Shown here one piece after another: positions 1 to 64,000 of a stretch of 64,000 nucleotides of DNA. The translations under genes were made by a program, and so were the position numbers. The notes under the pieces were generated by a model. The model worked only from the letters and a program-made list of their open reading frames with translations. It was not told the origin of the DNA and did not search any database. The stretch lies in the NCBI GenBank assembly GCA_904063045.1, contig CAJFCJ010000008.1:186001-250000 (forward strand), read 5' to 3'. This DNA comes from Dimorphilus gyrociliatus. Its lineage: Eukaryota > Animalia > Annelida. The stretch's first letter is position 1. Every line of letters begins with the position of its first letter.

Positions 1-1841
1 ATACTAAAACACCCTATGCATTTATGGATTAAGGACGTAGCTAATGGGTTCCCAGATATGATTCTATAGATTAAGGATAGACCTATAAGAGATAACCTTT
101 TCTACCTTAACCCTAGACGAACTGATTACCAAAACTTTTTAGATATTTTCAGAATCGATGGTAAAATCTATCATTCGAAATAACTGTCGTTATTTTTTCA
201 GCCGTAAAACATCCTTATAGTAATTACATCCTGCCTATTTCAGCGTAATTATAAACAGCAACGCGTATAAAAAATGTTCTAACAAATCTGTTTGCCTTTT
301 GCTTTCCAGAACTCTGTCTTTTTTTTGCGGTAATAGTTTATTAAACTAACTAATTGATTGTATTAAATTATGTAAATTAAGTATTCTGTTTATAATTACG
401 ACGGCTTATTATTTAAATTAGGAAGTTTCTTATTAATCACATCTTGTTTATTATTTGTGTAAAGAACAACGAGTTTAGCCTGTTTATTCCATAGATTTCT
501 AGAATTTCTTTCCCGTTTTTTTAGAAGTTGCTTTCAATTTCCGTTTCTTGGGTTATCGTTTACTTTTTCTTAAGTTTTGCGGGAAATTTCCCGATCTACG
601 AATCGTTATTATAATTGGAACTTATTTAAAGTGTGCTCTTCAAGGCTTACAGCTCATCCTGAGCACTATAAGCTTTTTCGGAGTATTCGATAAGCGCCGG
701 AAAGAATCGTCATGACACTCAAAAATAAGAAGTGATTACTAATAGGCATATACGCTGGAAGAAGAGGAAAATTCTATATATTTTCGAAATATTTGCCCTT
801 TTTTATCAAGTATAGCTTAATATTAATAGTTGCTTATTTTCGTTCAAGCAACTTGAATGTTATATACTTATATATATATATTTGTAAGATTTATATTGAA
901 AAAAATGTGTATTAAGCGCCATCTATAGTATATTTTATTGTTAAATTTAAACAAAGCCATCGAAATGCAGTCTAATATGCAGTCTAAAGATTTATTTACT
1001 TGATGAAATTAAAGAAATATCTTTTGAAACGTTGCAGAGACACTCGAAATAACGGAATTGATAAAATATGTGCAATAAAAAAAAAGAGCTTCTTTTTACT
1101 GAGTACAGAACATCATAGGATTAGTCTTTTTTTGTTTAATTTTAAAGTATAAGAAAGCCTCCAGATGGCGTATAATCTTCCTTCCGTTTAATTCTTTGGA
1201 ACAAAGCTTGGAACTTTCTTTAACTATTTTAAACGTTCTTTAATCCGTTGGCAATAAAATAAGAAAAAAAAACGGGCTAGCTTATTTCCAACGATCCTCC
1301 GAATCTATATTAACATCATAGTATTATGTTTTATGTATGAATAAGAAAAAAAGATATATATGGCCTTGTACACTACGTCTATTGTATACTTTTAAGTACA
1401 AATCACAAAAATAACATATTCTTAAGGAAGGATTTAATGAAATTTTCGGTTTTTAAAGAGAAAATGAAAGATATCTTCATTAATTCATCTATTCTATTGG
1501 AAACTTTAGAAAATGTTTCTACCTTATCCTTATGATAGATAAAATGGGGCGGAAATGAATCAATAAGTTTAACTGTACTTACACTATCATTTCATCATAA
1601 GGATATATTGTTATTTATTAAATATTTGAAAATTGGGTCAATTGAAAGTATTCAGTAGCTGGTTATTTAAACATTTCGTTAGGTGTTTATTAGTTTATCT
1701 CAAATGGTAAATGGAATAAATTGATGACAAGAGACATAGAGAGAGAGAGAGGGATTAAAAATCCTAGTAAACGATACTATTAGATGGAGCAAAGAGCTGG
1801 ATTTGGGAAAGAAAGATAAAAAAAAATGAAAAAGAATGTCT

Positions 1842-2260
1842 CCCTTGACCAAGACAGCAAATTAGTTGAAAGAGAAACTATTTTGCTAAAAATATCACAA
1901 TTCCTAGTGTATGTCAAGGTGATAGTTACTGATGGTAAGAAGTTCAATTCTGATATATTACTGGTGAAACCTGGGGCGTGAGAAAAGTAAGTTTTTTAGA
2001 TACATTTGAGATGTTAATTCCTTTAAAGAAAAGACTAATCTAACCATGGATAAAAACCGAATAACATCTGTTCTATCCAATCTTTTAGTGATCTTAGATC
2101 ATACTCTTTTTGTAAGAGGTAACTCTCTTATTTAAGATAGGGTCCTGGGATGTTAGACTGACTAGATATTACTCAAGATTTCATTACTTTTGAAAATATC
2201 TGGGGTGTTAAGGATACACAACATGGAAGATTTAAGAACAATCATCTGAAGAAGCACTAC
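1842..2260 (+). mobile_element. Highly decayed Tc1/mariner transposase remnant
   Basis: Motifs occur in Tc1 order across stops and frameshifts. KRNYFAK at 1870 resembles RLxFAK. KVIVTDGKKFN at 1916 resembles KVLFSDESKFN (first catalytic Asp). LD*LDITQDFITFENIWG at 2153-2203 keeps the exact spacing of LDWPSQSPDLNPIENLWG, and is followed by GRFKNNHLKK. The middle of the DDE domain appears deleted and no TIRs were recognised. Confidence 0.55.
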
Positions 2261-2982
2261 ATTATAATTTTATTATAATAAATTACGTGCATTCTCATCC
2301 TCTCATCCTTAATAGAATTCTTAATTGTTGTTCTTAACAAGGAAGAGGCAATAAACTATTGAATAGTTATTTTTCACTTAAAATGACAATAGTATGTACT
2401 CAATTTCTTCCATGTGTTTTAAATTATGAAATTGAACTGGATTATACAAAAAGACAAGTATCCCAAAGATATTTTCTTCTCTACATTAGGTTTGTTGATT
2501 ATAATCGGTGATTATCGTGCATTAATTATCTCCTTATAACTATAAGGCAAGGGAGTATATATAAAGTATACAGTATATAAAATTTTACTGAGGTTGTAAT
2601 ACACCTCCCACCTCCCTCTAAAAACAAAACACCGATTTTTAATCAAATAATTAAATTAACAACCTTAATGCTTCTAGAAAAGACTATAAATGAGCATTGA
2701 AATATAAATTTGTTTAGCTTTACTTATAGGAATTAGATAATAAGAAGAAAAAGAAACGGTTTTACTAAATATATAATCTATTAAAATTAATCTATAAAAC
2801 TAACTTTTAATTGAAATACAGTTTCTTTATTTACTGTTCTTATTATAATTACAGTTTTGTGTACGTAAAGTATTAAATAACATTTTTAAACTACTAATTA
2901 CCTATCGTTCTGGTAGTTGACATTTCATAAAACTTTTAATTGTTAAAAGGAAAAGTTTATATCCCTTCTCTTTTAAACAATT

Positions 2983-4924
2983 ATGATTTATAAATTATTA
3001 ACCTGTTCCTACATTATATATACACTGTATATAACCCCAATTAATGGTGGATGTCCACTTAAAAAAGATTGCAATTGCCTAAAAATTGAAAAATTCTACG
3101 AATCGATCGACTGCTCCAAAAAAGGTCTTGTAACTGTACCGGAAACGACAGAAACGAAGATAACTGTTGAAAAATTTTCATTATTAAATAATAAATTAAA
3201 AACTATACCGAAAAATTACTTTGAAAGTTTTTCACAAATTAAATCATTGGATTTAGATGAAAATGAATTTTCGGCTATTCCAGAAGCAATTAAAGTTCTA
3301 AATGTTACAAAGACTATTTGGATTCAAAGCAATAAAAAGTAAGTATTTAATTTCTCCTATTCCTTTTATAATATTTTCAATTGAAAGATAAATTTTCTTA
3401 TAAATTTTACGTATTAGGTTGAAAAAATTGACGAAAGGTTCATTTACCGGTTTAATAAGCTTAGAAGAAATATTCTTATCGAAAAACAAAATAGCAACTA
3501 TTGAAAGGGGAACTTTCGACGGTTTAATGAAACTCGAGACGCTTACATTGGAAAAGAATGCAATTGTTTCGATAGGAAACGGTTTATTTGAAGGTGTTGA
3601 AAATTCACTCAAGTACCTGGATTTGAGCTACAATAACATAAGTAAAATAGACGACGACGCCTTCTTAAATCTTACAAGAGTAGATACGTTGTTTTTAGAA
3701 AAGAATAAAATAAAACGTATTACAAGGGAACAAATGCATTCGTTAATTAGTATAGAACACATAAATCTGTCCGATAATTTAATTGAAACAATTGATGAGG
3801 ATGCTTTTAAATCGTGGACTAAACTTATATACATCTCTCTATGGAATAATAAGCTGGCATCAGTTTCGCCTAGTTTATTCTCTACTATTGCCCCTAGTTT
3901 GGACTTTATAAGTTTGGGATCGAATAAGAATATTTCACTTGACAAAGATTTCCTTAAAAATTATGTTCGACTAGAAACACTGGACTTGAGCTATACAAAA
4001 ACTACCAGTTTACCTACTATAACTCATTTGAAGTTCTTAAAGCAAGTCTTCATTATTGGTACAAAGATAAAGACGATTTACGAATGTGAATTTGAGGGTT
4101 TAAATCTGGACAAAATTGACTTATTTTGGGATTATACTCCCGTTAATTGCACTTGTGATTTAAATTGGATGAAAAAGCTATATACTCCTGAAAAACTGAA
4201 AAATTCCAAATTACATTTAGAATCTCCAGTTTGTAGGTATCCGAAAAACTTGAAGAAAAGCCAATTAGTTTATGCAGACCTCTGTCCAAGGGGTAGCTCA
4301 AAGAAATGGTGTAATTATTCAAAACCTATTCCAAGTGGTGGTAAATCATCAAAATCGGTTATATCTATAACAAGAGTTGTTGAAATGTCAAGTTCTCTTA
4401 CTATAATATGGGAAATAAATGAAGATATACCAATTAAAAGCTTTTTCATAACCTCAAAAGGTAAAAATGGAAACAGTTATCACTTAACAAAACATCTTCC
4501 GCTTTCGGACAGAGAGTATAAATTTTCGAAATTGAAAGCTCACAAATACTACGTGGTTTGCGTTGTAGCAATTGATTCAATGAATGCAGAAATATCAAGA
4601 TCCTGCGAAGATACAGAAACAAGTGATACAGTCGTCAAGAAATTAAGTCATAACGAAATAGGAGCAATTGTTGCCGGGATACTAGGATTTTTGATAGCCG
4701 CACTTTGTATCGGTATACTTGTGTATATGAATAGGAGAATTTTGCATAAAATGTTTATAAAGACAAATGATACACAAGGTATTGATAACATAGTTTACGA
4801 TGGTCAAAGAGATTCCGTTCACATCGGCAATGGAGTAGATCAACCAGCTTCCAGAGAGGCTAATAACCAGCATGAGACAAATCGAGGTAATATGTGGAAT
4901 TATGGACATTTGAATGAAACTTGA
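2983..4924 (+). CDS. LRR + FN3 single-pass transmembrane protein (FLRT/ELFN-like architecture), about 620 aa
   Basis: Exons 2983-3338 and 3418-4924, with a 79-nt phase-2 GT-AG intron. The protein has a signal peptide, LRRNT (CP..CNC..IDCS), about a dozen LRRs, LRRCT (NCTCDLNW..C), FN3 (LTIIWE..YVVCVVA), TM (IGAIVAGILGFLIAALCIGILVYM) and a cytoplasmic tail. Confidence 0.9.
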
Positions 4925-4957
4925 TATGCAATACACAACAAAAATCCATAAATACAG

Positions 4958-4985
<28 letters not shown>
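4958..4985. repeat. (TA)14 microsatellite flanked by TACAG
   Basis: Read directly; lies between the convergent 3' ends of the LRR and cyclase genes. Confidence 0.95.
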
Positions 4986-4988
<3 letters not shown>

Positions 4989-5273
4989 TATATACTCAAT
5001 ATCTCGTGAATAAAAGGGATATTCAATTACTGTTTAATAATAGTTAACAACATTATTAGATATTTATCAAAAGTTGTCTATATAACTATCGATAGAGCGA
5101 CTACAACCAACTTATAATTAATCACTGACAATAGAATAGCATAATAAAACATAATAAAGCAGTGTCATTCTATCTTGATCAGTAAATGAAGAACTTCTGT
5201 TTAAAGTGTTTTCTCCCTTTTTTTTGCTATTTCGCCTCCTTATCTTAACATATGTGTTGATATTAGTTCTTTT

Positions 5274-8200
5274 TTAACCAATTAACCAATATGTAATCAT
5301 TTTATTTTTACCCTAATAAATATAATTATTAATATACGGAAGTTGTAAGAAAAAACCATGTTTAATAGCTTTCTACGTTAGTGTATTATACCTTTACTTC
5401 AATTTCTCCTCTACATTCTAATTGGAATTCATTAAACATATCCAATATTTCGGCAGTATGGGAACTTAAGTGAACCTTTAAAGCTGGAAATAAGATTTAT
5501 TCTATTGTAATAGAATGCTCGGAATAGCTTGAATACTTACGACATCCTGTTGATTCCATTCTAGACGCTGTATTTACAGTGTCTCCAAATAGACAATATC
5601 TAGGCATCTTTAAACCTACAACACCTGTTACGCAAGGACCAGTGTGAACGCCAATTCTTAATTTTAGCTGTTCGTCAGGTCTGTGTTGTATTTTAAAAGA
5701 TTTAACCTTTTCCAATAGCTGCAATGACATATTTGCAATCTCTTTAGCATGATTTAGACCGTTTCTAATGGGTAGACCAGAAGCAACCATATAAGCATCG
5801 CCGATTGTTTCGACTTTATAAACGTCAAATTCAGATATAATTTCATCAAACATTGTATACAAATCATTTAATAGTTTAACAATTTGAATTGGTGTACTGT
5901 TAGCGGAAATCATTGTAAATCCAACAATATCGCTAAAGTATATAGTAACGCTTGAAAATGATTCTGGAGTAACTGTCTTACCAGCTTTTAGTTGGTCAAC
6001 AATTGTTCTGTAATAAAGAAAAGAAACACCTAGGTATAAAACCCCGGTTAATTATCGAAAGTAATTAATTAAATACTTTGGTAAAATCTGTAAAAGTAAA
6101 TCGTCTGTTTTTCGTTTTTCCTCTCCTAATTGTTTCGTTCTTTCTTCAACAATGGTTTCTAAATTATTTGCGTATTGCTGCATTCTTTTCAATAAATCAT
6201 CCATTATATTTATTTCTTTTAATCTGGATATAATTGGAGAGGGGAGGGGGGAAGGGAAAGGCTAAATATAACACCCTATATTAAAGTAGATTTTCTTTTC
6301 CTACCCTGTTAATTTTCTTATTAGTTGTTTTAATTCAATAAAAGTTGGCCTATCATTAGGATCTTCTTCCCAGCATTTACTGGTAATTTCAATAGCAGTC
6401 CTGTTACCCGGATCCAAAGGTATCAAAGGTCTTGTTACTGGCTTACAACCCTCAATGATCTTTTTAATAATATCTATATTAAGGGGGAAATTCAATTAGA
6501 AGATACCTTAAAAAGAAAGCTAAACTGATTGAAGGTGAAAATATAATGAGACCTTCTACAGATTGCGTATCTCTTTCAATAGAATACGGATAGCTTCGTA
6601 GTACTATTTCTTGAACGATAATACCAAAACTAAAAACATCCCCTTTTTGTGAACACTCCATTGAAAATTTAGACTTAGATGTTCTTAATATTTCAGGTGC
6701 AGTCCACAAAAGAGATTCGTGAAATGCGTGTGTATTTTCTTTTTGTTTTTCTGTTAACTTCAAAAAAGATGGTAAACCAAAATGGCACAATTTTACAATA
6801 AATCTATCATCTATTAAACAATTGGATGATTTCAAATTTCCATGTACACCAATAACGGAAGAGTGAATGAACTGCATTCCCTTAACTATATCATTAATAA
6901 TAGAATATTTAAAGGGCCAATCCAAATCGAAATTATCATCTTCTAAAAGATCTTGAAGACTTCCTTTCTTACAGTATTCATGTAAAAGGGCAGACTTTGT
7001 TGGTGGTTCTAAAATTGAACCATAAAATTTTAATACATTATTATGGCTTATCAAACGCCTCTGTTTAACTTCAATTCTTATTTTACGGGTGATATTCAAT
7101 TTTTTATCAGATGAGAAATACTTTAAAGCAACAATTGCTTCCTTATATTTTGCGGTTTCGATAAATGCCTGACCGGATAAATAACTTCTACTCGACTTTG
7201 TCGATTTCATGTCAACCGTTGGATCGTTCTATGGAAACATCAATATTTATGAAAGGAGAAAATTAACTATAAATAAAACAAACTTCAACAATCCTTGATC
7301 TTATTGAGCAGCTTCTAGCTAAGGTTGTTTGAACTGTTATTTCGTCTGAAGATATTATCCATGAATTGTCGGATATTTCGGACTCTAATTTCATCTTTCT
7401 GTAATCACAAATTGATGAGATCGTAATGATTATTTGCAGACGAAATTTAGGCAATTAGATGATAAAAGATAAATATTGATTACCTGTAAACGATAAAACC
7501 TGCGGCTAAAGATAGAATTAGCAAACAAGCAGTTGCAATCAAAGCAATAGTTGAAGTACTTAAGGGTTCTTCATGTTAATTTAACATTTAAAGAAAAAAG
7601 TTCTTATTATTATCATCTCAATGCATTCAAAGGAAAATGTACCTGATTTGATACAAGCAAGAGCGTTACCTTCGTAGCCACATATCGGTTCGTTTAAAGG
7701 CGGCTTTGTTCTACCGCCTGTCCAAAAGATTTTTTTACCTAAAACGGGTTCGAACTTGAGCGAGAATCCGTGATAGTATCCGAAAACCTATATTATAAAA
7801 AAACGCCAATTAGATGAAGAGAATTTTCAGATTCAATAACTTTAAAGAATTAAATAACAATGAAATCTTTTTTTTTGCTATCGCCTAAGTGCATCACTAC
7901 TTCTGTAAAGCCTTTTACTAAAGAATTCAAAGAGACAGTTCTATTTTTGCTTTTAGAATACCTCGAATTTTCCTGTTACGGGATTCATATCCATTATTTC
8001 ATAAGTTGCTTCCCTATCTGCTATTTCATTCATATACACCTTTCCAGTAATTCCATTAAACGTCCTATTCTCAAATAATTTAATAAATTGTTTTGCATTC
8101 CTTGGATCTAATTTCTTTTGTATACTTTCTTTCAAGGCTTCTCCATATAAAATAATAGACTCGTAAAATGCTCCAATAAAAAAGTTGACCTGTTTATAAT

Positions 8201-9352
8201 TTCACACAAATGACTACTTATTAAGCCTATCTAGCAGTTATGTAACTTACTCCTCCAACGTTATATGTATAATTAAAGTCTTTTAGTGTTCTTTCTTTAA
8301 TAATTTTGGAAAATTCAGTAAACTTTTCACTCTCTTCTAATTGCAATCGTACTCTTATCACAGCTTCACTCGCTTTTCGAACTTTATCATCGTCTTTCAA
8401 ACCTCTTTTCCAGTCGAAATATCCCCAATAATAGTCCTTGAATAATTCAACGTCCATTAAAACAAATTCCCCACTTTCAATGTATCCTAGATCGTATGCA
8501 GCAATGAGCAATTTTCTATTAATATCTCCATTGGCCATAAAGATAAAGACTATCAAATAAAACAAACTATATTTATATTTTCTTAACAATAAAAAGAAAT
8601 AGGAAAGATTTGTTATACTTCGTGATCTTTCACTAGCATCCTTTAAGAGTTTCTCGTATTTTCCATGATCATCTTGATAATGTCTACTATCAAAATCTTC
8701 CGTATAAGGATACACTTTCATACGTCGTAGGCCATCATTTAAAGTATCTGACATTTCAGTGTAAAATTCATTGCTAACGTCTGTAAAAATAGTTATCGAT
8801 GACCAGTTGAAATATTTAAAAATAGAGCCAAAAACTCTTCTCAAAGCGCATTGACAGTAAGCTAATCTGACTAAAGTAGGATAGTTTTCTTTGTAGCTAA
8901 ATCTGCCGGCGGCACCTTCACCAGTAATAATTGGCAGGTTCCAATTTGCCGCCATAAAAGCTACGGCATCTAAAGCTCCTGAGCATCCTGGACCAAATAT
9001 TGCAGACACGTTCTCTTTATAATATAGCTCGGCCGAAATAGCTAATAAACAATTCTTTTATAATTCCTATTTGTTTGATTTACGTTTAATATTACTCTTT
9101 GAGTTTACCTGGGGTTTTCTTCTGATCGCAATCAGGGCCGTATTGACGTTCAATAGAGGTTATGTAATAGCCAGAACCGTTGAGAATTTCTTCATTCACT
9201 CTTTCGATTCCCAGCCTAATAGCAGAGCCTGACTTTTTCCAGTCGAATGGTGCCCCATGATCTCTAATCATAATAACACCAACTTTAATCTCTTCCAGAT
9301 TATCAACGGTAGAAGAAAAGCATAAAAAATAAAAAGCAAATAGAATTCTCAT
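5274..9352 (-). CDS. Receptor (membrane) guanylyl cyclase, natriuretic-peptide-receptor-like, about 1042 aa
   Basis: 13 phase-consistent exons: 9352-9109, 9041-8619, 8549-8251, 8189-7962, 7787-7643, 7568-7484, 7398-7284, 7228-6553, 6473-6305, 6223-6077, 6007-5541, 5483-5392, 5312-5274 (3129 nt). Domains: signal peptide, ANF-receptor domain (IFGPGC), juxtamembrane Cys pair, TM, kinase-homology domain (HGNLKSSNC), dimerisation helix, and cyclase with the GTP-specifying VETIGDAYM and [18 protein letters not shown] motifs. Confidence 0.93.
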
Positions 9353-10202
9353 TCTTTCCTTCAATTACTAATATCCAACATTAATAGACAGAACTTGGTG
9401 ACGCTTTACAAAGTTTCCACGCATGCTCTGTAAACGTCATTAAAAGCGAAACATGACCTCTACACGTATTACTTTAATCAAAAACCTAACTGTCTTCCTC
9501 TTGAATGACCTTGGAAAATATATATAATGTCATAACAAGAACCCTGTTCTACGTTAATTATATGCAATTATATTTGTATAATTAATTGTATAGTATTAAC
9601 TAACATATATCCCTACATTCATATACAGTATATATATATATATAAGTTACGAACAAGGTACAGCCGGATTCTCGCCTTTGTCAAGATCAAAGTGAAACGA
9701 AAAGTGTAAGGATATTCATATATATATATATATATACATAGTATGTTGTTTGTAATAAATCTTTATCTATTAACGCTATCACTATTATTAATAACATTAT
9801 TATTGTTAGATTTAGCTGAAAGGTATATTCTAGATCCAAGTAGAATAATTATATAAATTTTAATAATATTATTAAGTTAATTAAAATATAACGTATCGCT
9901 AATTAGACTGTTGCTGCGTTATTTTCAAATGTATATGTCTACAAAGTTATATTTTATACAAAAAAAAGTATTACATTCTGGAGATTGTCTCTTTTTTAAA
10001 GGTAAAAAGATGGGATAGAGAGAAGGAAAAGTTTACAACGAAAGTCATCAAAGAAGTCCTAAAATATCTAAAATATATAAAGTCAATAATGAATGAATGT
10101 TTTACGGTATTTGAAAAATGTATTCTTATTAATTGGGGGGGAAGACGCCTTATTATGTATATAGTCCATATTTGTCACATCTTCTGTTTGTCTCCTTACA
10201 AG

Positions 10203-11190
10203 TTAGTCACGTATGTAATCTTTGATGGTAGATGGCGCTAGAAGATTCTTAAGAGCCATATACCAGCACGATTGATGTCCCATTGTTTTTAGCCAAGCCG
10301 GCGCCATGATACTATTTACTTTTACAGCTCCATAAGCAGAAAATCGTTGTACGCTGTTAAAGAATTGATAATTGTTTCTATTCACATGACCCATTAGACC
10401 ACCCTCTATAGTATCCGTGGTACTAAATTCAACATTAAGATGCATACTTGAAATTCCGTGTACTCCTCTTGTTACAGACATAGTAGGAAAATCTTTGGTA
10501 ACTACATTAACGTCTACACGACTATTTGTCATTTTATATGTAAAATCTGCCACACGCAATTCTTTGGTCCAAGATGACAGCCACTCTATCTCTTTATCAC
10601 CAAATCGGATCCCTTTCAAACTAATAGTTAAATTTTTATCCAATTTTGCTATAATAATTTCGTGCATATAATAATCATCTTTTAATCTTCCAAAAACAGT
10701 TATCCCTGGATCACTTTTACTAGCGATAACTATCAATTGGCCTGATTTACCAGTAACATCATAGCAAATAGATTCTGTTGAATTTTTCTTTGAATCGAAA
10801 ACGACTTGAAAAAAATGAGGATCACCCATAATGCTATTATCAATTCCGTGTACTTCAATAGAATTCGACTTAATTTCACCGTTGAAAATAGTCATACAGA
10901 GGAGATGTATTGCCGAAAGTAGACCAACGGACGCCGCTGGTTTCAAGCTGATCCTAAAAAATCCTGACTTGAAGCCAGTAAAAATGAATGGCGATATTTC
11001 CATTAGATTCGGATCTGCTCCAACTACTCTGTTATAATTTTTTCAGTTTAGAACTATGTGTCTACACCTGTAGTTTCTGTATATTACTCTCTTACTTGCA
11101 GCTGGTTACACCTTGAAATCCCATGCCAAGTTGATTTTGTCCCCCAAGTGCAACGTTTAGTGGACTTGGACTGAGAACTATACTTGCCAT
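10203..11190 (-). CDS. Small protein: about 100-aa N-terminal domain + inter-alpha-trypsin inhibitor heavy chain C-terminal-like domain (copy A, about 306 aa)
   Basis: Exons 11190-11096 (MASIVLSPSPL..TSC) and 11028-10203, with a 67-nt phase-2 intron. Motifs GDPHF, ICYDV, GITVFG, GGLMGH and CWYM..KDYI match the ITIH propeptide pattern DPHF..LCF..GLTVNG..HGLLGQ..CWFV..TDYI. Confidence 0.8.
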
Positions 11191-11746
11191 ATCTACTCGT
11201 CCCGACTCACCTTACGTTACTGATTTTAATCTGTTCGCCTCTGATATTTATATCATTCATCTTAAAAGTACTCACTCGTTTTAGTCGTAGATTAAAAAAA
11301 GAGAAAAAATGGGACACGTTTAAATTTTAAATAAAAAATTGATAATAGGATTTTCAATTATTATTGGAAACTTTTTACTTCAATCAATTCTGTATGATCT
11401 TTTACAAAACGTGATTGTTTCTTTATCATTTCGCTCTTCAACTCGACTATTCACCTTAAATGACTTTGCCATCTGCTAGAAGCTATTAAAATTTCTTTTT
11501 CATCTATTCCATTGATCCCTTATGAATTTTCATAAGATATCCTTCTATCATTGGCGTGATATATATTTTAGATATATATCGGAAATTTTGGCTGTTAATT
11601 TTGATAAAACGACGTAATTACATGTTTTAATTATAAAAGAAAAAAAATAGATTAATCGTCATTTTTCTAGATCAATAAAGTAAATAAGCAGTTTACAAAA
11701 TGAGTAGTGTTAGTTTTCCAGAGTAAACTCATCCAGCAAAAAACAG

Positions 11747-11754
11747 TATATAAA
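11747..11754 (+). promoter_or_regulatory. TATA box candidate for ITIH-C-like copy B
   Basis: TATATAAA 86 nt upstream of the ATG at 11833; the motif is common in AT-rich DNA. Confidence 0.4.
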
Positions 11755-11832
11755 GGCTGAGTGAACTTTTTTTAAAGAAAAGAGAAACACTTCTTTCTTC
11801 GTAAGTAAGTAAAAAATATAAGACGCTTTCGA

Positions 11833-12878
11833 ATGAACGCTATAATATCACCAACACCGGTTCTCTTTATTCCTGATAAGAATTCGGTTGGTAAAATATT
11901 CTATCATAAACCAGAAGGAGACATTTGCCGGTTAGTTACACTTTAAATTAAAAATATAAATTCTTTAGCTTAGTCTGTTCTTTTTGTGCATAACGACAAT
12001 AATGGTAATATACCCTCATTAGATTAAAAATATCCAAGTTGAACGTTCTAAATGCTCATCATCTGCAGACTAATGGTGATAAAGGACAGTATAGTTTGAC
12101 TGTGGATCCTTCCGTACATATTACTTCTGGTTTATTTTTGGCTACGGTGTTTCTTAATTGTATTTCAAAAGAAACGCTTAAAACTTATACTTCAAATACT
12201 GTAAACGTTTTCGCTGGCGAACCTGAAAATCAAATTGGAACTCTTAATGACGACCCACATTTTCTTCAATCTGTTAGAGATAGCAATACGAAAAATTTTG
12301 TCAGGATTTGTTATGATGTTGTTGGTGAATCTAATCAATATATATTTATCGCTGGAAATCGGCATTTGAATATATCTATTTATGGCGTACTGAGAGATGA
12401 TTACTACATGAGTAGTGTCATTATAAAAACATCTGCTGGAGAAGTAGTGATTACTGTTGATGGAGTTATAGTAAACAATCGATTAATTGAATTGGATTCA
12501 TTGGATCCATTTAATATTGATACTCACGATTTTCATATATCAGAATCAGAAAAAGGTTTGGCCATAAAGCATCATCACGCTAATTTTCCAACAATTTACA
12601 TCTATCATCAAACTAATGATGTATCAAGTAGATTTTTGAACTTTGAACTATCATCACTTTATCAAATTGATACTGGCGTAATGGGAACTATTGAACAAAA
12701 AATGTTTGAATTCTATGAAAGAGTACAAGAAAATTCATTCGCCGGAGCCGTAAAAGTAGATCATTTTCTTAATAGAGCATGGTTAGCTAAACGAGGACGA
12801 AATGAATGTTGGCTAGTAGATACCAATGATTTATTAAGACCACTTACAATAAATAACTTTATTAAAAGTACTGTATAA
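11833..12878 (+). CDS. Small protein: N-terminal domain + ITIH C-terminal-like domain (copy B, about 317 aa), divergent paralogue of copy A
   Basis: Exons 11833-11930 (MNAIISPTPV..DIC) and 12023-12878, with a 92-nt phase-2 intron at the same position after Cys as in copy A. Motifs DDPHF, ICYDVVG, DDYYM, GVMG, GAVKV and CWLV are shared with copy A. Confidence 0.8.
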
Positions 12879-13151
12879 GTGTATAAGTTAATGAAAATTT
12901 TTATATCTTTCTTATTTAAAGTATACATTTTTTCATTATTGAAAATACAATAATCTTTACTTCGCTAAATTGAGAGAGTTTATTAGAATGTATAGTTACT
13001 ATTACTATTCACAAAAAGTAGATCAAGTTTAACAACAGCATAATACTATGAAGAGGACAACATACATCTAGACAATCTTGAGTAATTAGTATAAATGCAA
13101 ACTTATATACTGACAATAACAATGAAGTGTAAATAGAGAACTGATTTTGAC

Positions 13152-14222
13152 TTAATATTTTGCCACTGAAGTATGGTTACTGCTACTACTAGGATTACTA
13201 TGGCAATTAATATCTTCTGTAGAATTATCAGGCTTTCTCAATGCAAACAATGTTGTAATTCTCTTTCTAAAATTTGAATTGAAATAGGCAAAAAGGAAAA
13301 AGTTTGCCGATGAATTGATTAAAGTTATATTATCAGTTAAAAGGGCGAAATACATAAATGGATGTCCGCATAATATCGATTTCTTAAAATATAATCCAGA
13401 TATTATTAATCTAAAAATTTCAAACGAAAAGCAGATTACGAATAGTATATTAACAGACATCAGAGTTCTTGTTAAATATCTAGCTTTAGAGGTTAAAACG
13501 GAATTATCGGTTGAGACTTTCGTATTAAGACTTTTTAGAATGTAGATCGTGAGTAACAATGTTGCTACGAAAGGAATGATTATAACTACAATGTTATGTA
13601 ATATTATTCTGTATGAAATGCCATAAATTTCGTTTTTTTTCAAATCTGTTGGACTATAGTGCCAACGTTGTGTTTTTTGATAAAAACGAGGTTCAAATTC
13701 AAAATTTCTCACAAAAGCAAATGCAAATGCAACTATATAGAATGTAACTACTATCATTTTAGCTTTTTGTGGAGTGAAAATTCTAGCAGAGGTTGGTTTG
13801 CATATAGCCAAATATCTGTCAATAGAGATAGCTACTATTAGCCAATTTGATGTTATTCTACCACTTGTTCCAACTGCATTCAAATATCGCATGCCATACG
13901 CAGGAATCTTTGAATAATTCCTTATCGTTTCTATACTGGAATAAATCAAGCAAGCCGGAAAAGATATTAAAATAAACTTTAAAACAAGTAGAAGTATATC
14001 AGAAAATTCCAAGGCCAAGACAAGTATACTACTTGTTGTCAAATTCCATCGTTTATTAGACATCGTAGCCCACACAAAAGCGGCCAAACTATTAAATATA
14101 GTGCCAAATGCACATAGAAAACTTCTTATACAGCCTCCAACGATAAAAAGATACCATTCACAAGTTGCTCCTGTGGAACTTGTTCCATTAGTATCTTTAA
14201 CAACTGCTGATGTTATGTTCAT
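13152..14222 (-). CDS. Class A peptide GPCR, FMRFamide-receptor-like group, 356 aa, intronless CDS
   Basis: Seven hydrophobic segments, N-terminal sequons (NIT, NGT), SNWLIVAISIDRYLAICKP and NSSANFFLF. A possible 5' UTR intron lies at 14341-14240. Confidence 0.92.
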   Translation of the reverse strand: MNITSAVVKDTNGTSSTGATCEWYLFIVGGCIRSFLCAFGTIFNSLAAFVWATMSNKRWNLTTSSILVLALEFSDILLLVLKFILISFPACLIYSSIETIRNYSKIPAYGMRYLNAVGTSGRITSNWLIVAISIDRYLAICKPTSARIFTPQKAKMIVVTFYIVAFAFAFVRNFEFEPRFYQKTQRWHYSPTDLKKNEIYGISYRIILHNIVVIIIPFVATLLLTIYILKSLNTKVSTDNSVLTSKARYLTRTLMSVNILFVICFSFEIFRLIISGLYFKKSILCGHPFMYFALLTDNITLINSSANFFLFAYFNSNFRKRITTLFALRKPDNSTEDINCHSNPSSSSNHTSVAKY

Positions 14223-15728
14223 TATGACGTTTTCTTTTTCTAAAATTTGTTATTATATTTAATAATTTTAATGTCACATAAAAAAAATAATCCTGCCAAT
14301 CAGGCATCATTTAAATGTCATACGCTTAGCAAGAAGCCTACCTGATAAGATTATAACAGAAGGAGGGGGGAGGGAGAGAATTAGACTCAGGTATCGTTAA
14401 AATATCAAATTTTATCGCTACAATAAAGTAATTCTGTTGCATTTCTAAATAAAAACAGTAATTATATATGAAAAAAGTCCTGAGATTTTTTTATATTTCT
14501 CTAATGCATTCAGTTTAATACAAAACTTACTTTACAAGTATTCTAATGAGTAATGATTTCTTTATCTTCAGATGTTTCTTTTTTTTTCTTCTCTTTAAGA
14601 AATCTTATTCTCAGGTTTTACAAACTTAAAAACTATTTCTTTAATCAAATCGCCTATGTTTTCTTATATATTAATCAAAACTTAAAGTATAGGTAAATGC
14701 TTTAAACAAGAAAATGTAGCTTGTTAACACCAAGGCAAAACAAGGATTAATTAATGTTTAAATAGTATTCTCCAACAGTGTTTGCAATAACTGCATTTTT
14801 CTACTAATTTGTTATAAGGAACAATGTGTATTGTATTATACTTAGAATATATCAATATACTATTCACCTTTATAAATCTTTACAGTTTTTTATGATTTAA
14901 TTCTTTTCTTACTTGTTACCTAAAAATACTTTTTGCTTATTTATCTTCTTTTCAATTCATTGCTCAATACTATTGGAAGGAAACTTTGCAGTTTTTTCCC
15001 TTTATTCCTCTCTCTCTATCTATCTCTCTCTCCTTCTTTCTCCTATTTCTCCATGCCTTTCAATTATAAAATATTATAAATTTATATAATATGGAAATAG
15101 ACGAAACAGTCAATTTTTATTATGTTTCTTATTGAAATTAGCCTACTTGTTAGGTGGAATACGAAATTGTTTATCAGGAGTTATTCATCATTTATAGAAC
15201 TTTGACTTTGTTTCCCTAATCGTTTAGTGATTATTTTTTCAATTTTAACGTAATCTCATTTGTACTAAATTTTTTATTTATTGAAATAATTATCTATAAG
15301 ATTTCGTAATCTAGAAAAAACCTTCTCATATTTCTCTTAAGACAAATATACGAAAAGAGCGAAGAATTATTCAAAATACTAATAGAATTAGAATATAGAA
15401 TTCATAGTTGAAAAATGAGAAGGGTGTTACAATGTATCAATATTGAATTGTTGATACAAAATATCAAAAATTCAAGTGGCTTCTGACAATCACCTATTAT
15501 CGTTTTACACGAAACAATGAAAAGAAATATAGAATATTTTAGATGTATTAAGATAGAAAACCGAGATGCTTATTTGAAATAACTTCAATCCTATATTTAT
15601 TAAAAGAATAACTACCAAAATAGCATATTTTAAGCAAAGATTATAAAATATATAACATTTAACTGAGACAAAAAACATTAATGTTTGTAAAAGTTTTCTA
15701 TTTTTGCAAAGAGATACTTATATATAAA

Positions 15729-18346
15729 TTACCAAGCCCTTATACCATTCTGCATAGTACTCTGCATATAGGATGCATTCTGCGCTGTTTGAGCTGGTGG
15801 AACTGAATACCCTGTAGATGGCGCAAACATAAATGAACCATAGTGCGACGAATAGGGGTTGGATGGTGTAACGCAAGTTTTACCATCTCTAACAATCAAG
15901 GGAACGGCTACTCTTCTAGGCGATTGAATTGCTGATAATTCCAAAGTTCTATCTTGTTTTTGTCTCTTCATTTTATATCTTCTATTTAATGTGAAGAAAA
16001 AGAAAAGATATAGATAAAGTTATAAGTAAGTAAAAGTAATGAATATTTAATACTAATAATAGCACGCACATATATATAAACATATAGTTAGAGATCTAGA
16101 GATTTCAAAAATCTATTTTTTTTTTCAATAGATAAATATGTTTTCTTGAAAGTATATTTTTAGAGAAATTCTCTCAATGAATCACGATTCAACCCATAAA
16201 TTAAAGTTTGAGTGGTGACATTTGATACTTGAAGGTAATTTATTAAGAAAAAATTAGGTTTAAAATGATTACAAACCTATTTTGGAACCAGATCTTCACC
16301 TGAGTAGAAGTGAGTTTTAGAAGTCGAGCTAACTGATCTCTTTCGGGAGCACTCAAGTATTTCTGCTGTTTAAATCTCCTCTCCAATTCGAAAACTTGAG
16401 TTTGAGAGAATAAAACACGAGGTTTTCGTTTCGTCTTCTGTCTTAGAAGGTGGCATTCTTCGGGATCGATTTTGGTGACTGGATCAACAGAAGTCTTCTT
16501 TTTTACCATTGTTTGAGGTGATGAAGCTGGTAGAGGAAGATAATTCGTTTCGGGAGGTTTCTCCATGCCGCAAACTATAAATTAATTGCAATAAAACTAT
16601 CTTATCGATACATTTTTTCACATTTTTTGATATAATTTTTGTTAGATAACAAATTACTTGTTAACTAGTTCACTTTGTGAAAAAATTAAACTTGTTATCG
16701 TAATACAAGTACTTATTAAATATCTTTCTCGTTCTACTTATTCTATTTCCACTAATCCATTCAAGATTAAAAAAAGAGAATATATATATATATATTTAAT
16801 ATATTTAAGAAACCGCTAAGACTGTTTAAGTGTTAAGATATTGCGCAATTTTCATTTACAGGGTCAAAGAAAAATAGTCGCCCTTTAAATATTGATTTAA
16901 CGGGGCCTTGAAGGATCTTTTACCCAATTAGGCAAAGGTATCCTAGAGTGTAAGTAAACTAAAATGTCCACAAGACGGAAGATGTCTAGGTAGGCTTATT
17001 CCTGTTTTCTTTTCTTTTTTAAATATCTTATGTAGTTGGATAGAAACAATGAGACAAGAAATAAAATAAAATGCCCGGCTGGTTTCAGTTAAAATTGAAA
17101 TAAGAGGAAAATTAAGTATAGTTTGAGCTTAAAACTATATAGAATAAAATTTATTGGTTTTGAAAGATAGAAAGAATATGGATTTAAAGGGAGGGAGTTT
17201 GTTCTAGTTTTTATTTTTTACTTGTTTTCAAATTTGATGGTTGATGCGTGTGTGTGTGTGTGTATGTGTGTGTGTTTTCATTTTGCTTTGACCTCACTTT
17301 AAGAAAGTGATGAATAAATATATTACAAACATTATGTAATCTTATTAGACAGAGTATAAACATTCGACACTCTAAAGTGTCTTACTGGCTTGGACAAAGA
17401 ACAGAGTGGAGGAACTTTCAACGTTGTTGTTCTTCTCCTCCCTCCTCTTAATATACTATGATTAAGTACATCTACCTTTAACGAAAATGAAGAAAGAGAT
17501 AAGGAAAGAAAATAACAACTAAGAGAGAATAAAAATTAATTTAGGTCATCTGTATATCATTGATATACTAAAAATAATTGCAGACAATAAAAAAGCTTAA
17601 AAAAGAATGACGTTAATCTTATGCCAAGTAAAAATGCTTTGTCTTAGATATGATAAGATAAGCGAAATAAAAGGTTCTTTTATAAAATTCAAAATTTCAA
17701 GACTTCTTCCTCTAGTACACTCTTATATTTTTCTTATAAAAAAAGGAAGCTTTGCGGTGGTCCAAGTAGAATATTATTTGCTTTATTAATTGATCTAAAT
17801 AGATAAAAAAAAACAGCGAAAAAGAAAACATATATGAATATGTTTTGAAAGAAGATAGTGTAATTAGTTCGAAAATGGTGTTTAGTTGATCGTTTGTTGA
17901 TAGAATACTTTAAGAATGTTAAAATTTCTATTGATTGAAGAGAGGAAATGGATAGATAGATATAAATAAAGGAAAAGAATACAATATTAAAAATCTTTGC
18001 TATAATATGTATCAGTTATACATAAATATTGGATCTTATATATATAAATAAATGTAAAAGCGTAATATTAACCTTTATTGCCGATTGTTAAATCTTGACG
18101 ATAGCCGACGTTTTGAAGACCTGTTTCATAGTTGGTATGGGCATTTTGAAAGCCGTATGGTGGAGGTAGACAGCAATTCGATGGATATTGGTAGTCACAA
18201 GAACTTTGGTATGTTAAAGCTTCGTGCTGTCCGTTAAAATTCATAGCCTGATTCGGAATCTGGGGTCCGTTCTGCAAATTTTCAGTTGTCTGTAAATTTA
18301 AAATATTCCTCATCGAAAATCTGGAATCGTCGTGCATAAACTCCAT
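15729..18346 (-). CDS. NK4: NK4/tinman/Nkx2.5-class homeobox transcription factor, 274 aa
   Basis: Exons 18346-18073, 16574-16277 and 15981-15729 (phases 1 and 2). Contains the TN/eh1 motif FSMRNILNL; homeodomain [37 protein letters not shown] (the KPR/DQLA/TST signature of the Nkx2.5 class); NK2-[15 protein letters not shown]; and C-terminal GIRAW. Confidence 0.93.
17248..17274. repeat. (TG)n microsatellite in NK4 intron 1
   Basis: Read directly, one interruption. Confidence 0.9.
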
Positions 18347-20525
18347 TTATCTGTTATCATTATCCTTTAAGTGGTCTCTTGCTTATAATTGTAATTGACA
18401 GTCTCTTAGGTTATGGATATCTTGCGCGTAAGAGGCTAGCACTTGTACTAAAGTACTACCGATATACCTATAGGCCTATTCCAGAGTGGTTAGAGAATAT
18501 CTCATTAATAATTACAGACACTCTAACGGATGAAAGACAAAAACAAGACTATACTCAACCGTTCTCAACCGGAGGGATTCACTCTAAACGCCTAAAAAAA
18601 CTTCTCAACCAATCAACGATCAGGAAAAATCTCGCGCCTGCGCACTAGATAAAAACTCCTTAAATTTCATTTTAATGTATACGAATCGTATACTTATTAG
18701 CTGTTTAATAGTCTAATAAATCCTAAGTCAAAACTCAAACAAGTCGGCCGCTTCATAATACGAATAAATTAAACTTGTAAATCTATTTAAATTACTATCG
18801 TAAAAGGATGATTAATAATTAGCATTGGTTTTTTATTGCCGCTTCGGGCAATCGTTTTCTATACCGATCGTATCTTCCCTTTTTGATCAATTGTCACATT
18901 TAAATGGATATTCGATAGCTCGTTAGAAGAGTCTATATATTTCTTTTCTCTAGTTAAACTTATTTAACAAAATCATATTGCGATCTTTAGAGATCATTAA
19001 CTAGTAAGTTCTATCATTAACCACTCGAAATAAATAGAAATTTAGCTATCATTCATTAACTTTTAACAAGATGAAAGAAGGAGAAGAAGAGAGAATCAGG
19101 CTTATATTTTTTCTCAATCTCAAGTAGTTTATAAATTATTCATAAGCCGACCAAATTGAATATCTTAGTCTATGCTTACAAAGCTATTTGGACAAAATAT
19201 GGCCTATTTTACCTTATACTTAAGTTATTTAGAAATTGCCGAAAATGAGGATCTAATGGATTTTAAAAGGTTTTTTTCTGATTTGTACAACATTTAGAGA
19301 AATTAGTTAACCACGCCCTAATTTACATAGATTAATAGATTGAATACGACTAAAAAGACCACTAAAAGCACATCACAACCAAAGATTTTTTTTTTATTGA
19401 CCTTCAATTGGAAAAAAATTATAGTGATTACGGCCATTAGGGAGGTAAATATAAAAGGGAAAATAGAGTGATTGATTCACTCTCATTATTCACGGCTTTT
19501 AAGTATCTTAACAAGAACGGTTTTTCATTTATCTTCATTCTTTTTGTCTGCTGAATTTATTCTGCTTTTCCTTTAAAAGGATAATAACCTAAGCTTTAAT
19601 ATTACTTGTATAAAAATAATAAGTAACAAGACAGAAGAAACAGGTCTGCGCAAATTCAATGATTAAAGAAAGTGTTTATATTTTGATTATTTCCACCACT
19701 TTTCCCAAACTACAGTTCCTTCGATGGATCCGATAAGGAAATTCCCTCCTAATGGCCGCGGCACAACAAATCTTATCTCTACCGTTTGTAGATAACGCTA
19801 AGAGCATCTTCATATAGGCCTACGAACTAAAATACGGAGTACGTTTGTCAAGATCGACTCTCTTCGGATATTAATCACGCCTGACATCCTGTTGTCCTGC
19901 CCTTACGTCTGTTTATTGTAACTTTATCAATTAAGCATACATATCCTCATTTATATATCTCTAAGTCTATTGTTTGTAGCTCTCCAATTGTCTGGAAAGA
20001 TTGATGATAGTTTATGGTTACGCAATAAAATCTCTGTCAAAAAAAATTTTGGATGGAAAAAAATCCGTTGTTTGTGGCGAGCAAACAAAGCGGAGGTTAA
20101 ATACACCGAACCTCTTAAGTTTGTTTGTTCGACTTGTTGCCTTTTTAATGAGCTGAATAATTTTTCAATCCTTGTTTGAACTATTTTCTCAAATCGCTGT
20201 CTAAAAACACGTGATGATTTCGTTTATCTTTATCTTGTTTTTCTTTCTTGTTTTTGTTTTTTAAGATAAAATGATTGTTCTTTAGACAAATTTTCTCAAT
20301 TCACAAAAAGTCAATTAGTTTCTACCTTGAATAAGATATTTTAATAATTTATATAAATAAATTCAATTCCTAATTCATTTCTATACAATGAAAAAATGTA
20401 TACGGAACACTTCACTTATAAGATTAGAATGGTTTAAAAAAGAAATTTAAAACCTACCTTAAATGTTTGAAAAACCGATACACCAACGTCTAAGAAATGA
20501 AAAAGGGGTTAATTTAGGTCGAAGT

Positions 20526-20578
20526 CCAATTGACCAACCAATCAGCGTCGTGCCATAGTAAATATGAATTATGATTGG
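20526..20578. promoter_or_regulatory. CCAAT-box (NF-Y-like) cluster upstream of NK4
   Basis: CCAAT at 20526, CCAATCAGC at 20538 and reverse TGATTGGC at about 20572, within a locally CpG-richer patch. Confidence 0.4.
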
Positions 20579-23502
20579 CGGAGAAGGTTCACCGTACTGT
20601 CAGATCGATTAGGGAAAAGTAATGAAAATGGTAGGAAATAGACGATAGAGAACGAAAATAAGAATGATAAATGAGCGACGAATACTGCCATTGTTGCCTC
20701 TGGAGGCGATCATTCAGTCACTACTTAACACATATCATTCAGCGTGGTGCCATTCTCGGTATGGCGCACCCCAGGTGTGTCTTTTTACTTACTTTTTATC
20801 GCCTCTTTCCTTGTTTAGGCATTTTGCTTGTTTTCTAAACAGACAACCATGGGGTTTTATAATCACCCTAAGCGAAATTCTTATGATCTCTCAAGAAGAT
20901 CCATTAATAAAAATTGTTCATAAATTCTCTACATCCAATCTTTAAACATATTAATTGAAACTACTAAGTTATCTTTTACCCTAAAACCCTTCTATTTAAC
21001 AGTTAAGTATTTAATGGTTATATTCATAAAAAAGATAACAATTATGTCACATTTGTAAATGTCTTGTGTAAATAATAATAAAAATGATATTGATAATAAC
21101 ACTAAAAGTAAATCACAATATACGAAGAATAAAACTTTAAAACGTTTTTCAAGGACCTATGCCATTACTCTTTGCCTGGACAAGATTTAGCATCAGGCCT
21201 ATAAATCGTTTTTGATATGAAAACTAAACAAGCCATTTACAGTTTTAAATTACCATAAAGTAGAATTTTACAAATATTATGATAATGGGGAAGATAGGAT
21301 AAATTCTATATATTTTCAAAATAAATTGCCACCGTTTGGGTGGTCAATGGAGTGTATATTTATCATAAAGTTTTATCTATCAATATTGTTTTTCCTTATT
21401 TACACGCGTCTATTATGACGCTTTTTATCTCCTTTGACCTTCTAATGCTTGTGGGTTGGTGGTAAAATCGGTGGGGATAAGTGTCGAGCTCTTTGTTGAA
21501 TACTTGAATTATTTTGAAAGGTGCCTGATTTTTCGAGTGCTTCGGCTATAATTAACGACCTTTCCCTTTCGTTTATAACCTCTTTTTTAAGTGTGACTTT
21601 GTAAGCCATATAGTCCTTCAAAAGTGTTGTTTAGAACGTAGATTGTTTGTTATAGCAAATATATATATATATATATATAAGTAATTAATTTAACTAGTTA
21701 AGTAATACTGTACTTACGATATATATAGAAAACTCTTTGGAATACAGTTAAAAAAAAATCAAACTACGAATAACTTTTTATTTATTTAAAGTTAAAATGT
21801 TTATGTAATTAATAATTGTCAATGTAGGCTTAAAGATAGGAAATGTAAATCTGGCATTTAAAATTAATGAGAAGTTTGTGAAATGTTTCATACGGATGTC
21901 TTTTTTTTCTCTTAGTTGTTGTTTTTAACCATTTTATTTCAAATTTGAATTGGATTCTACATTTTCAGTATATATGTTAAATATTAATTTAATGACCTAA
22001 TTCTTAATTTATTCCATTATATTTTAATTGTAATAAATATTCTATTAAACTCTTTACAACTGATTTATTTACATTATTATTCTCTCTTACTTTTCTTATC
22101 TATTTGTTATTATCTATGTCAAGTTCTTGTTTTTGTACTTAACACGTTTATGTTTATATATTTATATATAAATTAATAATTAAAATAAAATCAAAATTCA
22201 ATAAATTAGTTGCTCTTCAATTTACGTGTGTTTTGTAAAGAGAAGCTAAATGTGCTGCCATCTAGAGTAGGTAGTGTAAAACGTAAGATTCCTGTAATGA
22301 TTATATAGCTTTGGGTACCGAAAAGAGCAGCTAATTGAATTTGATCTCCTTCTCTTTAATTGTCCTAGGATAATTTGTTATGCGAAGGATAAAGAACAAG
22401 AAACTAAATATAAATATATTTATAAATCAATTTTATGACTTTTGGATATATTAAATACTTAAGTTTAGAGGGAAAAATCCAGACATGACCTACATAAAGT
22501 TTGGCAGCTCAAGAGTTAAAAAATGAAAAAATGATTGTCCATTGAACTATTACACTCTATTATTAGAACTCATCAATTTTTTTGGGGTGGGTGATTTTGG
22601 CTTCAAAAGGCTAAACCCTTTGAATAATAATAAAGTGTTTGCTCATTCGGAATGCAGAATTTTTGTTTGTTTGTTGACAACATTGAATTGTAACAAAATA
22701 GAAAATGTCTTTACTATAGACTATTTTATTTAAGGACATAATAAAACTGATGCAAACTGGTATCCCCTATAGGTTTTCGAAGCAACAGTATAGAATGTGG
22801 AAATAAGTCACCAGAATAGGACTAAAGGGAAACTAACTCATCTATTGATTTGTATATTCAAAAAGATATATTTGAAACATTAGGATAAAAAATAACACAA
22901 GATAGTATTACGTATATCGCCTACTAAAATAATTTGGTCAATTTTTTGCCTAGTTTAGAAGGGGAAGAAGAATATTGTAGTGATTGTATTACGTTTCATT
23001 TCCTCTTTACTTCTATTCCTGATTACATTTATTGAATTTTCCGTGCAAAAAATAGCATGTAAATTTTATTTATTTGATCTATTAATATCTTATTCGAATT
23101 GAAAGATTTAGATATCTTCTCAATGTTTTTACTACTATAGATGGCGTTGGCAATTTAATAATGATAAGAGAAAAAGTTTTACTAAAATTGAAATGTTTGT
23201 TTTGACGAAAGTATTGACCTTGAAAATTGAAAATAATAATAAAAAATGGGTTAGAAATTGATAAAAAATTTTAAATCATTTGTAAATTTAAGTATTTTGT
23301 TATAATAAAAAAAAAATGGTTTTATCGGGCAAGAATGCGGAGTAAGTAAGCCTCAATTTCGTTCTACATTTTAGATAATTGACTTGAGTGCGTTGAGTGA
23401 CTTTAATAACGAAAATTATCAATAATTTTATAATATATTTAACAAATAGTTCTCTTTAATTTTCTTATATACTGCATATGAAATATATAAATATACAGTA
23501 TA

Positions 23503-23504
<2 letters not shown>

Positions 23505-23540
<36 letters not shown>
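23505..23540. repeat. (TA)18 microsatellite
   Basis: Read directly; preceded by TACAGTATAC. Confidence 0.95.
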
Positions 23541-23544
<4 letters not shown>

Positions 23545-24909
23545 CAGATTATACAACACGTATGTGCTAGAGCTGCAATTTTTTTCTTCTATACATAAAA
23601 CATAATTATATACATAGTATATGTTTAACAAATAATGCAGTAAATTTCCAAGAAGAGAATGTTTGTTTTTGTTCCAACAAAATGGCACACTGTTTTTCAG
23701 TGCAGTTTGGCATATATGAATGTGGTTTTAATATGGTTTTTTTTTGTTAGTTTTTGTTTTAAATAGTATTCAAAGGACGAATAAAATGATTCATAAATTC
23801 ATTCAATCAGTTATTTCTTTCTTTGTTTTGTTTTTGTTTTTGTTTTTTTTCAAAAAGGAAATAATAAAACGATTCTTTTTATTTCATATTTAATCATCTT
23901 TCCAAGTTTTGTGGTTCTTTTTTTGTTTTTAAATTTTTGAAATGAAACAGGCTGGAGGAGTTAGTTGAGAGATAAGCAGTAAAATTTAAACGTTTTGGAA
24001 TAGAGACAGCGTTTCATAATTAAAGCACCGTATCGAACACAACCAGTGATTTGATAATGACTTCATCCTGTATATTCATTTTTAAAAGTTAATTATATTA
24101 ATGTTACACAATATATAATAATTAATTACAGTAATTATACTTTATATTATGGATATATATTAATATATAGATATATTAATATAGATCTCTATATAGATAT
24201 ACTCTCTCTCTATATATATTGTATATAATCGACCGATATCGTTGAAATTTCTATTAAAAGTTCTTTTCAAATGCAAATTAATTAAGAATATAAATTTTGA
24301 AATTTTAAATACGAAATCCAAAAGCTAACTCTCTTTTACTAATAAAAAGTGCATAATAACATGCATTTATGCAAAAAGTAACAACTATGAGAGGGTAAAC
24401 CCTCTCCAAAGTTTGCTTTTTAGCATAAATGAAGCACTGCACAAAAAGAAAATAATTTACAAGAAAACTCTATCCATCCTCAAAATTATTTTAAGCCAGA
24501 GTATATGTTAGTTACGTAGAAGGTATAAACTTAACATATACATAGATATAGGAAAGATTAGACGCATCCACTGTTAGATTGATTGCTATTAGATAAATAA
24601 ACCATTGATTAGTAAATCTCCAGGAGAGTTGGATTTCAGTAGCAGCAAAATACACCTTATTATCTCTTTGTTGTTTTTATAGATTTTTTTATACATATTG
24701 ATTTTAAATGACCATATGAATTTGAAAATATGGAAAGTATCATATTTTTATGACAGATGCCATAAAAATGGCTAGTATTACAATATTTTGATATTTTAGA
24801 TATTGTACTTTTAGTTAGTTTCTTTTTTTTTAGTTTAAAAGTGTTAAAAAGAAAAGCATACACGAACCATGCAAATATCGGGAAGTTATAGGAAACACCA
24901 CCATCATCA

Positions 24910-25868
24910 TCATCCATTCATCACTGTGTCAAAAGCACAGAGTGATTGCATGATTGTCTTATCCTGAAACAAGCGATACATGCACAATAAAAGGAATTAA
25001 TCATAAATTTAGAAAAGTGGAAGAATCACCAAACGACGAAACGTGTCATTTATTCTTTCCTCGAATAAGTATTAGATTTCCCTCCCTCGCAAATATTTAC
25101 AAACCTTTTTACATGAGTCCATAAATTCTTCAACCGATATAACCCCATCCTTATTCTGATCCATTTTACTAAACACCGATTCAACGTGCTGCCTAGGAGT
25201 TGCATCGTTCTCTGCACTATAATGTCCCATCATATCATAGATAGAGCCGACAATGTCTAACATTTCCTCCTTTGTTATTATTCCATCCTTATTAACATCG
25301 TAGAGCTGGAAAGCCCACTGTAATTTTTCTTGCAAAGTTCCCCTTGCTAAAACTGACAATCCCATTACAAACTCTTCAAACGAGATTGTCCCATTGTGAT
25401 CTTGATCAAACGTATTGAACACGTAATGAGCGTACGTACTTGAATCTATAATAAACAAAGGGGAAATTTATTAAGAGCATGGTATTTTTGCTCAAAATTT
25501 CCTATCAAGTTATTTTCCCATTTTATTATTATTACTATTATTAACGCCATCTATCGACACGCTTTCATAGAGCTCTTTCTGCCTTTCATTGCAGATATCT
25601 TATAGAAAATCGAAAAACTCTATCGCTGTACAAACTAGCCTTGTCAAAAGCCTTGTCATAAATTATTATATATTAATGTTTGCGTGCTAAAACTAGGAAG
25701 TAAGGCAAGGTTAAACTAAGTTGAATATTATATTACTACTAATTAGCTTTAGGGATGATCAATGTTTCTTAATTATATTTTCAAAATGAAATTCATAGAT
25801 ATTTCACTATTAACAAAGAATAGCCGATAAAAGCATTCACCCTATGTAGAATACTTTCTCTTTCTTTC

Positions 25869-25900
<32 letters not shown>

Positions 25901-28143
25901 TTACAGCGACGTCAACCAAACTCACTAGAGCGTCTAAGAAGAATTTTTTCCTTCCTATTTCGTCTAATTAATAAGGGAGAAGAGAGAAAAAAGGAAAATT
26001 AAATAAGATGAGGAAGGGAGAAAAAGCTTGATAGAGTATTTTTTTATTTAAATATTTCTTGATAATTCATAAGATAGCCAAAAAAAAAGAAAAAGAAAAA
26101 AAGCTATAGATAAATAAATAAAGAAACAGTTTAGATACATTATTATAACAAAAGTAAGTATATGCGCTGCTTATTCTCAAGTAGTTATCTCATTGATCGT
26201 TGAGGATTTAAAGAGTCTATAAATTGCCACATAAGCAGTTTTTCTTTCTTTTTCTTTTTTTTTAAAACAGAATTATAAAAAATTTTAGATTTATCGATAA
26301 TTTAATAACTAGATTATACAAATAAACCATCTTAAAGCTTATTAAAGGTAACAATTTATTTTCTCTGGTACAATATCATCTCAATTCTCAATGGAATAAC
26401 TCTAATAAAGGAAAAAGAAATGAAAGGAATGTGTTATCATTTTTCCAAAGAAGAGAATATAAGAATAAAGAGAAAGATAGAGAGAAAGAGAAAGAGGAGA
26501 AAAAATAGATGAAAGAGAGAGGAATATTTCAAAAAAAAAGAGAGAAAAAAAAAAGAAGCTCTAATAATAAATAAATGAAAAAAAATATATGCATATAGTA
26601 GTGTACAGAGGATTTGTTTAGGTTGGGAAAAAACGGTAATTTTTAAGTAATTAACCAACCCGACAGCTGCAATCATCTCTGGGGTTGGGAGTAGAGTGGT
26701 ACAATGGGCTTTTCTACATGTGAAAAAGGCGATGTATTTACGGAGCTTTTCAGAAACAGAGCCACTGTTTTCTCATGTTTATATATAGATTGAACTATAA
26801 GGAATTTTATTCGCTCCTATCGTAATAACAATAGATGATATTAACATAATAAATTACATCTACACTGTGACTTTTATCTAGGGAATCTTCCTCTTTTTTT
26901 TTTCACAACTAATTGTACAAAACACCTAAATGATTCTTCTATAAACAATATATAAACTTATAAATATATATATAAATATATTTTAGATTATAAACTCACC
27001 TCCTTGAGGAAAGAATTGAGCATATATTTCTTTAAACGTCTCCTCATTTACAACACCAGCGGGACATTCCTGAAAAAAAGTAAAAAGAGTTAGGATTCAG
27101 TAGGAATAGATTACTATTGGGGATTTTTTGAGAATAATATATGATCTAAACCTAAAAATGTTGTTTTCAAACGTTAAAAAATATAGTAAGCATAAAAACA
27201 GACGCCAAAAGCCTTTAATTTCCCTTAACAGTCTGGTATAAAAACGTTAGAGAACTTTTATATCGAGGAGTGTTGGTAAATATTTAAAAAAAAGGGAAGG
27301 GAATACCATTTCTTTTCGTATAATTAACTATTATCCTGTTGGATTAGAACGTTTATTAGATTATTTTAAGAAAAACTTAGATAAAATTTTCTTTCTTCTC
27401 TTAATATGTAAATGCGTGCTAATGCGGGAATAGACACACTCATTTAATCAAATTAATCACGGAGGATGTCCGTGATGCAACTAGCTACTCTGCATCTCTT
27501 CAAGTTGACATTCTATATAGTCGACCGAGTAAAAAGTCACTGTCACTATTTTTAGTAATATTCATCAGGAACCAATAAAATACATCCTCCGGTTAGAAAA
27601 TTTTTACACTCTTCTCGATTCTTTATCCTTTTTTCTTTGCAGTTTCCTTTATCTCTTACCTTCGAAATATTTAAATATCAACTCTCTATTTACCTTTAGA
27701 TAAAAAACCGCATATTCCTCTTTTATTTAAGTTAATTATAGAGAATTTGTTTATCCGTTTTTCTTAATATTAATTAATGACCTTTTATAACATCTTCATC
27801 TCGTAAAGATCAGCAAAATTAATAAGTAGTAAGCTTATTAATGAAATACTATATTCTAGAATATGATTTATATATGGGAACATGTAAAAAGAGTTGGAAA
27901 GGGGAGATGGAAAATTGTTAAGCAGATGGATTGAGGAAAAGATAAAATTTTCAACTGAAATCTCTATGAATAGTAAAGTTTCTTTGAATAATTAAGACCT
28001 TCCCCGTAAATTTCTAACCTGTTTAAATCCTCTGTACATAATTTGTAGCTCCCTGCGAGAGAATTTCGTCGATTTGCATAGGGCGTCAAGCCCTTCCGGT
28101 TTATAACGTACGACTTGCAGTTCAAAGTCGTCGAGGTCATGAT
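24910..28143 (-). CDS. KCNIP: Kv channel-interacting protein (KChIP, neuronal calcium sensor family), common core exons
   Basis: Exons 28143-28019 (needs a phase-1 upstream exon), 27069-27000, 25445-25105 and 24963-24910. Translation reads [39 protein letters not shown], three EF-hand loops, then [17 protein letters not shown]. Confidence 0.93.
25871..25900. repeat. (ATT)10 microsatellite in KChIP intron
   Basis: Read directly. Confidence 0.95.
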
Positions 28144-30999
28144 CTATTGGAATAATAAATAATAAGGTATATGATATGAATAAAAATGAGGAAATAGAAC
28201 ATTAGGATCAGAATAGAACGGATTGAAACGATTATAGTTAGGGTCACGCGATATGTCGGAACGGATATTATCAAGGATTCGCTTTGTTACGATCGAATTC
28301 CCTAGCTGATATTATCGGTTTTCGATTAATCAACGCAGCAAGAACGACAATTGAAATCGTTACAATGCAATTATTCTATGTTCATCTAGTACTCTCGTAA
28401 TTTTCATCTATTACTTTATTTAAAAAAGAATTGTAATATGAAAAAGAATTTATAAATAACCTATAATAGTTTATTTACATATATTACAATACACGTGATT
28501 TTCAATAGCACGTATCATCCATCCATAAAAAAAAATAGCAAAAAAAAATAACATTATTAACGCAAACTTAGACTCAAAAATATTTTTAGACTTATTAATT
28601 TTATCAATAGATTTATACTTAGATGATCTTAATTCTACATATAGCGAAAATAAACCTAGAGATTAAGTACAACTTTTTTTTTCACTTTTCCCCTCGATTT
28701 CTAATTTTTACTATTGTCTTTTTTTTTTTTCGTACAAAAGCATACTCTACAATACGTATACAGTATTAGATAAATTCATAAAAAGATAGAATTTCCATTT
28801 TAACTAGGATTGTTTTTTATTCTTTCTACATTAGCAGCTTTTATCTCACGTGATAAAAAGCTGTAAAAGAGTCGAAAGAAATTGGACTTGTATTTAAAAC
28901 AGAAATTATGGTTTATAAATAATTAAATATTTCATTCTAAATATGTTGCAATATTAGCCGATATCTACGTAGGCCTAATAGGTAAAACAATATATAACAT
29001 CGAAGCTAAATGGAATTTATAAATAATAGAATAAGATGAGTAAAATTTACGTTAGCTTTTTTTTTAGTTTATCTTGGCTTGTTTAATAAACTAAAATGAG
29101 AATATTGGTATTTTTCTTTAAGAATAAAAGGAAATTTCCGTCTACTTAAGACGTTTCAAAGCAAATTGAATAGAGATTTAATGATAAAAAGAAGTGTTGC
29201 TTAAAGAGAGACAAATTGGCTCAATAAGAAACTAAGATTGTCAGTGTAAATTATCTTACAGATTTTGATAAAAATAAAGGGAATATAAGCAGTGTCTCTA
29301 TAATGTTTAATACATTATATGAAACTCTGAAGGTATTGTTTTCATAGATCTTTTCTGTTCAACTATTTACGAACCAACGTCAATGAGAGAATACAGACAT
29401 TACAGTAAACTGAACAATACTTTAAAGGGAGCTTTTACATAATAGATAAAATATGTTTAATTGATATTTAACCCGAAGGGACAATCGAATTGACTCATTA
29501 TTAATCAATTTTAATCCACCTGTCAGAATGAACTTATTACTTTTGATTTAGCCCATCAAGCGAGCCGGTTAAGCAAATGATGATAAAATAAATCATTATT
29601 TTCTTCAGGAAAAGCTCTGTTAATTTTAGATTTTTCTGAGAATAACAGAAGGATTATCAGCACCAAATAGCCTTTTAGAAAGGGTAAAATTTCTCATTTT
29701 ACAAAAAACTTTATCCAAACCATGATAGAGAGTATCATTCAGTAGATAAAACGGAATAAATAGTTACATGTTTTTAATTGGAATATTGATGTTATTTATA
29801 TTTTATCTATTTAATCTTTATATACATATCCACAAATTCATAACATTTCTTTTTGTTTTTTATTGAGAAATAATCTCCATAGAATTGAATAGCATGAAGA
29901 ATAGAGTATATATTTTCACTAAATTATTTTCTAATTATCAATAAACAAATTATATTAATGCTTTATTAAAAAAGAGAACCAACTAAATACTCAAGTAAAA
30001 ATTGTTTTTAGAAATTCTATCTTTTCCAGTAAGTTAACTGGTATATCTTTTTTCCAAAGCTTATGGATGCTAATGATTTCCCACGTGTTTAATCAAATTT
30101 ATAGTCTCTAAGCTATTAGAAAAAAAGACGAAGAGGGGAAAATTGTCTAAACTGTATACAGAATATACAATATATATATATATGTATCTATATATAGACT
30201 GTATATCTACACATTATATATATTATACATATCTCATTTCAACGTTCACTTTTTTAATTCAGATTTAATATCAAATTAATAGAATACGTATATATTCTGT
30301 TCTAAACTTTTACAAATTTTGATGTCTCATATTAATAAAGAACTAAAAAGATTAATAAAGAAGAGACAGAGTTATTTTATTGATGCTTAACGCCGGTAGA
30401 ACAATTGCCAAGGCCTTTCTAATCAATTATGATTTGGTTTCTATTTTTTTCATTGAATATCAATGCTAATTTTCAACATATATATAAATTTTCATATGTA
30501 TATACATGTATATCTATTGACATATATGCATATTGTATACATTGAAGTGCTGTTATATTCGTCGTATAATTGCGTACTTAGATAGGCAAATCTAGCGAGA
30601 GGAAGTATATTTTTTTCAACTTCAATTAGCTCATTTCAAATTTAATTATAAGTGACCTTAGAGGCGTTTCTTATTTTAATAACGTGTTATTGTTTTTACG
30701 TTATTTCATTCCTTTATTAGTTTTCATTCTATTTTTCACTCATGCCTACTTTCTCTTGTTTCATAACCTCTCCTAGCTGCTTTCTCTCTCCACTCCTCTT
30801 CTCTCTCTCTCTAGCTCTCTTGCTCTCTAATTTTCTATTACTTCTATATAGACAACGTAGATTTCCTTTTTTTCTATACATTTTACTTTGCGCATGTTGT
30901 TTAATAAAATATAAATAGGTAAATTAAAAGTAACAACAGCGTATTAGATAGTTTTCACCCTTTAACATAGTAATACAATAATTAAAAAATTGCTTCTAC

Positions 31000-31078
31000 C
31001 TTTGCTAGCATGCTTCGAAGCAAAAACACTAAGACGCCTGGAAAACTTCCTCGACATACGCCTAGACAAGGCAAACAT
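31000..31078 (-). CDS. KChIP candidate alternative first coding exon A (MFALSRRMSRKFSRRLSVFASKHASK)
   Basis: ATG has an upstream in-frame stop; 26 codons + G, then donor AAG|GTAGAA. Phase 1 matches the core acceptor at 28143. Promoter motifs lie 60-100 nt upstream. Confidence 0.65.
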
Positions 31079-31139
31079 GATTTATTTCCTTCTAGACCGC
31101 ATCACACCAAGTAGTTGACTGAAAAACCTTTACGAGTTT

Positions 31140-31177
31140 GTCGCCATAGCAACAATGTGTTTTGCGCATGACGTCAT
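31140..31177. promoter_or_regulatory. RFX X-box plus palindromic CRE, upstream of KChIP exon A
   Basis: GTCGCCATAGCAAC (31140-31153) fits GTNRCC-N-RGYAAC. ATGACGTCAT lies at 31168-31177 and overlaps TGCGCATG at 31163. Confidence 0.55.
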
Positions 31178-33972
31178 AAATTTTAATAATTTTCTAGTTA
31201 TAAAGCTACATCTCTACATAAGTGTTACGTAATTCTTTCTATTTTAACGGAACCATTTTTTTAAAGAGAAATTACTTTAGCTTATGTTTTTTTTGTTATA
31301 ATAATAGATAAACTGCTCCTATTTCTTTCTCCCATTTCAAACAACTAAAATAAATAGGAAAAGTATAAAAAAAACCTCTTTACAAGACTCTATAAAACTA
31401 AAAAGTGTTAGACTCTTTTAGAGGCTAGTAGTATCCTTAGGGTAGGAAAAATGTCAATCTTAAGTATTTTTCAATATTTCACTACTATCTTCATTTCTCT
31501 GATATTAATCCGATACTTTATTAAATTATGAAAAGCTAATAGTTTCTCTTTCTTATTTTCATGAATTGTTGAAACTATTATCCACCTGTACGAGTTATTG
31601 AACGCTTTAAAGGGATTCAAATATTTTTATCGATACGGGTAAGTATGAGAGAAAAATAAAGTTCAGAACATTTGTAAAATTGAAAACTCGATATGGAAAG
31701 CGGAAACAGATGCGTTTAAAAGTGTTTCCTAATAAAAATGATATACAGAACACTTGCTAATCTTTGCAGCTGTTGCTAAAATTATATAAAATTAAAAAAA
31801 AGAGCAAGAAAAACTTCTGAGGATTATCCCTCATTAGTTGGCGACAGAGATGCCTTTTGTCTTATGCATTATACATATCTCTTTTTCTGTTTTCTTTGTA
31901 AGACGAGTATAAGTCACTATTGCAGCAGAAGCAGAAGGAATACAGCTATAACTCTATGTCAAAAGTAGAAATATAAAAGGAACGTTTCAAGCTCTTTCTC
32001 TCCTATTCACACATTATATCGTTATTCTATGATTCACTAATGGATTCCTTAGATAATTTGTCTCGTAATTAAATACCGTTATCTTCCCTCTCTTTGCCCC
32101 TATCCTACTCGTACTCTTCATTTCCAATAGTCAAGCTAGTGCGACCAAGAAGTGATTTTTAGAATAGACAGATGGCGTTTCGATCAACTGCCTTGGGAAT
32201 TTTAACTTTCGGAGCGACATCTAACCGAAATTAACAAAGCGTAAGACGAATGATAAGCTAAAGAAAAACTAGTAAACAATATATTAAAGACAAACAATCA
32301 TAGAAGCGTATCTTTCATTTTAGCCAATAGATAACAAGCTATAAAATGTTAGTTTTAAAAAAGAAACTTTTCTAAAATTTATCAAGATAATGAGTATTCC
32401 TCTCTTGGAGTAAGGCCAATTGTTTTATCAGGAAAGGTTTTACGTTAATTCAAGGGTAAATTCTACAAAGCCTTAAATACTGCTGTATTAACCTATTAGT
32501 TTAGCATTTCTATTATACTTTAAATAAAAATAAAAGCTTACGTTTTTATTCCATATAGAGTTTTACAATGAATTACTACAAGTTAAGCCTATTGGAATAA
32601 ATTTCAAGCACAAAACTTCTACGTTTAACCATGGACTTTTGTCTTTTATAAGATTCTCTAAACCGAAATTAATTAGATTACAAACCAGTAACACTTTAAA
32701 GTGTCTTCCCTTTTACTTTTCTTTTTAAATTAAGTGGATATAGTTAGAGAGGGTAAGAAGAAAGAGACAGAAAGAGTATATGTCTAGAAGATAGATAAAA
32801 AAGAGGAAGAGAAATGCAATAATTAAATGGAAAAATGAATAATTGGAAGAAGCCAAATTGTAATTTAAGAGTATGGTTCCGTATATATTACTAGCCTACT
32901 TCACAAGTAATATTATGTTATATTAATTATAGGAAAGAAAAAAGGACTAAGGCCTAGTTTTCTATAATATATAACATATGTTCAACGTATACAAATTAGT
33001 ATCATAACAGTAATAATGATTGTAATCTATGGTTAAAGTAGTATATAAAAGACAAATTGACTTTTATAGTTTATATAATATTACTTACAACAACATTCAA
33101 TGATTAAAGTAAACTAAAAGTAGAAAAACAAATAATTAGTGAAATTTTTTACCCAAGAATTGTTTTATAAGTTGCTTACTGACAAAGAACAAAGTTAAGT
33201 AGGATAGAGAGAAAAAAGAATTGGAAAGGAAATGAGTATTGGAAAGGGAATAAGTAAAAAAAAGGGTGGGGGGAAATTTATCTTTCTATCCAAGATCATT
33301 TTATTTAATCCAACGGATAAAAGGGCAAGATCAAACCGTAACTACTAAATAGGAACATTTTAATTCCTATCACGTACTTTTTACAGATATCAAGAAATAT
33401 TTTACAGGATTCCAGTCATTATTCATGAAAAAAGCCTAAGAAGAAAAGTCGTATAAAAGTAGGTGGAATCGTTTTTAATGGCGATAGATAGTTTGAAAAA
33501 AAAGAGCATAAAAATAAAATTTCCCGCAGACAGCAGACGAGAATTGATGTTTATACAAACCGTTCATTCCCGACGATCTACCTCTTATATATACATTGGC
33601 GCCTTCCTACCTTATTTATTATGAAAATACATTCGAAATGTTAATTGCATTTCAATCTTATCCAACTATTATATTCCGTTTTTTTTTACTCTTTCTTTTT
33701 TCCTTAACAACAAAAGTATTCATAGAATTTTTATAGGAAGATAGATATTTTTACAAGAATGATAATTAGATTAATTATAATTACTTCAATTTTATATACA
33801 TAAAAAAAAGAACACAGACGATTCAATTAAGAAAGAGAAAATGAGATCTTTTTCTTTCGCTAAGTATGAAAATGTGTCTACAACAAAAAGAAAGGAAAAG
33901 AAAAAAAAATAGCAGCTATCTAAACGAATATAAGGAAGATGACTATGAGAAAAATATGTCTCTTTCCTATAC

Positions 33973-34009
33973 CTCCTCTAGGATTTCCCAAAGATATAAC
34001 CATACCCAT
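33973..34009 (-). CDS. KChIP candidate alternative first coding exon B (MGMVISLGNPRG)
   Basis: First ATG after an in-frame stop; MGxxxS myristoylation consensus; donor GAG|GTATAG in phase 1; CpG-rich stretch upstream. Confidence 0.5.
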
Positions 34010-36793
34010 TCTTCTATTCTGATGAAAAACTGCTGTTTCATAGGAATATGTTGTTGAAAAAGAAATCCTATAATTTTATCAGCTTTTCTCGACAGACAAC
34101 GACAAAATGCGCGTCTAGGCGGAAAACGCCCAAGGCGACCTTCACCTTTTTCCGGTAGTCGAAAGTTTTGGAATGAAACTCTATCGGTTTGACGTGTTAT
34201 CATTAATAAAGAACGCCTAAGCGATGAGTTTAGATTGCTAATGGGCTTTTTAAGTCAAATATAATAAAGCAAACAAAGGGGAGGTAAACGATAAAAAATC
34301 GATGCCATTCTTTTTTTAATTAGCAACAAGAAGAGTGTATTAAATTTTTATTAACCAAAACCGGAAGTAAAAAATACATTAAGTTAAATGATATCTTAAT
34401 AGAGTAATAGAAACGCTAAGAGAGAGAATGTAAGTATATCCTGTAAGTATAACTGTAGACAGTAGATTTATGTTTATAAATTCAATAAGATAAAGTTAAC
34501 AAACAAGATAGGATTAACATAGAGGAGATATATTAAACAATATTCCTAGGATAGGATAGTTGATTTCTATTATATACTATATTTGAAGTTGACAAACTGT
34601 TCTAAAATGTTTTCTATCTTAAAAAGAATCGTTCAATGAAAAAATTGTATTCTCTCTACTTTGTCTTAATAAATATTCATGAGTTGTAAGTGTTATTTGT
34701 TCCAGTTTTTATCTCATTAAAAGGTTTAAGTGTGGTTTATATAAAAATTGATTATACAATCAAGCAATTAGTTAAAATTAAATGTGAAAAGTTTGTTTAT
34801 AAACTAATTTAGTTATATTTAACTTATAAATAAATATGTTATATAAGATTAATTCTAGTCAATATAAATTAATATTATAAGATTGAATGTAAATAGAGTA
34901 AAAGTATAAACTTTGGTTTATTTGACTTTTTTAAGATACATTCACTTCAATTTTATCCTCTTCGTAGTAGGGAAGATACCTTGTATCAACACAAATATTC
35001 TAATAGAAATATACATCAAAGTATTGTATATATTCTTTCTAGAAAGATTATTTGTTGAAAATAGAAACTTAGTCAGCAGGTCAGTTAAACCTAGTGTAAT
35101 TTCTCAAAACAAACACTTTTCTTACAGACAACACATGCTCTCCGAAATCGTAAATATGAGAAAGCAGACCTTTATGCTTCAGACTACAAGGTGCTAGGCA
35201 AATGGATAAAAGGCTTAAGTATTATTTCAGTCCAATTTTAAGAAGTAAAGTTTTACATTTGATAATAATACATTATTTTATATATAAATATATACAAAGT
35301 ATGTAATATATGGCATGTATACATTAAAATATATAATATATTCATGAAGCATTTATATTCACTCCTCTATGGATATGTATATATTTATATTATATAAGGT
35401 GAACATACCTATATATGCTTATACAATATGAGAAATATTTATAAATATTATACAGTATATATATATTAGAAGTAAAAACCGGAAATTAATGCGAAAATGT
35501 CCAGAAAGTAAGGCAAGTGTAAGTTTACAAATATGAAAGCCACAAAAGAGACGCAGCAAAGACATCTTGGAAAGCAAATCCGTCTATACCCGCCAAGACT
35601 TTTTATTTATTAATTGGGATCTTTCTTCGATTGAAAAGATCGATCTATGATTCTTTCATAAAGTACTACTCTAACTTCTTTAACTATTAACGAAATGAAG
35701 CTCCTAATTGACGATGTTTGTAATTATTTGCTGCTCTCTTAATCATTTACCAAAGTACGAAGGCAATCCAAAATGATAACGATACGCTAAAGATAGTTTC
35801 TATTTGAAGATATAGATGGCGTCTTTCGGTTTTTTCTATCTTTTCAAAACCATAACTCACAAACCATACCCTATTATCAATCTTAAGTATCTATTTTTTA
35901 TCTCTCGAAACATTTACGCTCTTAGCCTTGCTCAATATTTCTACTTTTACTTTATCTAGAGTCTCGTCGTTCTATTCCCTAGAGGGACATAAACGAAGAG
36001 AAGTATAGCTCTAAACTTTGAGAATATTTTAAAAGATCTGGAAACTTATAGTGGTACCATTAAATAAGATAAAACAAAGATAAACAGGCAACTTAACCTC
36101 TATAATCTTCTTTTATGTACTTACTAGTAGTATTTGGATTACAGAACTATTCAATTACTACAATTGTTTTTCTCATTTTAACGTCCTCAATTATGAATAA
36201 ATGAAGAGGGAGAATAAAATATAGAAAGTAAAATCTTCAATTTCCCAAGTGCCATTATATTTACAATCATACAGTTAAAAATATTCATGTAAAACTAGAA
36301 ATTTTTATAAAGAACAGTCTCAAGAGAAGAAAGAGTAACTATAGGTTTATTAATTTACAACAATTGAGTTGTGCCATACTTAGTTTGTCACTTTTGGCTT
36401 TCGTCAACCTTTCATTTTTCTTTTCTTTTAGTAGGTTAATAGCTTTTGTTTTATTTTTGATTTTTTTCTAGGTAAATTGACAGTTTTACCAAGGCCAGAC
36501 TCAAATTGATGGTCAGTAACGGCCTAGAATATATAATTTTCCCTTTTTTCACCCTATTGTACATTAAAACTAAAAAGAATACATATATAATTTATATGAA
36601 GAGCTAAAAAAAAACGACTATCAAGAGATGACATTGGCAGATAATATAATTCCAATGGTAAAAGGTTTTAAAAAAATATGATCTACCAACCTGAAAACTT
36701 CCTATTAACCTTTATCTTTAATATTTTATAAATCTACTCTTTTTCTTCCTTTGAAGATTATGGACAGAAGCGGAGATAAAAACATAAACTTAC

Positions 36794-36836
36794 CATAGGA
36801 TTCATAACGATGTATTTTTCCAGCCAAGTTACCCAT
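36794..36836 (-). CDS. KChIP candidate alternative first coding exon C (MGNLAGKIHRYESY)
   Basis: First ATG after an in-frame stop; Met-Gly-Asn start; consensus donor ATG|GTAAGT in phase 1. Confidence 0.6.
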
Positions 36837-39800
36837 AACTTTTAGTCTTAATTAGACGTCCACAATCGTAGAAAGTGGACTTAATGAATTAAAATGTCAG
36901 AGATTAGAATCCAACAAAAGCGTTTCAGGAATATAAATTCTGAACAGTGACAGAAACTTAGTTAAAAGAGTTAATAAATCTAAAATTTTCTCCTCATTGT
37001 CTGTCGAACATCGATATATGAACGCTAAAGCCAGTACTGTTTGTCAACCTGTCTACTTCATCAGTAAAAACGTCAATGGAACTATAGCAATAAATCCGCT
37101 TGTTTGTCAGCCCTATATATACATATATTTATACATATATATATATATATACATTTATATATATATATATATTTATAAATACATACTTGTATATATACTT
37201 ATTTCTTTTTATGCTCTCTATATTCACTTTACTGGAAAATAATTGGAAAAAACACTAAAGGAAATATCCAAAATTTTGGAGTTAGACGAAAAGCAACTGC
37301 CATATGATGACGTTGGAAAAGTCATTCTGTACCTCTCTAAAGGCATTAATATTCATTTATGTAGGCGAATGAACGCTCCCGAAACATTTCTCCGCAGATA
37401 AAAGAACGTCTACTTGATAGGCGCTCATGTCTATAAGTACTTTTACGTAAGTAGGAAAAAAATTTCAAAAGACAGTTAGTACTATTTATAAATTTATCAC
37501 AATTAACCGAGTACAGTTAACCATGAAATATTTTTTGTTCATAAAAGTTAAGGACACTTCCTATACAGTGGTTGGAAGCTCCTTTCAAGTTACATCATAG
37601 GCTTATAAATACCTAGCTAATACAGATATAAAAAAGTCAGTAGGAATTCATTTCCTTCTGATATATATATATATATATATATCTGTATTAAAGATAAAAA
37701 GAATACTAATATATTTAACAACTATCAAGCTTAATTGGGTATGCCTTAGTCTATTAGATTATAGATGGAGCATCAAATGCCTAAAAATCTAGCGAACTTT
37801 AAGCCGTAAAGAGAAAATTTATCTAGAAGTTTTGTGTCATCTCTTGATTACAAAGAATCCAACTATCTGTAATACTATGAAATAAATCTAATGTAAACAT
37901 TACAGCACTTGATCATTAGTTTTTTTTCTTTTTTTCTCTTCTCTCTCTCTCTGTTGCTCTCTCTGTTGCTCTCAATCCTTCTTTCTTTCTTTTCTCTCTC
38001 TTTGTCATACGTTCTAAATGCATGCATACCTCAAACACATAGGATTTTTGTGGCTTTTTTTTTAGTTGCAAAGATTAATTGAAGATGACATCTTCATTAA
38101 TAAATTTTTCTATATTTTGGAAAGTTTTACTAATTATCTTTTATTACGCAAAAGATCTAAGCAGCAGACGAAATATTAATATATTACACCATACGGTTAA
38201 ATTTATATATTGACATGCATAATGAATACTTTCACCATGTTTTGAATCGATATTGCACTTTAAGTATCGGTTTGCGAATGTCAGATTAAGCGCAAGAAAT
38301 GTATAGTAGATATTTTTAAAGATAAACGATAGATGGCAGCATACTCTTATGATATTCGTAACGGACACTTTGAAAGCGTATAATGTATAATAACCAAACA
38401 ATCGATGTTAAATAAAATAATTAGCTAAAAGCAGCTGATTTATAAATGAAGACTTTACACATCAGTCGCCATCGCAGTAATCTTAATACTTTAATATATG
38501 CAATTATATATATACACATATAACATCATCGCCTAAACATATGTACGCATCTAATAAATACAAAGTAATTGAGGAACTCTGTGTGACTGTACACAAATTA
38601 TATTTAAATATACGTTTGCGCCTTTTCTTTCACAACTTCAGTACAACTAGGGAGTGGACATCTATTTTTCACAAATAAGAAGATTATGCTGTTTTTATAA
38701 GCTGTAGTTTTATAAGTATAAAATACCTTTGATTTATTTAGCTATAAGTATAGTCTTAGCTAAAAGAATGGGTATTGTATGCTTAGAGTAAACTCTATAT
38801 TGGATATTTGGCATGATCATTATGGAATTTATTCCCTGGGTAGATAGCCTTCCTGTCAGGTATATAATAATTCATATAATTCGGTATCAAATCGAAATCG
38901 GCTCACGAAGAACTAAATGATTCACCTGTACATTTCATGAAAGACTGTGGAAAATTGTCTTGAAAAACACTTCCTGTTTGTTCCTATCCCCTAAGCTAGT
39001 CCCATAATTATTCCATATAACTTAATTAAATGTACATGAGAAAAATATATACAGTATATATATACTAATATACTGTATATATATATATATAACTATATGT
39101 ATAAACACATCAATATATATGTCAGCATGTGTACTGTGGAAATTAATATATAGATACTTTTGAACTTTTACACACAAGGAAAGCGTATAAAGGCATAAAT
39201 TCATAAATAAAAGAAAACTACAATATTTATAATAAAATACTCATGTACCAAATGTGCGTATGTATTCATGTGATTTTTTGTCTGAAACAGATGTTATTTA
39301 CAGATAATGCGTACTTAAACAACGTTTACCTATTTTAAACTATTCGTGAGAGTACTACAAAATTTTATGGTAAATAGAAAAGTGTCTTCTTTTATTTTAC
39401 TCTACTTTTCTCTTTACTTTCTAATGACCCCATTTCTATGAAAAAAAATAGAACTAACTCCAAAAGAATCTTCTTATTTTGGTATGGTATGATATGACTA
39501 AAGGCTAAACACGGTTTAGAGTCTGTTATACGATCGTTTTCCATTAAAGAAACAGTTATAAAATGCAAACAGTTGCCTATAGAAGTGAATATCGAAAGTT
39601 ATTTGTTGATATAAAGTCCAAGACAATTGCCAAGGGGTTACTGTATATAATTTGCTTATTTAACTATGCAAATTACAATCCTAATCCCTAGATTTTTATC
39701 CTTTCAAAGAGGAAATTTCCTATTTTAAAGTTGGAAATCTGAAAACGAATCGTCAATTCCTATAGGCATTTTTCATAGACAAGTATCTTCTCTTTGAATC

Positions 39801-40416
39801 TCTTTTAATGAATTAATTTTATAAGTATTGATGTTTTTTTATCCAAAGTTCCGATTTTACGCCAAAAAAATTTCTATCAAGTACTAAATTACAAGAAATA
39901 ACTTTTTGGAATAGAGCATGTTTTATCTAAGATAGAAAGAGAGAGAGAGAGAGAGAGAAAGGAAGAAGGGGAATGGGAGTGGCGGGAAAGAATTGGGATA
40001 TGGGGAAAGATAGTGTACACTGATGAAAAATGAAAGAATATATACTCTAATTTAACTTTATGGTACCTGTTTAAAAGGTTCTTTTACTTTTACGAGTTTA
40101 ACATATATCTAAATTGTGTCAAAATAAATTAAATAACGAGCTTTTTCTCTTGTAATTAATTTAATAAAGAGAATTAAAGTAGTATTTACACTCAATTTAT
40201 GATCATGATCACTGCAGAAAAATAAAGAGAGGATTTATGGTTAGATGTCCGTGCAGATAATTAAAGATTACTTTACGGTTAATAAATTTTATATAGAATC
40301 AAAGAGTAAGAGAGTAAATGGACGAATAAAGTTTTTTTTAAGGCTAAATGAAACAAACTGATATGACTTTATGTAAAATTCAGTATAAAAAGATCGATGA
40401 ACTTGGGTAGTGCAAA

Positions 40417-40420
<4 letters not shown>

Positions 40421-40448
<28 letters not shown>
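40421..40448. repeat. (CT)14 microsatellite
   Basis: Read directly. Confidence 0.95.
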
Positions 40449-40450
<2 letters not shown>

Positions 40451-41106
40451 TTCGCTCTCTCGTTCTATCTAACAGTCTTTAAATATCTAAATATTTCCTT
40501 CTCTATTTCTCTTTCTTTTCCTCCTTCTTTCTTCCTTTCTGTCATTCACTCAATCATATTCTTATTTTCGCTTTCTTTTCCTACTTACAAAAATATTTTT
40601 CTCTTTCTCACTCTATTTCCGGTAGATTTTTCTTTCAGTATACTTAAAACAATAAGAAGGTAAAGGATAAATGTCAACACAAGCTTAGCCGCTAATATTA
40701 TAGTCCTGTTATTTTTTTTGGACAAACTTCGACTTCCAGCATTGGAACGAAGAGAAGACGGGATAAAAGACAATCAATACTTTGTTCGTCCAACTATATC
40801 AGATAAACAATATAATTTGCTCGCATAAAAAAATGTAAAGTCTGTCAATAATCAATGCATTATAGACTCGATTATACATCGTCTCTGTTTATTATTAGGC
40901 CTGTTAGAAAGAAAAAGGGAGGAGTTTGAAAGATAAAGACTAGTGGAAATGAAGTAGAACTACGGTTCCTTCTCTTTTCCTTTTTCCTTTCGAAACCAAA
41001 TTTGACGCATACGTATAACTCGTTATATTTGCCTTTCGGCTAAAACCGGATAAGGAATGACTAGACAGTAAAAAATTCCTTTTTTCTTGTCTTCGATCGT
41101 AAACTG

Positions 41107-41115
41107 GCGCATGCG
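41107..41115. promoter_or_regulatory. NRF1/EWG-like GCGCATGCG element
   Basis: Similar elements occur at 41968-41978 (ACGCATGCGCA) and 45550-45557 (CGCATGCG), all in CpG-richer patches upstream of the KChIP core. Confidence 0.4.
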
Positions 41116-42399
41116 TATATCTAGTTTAAGTCTACTAAAACAGTGCATGTGTCCGGTCTACTACGACTCCATAACATGTCAGTAAATAAATTACTCAATC
41201 GGACCTACTTTACTCGGACAGCTATTTTTTATTACGAACCTCTTTTCTTCTTCAAACTATAATTCCTTTTACTTCAAGTACATAATGATGTCCAACTAAT
41301 CACATTCCGCTTATTGGGCCTATATTAATACTAGAAGAGTGAAAGAGAGAAAGAAAGAAATGAAAGAAGTATTTAAAAAATAAAGGGAAAAGAAAGGTTT
41401 TGTAGTCCAATTTCTTATATATTCTATTCATTATAAAATAAGTCTTTTCGAATCCAAAATTGGATAGATTATAATCTATACTCAAATCCTGAAAAGCGGT
41501 TTGTAAGTTCATTTCGCACTCGAAAGTTTCACGTTGCCTCCATTAAACACTCTAATTGTCTGTCACATGCGACAGCGTATTTTTCATAGGTGATAAACTA
41601 GTCATGGAGTATTTCACTGTTGCTTCATCTCCTTCTCCGTACTCTCTAGTACTTTTGCTCACTCAACGTCTCTTTACCCTTCCCTACTCTATCCCTCTCT
41701 CTCTCTCTTTTCTTGTCGTTGTTATTCATTGTAGTTTTTTTCACTTCAGCTCTTCCACACTTGCTTTTAGCTTTCTTTTCCCCTTTCTTCTTATTTTCAT
41801 TAGGGAAGATTGCGGAGCGATAAACGACCCATATAAATGTGGCGTTCGTATAGATTAATTTAAATGGATTGTAGGCGTAAGCCAGCAGTCGCTTTTAAAC
41901 GTGATCAAGTAGGTACAGCGTCTACGATTACATCGCTTCCCCTTCCCGATTGTTATAAAGGAGTCGTACGCATGCGCACTAAAGTTTGATTTAAAAGTAA
42001 GAATCCGGTGTCAAACTGTCATTAACAAATATAAATATACTGCATTATACACGTATGTATATACACACAAGCCGGTCTATTTAGACGAATATATATATAT
42101 ATATATATATTTGCTATCCGGTTTCGATCCGACGCTATACATGATAGACGGTAGGAACCTTTGGCCTATGATCAATAGATTAAGAGCGAATATAGTACAT
42201 CTTATAGTAGTTCAATAGGGAAGAATATAATTAAGAATAGACAATGCCCTTTACTCTTTAAGCCGATCGAATAAAATAAATATAAAGGCAAAATATAGAC
42301 ACTAGCTCCGAGCGTTCATAAAAAGAGTCCACATGAAAAATATATCCGTCGGAATTATAATAAAACACTGTAGAAACAATCAATAGAAAAAAACTTTAC

Positions 42400-42469
42400 C
42401 ATTCTTTTCGCCAAACACTCCGTGTTTCGTGAAATAGGAATGTAACCTTTTTAATTTTCCTCGTAACAT
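42400..42469 (-). CDS. KChIP candidate alternative first coding exon E (MLRGKLKRLHSYFTKHGVFGEKN)
   Basis: Pyrimidine-rich acceptor (ctttag at 42482) 12 nt before the ATG; 23 codons + G; donor ATG|GTAAAG in phase 1. Shares an RL-S-F-KH pattern with exon A. Confidence 0.5.
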
Positions 42470-45400
42470 CCGAATTTCTTTCTAAAGTGATCAATGAAAG
42501 GAAGACAAACGAGCCTCAAACGGACAATGCATCATTGTAGACTTTCAATCCTGACGCGTTTATATTTAATAAATTTATTCCTAAGGTTTTGATAAAAAAA
42601 AAAAGCACAAAATAATCTTTTTCAACAAGTTTCTCTTTAAACGAAAATAACGCCGCCGTCTATAAAGCTGAATGTGTAATAACATAGGACAAGTACAGCA
42701 AGTGGGGGGCGACACCTGTTGGTCGATTCTCTCAATGAATTTATGATGAAAGTCTATGCTGAATGTCAATTAAGCGCCATAGGCTATTTATTTTTAGCGG
42801 GAAAAAATATGAGACGAAAAACTGGTAAAAATAAATCAGAGTTACGGGTCATAACGCAGTCGTTTCAGGTCAGTTAGGCCTACACAATCTGCATTATTGC
42901 GGAGCGAACAGCGTGACGACGGCAATTTTTTGCGGTTCTTACAGCAATTTAAGCAATAAAGACAGGGAAAAAAGAATCTGAGAAGAGACAGGAAAAGGCG
43001 GCATCTGGCATTTTGTGGCTTGAGTGATTAGCAAGCAAGAAAGGAGCATCTTGTCCTTTTACATAATCTCTACGTTAGTTATTTATAACCTTTATATAGG
43101 CTTTCTATTCTCTTCTCTTCCGATTATGATTAGGATTTTGATATTGTATTGAATTTTAAAAAATTGTCTTTCCCACTTTTCTATTTTCAATTCTAATTTG
43201 CGAATTTCCAATTCTATTCTTTTCGGTGGTTAGATATTTATCGCTATGGACGAATGATTTTTAAACAGATGCAAAATTTCTCATTGATATAAGATAACTA
43301 TATACACCTCTGTCCAATTTTCCTCCTCTCCTTCTTTTTAACTGTTTTCAGCCTACTCCTTCCCTTTTCTTTCCTTCACAGTATCTTCAAGCAACAAGCC
43401 TATACTCTTTTCTTATACGTTAATAGCCGATGAAGTGTCAGATTTAATTACTAAACACTTTCTTTACAGATTACTTGATATTTGTGTTGGAATATTTGTT
43501 CAATGATTACTTAAGGTCGAAAATTTCGCTCCCTTTCTATGATATCTTAGTCGTGCTATTGGAGGAAATCGAGTTAAGGACTGCAGATAAGTTTTTTCAA
43601 TTTGAAAAATGAGATGAAGCAAAGCAATGAACCAAAGAAACTAGATACAATTTTTATCAGCTTGCATTAAAATGGAGGTAACAGTAAAGAAGTAATATAA
43701 AAGGAATGTAAAGTAACTTTTTAAAGAAAAAGGCAATGTGTATATATAAATAACAAATTAAGAAAAACTACCAAAATTTTAAGAAAACCTGATTTAATTT
43801 CGTCAACATCGAACACTAGCATCTTTTCATCTTGTATTCTCTAATTTTCAATTGAATATTTAATAATTTAATCAAACTAACTCCTGATAAGAATATTAGG
43901 TGAATTTAAAGGGGAAAAAGAGCATATAGTTTTAAAACATAGACTCTGCAAAGGGGACAAGAAAGTAAATTCTCTATGCTCACTGGTGGAATAGATAGTA
44001 ATGGCTAGGAATTGAAAAACAAAAAAGAAAAATTATCCGCTTCTCTTTAGTCATTTTGTCGGCATTGAGTTCAATTTCAAAGAAACTTAGTGAAAACTTA
44101 ATTAGCTTAAGTAAAAATAGACTGATGGGAAATGTTAATATTATTAAATTGCACACTTTAGATCTACTTTACAGCTTTTCTATTAAAGGATATTATTTTA
44201 AATAATTGTTAACATATCATATCATTTAGGAAAGGTCAAAGGACAACTTCAGAAGAAACGCCCCATGGATTAAACAGAAAAACAGCGGAAGTTTCAGTAA
44301 AAGGATGAAAAGAAAATCTGAAGCAAAGAAACAAAGGCGAGCTGGTGTGGAAGAGCAAAATTGGTAAAACTAAGAGACAATCGCAGCTCCTAGAGGCCTA
44401 CTCTCACAAGAGTTTCTGACGCCTAAATGCTCTCTCTGTTCTCCCTTTACTCTTACTTACATAAATAGACTTTTAAGAGGGGAAGGGAATCGGCTTTCTA
44501 TTCTCCGAAAACGGAGTGTATCGAACGTTTTTTTCCTTCTCTCTGGCTCTAATTACCTTCTCTTAAGCATTTACGACAAGGAAACTAAGTTAGCGGCTTG
44601 AAGCGGGAGCGAATTAACGAGGACACTGTAGTAGTCAACACGGAGAAATTCGCATGGGAACCGTGTAGTCAACGTCCTCATTTCCTCTCCTGTCGGTTCC
44701 ACAAAGCAGAAATCTTTTCTGCTTCACGTATCTGATAATGGCATCTTTTCATCAATTGGGCCGGCTGGTCAAGGAAAGGAAAGGTATATAGGAAAAGAGA
44801 AAGACAAGCGATTTTGCTTATACGATCGAAGCCTATCTTACACGACATTACTTCGAAAAGGAAATCCGTAGAAAGACATAAAGAAGTAGTAGTAGTAGTG
44901 GTAGTAGTACTAGAAGCCAACGTCTACAACAATCGATAAGGAATCCTCCGGAATTTTTAATTTTTGCCCATTTCTTATTGATCTATTTCTCCAGCTAATA
45001 ATTATACTTAGTAGAAAATAATGAGAAACAAATAATACTAAATATCCTTTTCGAATAGTAAAATCTCAACCACCAGGCTAAATATTGGAACAATTAGCCG
45101 GAAGAAAAGTGCGAAAGCTAGACTAGGTGAAACTGGAGAAAGAAACCTAATTATTTCCTTGAGATGTATTTTCCGAGTTTTTTCTCTTACTACCATCCAT
45201 TTATTCAGTTTTTTCTAGTGAAGCTCCCTCCTTCTAGGAAACCATTTGATATACCTCCCTCCGAAATTATTGAAATATAAGGTATATATGCAATATATAT
45301 CTAACAGTATGAGTATATTCTGACTCTCTATATATATACTTTTTACTGAAATAGTGTAAGATATATATATATATATATATATATATACAGTATATACACT

Positions 45401-48400
45401 AATATATATACTGTATATAGACTGTATAATATATTATTTTGTGTTTGATAACTGTTTTTTTTCACTCGGAATAGACTATTAATATTCCGGTTTAGCTTTA
45501 CAGTATTACAGTTTATTTGTCAGTATATTACCCGGTCACTATAATATTTCGCATGCGTCTGACGTGACACTTGTTTCTTTTGTCATGTCATCACTTGTAT
45601 GTTTTTACCTACTCGGTCCCATTTCAATTATGATTATTTCTTCTGTCATACTCATCTTTTACAAATTACCCAATAAATTCTAGATATAGTTTTCTTTCGT
45701 GAAAAACTAACTCTACGAAAAGAGAACACTCAGCTACCTTCTGAGTTTTCTATTTGAAATAAGTTAAAAAAGGTTCATTTACAAAAGTTTGATTTCTTCT
45801 GTTAGCCTTTTTTCCATTATAGTATTCTTACTTAAAAACAGCTAATCAGAAGACTTACAAATTGACGCCAACTACCACTATAAGAAAGAGAGAAGAAAAA
45901 GAGTAGCGCTATAGCGTTTAAAGGGTTCGTTTTAGACTTTAAAAAGTAATTCCCTATCATCCACTCTATTACCCTGGTAAAGAGACTTGTTTAAATTTAT
46001 ACCGTCTTATGGCAGATTAGAGATAAGTGTTTTAATACCTGAAAACAATTATTCTAACCTTATGAAGAAAACATGACTATATGTAAACATATCTGTGTAT
46101 TGGGAGATATTTACATTAGTCATCATTTTTTTATTTCTAATCGAAATATAGTAATTGGTTGCCTAATAATAGTATATAGCATATATAGCTATATTTACAT
46201 TGTTAGCATATATGTTATATAAATATAGAGTACATATACATATAGAGAAAGACACAGAGTGAGAGAGATAGAGAGAGAGAGAAACATAGAGAGAGAGAGA
46301 CATAGAGAGAGACAGAGAAAAAAAAAGAGAGGAAAAAAGGCAGAATATCATGTCTTTGTTGCAGTCGTTAAATTATGTATGCGTATATAAATTACGAAAC
46401 ATAAACGTAAATCTAATTAAGGTATATTTTCAAAATTAAAAATTACTTTTGTCAATTTTTTATGTAAATTACAAGAAATTTTTTTTCGATATTTCTAGAA
46501 GCCAAAAAAATATTACAACGTAGGCTGAAGTAACGCCTAATGAAAGAGCGTCTTGTTATAAAAAGAGATTTTCCCTGTTATTGGCACCTTGGGCAGATTT
46601 AGCGGATCGTATTATGAGATATTGACAAGAAGATTCATATGCTGCTAAAAGCCATCTAGTAATCATTGTACGTGGATTCTTTGATTACGTAGTGCATGAT
46701 TGCACAAAACGGATTGAGATATCTCATCGGAAGGAAAAACAAGGGGGAAAAAATGCCATTCAAACAAGTTGCATAATTCATTATGTTCCACTTATCATTG
46801 ATTTCTTTATAGCGGTCCTTAAAGATGGATCTAGTTAATTCTGAGACGGATCGTACATATGGGAATTGTCATATAAAACAATGTAAGAATGAAGGAAAGT
46901 GAAAGGAAAAAAAGTAAAATATACAGTAAAAAGAATCTACAATTTATCAGAATCTCCTCCTCTTCCTCTACTTCTTCTTCTTCAATTTAATTGATTTTTT
47001 TATTATAAATAACACGAATAAAAAAAATATTTGTAAAAATAGAGATATTTATAAATATTTACTCCAAATATTCACGTATATATATATACATCAATGTTTA
47101 GAGTAAATAAATCTAAAAATATATATTTATCCATACCCATTTACGACTCACTTTAAAGCGTATAATCTTTAACTTAAAAAAAAACTACTTGTCTAAACTA
47201 TATAGCCATAAAGAATAAAAATCCTTTAGAATTGATTTTTGCAGTGATAATTATAAATTATTCATAATAGAATAAGTTGCTAATAATAGTGTAGCTACCT
47301 ACTGTTTTGAAAATTCTTTCCTGAGTGAAATTCCTTTTTTTTTTGTCTAAAAAGAGAATATATTTATTTATATCCTTTACAAAACTGCTATTATCAAACT
47401 TGTATACTTCTTTTAGGTTAATTTTTGAACAGGATGTATATAAAAATAAACCTAACAGTTCTATTTTAATGTAGAATAGGAATTTTTACAATATACTAAT
47501 GATTAAGATCTCTATTACGTTTCTTTCTCCCCGTTTCGCTCTATTTTCCCTACTCTCTTTTAGAATGATTAACAGGGATAAAAAGATTTTTGCTAATTAA
47601 AATATATTACCAATAAATTGATGAATAACAGTTAAAAATTACGTTAACAGACTTTCCATATAAGAGTTTATTAATATACTCTAGCAGAAATTCAGATAAT
47701 GTGATTATAGGTGTTATATCTGTATAGTCTTTTGTAGCAAATGTAGAAAAGCTTGCTTTGTATCATGAAAAATTAAACTATGAAATGTTACATTAACTAA
47801 GTTACGGCTGAACATTAATGTACATGAAGAGACAAAAATGCAACAGGAAGCTGTTTCCCCCATGGCTGTTTGTCGACCTTCTCTAGTCGAGGCAGGTTTG
47901 TCACTGATTTTTAATGAGAGTCACTCTTTTTTTTTCATTCGAAATTTAATGAGGAAGAAAAACGTTTTAAACTAAACACATAAAATACTAGACAGAGAAC
48001 CAACGAAAGCACCGGATGAATACGTCATACTATCATTTCATCTTCTTTTATCCTATTCTGTAACGCTTAATCTCATCTCCTGTCAGTCATTGTACCCACC
48101 GAATATATCTTGCTTTATAAATTTTAGCCTTACCATCGCTCTTTTCAATATTTTAACTTGTCAAATGCAACAAGGAATTTATCATTTGTAAATGAGTTTA
48201 AAAGGCTTTTACTGCTTTCTTGTCGGAAGGGAGAGAAACAGTGGGTGTTGGAATATAAAAGATTGCCTCAAAAAAGATAGCAGAGAAGAGTGAAGATAAA
48301 AAAATAAGCAATGAAAAATATTTCATAAAGCAGCTGCGCAACAGACCCTAGTTTTTCTTTCCGATCAATTTATTCAGTTGGAGACTGCAAATTGTCAACA

Positions 48401-51400
48401 GAATATTGACGAAAGCCGTTTTACTGTCGCGAAAGGAGTATATTCAAACTAGATGGCAGTGTTATCTGAGATGTTTTCTTCATGCTCTCATGCTCATCTT
48501 TTTATATTTAAAGATAACTGAATATAGGCGTCTGCACCCTTTGAACTCGACCTCAAACTTTCAATGAAAACATTTTTATCTTTTAGTAAATAGACTTTTT
48601 GCCAATTAAGTAACGCTAATCGCTAAGTTTTTTCGATCTGCATACGTTTTACTCAAATTGCACCTTCCTTCAATGGGTAATTCTATCATGCACAATCATG
48701 AAAAATGAACGTGAAGTGGTCAACAATTTACTCGGAAAATTCATTCATGGAAATGAATAACTCTGTAAATTCTTTGAAAGATTACAGGGGAAGTTAGATA
48801 TACTGTTGAGTTATGAAAAGAACCTATCACAATTGTCATATAGAGAGGGAAATTTTGATGATTTAGACCTTCAGGCGGTAGATGGCATAAATCATGATCA
48901 AGCAAGCAGAGAATCAAATGACACAAAGGAAACCGGCTCATTTTTTATTGTTAGACCATCTAGATTTTATTTACTTACATAAAAAATATTATAAAAGTAA
49001 GGAATAATTCGTGCAAGTTATTAGTTGCTCATTTTGAAATTCTCTTTAGTGGCTGATAAGTAATTACAATATTCCATTCCCATATGTTCACTTTAATACA
49101 TTAGCATGAATCTAAATGAATATGTATGGTAGAATGACACAGGGGACACAAAAAGCAAGACAGAGAGAAAGAGAGAGGGAGAAATCTGGGGGAAAAAGAG
49201 AGACAGGCAGATTAATATCTATAAGTAACTTATTCGTCTTTCCTCAAAAAATACATCTCTCAGGTGAATATCTTAATAAGAAGGATAAATAAATTTAGAC
49301 ACTTTATAGCTTCCTTAAAAGGTCATCGCTCTAATTATTCATCTACATATATACCTCGCTAGCAAATTCTTTTTGCCGCACATACAGATTATTCACTTGA
49401 GGATTGCCGGCTAAGGATTTTACCTAAAACTAATAAAACATTTCTTAGAAATGCTAGTAAATAACCTAAAAACCATTTCGGATCCTTACGTTGAAGCATT
49501 AACGGGTAAAAAGAGGAATAAAAAAGGAAGAAATAGAAAATTCCTTTACAAAAATTTGCTCATTCTTTCCCTAAAAACTTTGGATTAATGGAATAAACAT
49601 CAGAGAGTAGGACTAATGAGGGACAAACTCAAAGAAAATAACCGCTTAGATATCGGATTAGGAAAATGAAATGTCCTTCTTTTCATTTTGTCTTGGCATT
49701 AATATCGCCTTCAAATTCGTGTTGTGGATGATAGCAGAAAGATTAGAAAAATGGATCCGTTTCCTTTTTCACATCTTCAAATGGAGCCAGCGGCCTAAAG
49801 CTGTTATTAGTAGTCTCATCCCTAAGAGATTTGAGTAGGAAATGTCACCTGCCTCAAACGATTATTAGCCAATTAGTCTGAGATTTCTTTCGATAAAAAA
49901 ATGGTTCCTTTTAAGTCAACCCCTTTATCTTTCCTATTTTTCATGTTAAAAATAAATTACGACAACCAAGTAGCGAATAGTGCACAATTACCGCCAGAAA
50001 AATTTAATAGTTTTTTGGTTTTGTACTCATTTGCCTAATTGCGGGAAATTTTTCCCGATAACCTATTTCTCATTATTCAATTACGCTAATCCGTTCGTCA
50101 TATACACTTACGCCTCCTACGCATTACTGCTGTTATACGATTTTAAGTAGTTTTCTCTGCCTTTGACTTTCTTCTCTCGGAATTGGATTTTTGTTTGATC
50201 AATAGATGGCGTATCAGAGTGAAAGAATTTGCTCGTCAACTATCTCTTTGATTACGTCGACAAGAATGTTACAAAAATTGTAAAGTGAAACGAGCAAATA
50301 CTATACTGAGTGATTTTAGTTTTTATTATTCCTGTCCTTTAGTTCGTTACGCCCCTATGCCATTTTAGAGAGAGAGGGACGCTTAGACGAAATACTAACA
50401 TTTTGATTGTAGTTTTAAGGATGTAGAGGTCGCTTTTGTATATGTCTTTTAGCCACCTACTGTTTTTTTATGTTGTAATAAAATCTAGTGAAGAATTAAT
50501 AAGTTAAAGGACTGTAAATTAGGCTTACAGCATAACAAAACTGACTTTTACTTTAATCAACTTTAACACGTTGAAATATGCTCATCCGGGGACAAAGTAA
50601 AGGGCAAAAAGAAATGACACTGGATTTATCAACCCTCTCGGTAAACATGGCTAATCCCATGGGTAGTATTTCGCCTTGGAGCTTCGTTTCTCACCTAACC
50701 CACTTTCGTTACTATTCTAAATACAATGAATATCTAAAAGTTTATCCGGAGAGCTAAGACCTAATCTCAAAGTATACCAGGCCCATAGAGCTTTCCGAAA
50801 ACAATCATTTACGCCCAAGGACAAAACGAAAGATCAGAGAGAAAAATAAAGTTGCTTCTTAGTTAAATATCTATAACTATCATTCTTGCTTAAACGTTAA
50901 ATTATCAATTTAAATCATTATATTAATAATTTAAACAGTCTTTTAGTAAGATTTCATAACGCAATTTTTATTTAATTATGATAATTAAAACAAACTATTT
51001 ATTCGCTTTGAATTATTAGATAGAATAAATTTTACTGCTGACACTTTCTATATTCGCCTGCCATATAAAATTTCAATAAATTTTCCTTTAGCTAAGCTAA
51101 TTATTTAATCATGTCACTAGTTATTTGTCACTTGCTCAACGGCTTATAGCTCAAGATTTATACATGGGTGGGCCAGATGAAAAACTGCAGATGCATTCCT
51201 TACGTTCTACAAGTCACGTAAATTTTGTTCATAGGCTCCACGTAGAGAGAGAGAAACGTAAATATATAATTGTTAATAAAAGTATGTAATTTGACAATTT
51301 TTAACTTGATATCATTAAAAATGAAGGATGGTTTATTAACTAAAAATTGTATAGTTTTCTATGGAAAATATTACTTCCATTCTCGTTGTAAACCTACTCT

Positions 51401-51432
51401 CAATGTCATATAAACAAACGTGAAGACGATAG

Positions 51433-51446
51433 TCTCTCTCTCTCTC

Positions 51447-51480
<34 letters not shown>
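51433..51480. repeat. Compound (CT)n-(TA)15 microsatellite upstream of the LOXL start
   Basis: Read directly; it explains the spurious N-terminal extension of ORF 51420. Confidence 0.95.
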
Positions 51481-51484
<4 letters not shown>

Positions 51485-51578
51485 GCATATACATGTTCAG
51501 ATTTTAGTTGATCTGTTAAAATATATATGTGCTCCAGTCGGAAAGCATATTGAAAGCATTCGTACTAGACTGTATATT

Positions 51579-54500
51579 ATGTTTTCTATCTATATCTTAG
51601 TTTCTGTATTCATCTACTCAACTGCTTTTGAATTACAACGCAGCTTAAATAGCAGGTATCTAGGAAAAGAGCCCACTGGTTCAATACAAGTTAAACTTTT
51701 AGGAGGTAGCAAAACGTCCGGTAATATAATAATTCGGAGAGGAGCTCATTCTGCCTGGGGTGGCATATGTGATGATGGCTGGAGCAAGAATAACGGTGAC
51801 GTCATATGCAGAATGCTCGGTTTTGGAAAATGTATTGCCATAACTGTCAACAGCAAATTTGGCCATTTATCAAGTTACTCATAATTTTTTAATTGTATAC
51901 TAATATATTCTCTATTAACTCTTTTCTCAATAATATAACTATAGATAATAGAATTTGGTTAGACAACGTAAGATGTAACGGAAGTGAAGCATCGCTAGAG
52001 GATTGTCACCTATCTGCGTGGGGTTTGCATAATTGCGATCAAAAGGAAGTAGCCGGCGTTTATTGCGGACGTCAGAACGATTTTGCATTAAAGAAATCTG
52101 CTAAAACTTTTAAGGAATATGCTATTAGAATGAAAGGGGGACGAAATCCAACCGAGGGCCGCATTGAGGTCAATACTGGTTATTCTTGGGGTACAATCTG
52201 TGCCGATACGTGGACATTAATGGAAGCAATGGTTGCTTGCCGACAATTAGGTCTGAAATATGCCAGATCTCATACAACGGTATATATCAAGAGCTCATTA
52301 AACTATTTATCAAAATTAAACCTTAATTGTAATGAATTAGGTAAATTACAATCTCTCATCGAGCTATAATATTTCTCCTGTTTCAATAACTAGCAAGGTT
52401 CAAACTTCTTCGATTTAAAATAATATGGCTAAAGCTCTGAATTAGGCCTATCAAGAAGATTCATGACGCACCAGGGTCAAATTGATTTCTGCTTTCGGTT
52501 CCGCTTCAAAGTGCCAAAGGCAGTTAGGAAAGTAGCTACTATAATTTTGATATAGGCCCATCAAGCAGAAAAAGCGACCAGGGTCGTGCTTTGTTTTCTT
52601 TCCAGATTTTGTTTTCGTCCCTATAGTTTATCCTAATTTTGAGAGTATTTTCTTAATTTATCAGGTTAAATAAAGGAATTATGTAAGACGTCTGTTGCAT
52701 AAAGATATTAAGTCAATATGCCACTGAAAGTATGCAACTTAATTATATTATAAAGGACAACCTATATGGTACAGACAGTTGACCCAAATTTTTGACACCT
52801 GTAATTAAACATGGCTCTAGGAATAATAATTGAAATTGCTTAACAGGCACCTTACTTTGGGGGAAATAACGTCTCCAAGATAATATCAGGTCTACACTGC
52901 ACTGGGGAAGAATCAAACTTAGCTGAATGCCACCATGAAAACGTTGGTAAAGAAGTTAGTTGCAGGGACAGCAACTTAATTGCGGGAGTATTGTGTACGG
53001 AAAGTAGGTTCCACTTTCTCCAAATAGGTACCATAACTCTCAATATCTGCAATCGACAGGGTTACCTGATTTACAACCTAACGTAACCCTTCTAGAGGAG
53101 ACAATTTATTTGCAAGATAGACCCATGTTTCTAATGCAATGCGCTATGGAGGAAGGCTGTGCATCTTCGACAGCCTTTCACATTCAAAGAACTTATAGGG
53201 GTTTGCTCTTTAATTATTTTTAAGTAGCTCTAACATAAGAACAAAGATTAGCTATTGACAATATTGAAAATTTTCAAAGGCATGAATACAAGTTAATAGG
53301 AAACGGTAGTCGGAGAATTATTTCTATTTTCAGCCTATGGATTTCCAATATAGATTTAGACCTAATAAAACAGATTGGCAAATATACCGGAGGCGTTTAC
53401 TTCGTTTCTCCAGTGCAACCAAAAACGTCGGAACTGCGGATTTTCATCCTTTTCTGCATATGGACGATTGGGAGTGGCATTCGTGCCATATGCACTTTCA
53501 CAGTATGGAAGTGTTCGCTCACTATGATTTATTTGACAAAAATGGGAAGAGAGTTGCCGAGGGTCACAAAGCTAGCTTCTGCTTGGAGGACGTCCAATGC
53601 GATAGCGGAATAGCAAAACGTTATATCTGTCAGGGTTATTCACAACAAGGTTTGTTGTTTCTATTTCTTTATTCATAATTATCCTTCAATCTATCTTACT
53701 CGACGCCTAATGCATTAAGAATGATTTTTGGTTGACTCTGTCTCTCTCACTTCTCCTCTCCCTCTATCTGTCAGCAAGTTTTTAGTATAGACACAATTCT
53801 GGACTTTTAATTTGTAATCTTGTCTTTTCTCTCTTACTTTTACCGATATTTCCTCTTTTCTTCTAAATTAGCAATCACCGGTGCGTATCTATTTAAAAAA
53901 ATTCACTAGGGGGCTTTAACGCTTTTGTATATTTTTTTTTCGACTTTGCAGTTCTTCCCTTCAAGTAGAATTTCAGTTAAGAGGGAAATAAAACACTATA
54001 TAACATGGGATATCCTTCGTTTTTATTCCTATATTATTAAGTCTATTGAAAAGAATGCTATCAATACTTCGTTTTTTCTATTCCCGTTGATTAATTTTGT
54101 TATTATTTTGTAATTTATGCTATAGAAATTTAGGATATTGATAGTAACCAGAATTCACGAGATTTGTGAAAGTTTCTCCTAGACCTTAGGTGTTACTTCA
54201 TATTTCCTTACTTTTTATACATTCCGTCAATTACATCCGTACATTCGATAACCTTGAAGCTTGTATAATTAGCTGAGATTTTTAATCTAATTCCTTGCAC
54301 GAAAAACAAAAAGACGCGACTAAAATATGCTTGAAAACGTTATAGACACTTTTAACCCTTCCTCTCGTCTAATCAAGGCATGTTTTTAATTCCCGTTTCA
54401 CAAATTTTTTAAAGTATACCATATAATAAAATCTGTCAATTAAAAAAGCCAAAAATAGAATTTTACAATAGAACAAGTTCCTAAAGAAGATAAAAAAAAA

Positions 54501-55627
54501 TATAGCGTCTATTCTATCCGATATATCTTTCTTTATCAAAAAAGAAGTAAAAATAATTGAAACAGTAAATGAGAGTTATAGAAAAAAGGGTTTATCTTTT
54601 AGAAAAGTTTATAATATATAAAAGGAAATTTATAAAATGAACAGAAAGAGGAAGACAGAAAGAGAGAGAGACAGAGTGAGTGAGTGAGTGAGTGAGACAA
54701 TCACCAAACGAATTTTTATCTTGGAGAAGAAAATCCTATTTTAAGGCATTTTGGCAATAGATTGAGGAAAATTCCCTTATTCTGTGTGTATATATTTTGT
54801 ATTATTCTTTTAATGTTACTTCTCTAAATAGCTAGATCTTTCGATATAACATTCTAGAACGTTTAAATAAAAAGATTCTGTTCGTGACCGAGTACCTAAA
54901 CATTCTCTAAACTTATTTTTAGGTAAGAGGTTTCTAAGCAGACACATATAGAAATTTAAATAGAAACGTGTTATAAGAAGATGGTGAGAAAATGAATGGA
55001 TAAAAAGGATTCAACATTAGGTGGTATAGAGGGGAGGGTATAGGAAAACGTTTACTAGGGGTGTCAGGTTTGAAAAATTCATATATTCAGCGGAATGTCT
55101 TCAGCGCGAAATATTTCGCTTGTACTTTTATTTAAAGTCTAGACAAAAAAATTGTTAGTAAGAGAAACTGTGTTATTTCATCCACGTAGAGCATCTTTCA
55201 TGCAAGGTTAATTATAATACCAAAGGAAACATTTTAGAAAATAAAGCAGATACTTCTTCTTCTATAATAATAGACAAAAGATGTCTTGAACATTTGTACA
55301 AGGGCAGGAAACGTGTGTAATTTGTTTACTAATAAAGTATTTTGGGCGGAATATTAGGTATATTTTGGTTCTACTAGAGAGTTAAACTCTTCGTTTTCAC
55401 TTTTTCTAGGAATATCGGTTGGTTGTTCGGATATATACACCCACGAAATCGACTGCCAGTGGATCGACATGACCGAGGTGGAACCAGGCGATTATATCTT
55501 CCGCATGCAAGTCAACCCGGAACGGAAGATTGCTGAGTTAAGCTACGCAAACAATGCGGTTGTATGTAAAATGCGTTATGCTGGTGTTTCAGCTACCGTA
55601 ACCGACTGTAAATTGTGCTCTTTATAA
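51579..55627 (+). CDS. LOXL: Lysyl oxidase-like protein with two SRCR domains, about 473 aa
   Basis: Exons 51579-51873, 51945-52279, 52847-53003, 53060-53200, 53374-53649 and 55410-55627 (1422 nt). Has a signal peptide, two SRCR domains (WGGICDDGW; WGTICADTW), the copper site [13 protein letters not shown], the LTQ Lys in [10 protein letters not shown] and the LTQ Tyr in [14 protein letters not shown]. Confidence 0.93.
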
Positions 55628-56385
55628 GAATTTAAGACCGCATAACGTTTGAATGAAATGTTGACAAAATTAAAGACCTAATTTAACCCTTCCGCTTGTT
55701 TAATTAGCAAATAAACAGGAAAAAGCTGTTCACTGTCTAGTTTGGCGCTTATTTTGTTTTCTAATGAGCCTTTATAACTTTATAATTAAATACGAAAAGA
55801 ACAACTATATGCTATAATATCAAATATGCAGTATTTGAAATACAATAAGATAATAACAGCATGTGTAAGTATTTATCTCAATATAAATCTACTAATCGAG
55901 AGATTTTGCATATTATCAATACATGGCGATCAGAGTTTGTAATTTTTAATCTATTGCTATTTTAATAGCAATTTATTAAAACATTAAAGGAAAAAAGGGA
56001 GTGAATATATCAAAAGAAATATATATATATTTTTATAATCATTTTCCCAACGTCTAGACTTAAGATCTTTTGATTACAACTATAAAAAATTATCCGTACC
56101 GAAAATGACAATTAAGAGAAACTGGAAGCAAGAGTACAAATGCCGGGTGCAATTCTTATTGAATTTTGTCTGCTGTAGTAAATTAGTCTAGGCACTCGAA
56201 GCAGAATTCACTTTTTCTTGTTGGAACAAATGCAAAAAAGAAAAAACTCAATCATCTTCTTATGTTGAAATTTTGTCTATTATGGCTAAATAATGTTAAA
56301 AATCTTTCGTAATAAGATTTTTATATGTCTCAGTTAAGAAAGAATTTTCTCTAAGAACATTAGAAAAAGAAGTAACAAACTCGGC

Positions 56386-56397
56386 GATGACGTCATC
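56386..56397. promoter_or_regulatory. Palindromic CRE (GATGACGTCATC)
   Basis: 12-bp perfect palindrome containing TGACGTCA; a near-CRE TGACGTCG follows about 35 nt downstream. Confidence 0.4.
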
Positions 56398-56412
56398 TAA
56401 CAATATGACTTT

Positions 56413-56721
56413 TCATTTAGCTCTGACGTCGAGGACGGCTGAAAGAGCATAAGAAAATAGATTTTTTTTCTGGTGTACATATTGCTTAATTTTTTTCACT
56501 TGTACCGGAAAGTAGACAACCTGCCCATCTTCCTTCCCTTTCAGCAGTACTATCGTTGCATCAGTAACTAAACGAACAAAATATTCAGGGGCTTCTTTTT
56601 GCATATTTCTAACATCATAGATATAACTGATCATATTGTAAAATAACATCTAAAAACACATAATTCCTAAGCAATTAATACAATAACGTTCTAACTTGTC
56701 CGTTACCACTTCATCCATCAT
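56413..56721 (-). CDS. Possible small spliced ORF of unknown function (about 83 aa)
   Basis: MMDEV (56721-56707), a 57-nt GT-AG intron, then MLFYN..APEYFVRLV..DVRAK* (56649-56413). No recognisable homology. Confidence 0.22.
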
Positions 56722-58419
56722 TGTTCTTTCTAGTCACGACTTTGTAGTAAAAATACACAAGCAATCAATCGCCTATAGAAATATGTGTTTTCTGATTTTT
56801 CCCCCTATATTTTCTTTTCTTCTCATCCCACACCTATTCTTTTTCATGTCTCATTCGTTTCTTTTGTTTACCAACTCACCGACTTACTCATTCATACTTT
56901 CATTTTTGATTTTCATTGAAATTTATATATACATATAGTGTATATATACCCACCCTCCTAACTTCAAATATATAAGGCAAAATTTGTTTTCCTGGGGAAA
57001 TTAACCATCGGTTTTGGGACAGGTGAACTTTTCTATCGAAAATATGGAAAATATCCGCCTTTTATAAAAGGCCGTTTCCTGAATATGAGCTCTTGACGCC
57101 AGTTGCGAATGAAATTGACAAGATGAAGAAAATTTTTTGCTTAATGGTGAGGGCTTTCACTAGGAAAATGTTGTGACAAAGGCATTTCTCAGTATAATTA
57201 GTGATAGGAGGGCATTTATCTTTATAGAGGGATGTAAGGGAGTTTTATGTAAACTATATAATCAATCTGTTTACTTGCTAGCCATAACATGAATAATAAA
57301 CAGTTTGTTTACCTTTCACTTACACACTAATATGCTATACACAAGCTAACTATGTGAACATTTGGCGAATAAATGGCTATTTATACATACATAAATCATG
57401 TATTTTGTATTGTTTCAAAATATATAATTGTATGAAATTGATACAAAGAGAGCAATAATTTTAATTATATTGGTATCATCATAAAATTTAATTTATTGTA
57501 GATTTAAAAAGAGAATTCATTCTGCAATCTTTCCTTCAATTGGTCTACAATTAGTTCTCTTTTCCTAATAATTTATAAGATATTTAGACGGACGCCGAAA
57601 ATGAAAAAAAAAACATCGAAAAGGAAAATTACTCATCAGTTTTTGTTACTTAGGACTGATTATTAGAAAAAAACACAAACAACAATATATATTTAGTACT
57701 TGTATCTCTGGCTTTTCTCTTTTTTTTCACTCGCTCTTTCCTGTCCCTTTTCAATTTTCTCTCACACACTCTTTCTTTCTTAGTCACCCTTTGTCTTTGT
57801 CTTTAATTCTAAAGACAAATGAATTCACCTAGTTTGTTGCCCCCGCCTATTATTATTATTATGATCGTTAAATAGAAGATTTCTATTCATTCTTATCTAA
57901 CAATTCATAAGTAAAAATAGTTAAATTATAGAGAAAGAAATTTTAAATACATTGCGTAATTAAATGAATTAAATATACTGTCTAGATCTTCACAAATGTA
58001 ACAAAACATTAAGTCGATAAAACGTGAATATTTTACTAGATCTTTTTCCCGTAAAAAAATAAGCTCATTTGCATTATTTAATGCATTAATTAACTATAAA
58101 TGAGAATATGTGAGTATAGTTTATACAGATTAGATCTTAACATCTATTAATAGTTAATAAATTAAAATATAACAAGTGATATAAACTACGTATCTAACTT
58201 CGCAACCTAAGAGGATATTATTGATTCTAATAATTTCTTTTCACACTATATCAAGTATTAAACTTCATTTTTAATGTATAAAAGTTCTTTTAAATCTCTT
58301 TTGTTACTTGAATTGAATATTTTTAATAAATAGTGGGAAATCAGCGAAAGGTAAATAATACTAATAGCATTATTAATTATATAGGTAACAATGTACACAG
58401 TTAATACTTGTTGACTAAC

Positions 58420-58513
58420 CTTTTTCAAATATGTATCCATAACTAGCTCGAACGAGTCTAGTAGTCCAACGGCATAGGAGAGAGAACCTAGAACCGTCGC
58501 TTCGACAACACAT
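58420..58513 (-). CDS. KChIP candidate distal first coding exon G (MCCRSDGSRFSLLCRWTTRLVRASYGYIFEK)
   Basis: Acceptor (ttactag at 58520) 6 nt before the ATG; 31 open codons + G; strong donor AAG|GTTAGT in phase 1; N-terminal di-Cys. Assignment to KChIP is inferred from strand and phase only. Confidence 0.4.
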
Positions 58514-61325
58514 TTTTAACTAGTAAATACTATGTAATCACTTCTTCACTCTTAGTATAAATCTTCGCAATTTTTTAACATACTCCCGACAAATTCCCTT
58601 TATTTCGCCAAATTAGTTATCGATGTATTAATGTTTCATCTCACGAACAGCATGCTTTTAAAATTCAAATATATCCCATAGTTCTCCGTAGACTCACTAT
58701 TAAATCATTCAGCGTGTTCATAAAACTATTCACGTCCGTTTTTTTTTTCAACGAAAAACTTAAATGCCCTACTACTTTAAACACCTGCTGCAAATAGGCC
58801 TAAGGTGGGTGACAAACTGCCGGTTGACAAATATATTTTACCGATAGACGGAGCTAGTTAGCAACTAAAAACATCTGCAGCCAAGAAGAACTTAACAATT
58901 AAACGGTTAGTTGAGTAAGATTTTCCCTTCTTAAAGTGTTTTTAATAGGCTGATGACTAGTAAAAAGTAACAATGGTTTAGTTATCCAGAAGAGATAAAC
59001 AATACAGACTATGCTGGCATAATCAATAGCCAATACAACAGATGCCAACCTTTGCACACCTTTCGTAACCGTCAATTGTTAAACTTTAAAGTAAAACTGT
59101 TTTCCTCACTCCAGTTTTTTTATCCATATTTTTTTTGTTCGCTTTTTGCTCTAAACATTAACAGATATATCTTAAATTTGTTTAAATATCTAAGTTTATG
59201 TATATAAGTGTGTGTATATACATATGTACAAAATGTATATATTGCACATATTATATATTCTCTCTAATTTCCTTCCATTTTCACAACATGGACTCCATCT
59301 TCGTTGTTTTTACCTTTTTTTACCTTTGCGCTTACCTATTCATTTTATTCATAAATGTCGTTTAACAAAGAAAACAAGGAGAAACCTTTAAAAAGGGAAA
59401 GAGGCGAAAGGTGAAGTAGTGGGCGTTTTTCTGTTAAGGTTTATATCGGGGTTAATCCCTATGAATAGCCAGGGTAATACCAAATGCTTTAGACGTTTAA
59501 TCACAACTTAGGTCAAGCTGTCAAAGTGACCGTTGAAATGGTTTTTTTTTTATATTCTCTATATATAAAAAAAGATATCGGTAGAGAATAAAATACGGAT
59601 TATTTATCTCACTAGTTTTACTGTCCAGGGACGACGAAAAATTTCAATAAAAGACAAATAAAATGGTATTAAAAGTAATGAGAACAATCGAAAGTGATAC
59701 CACGTTTTGAATGGTAGTTTTCATAATTTGATAACGATTTAATGGAAGCGGATAAAATATATAATAGCAAGCTCTAAGCTTTACGACGTTTAATTAAAAG
59801 TTATATGGTATTCTCTTTATTATTTTTCTCGGTTGGATTCAGATCTGATAATTTTGTTGTTTGCAATCATATTTAAATAAAAAATTCACATTAGAAAGAA
59901 AAACGCCCGAAAGTGACGCCATCTCAATGCTTATAGTCTTTGACATAATTTAAACAGAAAAATAGCATTTTATTATTGAATTAATTACTTGTTAATGAAA
60001 AAATGTTATATAAGATAGAAAAAATGCTGTTATAATCTTTTAGTTATCAATAATTTATGTAAAAATACAATAATTAGACCAATTATTAATATAATGGAAT
60101 TCAGTAGTAAACATCGAAGGTATCGAAATATTGAAATTAGTCACCTTAGACTTTTTGAAATATTTATCTATTAAAAATAGAACAAGAGAAAAGGTTGTTT
60201 TTCTCCTCTTATCACTGTTTAATAAATTTTATAGTATATTAATAAATATGTAGATATGAAAACATTTAAATGTCGTATTATTGTTTTCTATGTCTGTCTG
60301 TTTCTCTCTCTCTCTCTTTCTCTCTTTTCGTTCATATCTATCTTCCTTGTCAGTGGAAAATATCCTATAATTCTTTTTTCTACTATTCTTTTGACTATTA
60401 ATTATCTTTCGTAAAAAAGTTACATTCTGAAAACGGAAATTTTGCATATGAAACCTGAATATAATTGCCATCTGAGATATTATGGCTTCTAATGAAAATC
60501 GTTAATATAAGTAGCCATTTGATACACTGGTTTAGGCCTTAGTTAACCAAACTTGATTCAGATTCTTTCGATATGGATTTCTGCATAACTGATATTCATT
60601 TTACAAAAAGTTATACTCATATTTACATCTCGATTCTTATAATCTATTCATGCTCTGATATTTAAATGTACACTTTTTATGCATCTTTATGTCCTTATTG
60701 ATATTAATATATTCATTAATGCATCATATTACTTACATACTGTATTAACGTTTACATACACATTTCTTGTTTTCAATTTTTCATTTGGAAAATTAACAAC
60801 TAATAACTCTATCTGCAGGATTAAAAGTTTGGCAAACCTATCGAGTCGCCGCCTACCGGATTAAAAACTATACCCTCTAAGCAATAAAATATGTCCTTGC
60901 ACAACGTAATAGTTCAATGAAAAAACGTCTAAATTTTTCTCTTATTTTCCGCTAGGGCGTCTAACTATGCGCTCTTTTCCTTGTATTTGATGCTCGTCGA
61001 CCTTCCCTTTCCTCAATATGGTACTTAACTGCCACATCCATTACTATATATGAGTACTTTGTTATTTATTCAACCTCCTCTCACTAAAGGACAAATTTTG
61101 CGTTATACCGTCTTATTCTTTGAGGGTGTAAATTTACATTTGTATATATATATATGACTTATTTATTATTTATATATAAATAAAGAAAAGATAAATATTA
61201 CCCGCGAAAAACTTATATTGTACGATATATTGGTATAGAATGAATCCTTTTTTTGCTCTGGTTTCTAACCGCGATTCTCGATTTTAAATCGATCTGACGT
61301 TTTGGACAAGAAAATAAAGACTTAC

Positions 61326-61400
61326 GTACAAATCCCACTTAAACTAATGGAATAGCAAAGGTACTCACCTGAAAAAGAAAAGAATTTGATTAGTTAAGCA
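61326..61400 (-). other. Recursive-splice-like site (polypyrimidine-CAG|GTGAGT) with a downstream second donor
   Basis: The minus strand reads ttaactaatcaaattcttttctttttCAG|GTGAGTAC with the junction at 61369/61368, then C|GTAAGT at 61325. Confidence 0.4.
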
Positions 61401-64000
61401 ATTATTATTCTATTTTAAATGAGAAATAAAATAAATTAGATAAATTATAATAATTAAAAGAAGTTTTTCTACTGAAAGTTAGGGATAAAAGTCGATAAAA
61501 CAGGAATAATAGGAAAGAAAGATAATTAGCGTATAAACACAGCTGAAATACACTAGTCTCTGATAGAAAGTACTCGTTAATTAATCTGAACGCATCCACA
61601 CAATAATTACGAGTTCAAAGATAACAAAAAAGAATATCTCAATAGTATAAGTATTTAATATCAATAGAGGTAGACCACGGGAAAAGGTAATTATAAGACA
61701 TTTACAGTATATACAGTACATATCTGTACGAATACTGTATATATTATATCTTCTTTTCTCCTTGTTTACTGTATTTCAAAATCAGCGAAATGGATCATTA
61801 AATTTTTAACCAGATTGTACAGAAGATTGATAGCAAAAGAAAAAAAAATCAATTGAAAAAGAATGATTCTCTAATACCTTTTACTTCTCGTCAGTTTTTC
61901 AATAATATTTCTAAGGCCCCTTAGCTTAAATTAGCCATTTAATTAAATCTCCCATCTCCCTACCTCCTCCTTCACTTACTCCCTCCTTCCCTCCCTCCCC
62001 TCTCTATTGCTCTTTAAGGAAAGAGGATTTAAGTTACACTTTTATTTTCTTTTTAAGACTTGCTTAAAATCTTGTTTTGTGCAATTTATATTGATTTTTA
62101 AATAAAGAAACAATCGTATTTGCATATTCCACGCTGTTCATAGACTATAAATGCATAGAATATATAAATTCAATACAGTAGTTTTAATGTATTTTTAAAA
62201 ATTATTATTCTAATGGCTTGTGTTTTATGAAATGCTCTATTTCCGTTTACTTTATTATTATTAGATAAGGAGAATATTTTATATCTTAGTTGTAGATTGG
62301 ATTAGGCTATTAAACGATGCAAAAAGAGCAAAGAGAAATAATTTCTCTCCCTCTCACCCTCTATCTCGCTCTCTCTCTCTCTCTCTCCTTCTCTCTTTGT
62401 AATGAGTTAGCCTATCACGTCCTTAATTAAGGCTAAAAATTGAATTAGTGAGAAAATTTCGAAGGACTATTAGAAGGTTTACAAGACGACCTCCATAAAT
62501 TCATATACAATTCAGGTATAATCCCATAATATTATTAATTTTGGGATAATTCTCATGAGATTTCTTTGAGCTTTTCTATTTAGTCTTCACGGCCTATAAT
62601 CCGTTAATTATTATCGTTAATGGCTTATCCGAGAAATAGCCTAAATTCTGTTATGAAATTGAAAGTATAAAATCTTATCAAGCTATCATAGTGTTGTGAC
62701 GCTAAGATATGGTGAATAAAATATAAATTTAAGATATTCAGTTGAATGAATAAGAAAATTTTGATAGAATATATCATATTGGTAAGCTTATCCTTCAAAT
62801 ATGCGCTCATTTTTCTTTTATATGCATAATATAGTTTTCAAAGTATTTAAATATGTTAATTTTCTTCCTATAGTTAGACTCTTTGGTAATGTAAAATCCC
62901 ATTAATCAAAACATCTCACATTAGATCTCACGGTTCTCTCATAAACGAACAACTAACGAATCAAGAAAAGATCACGTGATTACCTTGTACATCACGAAAA
63001 TAGTATATTAGTTTTAACCACATGAAATAAAAAAAATAACTGATTAGTAGACTAATTTGATCAATAAATTGATGGAATAGGTATTTGAGAGTGAAGATAG
63101 AATTGGATTAAGGGGAAGGGAAAGAGAAGTGTAGGTGGAATGATTGGAGAGCAAGATGGGTTGAAAGGTCAATCTTGTTTATATGTTTTGGTAAGACTGC
63201 ATCGAAGAGTTTGCACGCTTGATTTAATTCAAATACAGCCTGCGTAGATGGATAAGAAGAGAGTTTCGGAAATATATTTCTTAAATATTAAAAGCTTTGA
63301 AAGTGTCATTTTCTCTTATTAAATGTCTATAAATTTTCCAGCCTTTTCTCTCACTCTATATCTATCTCTATTTCTTTGCTAAAGATAAGCATAATTTACT
63401 TAGGAGCACAAAAGAGTTTATTTCCTATTCTCACTTTATCTAACTATTTTATCTTCCCTCGTTCTTATCTCTTCTCAATATACATTTTCGTTTTTATTGA
63501 ACGACCGTGAACTTCATTCGAATCACGTAGCACAAGGCCTCTTTAGAATAATAACTATATGTAGAAGAAAAAATGATGGATAATATCTGTAATATAATAC
63601 TACTTATTGTCCATTTGATAGTCTTTATGGACATGCACAAATTATTAAATGAATAGAGTATATCCACGATTTGCTAATAGCATACAACAATGAATTAGAA
63701 GGTGTTAAGATTTAAATACATTTATAAGAGATATATAATATAAAACCCTTCAACAGTGTCTTTATTCTTCCTTCTATTATCCGATTTTCCCTTTCTTTCT
63801 CTCCTCCTCTTTGTTCCTCGCCTTCTCTGTCTATCTTTCTATCATTTTTTTCTTGATAATAAATAGACTCTGGTCTATAATAGATAAAAGACAAGAATTG
63901 ACAAAAAAATTTTCCCTAGAAAATTATCTTCGATGTTTGTTTCTTTTCGCCTAAGTCTATTCCATCTCATCAATTAATTATGATTTTTTTCCCTTACTCT

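Follow-up and report, generated by a model that had tools for sequence, protein, structure and literature searches.

Leaderless, head-to-head genes of Dimorphilus gyrociliatus with a DPHF motif and a predicted ITIH-like C-terminal domain

The gene pair and its transcripts

Positions 10203-12878 of the window, the whole 64,000-nucleotide stretch of the Dimorphilus gyrociliatus genome analysed here, hold two divergent two-exon paralogues, gene A with a product of 306 aa and gene B (DgyrCDS6822) with one of 317 aa. Their long ORFs, 10203-11003 on the minus strand and 12039-12878 on the plus strand, align without gaps (33% identity over 209 aa, E 1e-40), and no third copy was found within the 64-kb window. 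The ATG of gene A is at 11190 (minus strand) and that of gene B at 11833 (plus strand), 642 nt lying in between, and both introns are in phase 2 at the same position, directly after a conserved Cys codon and two further bases. A divergent paralogue pair with this spacing and a shared phase-2 intron had been proposed in the first-pass annotation, and alignment and spliced contigs bear it out. The public RNA evidence consists of contigs of Logan runs (e.g. SRR31837527), two of which are termed X1 and X2 in the features that follow.

10138..10202, minus strand: gene A 3′ UTR, minimum extent (contigs of X1 and X2 reach 10138 and 10140, respectively)
10203..11028, minus strand: gene A exon 2 (ORF listing; spliced contigs join 11028 to 11096)
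10812..10826, minus strand: gene A GDPHF motif (ORF translation and A/B alignment; residue 110 of deposited protein P0001 aligns at 10823)
11029..11095, minus strand: gene A intron, 67 nt, phase 2, GT..AG (joint in two RNA contigs, one from X1 and one from X2)
11096..11190, minus strand: gene A coding exon 1, Met1 to Cys31 and two bases of codon 32
11191..11832, no strand assigned: divergent intergenic region, 642 nt, with both 5′ UTRs inside (sequence reading)
11614..11670, plus strand: intergenic intron, 57 nt, GT..AG (joint 11613 to 11671 in X2 contig 3)
11833..11930, plus strand: gene B coding exon 1, Met1 to Cys32 and two bases of codon 33
11931..12022, plus strand: gene B intron, 92 nt, phase 2, GT..AG (joint in X2 contig 3)
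12023..12878, plus strand: gene B exon 2, stop at 12876-12878
12249..12263, plus strand: gene B DDPHF motif (sequence reading and P0001)

Evidence for the coding introns comes from spliced contigs of two public runs, from an intronless mRNA contig of a gene A orthologue and from P0001, which spans the gene B exon junction and reads ...GDIC-R-LKISK. The orthologue contig (L001), from another run, encodes a 306-aa protein, P0002, that is 68% identical to gene A; the mRNA is collinear across the gene A exon junction and the protein is collinear with exon 2, made up of 274 codons preceded by the final base of a split Lys codon and followed by the stop at 10203-10205. The NCBI product over the same span is likewise 306 aa. 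For gene A the analysis used the separate exons, with P0002 representing the full-length protein. Spliced contigs from two studies support transcription of both genes, one supporting contig, 99% identical to gene A, being from a metatranscriptome; contig depth was not used as a measure of expression. The literature search returned no paper that mentions DgyrCDS6821, DgyrCDS6822 or ‘ITI_HC_C’.

The intergenic region is a divergent promoter region common to both genes, and in it reading of the sequence points to a candidate TATA-like box on each strand, TATAAATA at 11245-11252 (minus) and TATATAAA at 11747-11754 (plus). One unstranded X2 transcript contig spans all 642 nt, and the 57-nt plus-strand intron implies a distal non-coding first exon for gene B.

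Domains, fold and family

In each protein Met1 opens an Ig-like domain of about 100 aa; the motif, GDPHF in A and DDPHF in B, comes next, and a β-sandwich of about 205 aa follows it. A β-rich N-terminal domain of this size with two conserved Cys had been anticipated, and the structure models agree in showing an Ig-like sandwich. A, B and the orthologue have two conserved Cys in this domain and two more in the C-terminal domain. As Calx-beta the cargo domain fared poorly: there was no Pfam Calx-beta match in the relatives scanned and the fold lists contain generic Ig-like sandwiches, so it is named Ig-like here. Pfam found neither a VIT nor a vWA domain in A or B, in keeping with the earlier proposal that the DPHF motif and C-terminal module are present without the ITIH body.

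The proteins also begin without a hydrophobic leader. Near the N-terminus, Kyte-Doolittle means over 10 residues peak at 1.25 in A and 1.96 in B, and a family hit was called signal-bearing from 2.2 upward, the 47 hits so scored reaching up to 3.8. Residues 1-100 are placed inside the Ig-like fold by the models, with the predicted domain beginning at residue 1, and in aligned signal-bearing relatives the mature domain begins at the position equivalent to Met1. A and B thus start with Met at the first Ig-like strand, and what is missing is the signal peptide of most full-length relatives. The first-pass statement that there is no signal peptide, and that in-frame stops precede both ATGs, is upheld by hydropathy, fold models and mRNA contigs alike.

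That the C-terminal part is a complete ITIH C-terminal domain is a claim that stands on predicted structure and on weak Pfam matches in a few relatives, not on a sequence match in A or B. The ITI_HC_C model (PF06668) has no match at E<=1 in either ORF or in P0002; weak matches occur in three of 71 relatives (best E 5e-4), and this is the sole Pfam family matched by more than one relative. The Pfam VWD model (PF00094) matches neither A or B nor any relative scanned, and the exhaustive family HMM search reached no vertebrate ITIH by sequence. Structure search was more informative. An AF2 model built on 71 sequences (pLDDT 87), which replaced a single-sequence one of pLDDT 36, has as its nearest predicted structure the ITIH2 C-terminal region (TM 0.56 over the whole query, 207 residues aligned, rmsd 3.3 Å), followed by an ITIH3 or ITIH3-like cluster (TM 0.52 over the whole query, 205 residues aligned, rmsd 3.9 Å), keeping in mind that this comparison is between predicted models on both sides. 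An independent ESM Atlas model gave the same top ITIH rows.

Alignment by VIA of residues 109-317 of the model with the VWD domains of MUC5B, VWF, FCGBP D10 and MUC2 gave Z values of 10.2-11.8 over 138-150 residues, and the modelled match to FCGBP D10 (8qci_B) begins at Pro111 of the model and chain residue 4081, next after the scissile Asp4080. The VWD fold became visible only by VIA-align; Foldseek of the whole two-domain model against the PDB gave generic tandem-Ig matches only (TM <0.3). Searches of PDB sequences by phmmer and by profile yielded chance matches only (RNase PH, 14-3-3) and were set aside. The sandwich is therefore predicted, from models, to be closest to the ITIH C-terminal domain and to have the VWD fold.

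The pair had been put forward as a possible stand-alone system, and here the outcome is different: A and B are one small branch of a family that has at least 135 clusters and the full-length members of which mostly look secreted, with a signal-like N-terminus. An exhaustive HMM search of 1.84 billion representatives gave 135 clusters at E<=1e-3, of which 103 are at E<=1e-10, the clusters being at 50% identity; all 19 named clusters are from D. gyrociliatus. Members have one or more Ig-like (Calx-beta-like) cargo domains, (G)DPHF and a β-sandwich of about 205 aa, and A and B belong among them by HMM similarity across the motif and C-terminal domain and by the two-Cys pattern of the N-terminal domain. 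A word-index protein search returned the query only and, with the family profile, two D. gyrociliatus proteins, which reflects a limit of the index and not absence. Two candidates were discarded: P0100 (2744 aa, 16 weak stretches), a bacterial SprB-repeat protein with a spurious summed match, and P0074, a MULE/FLYWCH transposase prediction with a partial domain that is a chimeric call.

In the tree gene A and its orthologue group with support of 100/99 and are joined with gene B at 99/90, the clade being nested among mostly signal-bearing members. On these sequences A and B had already duplicated before the species carrying the gene A orthologue split off, and since the leaderless start is common to A, B and the orthologue it predates the duplication. 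The dN/dS is 0.17 in exon 2 and 0.15 in the part encoding the C-terminal domain, and A and B are real, expressed and selectively constrained paralogues of a worm family found so far only in D. gyrociliatus and near relatives.

Predicted cleavage and its alternatives

The predicted scissile bond of gene A lies between the Asp codon at 10823-10821 (Asp101) and the Pro codon at 10820-10818, and that of gene B is Asp110-Pro111, with Asp in place of the usual Gly at position -1. In an alignment of 71 relatives, each of the residues D, P and H is shared by 90% or more. DPH is kept in 88 of 134 family hits and missing from 46, many of the latter being fragments that start after the motif and a number being apparently full-length. 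In A, B and P0002 the 15 residues upstream of DPH contain no Cys, and 32 of 84 relatives have one there; the criterion of a tethering Cys is taken from PMC11670116 and PMC8267560. Its absence from the strand before the motif means that cleaved fragments would not be tethered by a disulfide.

We hold, with moderate confidence, that A and B are a leaderless and selectively constrained branch of the family for which Asp-Pro self-cleavage is predicted, with fragments that would be of the release type. In the mechanism we infer, the motif Asp (Asp101 in A, Asp110 in B) would, with the sandwich folded, use its side chain to attack its own Asp-Pro bond with the help of the motif His. The products would be an Ig-like piece of 12 kDa with a reactive Asp anhydride at its C-terminus and a sandwich of 24 kDa beginning with Pro. 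Release would be as in ITIH and the sponge wreath domain, not tethering as in VWD and RGM. The anhydride would then react either with water, leaving cleavage alone, or with a partner's hydroxyl or amine, giving a covalent attachment. The cytosol, or the outside of the cell after unconventional release, are candidate compartments. Precedent for the chemistry is available from ITIH3, for which PMC8267560, in its account of ITIH, cites autocatalytic cleavage, dependence on the propeptide and an ester bond with chondroitin sulfate GalNAc. Cleavage of FCGBP D10 depends on the Asp as well as on the His (PMC10880436), and in FCGBP a cis Gly-Asp bond is proposed to aid it.

A possible though unlikely alternative is that the Asp-Pro cut is a maturation step without transfer, the anhydride being hydrolysed, the fragments staying non-covalently joined and nothing becoming tagged, so that A and B would serve as small Ig-plus-VWD binding or matrix proteins. 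It draws on FCGBP, in which cleavage occurs at every GDPH site and the anhydride is quenched by water, with no cross-linked partner detected (PMC8267560), on the stabilization of the VWD domain by cleavage (PMC10880436), and on the VWD fold of the C-terminal domain with the Z values given above. Against it, the Cys ahead of the motif that holds VWD and RGM fragments together (PMC11670116) is lacking in A and B, and the predicted structures that come nearest are those of ITIH C-terminal domains, a kind that is released.

More doubtful is the proposal that there is no cleavage at all, the motif being a retained structural hairpin weakened by substitution of Gly and the proteins being intact two-domain cytosolic binding proteins. 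Position -1, which is Gly in 74% of motif-bearing hits, is Asp in gene B and Ala in the gene A orthologue, a departure that may speak against self-cleavage; the apparently full-length members without DPH imply that the fold tolerates loss of the motif; and the motif region (residues 102-109) has an AF2 pLDDT below 50, so that the model does not show the strained hairpin that cleavage would need. Yet D-P-H-F and the family-specific Gln at +5 are retained in A, B and the orthologue despite the 33% identity of A and B, and that ITIH1 and ITIH2 are cut at DPHF without a preceding Gly also counts against this reading. A further point in its favour is pH. Cleavage of ITIH3 and MUC2 is, in what PMC8267560 relates of these two, promoted by the acidic late secretory pathway; by analogy, a leaderless protein would miss that environment, and neutral cytosolic pH would be less favourable than the trans-Golgi for cleavage of the ITIH type.

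Another reading, which we consider very unlikely, is that A and B are ordinary secreted members with a signal-peptide exon that both annotation and the first-pass reading had missed. Most full-length relatives do have a signal-like N-terminus, and gene B does have an unannotated upstream exon. Besides, two N-x-T sequons are kept between gene A and its orthologue, the four conserved Cys at disulfide-typical positions speak against a purely cytosolic life, and sequons and Cys together fit better with a secreted than with a cytosolic protein. But the splice leads from the upstream exon of gene B to 11671, within the exon that carries the ATG 162 nt further on, and four in-frame stops lie between 11671 and 11832. 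For gene A the contigs are collinear with the genome above the ATG (for 13 nt in the X1 contig and 25 nt in that of the orthologue), with an in-frame stop at -24, TAA in the gene A genome sequence and TGA in the orthologue contig; the leaderless start, moreover, is common to all three and older than the duplication. The check for upstream coding exons suggested at the outset thus found none in RNA contigs or orthologous mRNA, the upstream exon of gene B being by implication non-coding.

That the genes are decaying copies left from family expansion, pseudogenes in the making after a signal-peptide loss that would normally disable a member of a secreted family, is scarcely credible, being already contradicted by spliced transcripts from two studies and by the dN/dS of 0.17, with intact ORFs in both paralogues and the orthologue and every motif residue and every Cys retained at 33% paralogue identity.

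Within the favoured reading of a leaderless self-cleaving branch, covalent tagging, heteropairing and the cell compartment of A and B are speculative. The boldest version, a long shot, is that A and B are the first ITIH-type Asp-Pro autoprocessors to bypass the ER and that each, once folded in the cytosol or released unconventionally, cuts itself and couples its 12-kDa Ig-like domain covalently through the Asp anhydride, without an enzyme, to a partner's hydroxyl or amine; in it the head-to-head genes might act together.

Comparison with known systems

To our knowledge ITIH's C-terminal domain is the only well-studied module that makes a covalent protein-glycan bond from spontaneous Asp-Pro cleavage, and an annelid family with the ITIH fold and motif on small and varied cargo would mean that it is a portable cassette, with the sponge aggregation factor as a parallel case. 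At 34-36 kDa A and B are far easier than ITIH or MAFp3/p4 to express, mutate and crystallise, and they could supply the two structures, before and after cleavage, that are still wanting. A further question posed by the leaderless branch is whether Asp-Pro chemistry can run outside the acidic secretory pathway.

Like ITIH, A and B have DPHF at the start of a β-sandwich of about 200 aa that has ITIH as its top predicted-structure match, and as in ITIH there is no tethering Cys ahead of the motif, so that the domain would be releasable. Unlike ITIH they are without the VIT/vWA body and the signal peptide, they carry as cargo just one Ig-like domain, of about 100 aa, the Pfam ITI_HC_C model is blind to both proteins, and no vertebrate ITIH is reached by sequence.

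The general idea of Ig/Calx-beta cargo, Asp-Pro bond and releasable domain was published in 2024 for MAFp3/p4, the sponge aggregation factor (PMC11670116). The sponge protein has Calx-beta cargo, Asp-Pro and a VWD/ITIH-like ‘wreath’ domain, the sandwich of which resembles ITIH and RGM C-terminal domains and has no tethering Cys, and its authors propose this domain as a route to cleavage and glycan binding (PMC11670116). The comparison with A and B is at the level of architecture. MAFp3/p4 is made as a secreted precursor that has 29 Calx-beta domains and a mass of about 430 kDa, whereas the worm proteins, of 34-36 kDa, have no leader, and the Pfam model for the sponge cargo matches none of the worm relatives scanned.

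With the GDPH-autocleaving VWD domains of FCGBP, MUC2, MUC5AC and RGM there is a fold match, and the Asp and His that FCGBP requires are present. In the model the motif sits at the hairpin of strands 1 and 2 of the VWD fold, the strand before the motif being at low model confidence. In contrast to those domains A and B have no C8/TIL partners and no disulfide tether, and of their larger sandwich, which measures about 205 aa, only some 140 are aligned.

NopE1 is a type III effector and is active outside the eukaryotic secretory pathway. In the portion of PMC8267560 that deals with them, NopE1-type DUF1521 effectors of Bradyrhizobium are self-cleaving at GD/PH without a VWD domain; fold and origin are unrelated to those of A and B, and the parallel is an analogy only.

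The secreted mini-ITIH genes of D. gyrociliatus itself (e.g. DgyrCDS8601, 4491, 4499 and 9723-9727) are, at E 1e-30 to 1e-67, true sequence relatives, and have in common with A and B the N-domain pattern, the two Cys, the motif and the C-terminal domain. They look secreted, often with two to four cargo repeats or other cargo, whereas A and B form their own clade, have no signal peptide and are arranged head-to-head.

A divergent gene pair and its transcripts

An ORF listing and reading of the DNA in the record of the miniature annelid Dimorphilus gyrociliatus (CAJFCJ010000008.1, assembly GCA_904063045.1) brought out two long ORFs, at 10203-11003 (minus strand) and 12039-12878 (plus strand). 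They are 33% identical over 209 gap-free residues (E 1e-40), and tblastn with both found no third copy in the whole 64-kb window. The genes to which they belong, A and B, and their neighbours are as follows.

Features of the locus (window positions)
2983-4924, plus strand: LRR protein, 620 aa (NCBI record)
5386-9271, minus strand: receptor guanylate cyclase, 1004 aa, with ANF_receptor, Pkinase and Guanylate_cyc domains (NCBI record)
11190-11096, minus strand: gene A coding exon 1 (DNA reading and spliced contigs)
11095-11029, minus strand: gene A intron, 67 nt, phase 2 (spliced contigs of runs X1 and X2)
11028-10203, minus strand: gene A exon 2 (ORF listing and spliced contig)
11833-11930, plus strand: gene B (DgyrCDS6822, 317 aa) coding exon 1 (deposited protein and contig)
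11931-12022, plus strand: gene B intron, 92 nt, phase 2, GT..AG (X2 contig and deposited protein)
12023-12878, plus strand: gene B exon 2 (ORF listing and deposited protein)
13152-14222, minus strand: rhodopsin-family GPCR, intronless 356-aa ORF (Pfam 7tm_1, E 1.6e-17; also Srx/Srw-like)

The first-pass annotation had described divergent paralogues sharing a phase-2 intron, with in-frame stops ahead of both ATGs, and the ORF comparison and spliced contigs uphold this. Exactly 642 nt lie between the ATGs, the intron falls in both genes two bases after a conserved Cys codon, gene A has an in-frame TAA at -24 in the genomic sequence, and gene B has four in-frame stops within 11671-11832. The gene A product, at 306 aa, has the length of the NCBI-called product over the same span.

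Transcript evidence comes from contigs of two public RNA runs, X1 and X2, mapped onto 10100-13000. X1 is a metatranscriptome of a different study, labelled coral metagenome; its 999-nt contig, 99% identical to the locus, joins 11203-11096 to 11028-10138 and so is spliced gene A mRNA, indicating that a Dimorphilus-like worm lives in that coral sample. The same run holds a 215-nt fragment of gene B exon 2. In X2 a single 2520-nt unstranded contig covers both divergent genes and has three splice joints: the gene A intron, seen as CT..AC because it lies on the minus strand, the GT..AG intron of gene B, and an unannotated 57-nt GT..AG intron on the plus strand at 11614-11670, inside the intergenic region. 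The last of these gives gene B a distal non-coding first exon, and the two transcription units abut or overlap at their 5′ ends, so that the unstranded assembly merged them. The gene B leader also has a short upstream ORF (MSSVSFPE) at about 11700.

An exhaustive protein search yielded P0002, a 306-aa protein that is 68% identical to that of gene A, collinear through the splice junction and encoded on an intronless Logan contig (1043 nt, run SRR31837527). With its 25-nt 5′ UTR and in-frame TGA at -24, the contig is the orthologous mRNA of gene A from a related organism. Wherever a full-length protein was needed for gene A, P0002 represented it, and gene A itself entered the analysis by its exons. 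Between gene A and P0002 dN/dS is 0.17 for exon 2 and 0.15 for the C-terminal domain, at a dS of 1.4 that is close to saturation. Given this ratio and the spliced transcripts, A and B are real, expressed genes under purifying selection.

The ORF at 13152-14222 (11320-12390 of locus L002) is absent from the gene calls of the NCBI record and may be an unannotated receptor gene adjoining gene B. Gene B is followed, about 2.8 kb downstream, by a homeodomain gene. No obvious functional link joins A and B to the guanylate cyclase, LRR or homeodomain neighbours.

Leaderless members of a larger family

That A and B lack a signal peptide is confirmed by several lines of evidence. Close to the N-terminus, the highest hydropathy over 10 residues is 1.25 for A, 1.22 for P0002 and 1.96 for B, versus at least 2.2, and up to 3.8, for the 47 hits scored as signal-bearing. 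In the N-terminal alignment the mature domain of signal-bearing relatives, such as P0008 ('...LKITPDELYISPG'), starts at Met1 of A ('MASIVLSPSPLNV') and of B ('MNAIISPTPVLFI'), and residues 1-100 lie inside the fold in both structure models. Upstream of the gene B coding sequence the RNA contigs show the non-coding leader exon, which cannot supply a signal peptide: its splice to 11671 leads into the exon that holds the ATG, and the four in-frame stops intervene.

A profile of A and B matched 135 of 1.84 billion cluster representatives at E<=1e-3, 103 of them at E<=1e-10, and reached no vertebrate ITIH, mucin or RGM. The pair had been proposed as a stand-alone system, which does not hold: it is one branch of a larger, lineage-specific family. 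The 19 named proteins are all from D. gyrociliatus, spread over many contigs, and the remainder are Logan contigs. One match, a bacterial SprB-repeat protein, is spurious. Another, P0074 (833 aa), has FLYWCH and MULE transposase domains plus a partial family C-terminal domain (residues 679-744) and was treated as a chimera: gene calling probably fused a family member with a transposon beside or inside it. Most matches measure 200-520 aa and have the domain at their C-terminal end; in members with a signal-like start the Asp-Pro motif is at about 125-150, 185-235 or 300-350, positions that fit a cargo of one, two or three domains. Many matches, 250-290 aa long and with the motif at 35-88, resemble ORFs of exon 2 alone.

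DPH is kept in 88 of 134 matches, preceded by Gly in 65, Asp in 6 (including gene B) and Ala in 2 (including P0002); Phe follows the His in 65, and Gln is at +5 from the Asp in 76. Nearly invariant in an alignment of 71 sequences are D110, P111, H112, Q115, C129, Y130, D131, G134, D158, D159, Y161, W190, L238, G251, G254 and C295.

A maximum-likelihood tree of the C-terminal domains groups A with P0002 (support 100/99), with B as their sister (99/90), and nests this clade among mostly signal-bearing members, so the leaderless state is older than the A/B duplication, itself older than the species split. The nearest signal-bearing relative, P0008, is encoded without an intron on genomic contigs of three runs (locus L003 at 6001-6948, L004 and L005), whereas the phase-2 intron is present in A and B; family members thus differ in whether they have an intron.

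Predicted fold and the Asp-Pro motif

AF2 gave a pLDDT of 36 from a single sequence and, with the alignment of 71 relatives, one of 87 (pTM 0.69) for gene B. The beta-rich N-terminal domain of about 100 aa that had been noted is present in the models: residues 1-100 are predicted to form a generic Ig-like beta-sandwich, with VIA-align Z of 8-9.5 to ICAM D1, PapD-like chaperones and MSP/ASH domains, and TM of 0.65-0.71 to bacterial Ig-like domains in the ESM Atlas. Among solved structures, residues 109-317 match the VWD domains of MUC5B (Z 11.8), VWF (11.5), FCGBP D10 (11.1) and the C-terminal part of MUC2 (10.7), with 138-150 residues aligned; the FCGBP D10 match (8qci_B) begins at model Pro111 and chain residue 4081, next after the scissile Asp4080. 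Among predicted structures the ITIH2 C-terminal region is best (TM 0.56 normalised to all 317 residues, 207 aligned, rmsd 3.3 Å), followed by ITIH3-like C-terminal regions (TM 0.52), then clusters with the Pfam model ITI_HC_C, and only after these by VWD proteins, a ranking that an independent ESM model of the gene B protein repeats. Matches to both groups agree with the published VWD topology of the ITIH domain, in which GDPH lies between the first two strands (PMC10880436).

The complete ITIH C-terminal domain first ascribed to A and B is thus favoured by predicted structure and not by sequence: Pfam has no match in A, B or P0002, and ITI_HC_C, the sole Pfam family matched more than once, is found weakly in 3 of the 71 relatives (best E 5e-4). 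PDB sequence searches gave chance matches only, and the family's sequence link to the ITIH domain is weak.

In FCGBP D10 cleavage depends on both the Asp and His residues of GDPH (PMC10880436). The cut leaves a C-terminal Asp anhydride that is open to attack by water, hydroxyls or amines (PMC8267560). For ITIH3, going by references cited in PMC8267560, cleavage is autocatalytic, favoured by the low trans-Golgi pH and dependent on the propeptide, and the end product is an ester to GalNAc of chondroitin sulfate. VWD and RGM fragments remain disulfide-tethered; those of ITIH and the sponge wreath domain, without that Cys, are released (PMC11670116). A and B probably self-cleave at Asp-Pro, which for gene B would give an Ig-like fragment of 12.1 kDa and a sandwich of 23.9 kDa. 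The two fragments would be free to part; the 15 residues before the motif hold no Cys in A, B or P0002, and do hold one in 32 of 84 relatives.

Against cleavage, the motif loop is poorly modelled (pLDDT <50 at residues 102-109, AF2 of gene B), the Gly at -1 is replaced in B and in P0002, and a protein without a leader would bypass the acidic Golgi. Conserved cysteines number four: a pair in the Ig-like domain and a pair at the C129 and C295 positions, which probably correspond to a conserved VWD disulfide. The two N-x-T sequons of gene A keep their positions in P0002, though this counts for little, as such conservation is likely to arise by chance. With the other points against, these cysteines and sequons suggest that A and B may still meet an oxidising compartment.

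Comparison with known systems

The literature search found no paper on the A and B genes, nor any on ITI_HC_C-type proteins that stand alone. In architecture A and B come closest, among published proteins, to the precursor of sponge aggregation factor, MAFp3/p4, in which 29 Calx-beta domains are followed by an Asp-Pro site and the wreath domain, described in 2024 as a VWD-like sandwich that resembles the ITIH and RGM C-terminal domains and lacks the tether Cys (PMC11670116). Given this analogue and the wider family, A and B are not a new kind of system; within a lineage-specific family they form a minimal branch that lacks a leader and is paired divergently.

Follow-up and report, generated by a model that had tools for sequence, protein, structure and literature searches.

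The genes encoding NK4, KChIP and LOXL are three neighbouring genes on contig CAJFCJ010000008.1 of the tiny marine worm Dimorphilus gyrociliatus, within the 64-kb stretch of DNA that was analysed as a whole (the window). NK4 is a homeobox gene of the heart type, KChIP encodes a partner of potassium channels and LOXL an enzyme that cross-links collagen. The explanation that we favour, and consider probable, is that this trio is what is left, after compaction, of an old neighbourhood on an ancient bilaterian linkage group. Ancestral linkage of the three families is supported at the scale of chromosomes and becomes thin at close range.

Gene order and gene density

The sequence-only reading that NK4, KChIP and LOXL are consecutive was borne out: the three genes proved real, the annotation places no further gene between them, and the limits that had been proposed are correct, with the NK4 stop codon ending at 15729 and the LOXL stop codon ending at 55627 (Table 1). 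KChIP and LOXL carry annotation numbers in succession (DgyrCDS6825 and DgyrCDS6826), and NK4 is the sole other gene called within 10 kb of KChIP. Because the spacer between KChIP and LOXL is transcribed and contains a spliced plus-strand RNA, the term consecutive is valid for protein-coding genes only. The further proposal that KChIP is a gene of ~25 kb filling the space up to LOXL had to be abandoned, since KChIP spans ~7 kb and the region at 31.1-51.6 kb is intergenic.

The 40 kb occupied by the trio hold 3 genes, versus 8.4 expected from the 208.9 genes per Mb of the Dimorphilus genome (PMC7854359). The gene-poor domain begins at NK4, with six genes located in 1-15.7 kb and three in 15.7-64 kb. 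No tRNA and no Rfam family was found in the window, no homeobox gene besides NK4 is present within 16 kb on one side and 46 kb on the other, and Lbx, Tlx, NK3, Slit, Dok, Fgf and Npm genes are absent from the window. Its other genes encode an LRR-FN3 protein, a receptor guanylyl cyclase and an orphan GPCR, none of which maps to the vertebrate paralogon described below.

Table 1. Features of the NK4-KChIP-LOXL region (positions in the window)
Feature	Position	Strand	Evidence or content
NK4-type homeobox gene	15729-18346	minus	274 residues annotated
NK4 exon 3	15729-15981	minus	homeodomain end (RYKMKRQ...), NK2-specific domain, C-terminal GIRAW motif, stop codon
NK4 exon 2	16277-16574	minus	homeodomain residues 1-52; Pfam Homeodomain, E 5.7e-18
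NK4 exon 1	18073-18346	minus	start codon, TN-like motif (FSMRNILNL); ORF translation, splice solution
Spacer, NK4 5' end to KChIP 3' end	18347-24019		5.7 kb; no gene called
KChIP gene	about 24020-31078	minus	~7 kb
KChIP alternative last exon 5b (DEVIIKSLVVFDTVL, stop)	24020-24067	minus	tblastn, mollusc and annelid KChIPs
KChIP last exon 5a, with stop	24910-24963	minus	used in public model DgyrCDS6825
KChIP exon 4	25105-25446	minus	EF-hands 2-4; Pfam EF-hand families
Conserved non-coding block, KChIP intron 3	25591-25786		87-92% identity to related dinophilid
KChIP exon 3	27001-27069	minus	tblastn; outside public model
Conserved non-coding block, KChIP intron 2	27380-27625		86-90% identity to related dinophilid
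KChIP exon 2	28019-28143	minus	tblastn; outside public model
Conserved non-coding block, KChIP intron 1	28157-28400		94-98% identity to related dinophilid
KChIP exon 1, coding part (MFALSRRMSRKFSRR...)	31000-31078	minus	outside public model
Conserved, transcribed non-coding cluster, KChIP-LOXL spacer	41225-43144		G+C islands
Unannotated spliced transcript	46167-46859	plus	read joint 46419>46497 (one run); splice sites in sequence
LOXL gene, DgyrCDS6826, 473 aa	51579-55627	plus	SRCR-SRCR-lysyl-oxidase, LOXL2/3/4 type
LOXL six exons	about 51579-51872, 51953-52289, 52847-53002, 53059-53199, 53373-53651, 55407-55627	plus

Identity of the three genes

The three NK4 exons represent the unique GT/AG combination yielding 274 residues, and the homeodomain is interrupted by a 295-bp intron at QNR|RYK. 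Among solved structures NKX2-5 was the best match (92.5 bits), compared with 79.5 for NKX2-1 and 74.5 for vnd. The named top matches of the word search were Nkx2-5, Nkx2-6, Nkx2-3 or tinman, with the exception of one Scylla isoform auto-labelled 'thyroid transcription factor 1-like', the sister isoform of which is labelled Nkx-2.3-like. The spacer between NK4 and KChIP, which is presumed to hold the NK4 promoter and upstream region, displayed G+C islands at 19.6-20.0 and 20.5-20.9 kb in a composition scan.

KChIP scored 155-173 bits against KChIP1-4 and at most 119 bits against NCS-1, hippocalcin and recoverin, with exon 4 giving 173 bits for KChIP4 and 119 bits for NCS-1. Exon 3 is 85-88% identical to KChIPs from molluscs, annelids and a hemichordate by tblastn. 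Exon 1 resembles the N-terminus of Paralvinella KChIP with a weak tblastn match (E 0.068); its phase-1 donor joins exon 2, where acceptor and phase fit, to give D-HDLDD. The transcript ends in one of two last exons, either exon 5a, which is 95-96% identical in a related dinophilid, or exon 5b, for which an AG acceptor and the reading frame fit. The KChIP introns measure 0.9-2.9 kb and exceed the genome median (66 bp; PMC7854359) by a factor of 14-43. The LOXL protein begins with a signal-peptide-like stretch and contains a pair of SRCR domains together with a complete Lysyl_oxidase domain.

Judged by these similarities, the assignment of the three genes as counterparts of NKX2-3/2-5/2-6, KCNIP1-4 and LOXL2-4, as originally suggested, holds for each of them, and they would be the single-copy annelid representatives of these vertebrate families.

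Conserved and transcribed non-coding sequence

The pairwise profile of 24300-28950 against the related dinophilid showed three blocks, one in each of KChIP introns 1 to 3, rising above a background identity of 40-60%. The 20 kb between KChIP and LOXL are intergenic, transcribed and partly conserved; pieces of the cluster at 41225-43144 are matched by a relative's contigs at 91-97%, with indels that break the frame. The spliced transcript at 46167-46859, whose 77-nt GT..AG intron lies at about 46422-46498, represents a lncRNA or else a distal 5' exon of LOXL. A comparison of the window with the loci of Lamellibrachia, Capitella, Owenia and Glandiceps found no similarity outside coding sequence, and NK2-type sites (TYAAGTG) were not enriched (14 seen versus 19 expected, 0 in KChIP introns).

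Linkage in other animals

In Lamellibrachia satsuma NK4 (668,777-669,127) and KChIP (354,063-373,011) are located on the same scaffold, JAHXPS010000244.1, with a gap of 296 kb. The two genes are in tandem in Dimorphilus and head to head in Lamellibrachia, which indicates at least one inversion. In the bivalve Sinanodonta woodiana NK4 and KChIP are on one chromosome, with NK4 at 9.81 Mb of CM100991.1 and KChIP on a contig of equal size (140,592,063 bp). A single 42,360,788-bp chromosome of the scallop Pecten maximus bears both KChIP and LOXL, and in the hemichordate Glandiceps talaboti LOXL (at 17.6 Mb) and KChIP share a chromosome of 24,251,578 bp. By a rough estimate, with ~19-23 chromosomes per genome, these three same-chromosome cases and one same-scaffold case are far above chance. 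Numbering gaps of ~560 (Pecten) and ~420 (Glandiceps) RefSeq accessions and of ~1,390 locus tags (Sinanodonta) weakly suggest that hundreds of genes, and megabase distances, separate the genes in these three species.

Neither NK4 nor KChIP was found within 10 kb of LOXL in Capitella and Owenia, the genes are on different scaffolds in Helobdella and Paralvinella, and for no annelid other than Dimorphilus could a position of LOXL close to NK4 or KChIP be established. The NK4-like gene and KChIP of the crab Scylla are on separate chromosomes, and Daphnia NK4 has unrelated neighbours. Of the proposal that the trio forms a bilaterian-ancestral block, ancient linkage is supported, on the evidence of Lamellibrachia, Sinanodonta, Pecten and Glandiceps, and a tight microsyntenic block did not emerge from the comparison, given Capitella and Owenia LOXL, the differing annelid orientation, the large distances suggested for the scallop, the mussel and the hemichordate, the separate chromosomes in Scylla and the other neighbours of Daphnia NK4.

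Origin of the adjacency

It is conceivable, though in our judgement rather doubtful, that the families share an ancestral linkage group only, that gene order on it has been scrambled, and that the adjacency in Dimorphilus is a coincidence noticed by way of the human map. Linkage seen at no more than the same-chromosome level in mollusc and hemichordate genomes, with numbering gaps suggestive of large distances, the lack of any LOXL linkage found in other annelids and the off-paralogon position of the remaining window genes are in line with such a coincidence, as is the fact that the pattern was chosen after being seen. However, NK4 and KChIP are within 296 kb of each other in Lamellibrachia, an annelid that is only distantly related and has a much larger genome, three to four vertebrate paralogons independently retain Kcnip and/or Loxl 0.02-3 Mb from NK, Lbx and Tlx genes (PMC2446394), and the probability that both near neighbours of NK4 would belong to the paralogon set by chance is roughly estimated at about 1-5%.

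Alternatively, the region might be a genomic regulatory block with NK4 enhancers in the introns of KChIP or on its far side toward LOXL, so that any break in gene order would sever these enhancers from NK4 and selection would keep the trio together, an explanation that we regard as unlikely. The start of the gene-poor domain at NK4, the long KChIP introns with their conserved blocks and the conserved pieces at 41.2-43.1 kb would fit it, and introns with open chromatin are unusually long in Dimorphilus (PMC7854359). These data are only compatible with KChIP as a bystander hosting putative NK4 enhancers, as the sequence-only reading had suggested, and a role of shared enhancers in holding the trio together is hypothetical. 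The conserved blocks could equally serve LOXL or KChIP itself, which is neuronal and in other animals has numerous promoters and isoforms; in vertebrates the KCNIP and NKX2 genes have many others between them, and KChIP is not kept beside NK4; the Lamellibrachia pair is far apart and inverted; and neither the cross-species comparison of non-coding sequence nor the count of TYAAGTG sites favours such enhancers.

Under the explanation as a compacted remnant, the ancient bilaterian linkage group would have become the human 4/5/8/10 (plus 2p) NK paralogon, and the side-by-side order in Dimorphilus is most likely the leftover of a neighbourhood that was smaller than 1 megabase already in annelids, and probably in the pre-duplication chordate too. 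The domain in which the trio now resides is 40 kb long, poor in genes but rich in conserved non-coding sequence, and starts exactly at NK4. We infer that the genes have been close since ancestral times and were not brought together anew.

Comparison with known systems

The insect NK homeobox cluster consists of tinman-bagpipe-ladybird-C15-slouch. NK4 is a core member of the NK cluster, but in Dimorphilus it has, at least locally, become separated from it. In oysters the cluster is dispersed along one chromosome (PMC7566022).

Dimorphilus retains macrosynteny and bilaterian ancestral linkage groups (Martin-Duran et al. 2020, PMC7854359), and conserved linkage groups predict that the three families share a chromosome, as they do in genomes of annelids, molluscs, a hemichordate and vertebrates, whereas the immediate adjacency and the 296-kb distance in Lamellibrachia are not predicted by macrosynteny. 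The region also recalls the ancient microsyntenic pairs of metazoans and genomic regulatory blocks (Irimia et al. 2012, Genome Res 22:2356, PMC3514665; Touceda-Suarez et al. 2020, PMC7530604), in that the gene of a developmental transcription factor has 'bystander' genes unrelated to it as neighbours, where genes are sparse and conserved non-coding sequence is abundant. Unlike those cases, immediate adjacency of the trio is seen in Dimorphilus only and the enhancer-target role is putative; the main texts of both papers make no mention of Nkx2, Kcnip or Loxl.

The vertebrate half of the linkage is already published: Kcnip and Loxl are "signature genes" of the vertebrate Lbx/Tlx/NK paralogons, together with Slit, Dok, Fgf-Npm and Btrc, and in three to four of these paralogons they are found on the flanks of NK, Lbx and Tlx genes (Wotton et al. 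2008, BMC Evol Biol 8:171, PMC2446394). The human map positions quoted in the sequence-only reading (NKX2-5/KCNIP1 at 5q35; NKX2-3/LOXL4/KCNIP2 at 10q24; NKX2-6/LOXL2 at 8p21; LOXL3/TLX2/LBX2 at 2p13) agree with that study, in which one Xenopus scaffold carries Loxl2-Nkx3.1-Nkx2.6-Prom2-Kcnip3 and the non-NK genes were proposed to have joined prior to the two genome duplications or in their course. The same families are thus linked in Nkx2.3-Loxl4-Kcnip2, Nkx2.5-Kcnip1 and Nkx2.6-Loxl2 (with Kcnip3 in frog and fish), and LOXL3 adjoins TLX2 and LBX2. Since the same three families are near one another in vertebrates, the linkage is probably ancient. Unlike the work on vertebrate paralogons only, the present analysis concerns a protostome in which the three families are immediate neighbours.

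Identity of the NK4, KChIP and LOXL genes

The reading frame and length of the NK4 gene were settled by trying splice-site combinations computationally. Among solved structures, its homeodomain matched NKX2-5 (92.5 bits) better than NKX2-1 (79.5), vnd (74.5) and NKX3-1 (62.7). The named proteins among the best 120 matches of the NK4 word search were Nkx2-5, Nkx2-6, Nkx2-3 or tinman, with the one exception of a Scylla isoform automatically labelled 'thyroid transcription factor 1-like', the sister isoform of which is labelled Nkx-2.3-like. The homeodomain is of the NK2 class, with Tyr54, and its QNRRYK motif crosses the joint of exons 2 and 3; QNHRYK is the form in NK2.1 and NK2.2. Translation of the open reading frame also identified a TN-like motif (FSMRNILNL) in exon 1, and an NK2-specific domain and a C-terminal NGIRAW in exon 3, the GIRAW end of which can be compared with the HGIRAW C-terminus of Octopus Nkx2-5. 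Judged from its sequence, the gene is a well-supported candidate orthologue of NK4 (tinman and Nkx2-3, 2-5 and 2-6). The homeobox is split by a 295-bp intron (15982-16276) between QNR and RYK, and the same stretch is uninterrupted, in one exon, at the NK4 locus of Lamellibrachia (L002, 10001-10351).

The KChIP exon in the window matches DgyrCDS6825 (contig CAJFCJ010000008.1, 1.6 Mb) at 100% identity, window positions being those of the contig record minus 185,997. The public model, of 104 amino acids, is truncated and does not include three upstream coding exons. Exons 2 and 3 displayed 67-90% identity to mollusc, annelid and hemichordate KChIPs in tblastn searches, and exon 1 (MFALSRR...), which has no MG myristoylation start, is similar to the Paralvinella KChIP. 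The alternative last exons both code for a C-terminal helix with the motif D..I..SL..FDTV. The EF-hand core scored 173 bits with KChIP4, 166 with KChIP2, 156 with KChIP1 and 154 with KChIP3, as against 119 with NCS-1, 111 with hippocalcin and 76 with recoverin among the other neuronal calcium sensors, and every named homologue was a KChIP or calsenilin. Ahead of the first EF-hand there is a region of the KChIP type, and the N-terminal exon is of the variable kind. These features place the gene in the KChIP (KCNIP1-4) subfamily. In Pinctada imbricata, five KChIP-like genes (P0025, P0033, P0041, P0042 and P0054) are located on one 71,201,966-bp chromosome, which suggests a lineage-specific KChIP expansion in this pearl oyster.

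The LOXL protein contains two SRCR domains (E 1.7e-44) and a complete Lysyl_oxidase domain (positions 1-204 of 204, E 3.8e-92). The copper-binding His motif and the Lys and Tyr of the LTQ cofactor pair align with those of LOXL2, the residue roles being those in LOXL2. A tree built from 37 catalytic domains placed the protein among SRCR-bearing protostome enzymes (clade support 92/90), the vertebrate LOXL2/3/4 enzymes formed one clade (96/97), and an SRCR-less LOX/L1/L5 clade was split off (100/100), a placement that agrees with the report that LOXL2/L3/L4 is the sole lysyl oxidase type in protostomes (PMC4448552). The Dimorphilus gene is of the LOXL2/L3/L4 type, although it has only two SRCR domains and vertebrate LOXL2/3/4 have four. 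On a 1,028,496-bp contig of Paralvinella palmiformis, there are three LOXL genes (P0361, P0364 and P0439) with neighbouring locus tags (05013, 05015 and 05019), two of which are identical in their catalytic domains, an arrangement suggestive of a recent tandem triplication.

The sequence-only reading had treated KChIP and LOXL as orthologues of their vertebrate counterparts, and it stands in this respect because of the scores, the domains and the LOXL tree, the orthology of NK4 being well supported by sequence scores.

Features of the NK4-KChIP-LOXL region (window positions)
Feature	Positions	Strand	Basis or remark
NK4 exons 1-3	18346-18073, 16574-16277, 15981-15729	minus	sole GT/AG combination matching the public model's 274 residues
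KChIP added upstream coding exons	31078-31000, 28143-28019, 27069-27001	minus	tblastn with mollusc, annelid and hemichordate KChIPs
KChIP alternative last exons	24963-24910, 24067-24020	minus	second one new by tblastn
KChIP intronic conserved block	28157-28400		94-98% vs related dinophilid
KChIP intronic conserved block	27380-27625		86-90% vs related dinophilid
KChIP intronic conserved block	27744-27842		87% vs related dinophilid
KChIP intronic conserved block	25591-25786		87-92% vs related dinophilid
LOXL (DgyrCDS6826)	51579-55627	plus	473 residues, hydrophobic N-terminal start

Adjacency and local architecture

KChIP and LOXL have consecutive CDS numbers, and apart from NK4 no gene is called in the 10 kb around KChIP, which bears out the proposal that the three genes are consecutive. 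No Rfam families or tRNAs were present in a search across the window. The proposal that KChIP is a long gene reaching towards LOXL had to be given up: the gene covers just ~24.0-31.1 kb, with introns of ~2.9, 0.9 and 1.6 kb, and 20.5 kb of intergenic DNA separates its first coding exon from LOXL. A KChIP gene spanning 24-51 kb was rejected, as coding exon 1 was placed at 31.0 kb and the sole spliced RNA observed farther out is on the opposite strand.

The first 15.7 kb of the window contain six genes with spacers of 0.3-1.5 kb, and the 48 kb that start with NK4 contain three, so that gene density shifts sharply exactly at NK4. Neither an ORF nor a G+C island was found in 55.7-64 kb. The Dimorphilus genome has on average 208.9 genes per Mb and a median intron of 66 bp (PMC7854359); at this density, the expectation for the 40 kb considered here is ~8.4 genes. 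The genes before NK4 include those encoding an LRR-FN3 membrane protein, a receptor guanylyl cyclase, two ITIH-like proteins and an orphan GPCR; the last was considered as an alpha-2-adrenergic-type member of the paralogon, and this was rejected because it is a divergent orphan receptor of the rhodopsin family. An assembly artefact was judged unlikely, given the 1.6-Mb contig, the collinear contig of a relative over 24.3-28.5 kb and identical public contigs over 41.8-46.9 kb.

Transcription and non-coding conservation

Public contigs identical to the window (run X5) cover much of 41.8-46.9 kb in the spacer between KChIP and LOXL, and the uneven depth and a splice indicate that this run is probably RNA of D. 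gyrociliatus. The unannotated spacer RNA on the plus strand (46167-46859, or more widely 41760-46859) has a 77-nt GT..AG intron near 46.42-46.50 kb, is on the same strand as LOXL and lacks a convincing ORF. A lncRNA and a distal 5' exon of LOXL are both possible identities for it.

Contigs of a related dinophilid (L007-L011; Logan SRR23372216/228/229/231/232, from the SRR233722xx series), which are unspliced and up to 5 kb long, were collinear with 24.35-28.48 kb at 76-78% identity overall. Across the KChIP gene, nucleotide identity is ~77%, and protein identity in exon 4 is 92%; these contigs are useful for phylogenetic footprinting of the Dimorphilus genome. In a sliding identity profile, exons reached ~90% or more over a background of 40-60%, and four intronic blocks of KChIP were conserved. 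In the spacer, five pieces within 41225-43144 (~1.45 kb) were 91-97% identical to coral-tank metatranscriptome contigs of a relative, which may or may not be the dinophilid of the SRR233722xx contigs. These matches have frame-breaking indels of 1-3 bases and therefore represent non-coding conservation; two G+C islands (41.5-42.0 and 42.7-43.1 kb) fall in the same place. The array of conserved non-coding blocks thus spans KChIP and the spacer, in a comparison with a related dinophilid over a short evolutionary distance. No deep non-coding conservation emerged when the window was compared with the loci of Lamellibrachia, Capitella, Owenia, Sinanodonta, Glandiceps and Daphnia, all matches being to exons or A+T-rich noise, and a search for enrichment of NK2-binding sites found none.

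Linkage in other invertebrates

NK4 and KChIP were searched exon by exon, and the database entries P0005 (DgyrCDS6825) and P0367 (DgyrCDS6826) were the full-length proteins used. Because the word search was confined to 0.55-1.75 times the query length and the queries were exon-wise, the NK4 and KChIP matches were short isoforms or partial models, from species that seldom overlapped. Naming 20 LOXL cluster representatives led to Pecten and Glandiceps, and listing the KChIP and NK4 clusters led to the KChIPs of Pecten and Scylla and the longest Glandiceps isoform.

In the annelid Lamellibrachia satsuma, NK4 (668.8 kb) and KChIP (354.1-373.0 kb) are located head to head, 296 kb apart, on one 864.6-kb scaffold; no Lamellibrachia LOXL was among the 20 named cluster representatives. 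In the bivalve Sinanodonta woodiana, the chromosome that has NK4 at 9.81 Mb is 140.6 Mb long, exactly the length of the contig on which KChIP is found, and in the scallop Pecten maximus, a 42,360,788-bp chromosome carries both KChIP and LOXL. In the hemichordate Glandiceps talaboti, LOXL lies at 17.6 Mb of a 24,251,578-bp chromosome that also carries KChIP. The KChIP gene spans 213 kb in Sinanodonta and 151 kb in Glandiceps. If numbering follows position, gaps in accessions and locus tags hint at a separation of the linked genes by hundreds of others in Pecten, Glandiceps and Sinanodonta.

The proposed ancestral linkage is supported by these four species but not by the crab Scylla, in which an NK4-like gene and KChIP are on separate chromosomes. 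KChIP and LOXL are on separate scaffolds in Helobdella and Paralvinella, as are NK4 and LOXL on separate contigs in Nucella. For the further proposal of a tight block the picture is mixed: NK4 and KChIP are 296 kb apart in Lamellibrachia, and in Capitella and Owenia LOXL has neither KChIP nor NK4 within 10 kb. No hidden neighbors from the trio were detected by tblastn in the retrieved loci, and the neighbors of Daphnia NK4 within 10 kb were glycosyltransferase, Reeler and Fasciclin genes, with no trio partner. The 'NK4' model of Daphnia pulex (GL732529.1; locus L013, 10001-19758) has two homeodomains over 9.7 kb and probably represents two tandem NK2-class genes merged by annotation.

Discussion

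The linkage of the three families in vertebrate NK paralogons, which the sequence-only reading cited, is already published: Kcnip, Loxl, Slit, Dok, Fgf-Npm and Btrc are hallmarks of the vertebrate Lbx/Tlx/NK paralogons (Wotton et al. 2008, PMC2446394). LBX1/TLX1 are flanked by LOXL4 and KCNIP2, with NKX2.3 at 1.7 Mb; KCNIP1 adjoins TLX3, with NKX2.5 further along; LOXL2 occurs together with NKX2.6 and NKX3.1, and LOXL3 with LBX2 and TLX2; and a single Xenopus scaffold carries Loxl2-Nkx3.1-Nkx2.6-Prom2-Kcnip3 (PMC2446394). Our literature search found no paper carrying this linkage over to protostomes. The Dimorphilus genome paper (PMC7854359) does not mention NK4, KChIP or LOXL, nor do the main texts of two microsynteny studies (Irimia 2012 and Touceda-Suarez 2020) mention the trio genes, and the Robert 2022 and Schmidbaur 2022 supplements gave no match for them.

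Linkage of the three families at the level of the chromosome is well supported across Bilateria, as would be expected from conserved ancestral linkage groups. Close linkage of NK4 and KChIP is supported within annelids and, independently, in vertebrates, and close linkage that includes LOXL was found in Dimorphilus and vertebrates alone. The trio is probably a compacted remnant of an old neighborhood. Chance adjacency inside a conserved chromosome would also place the three genes side by side, and we consider it rather unlikely. A constrained regulatory block, in which NK4 enhancers lie in a bystander KChIP gene, would be consistent with the existence of conserved non-coding blocks, but these may serve KChIP or LOXL instead and are not shared with Lamellibrachia, NK2-type sites are not enriched, and KChIP is not directly beside NK4 in vertebrates or Lamellibrachia. 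We consider such a block improbable. The fullest version of this idea, that the block dates from the bilaterian ancestor, that NK4 enhancers in and beyond KChIP held the families close for >550 million years, and that it was split among the NKX2-3, NKX2-5 and NKX2-6 paralogons after the vertebrate genome duplications, appears very improbable.

The Dimorphilus locus is small (~40 kb, with few conserved blocks) and is therefore practical for addressing whether neighborhoods of this age last because of shared regulation or because of slow rearrangement. The trio is a useful example for comparative genomics, of a kind already known. According to Wotton et al. (2008), the non-homeobox genes joined these loci around the time of the vertebrate genome duplications, either during them or shortly before (PMC2446394). 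The presence of two signature families beside an annelid NK4 gene, together with their linkage to one another or to NK4 in another annelid, a hemichordate and two bivalves, would move the origin of the neighborhood back to the protostome-deuterostome ancestor, and this would alter the picture of late acquisition around the vertebrate NK, Lbx and Tlx loci.
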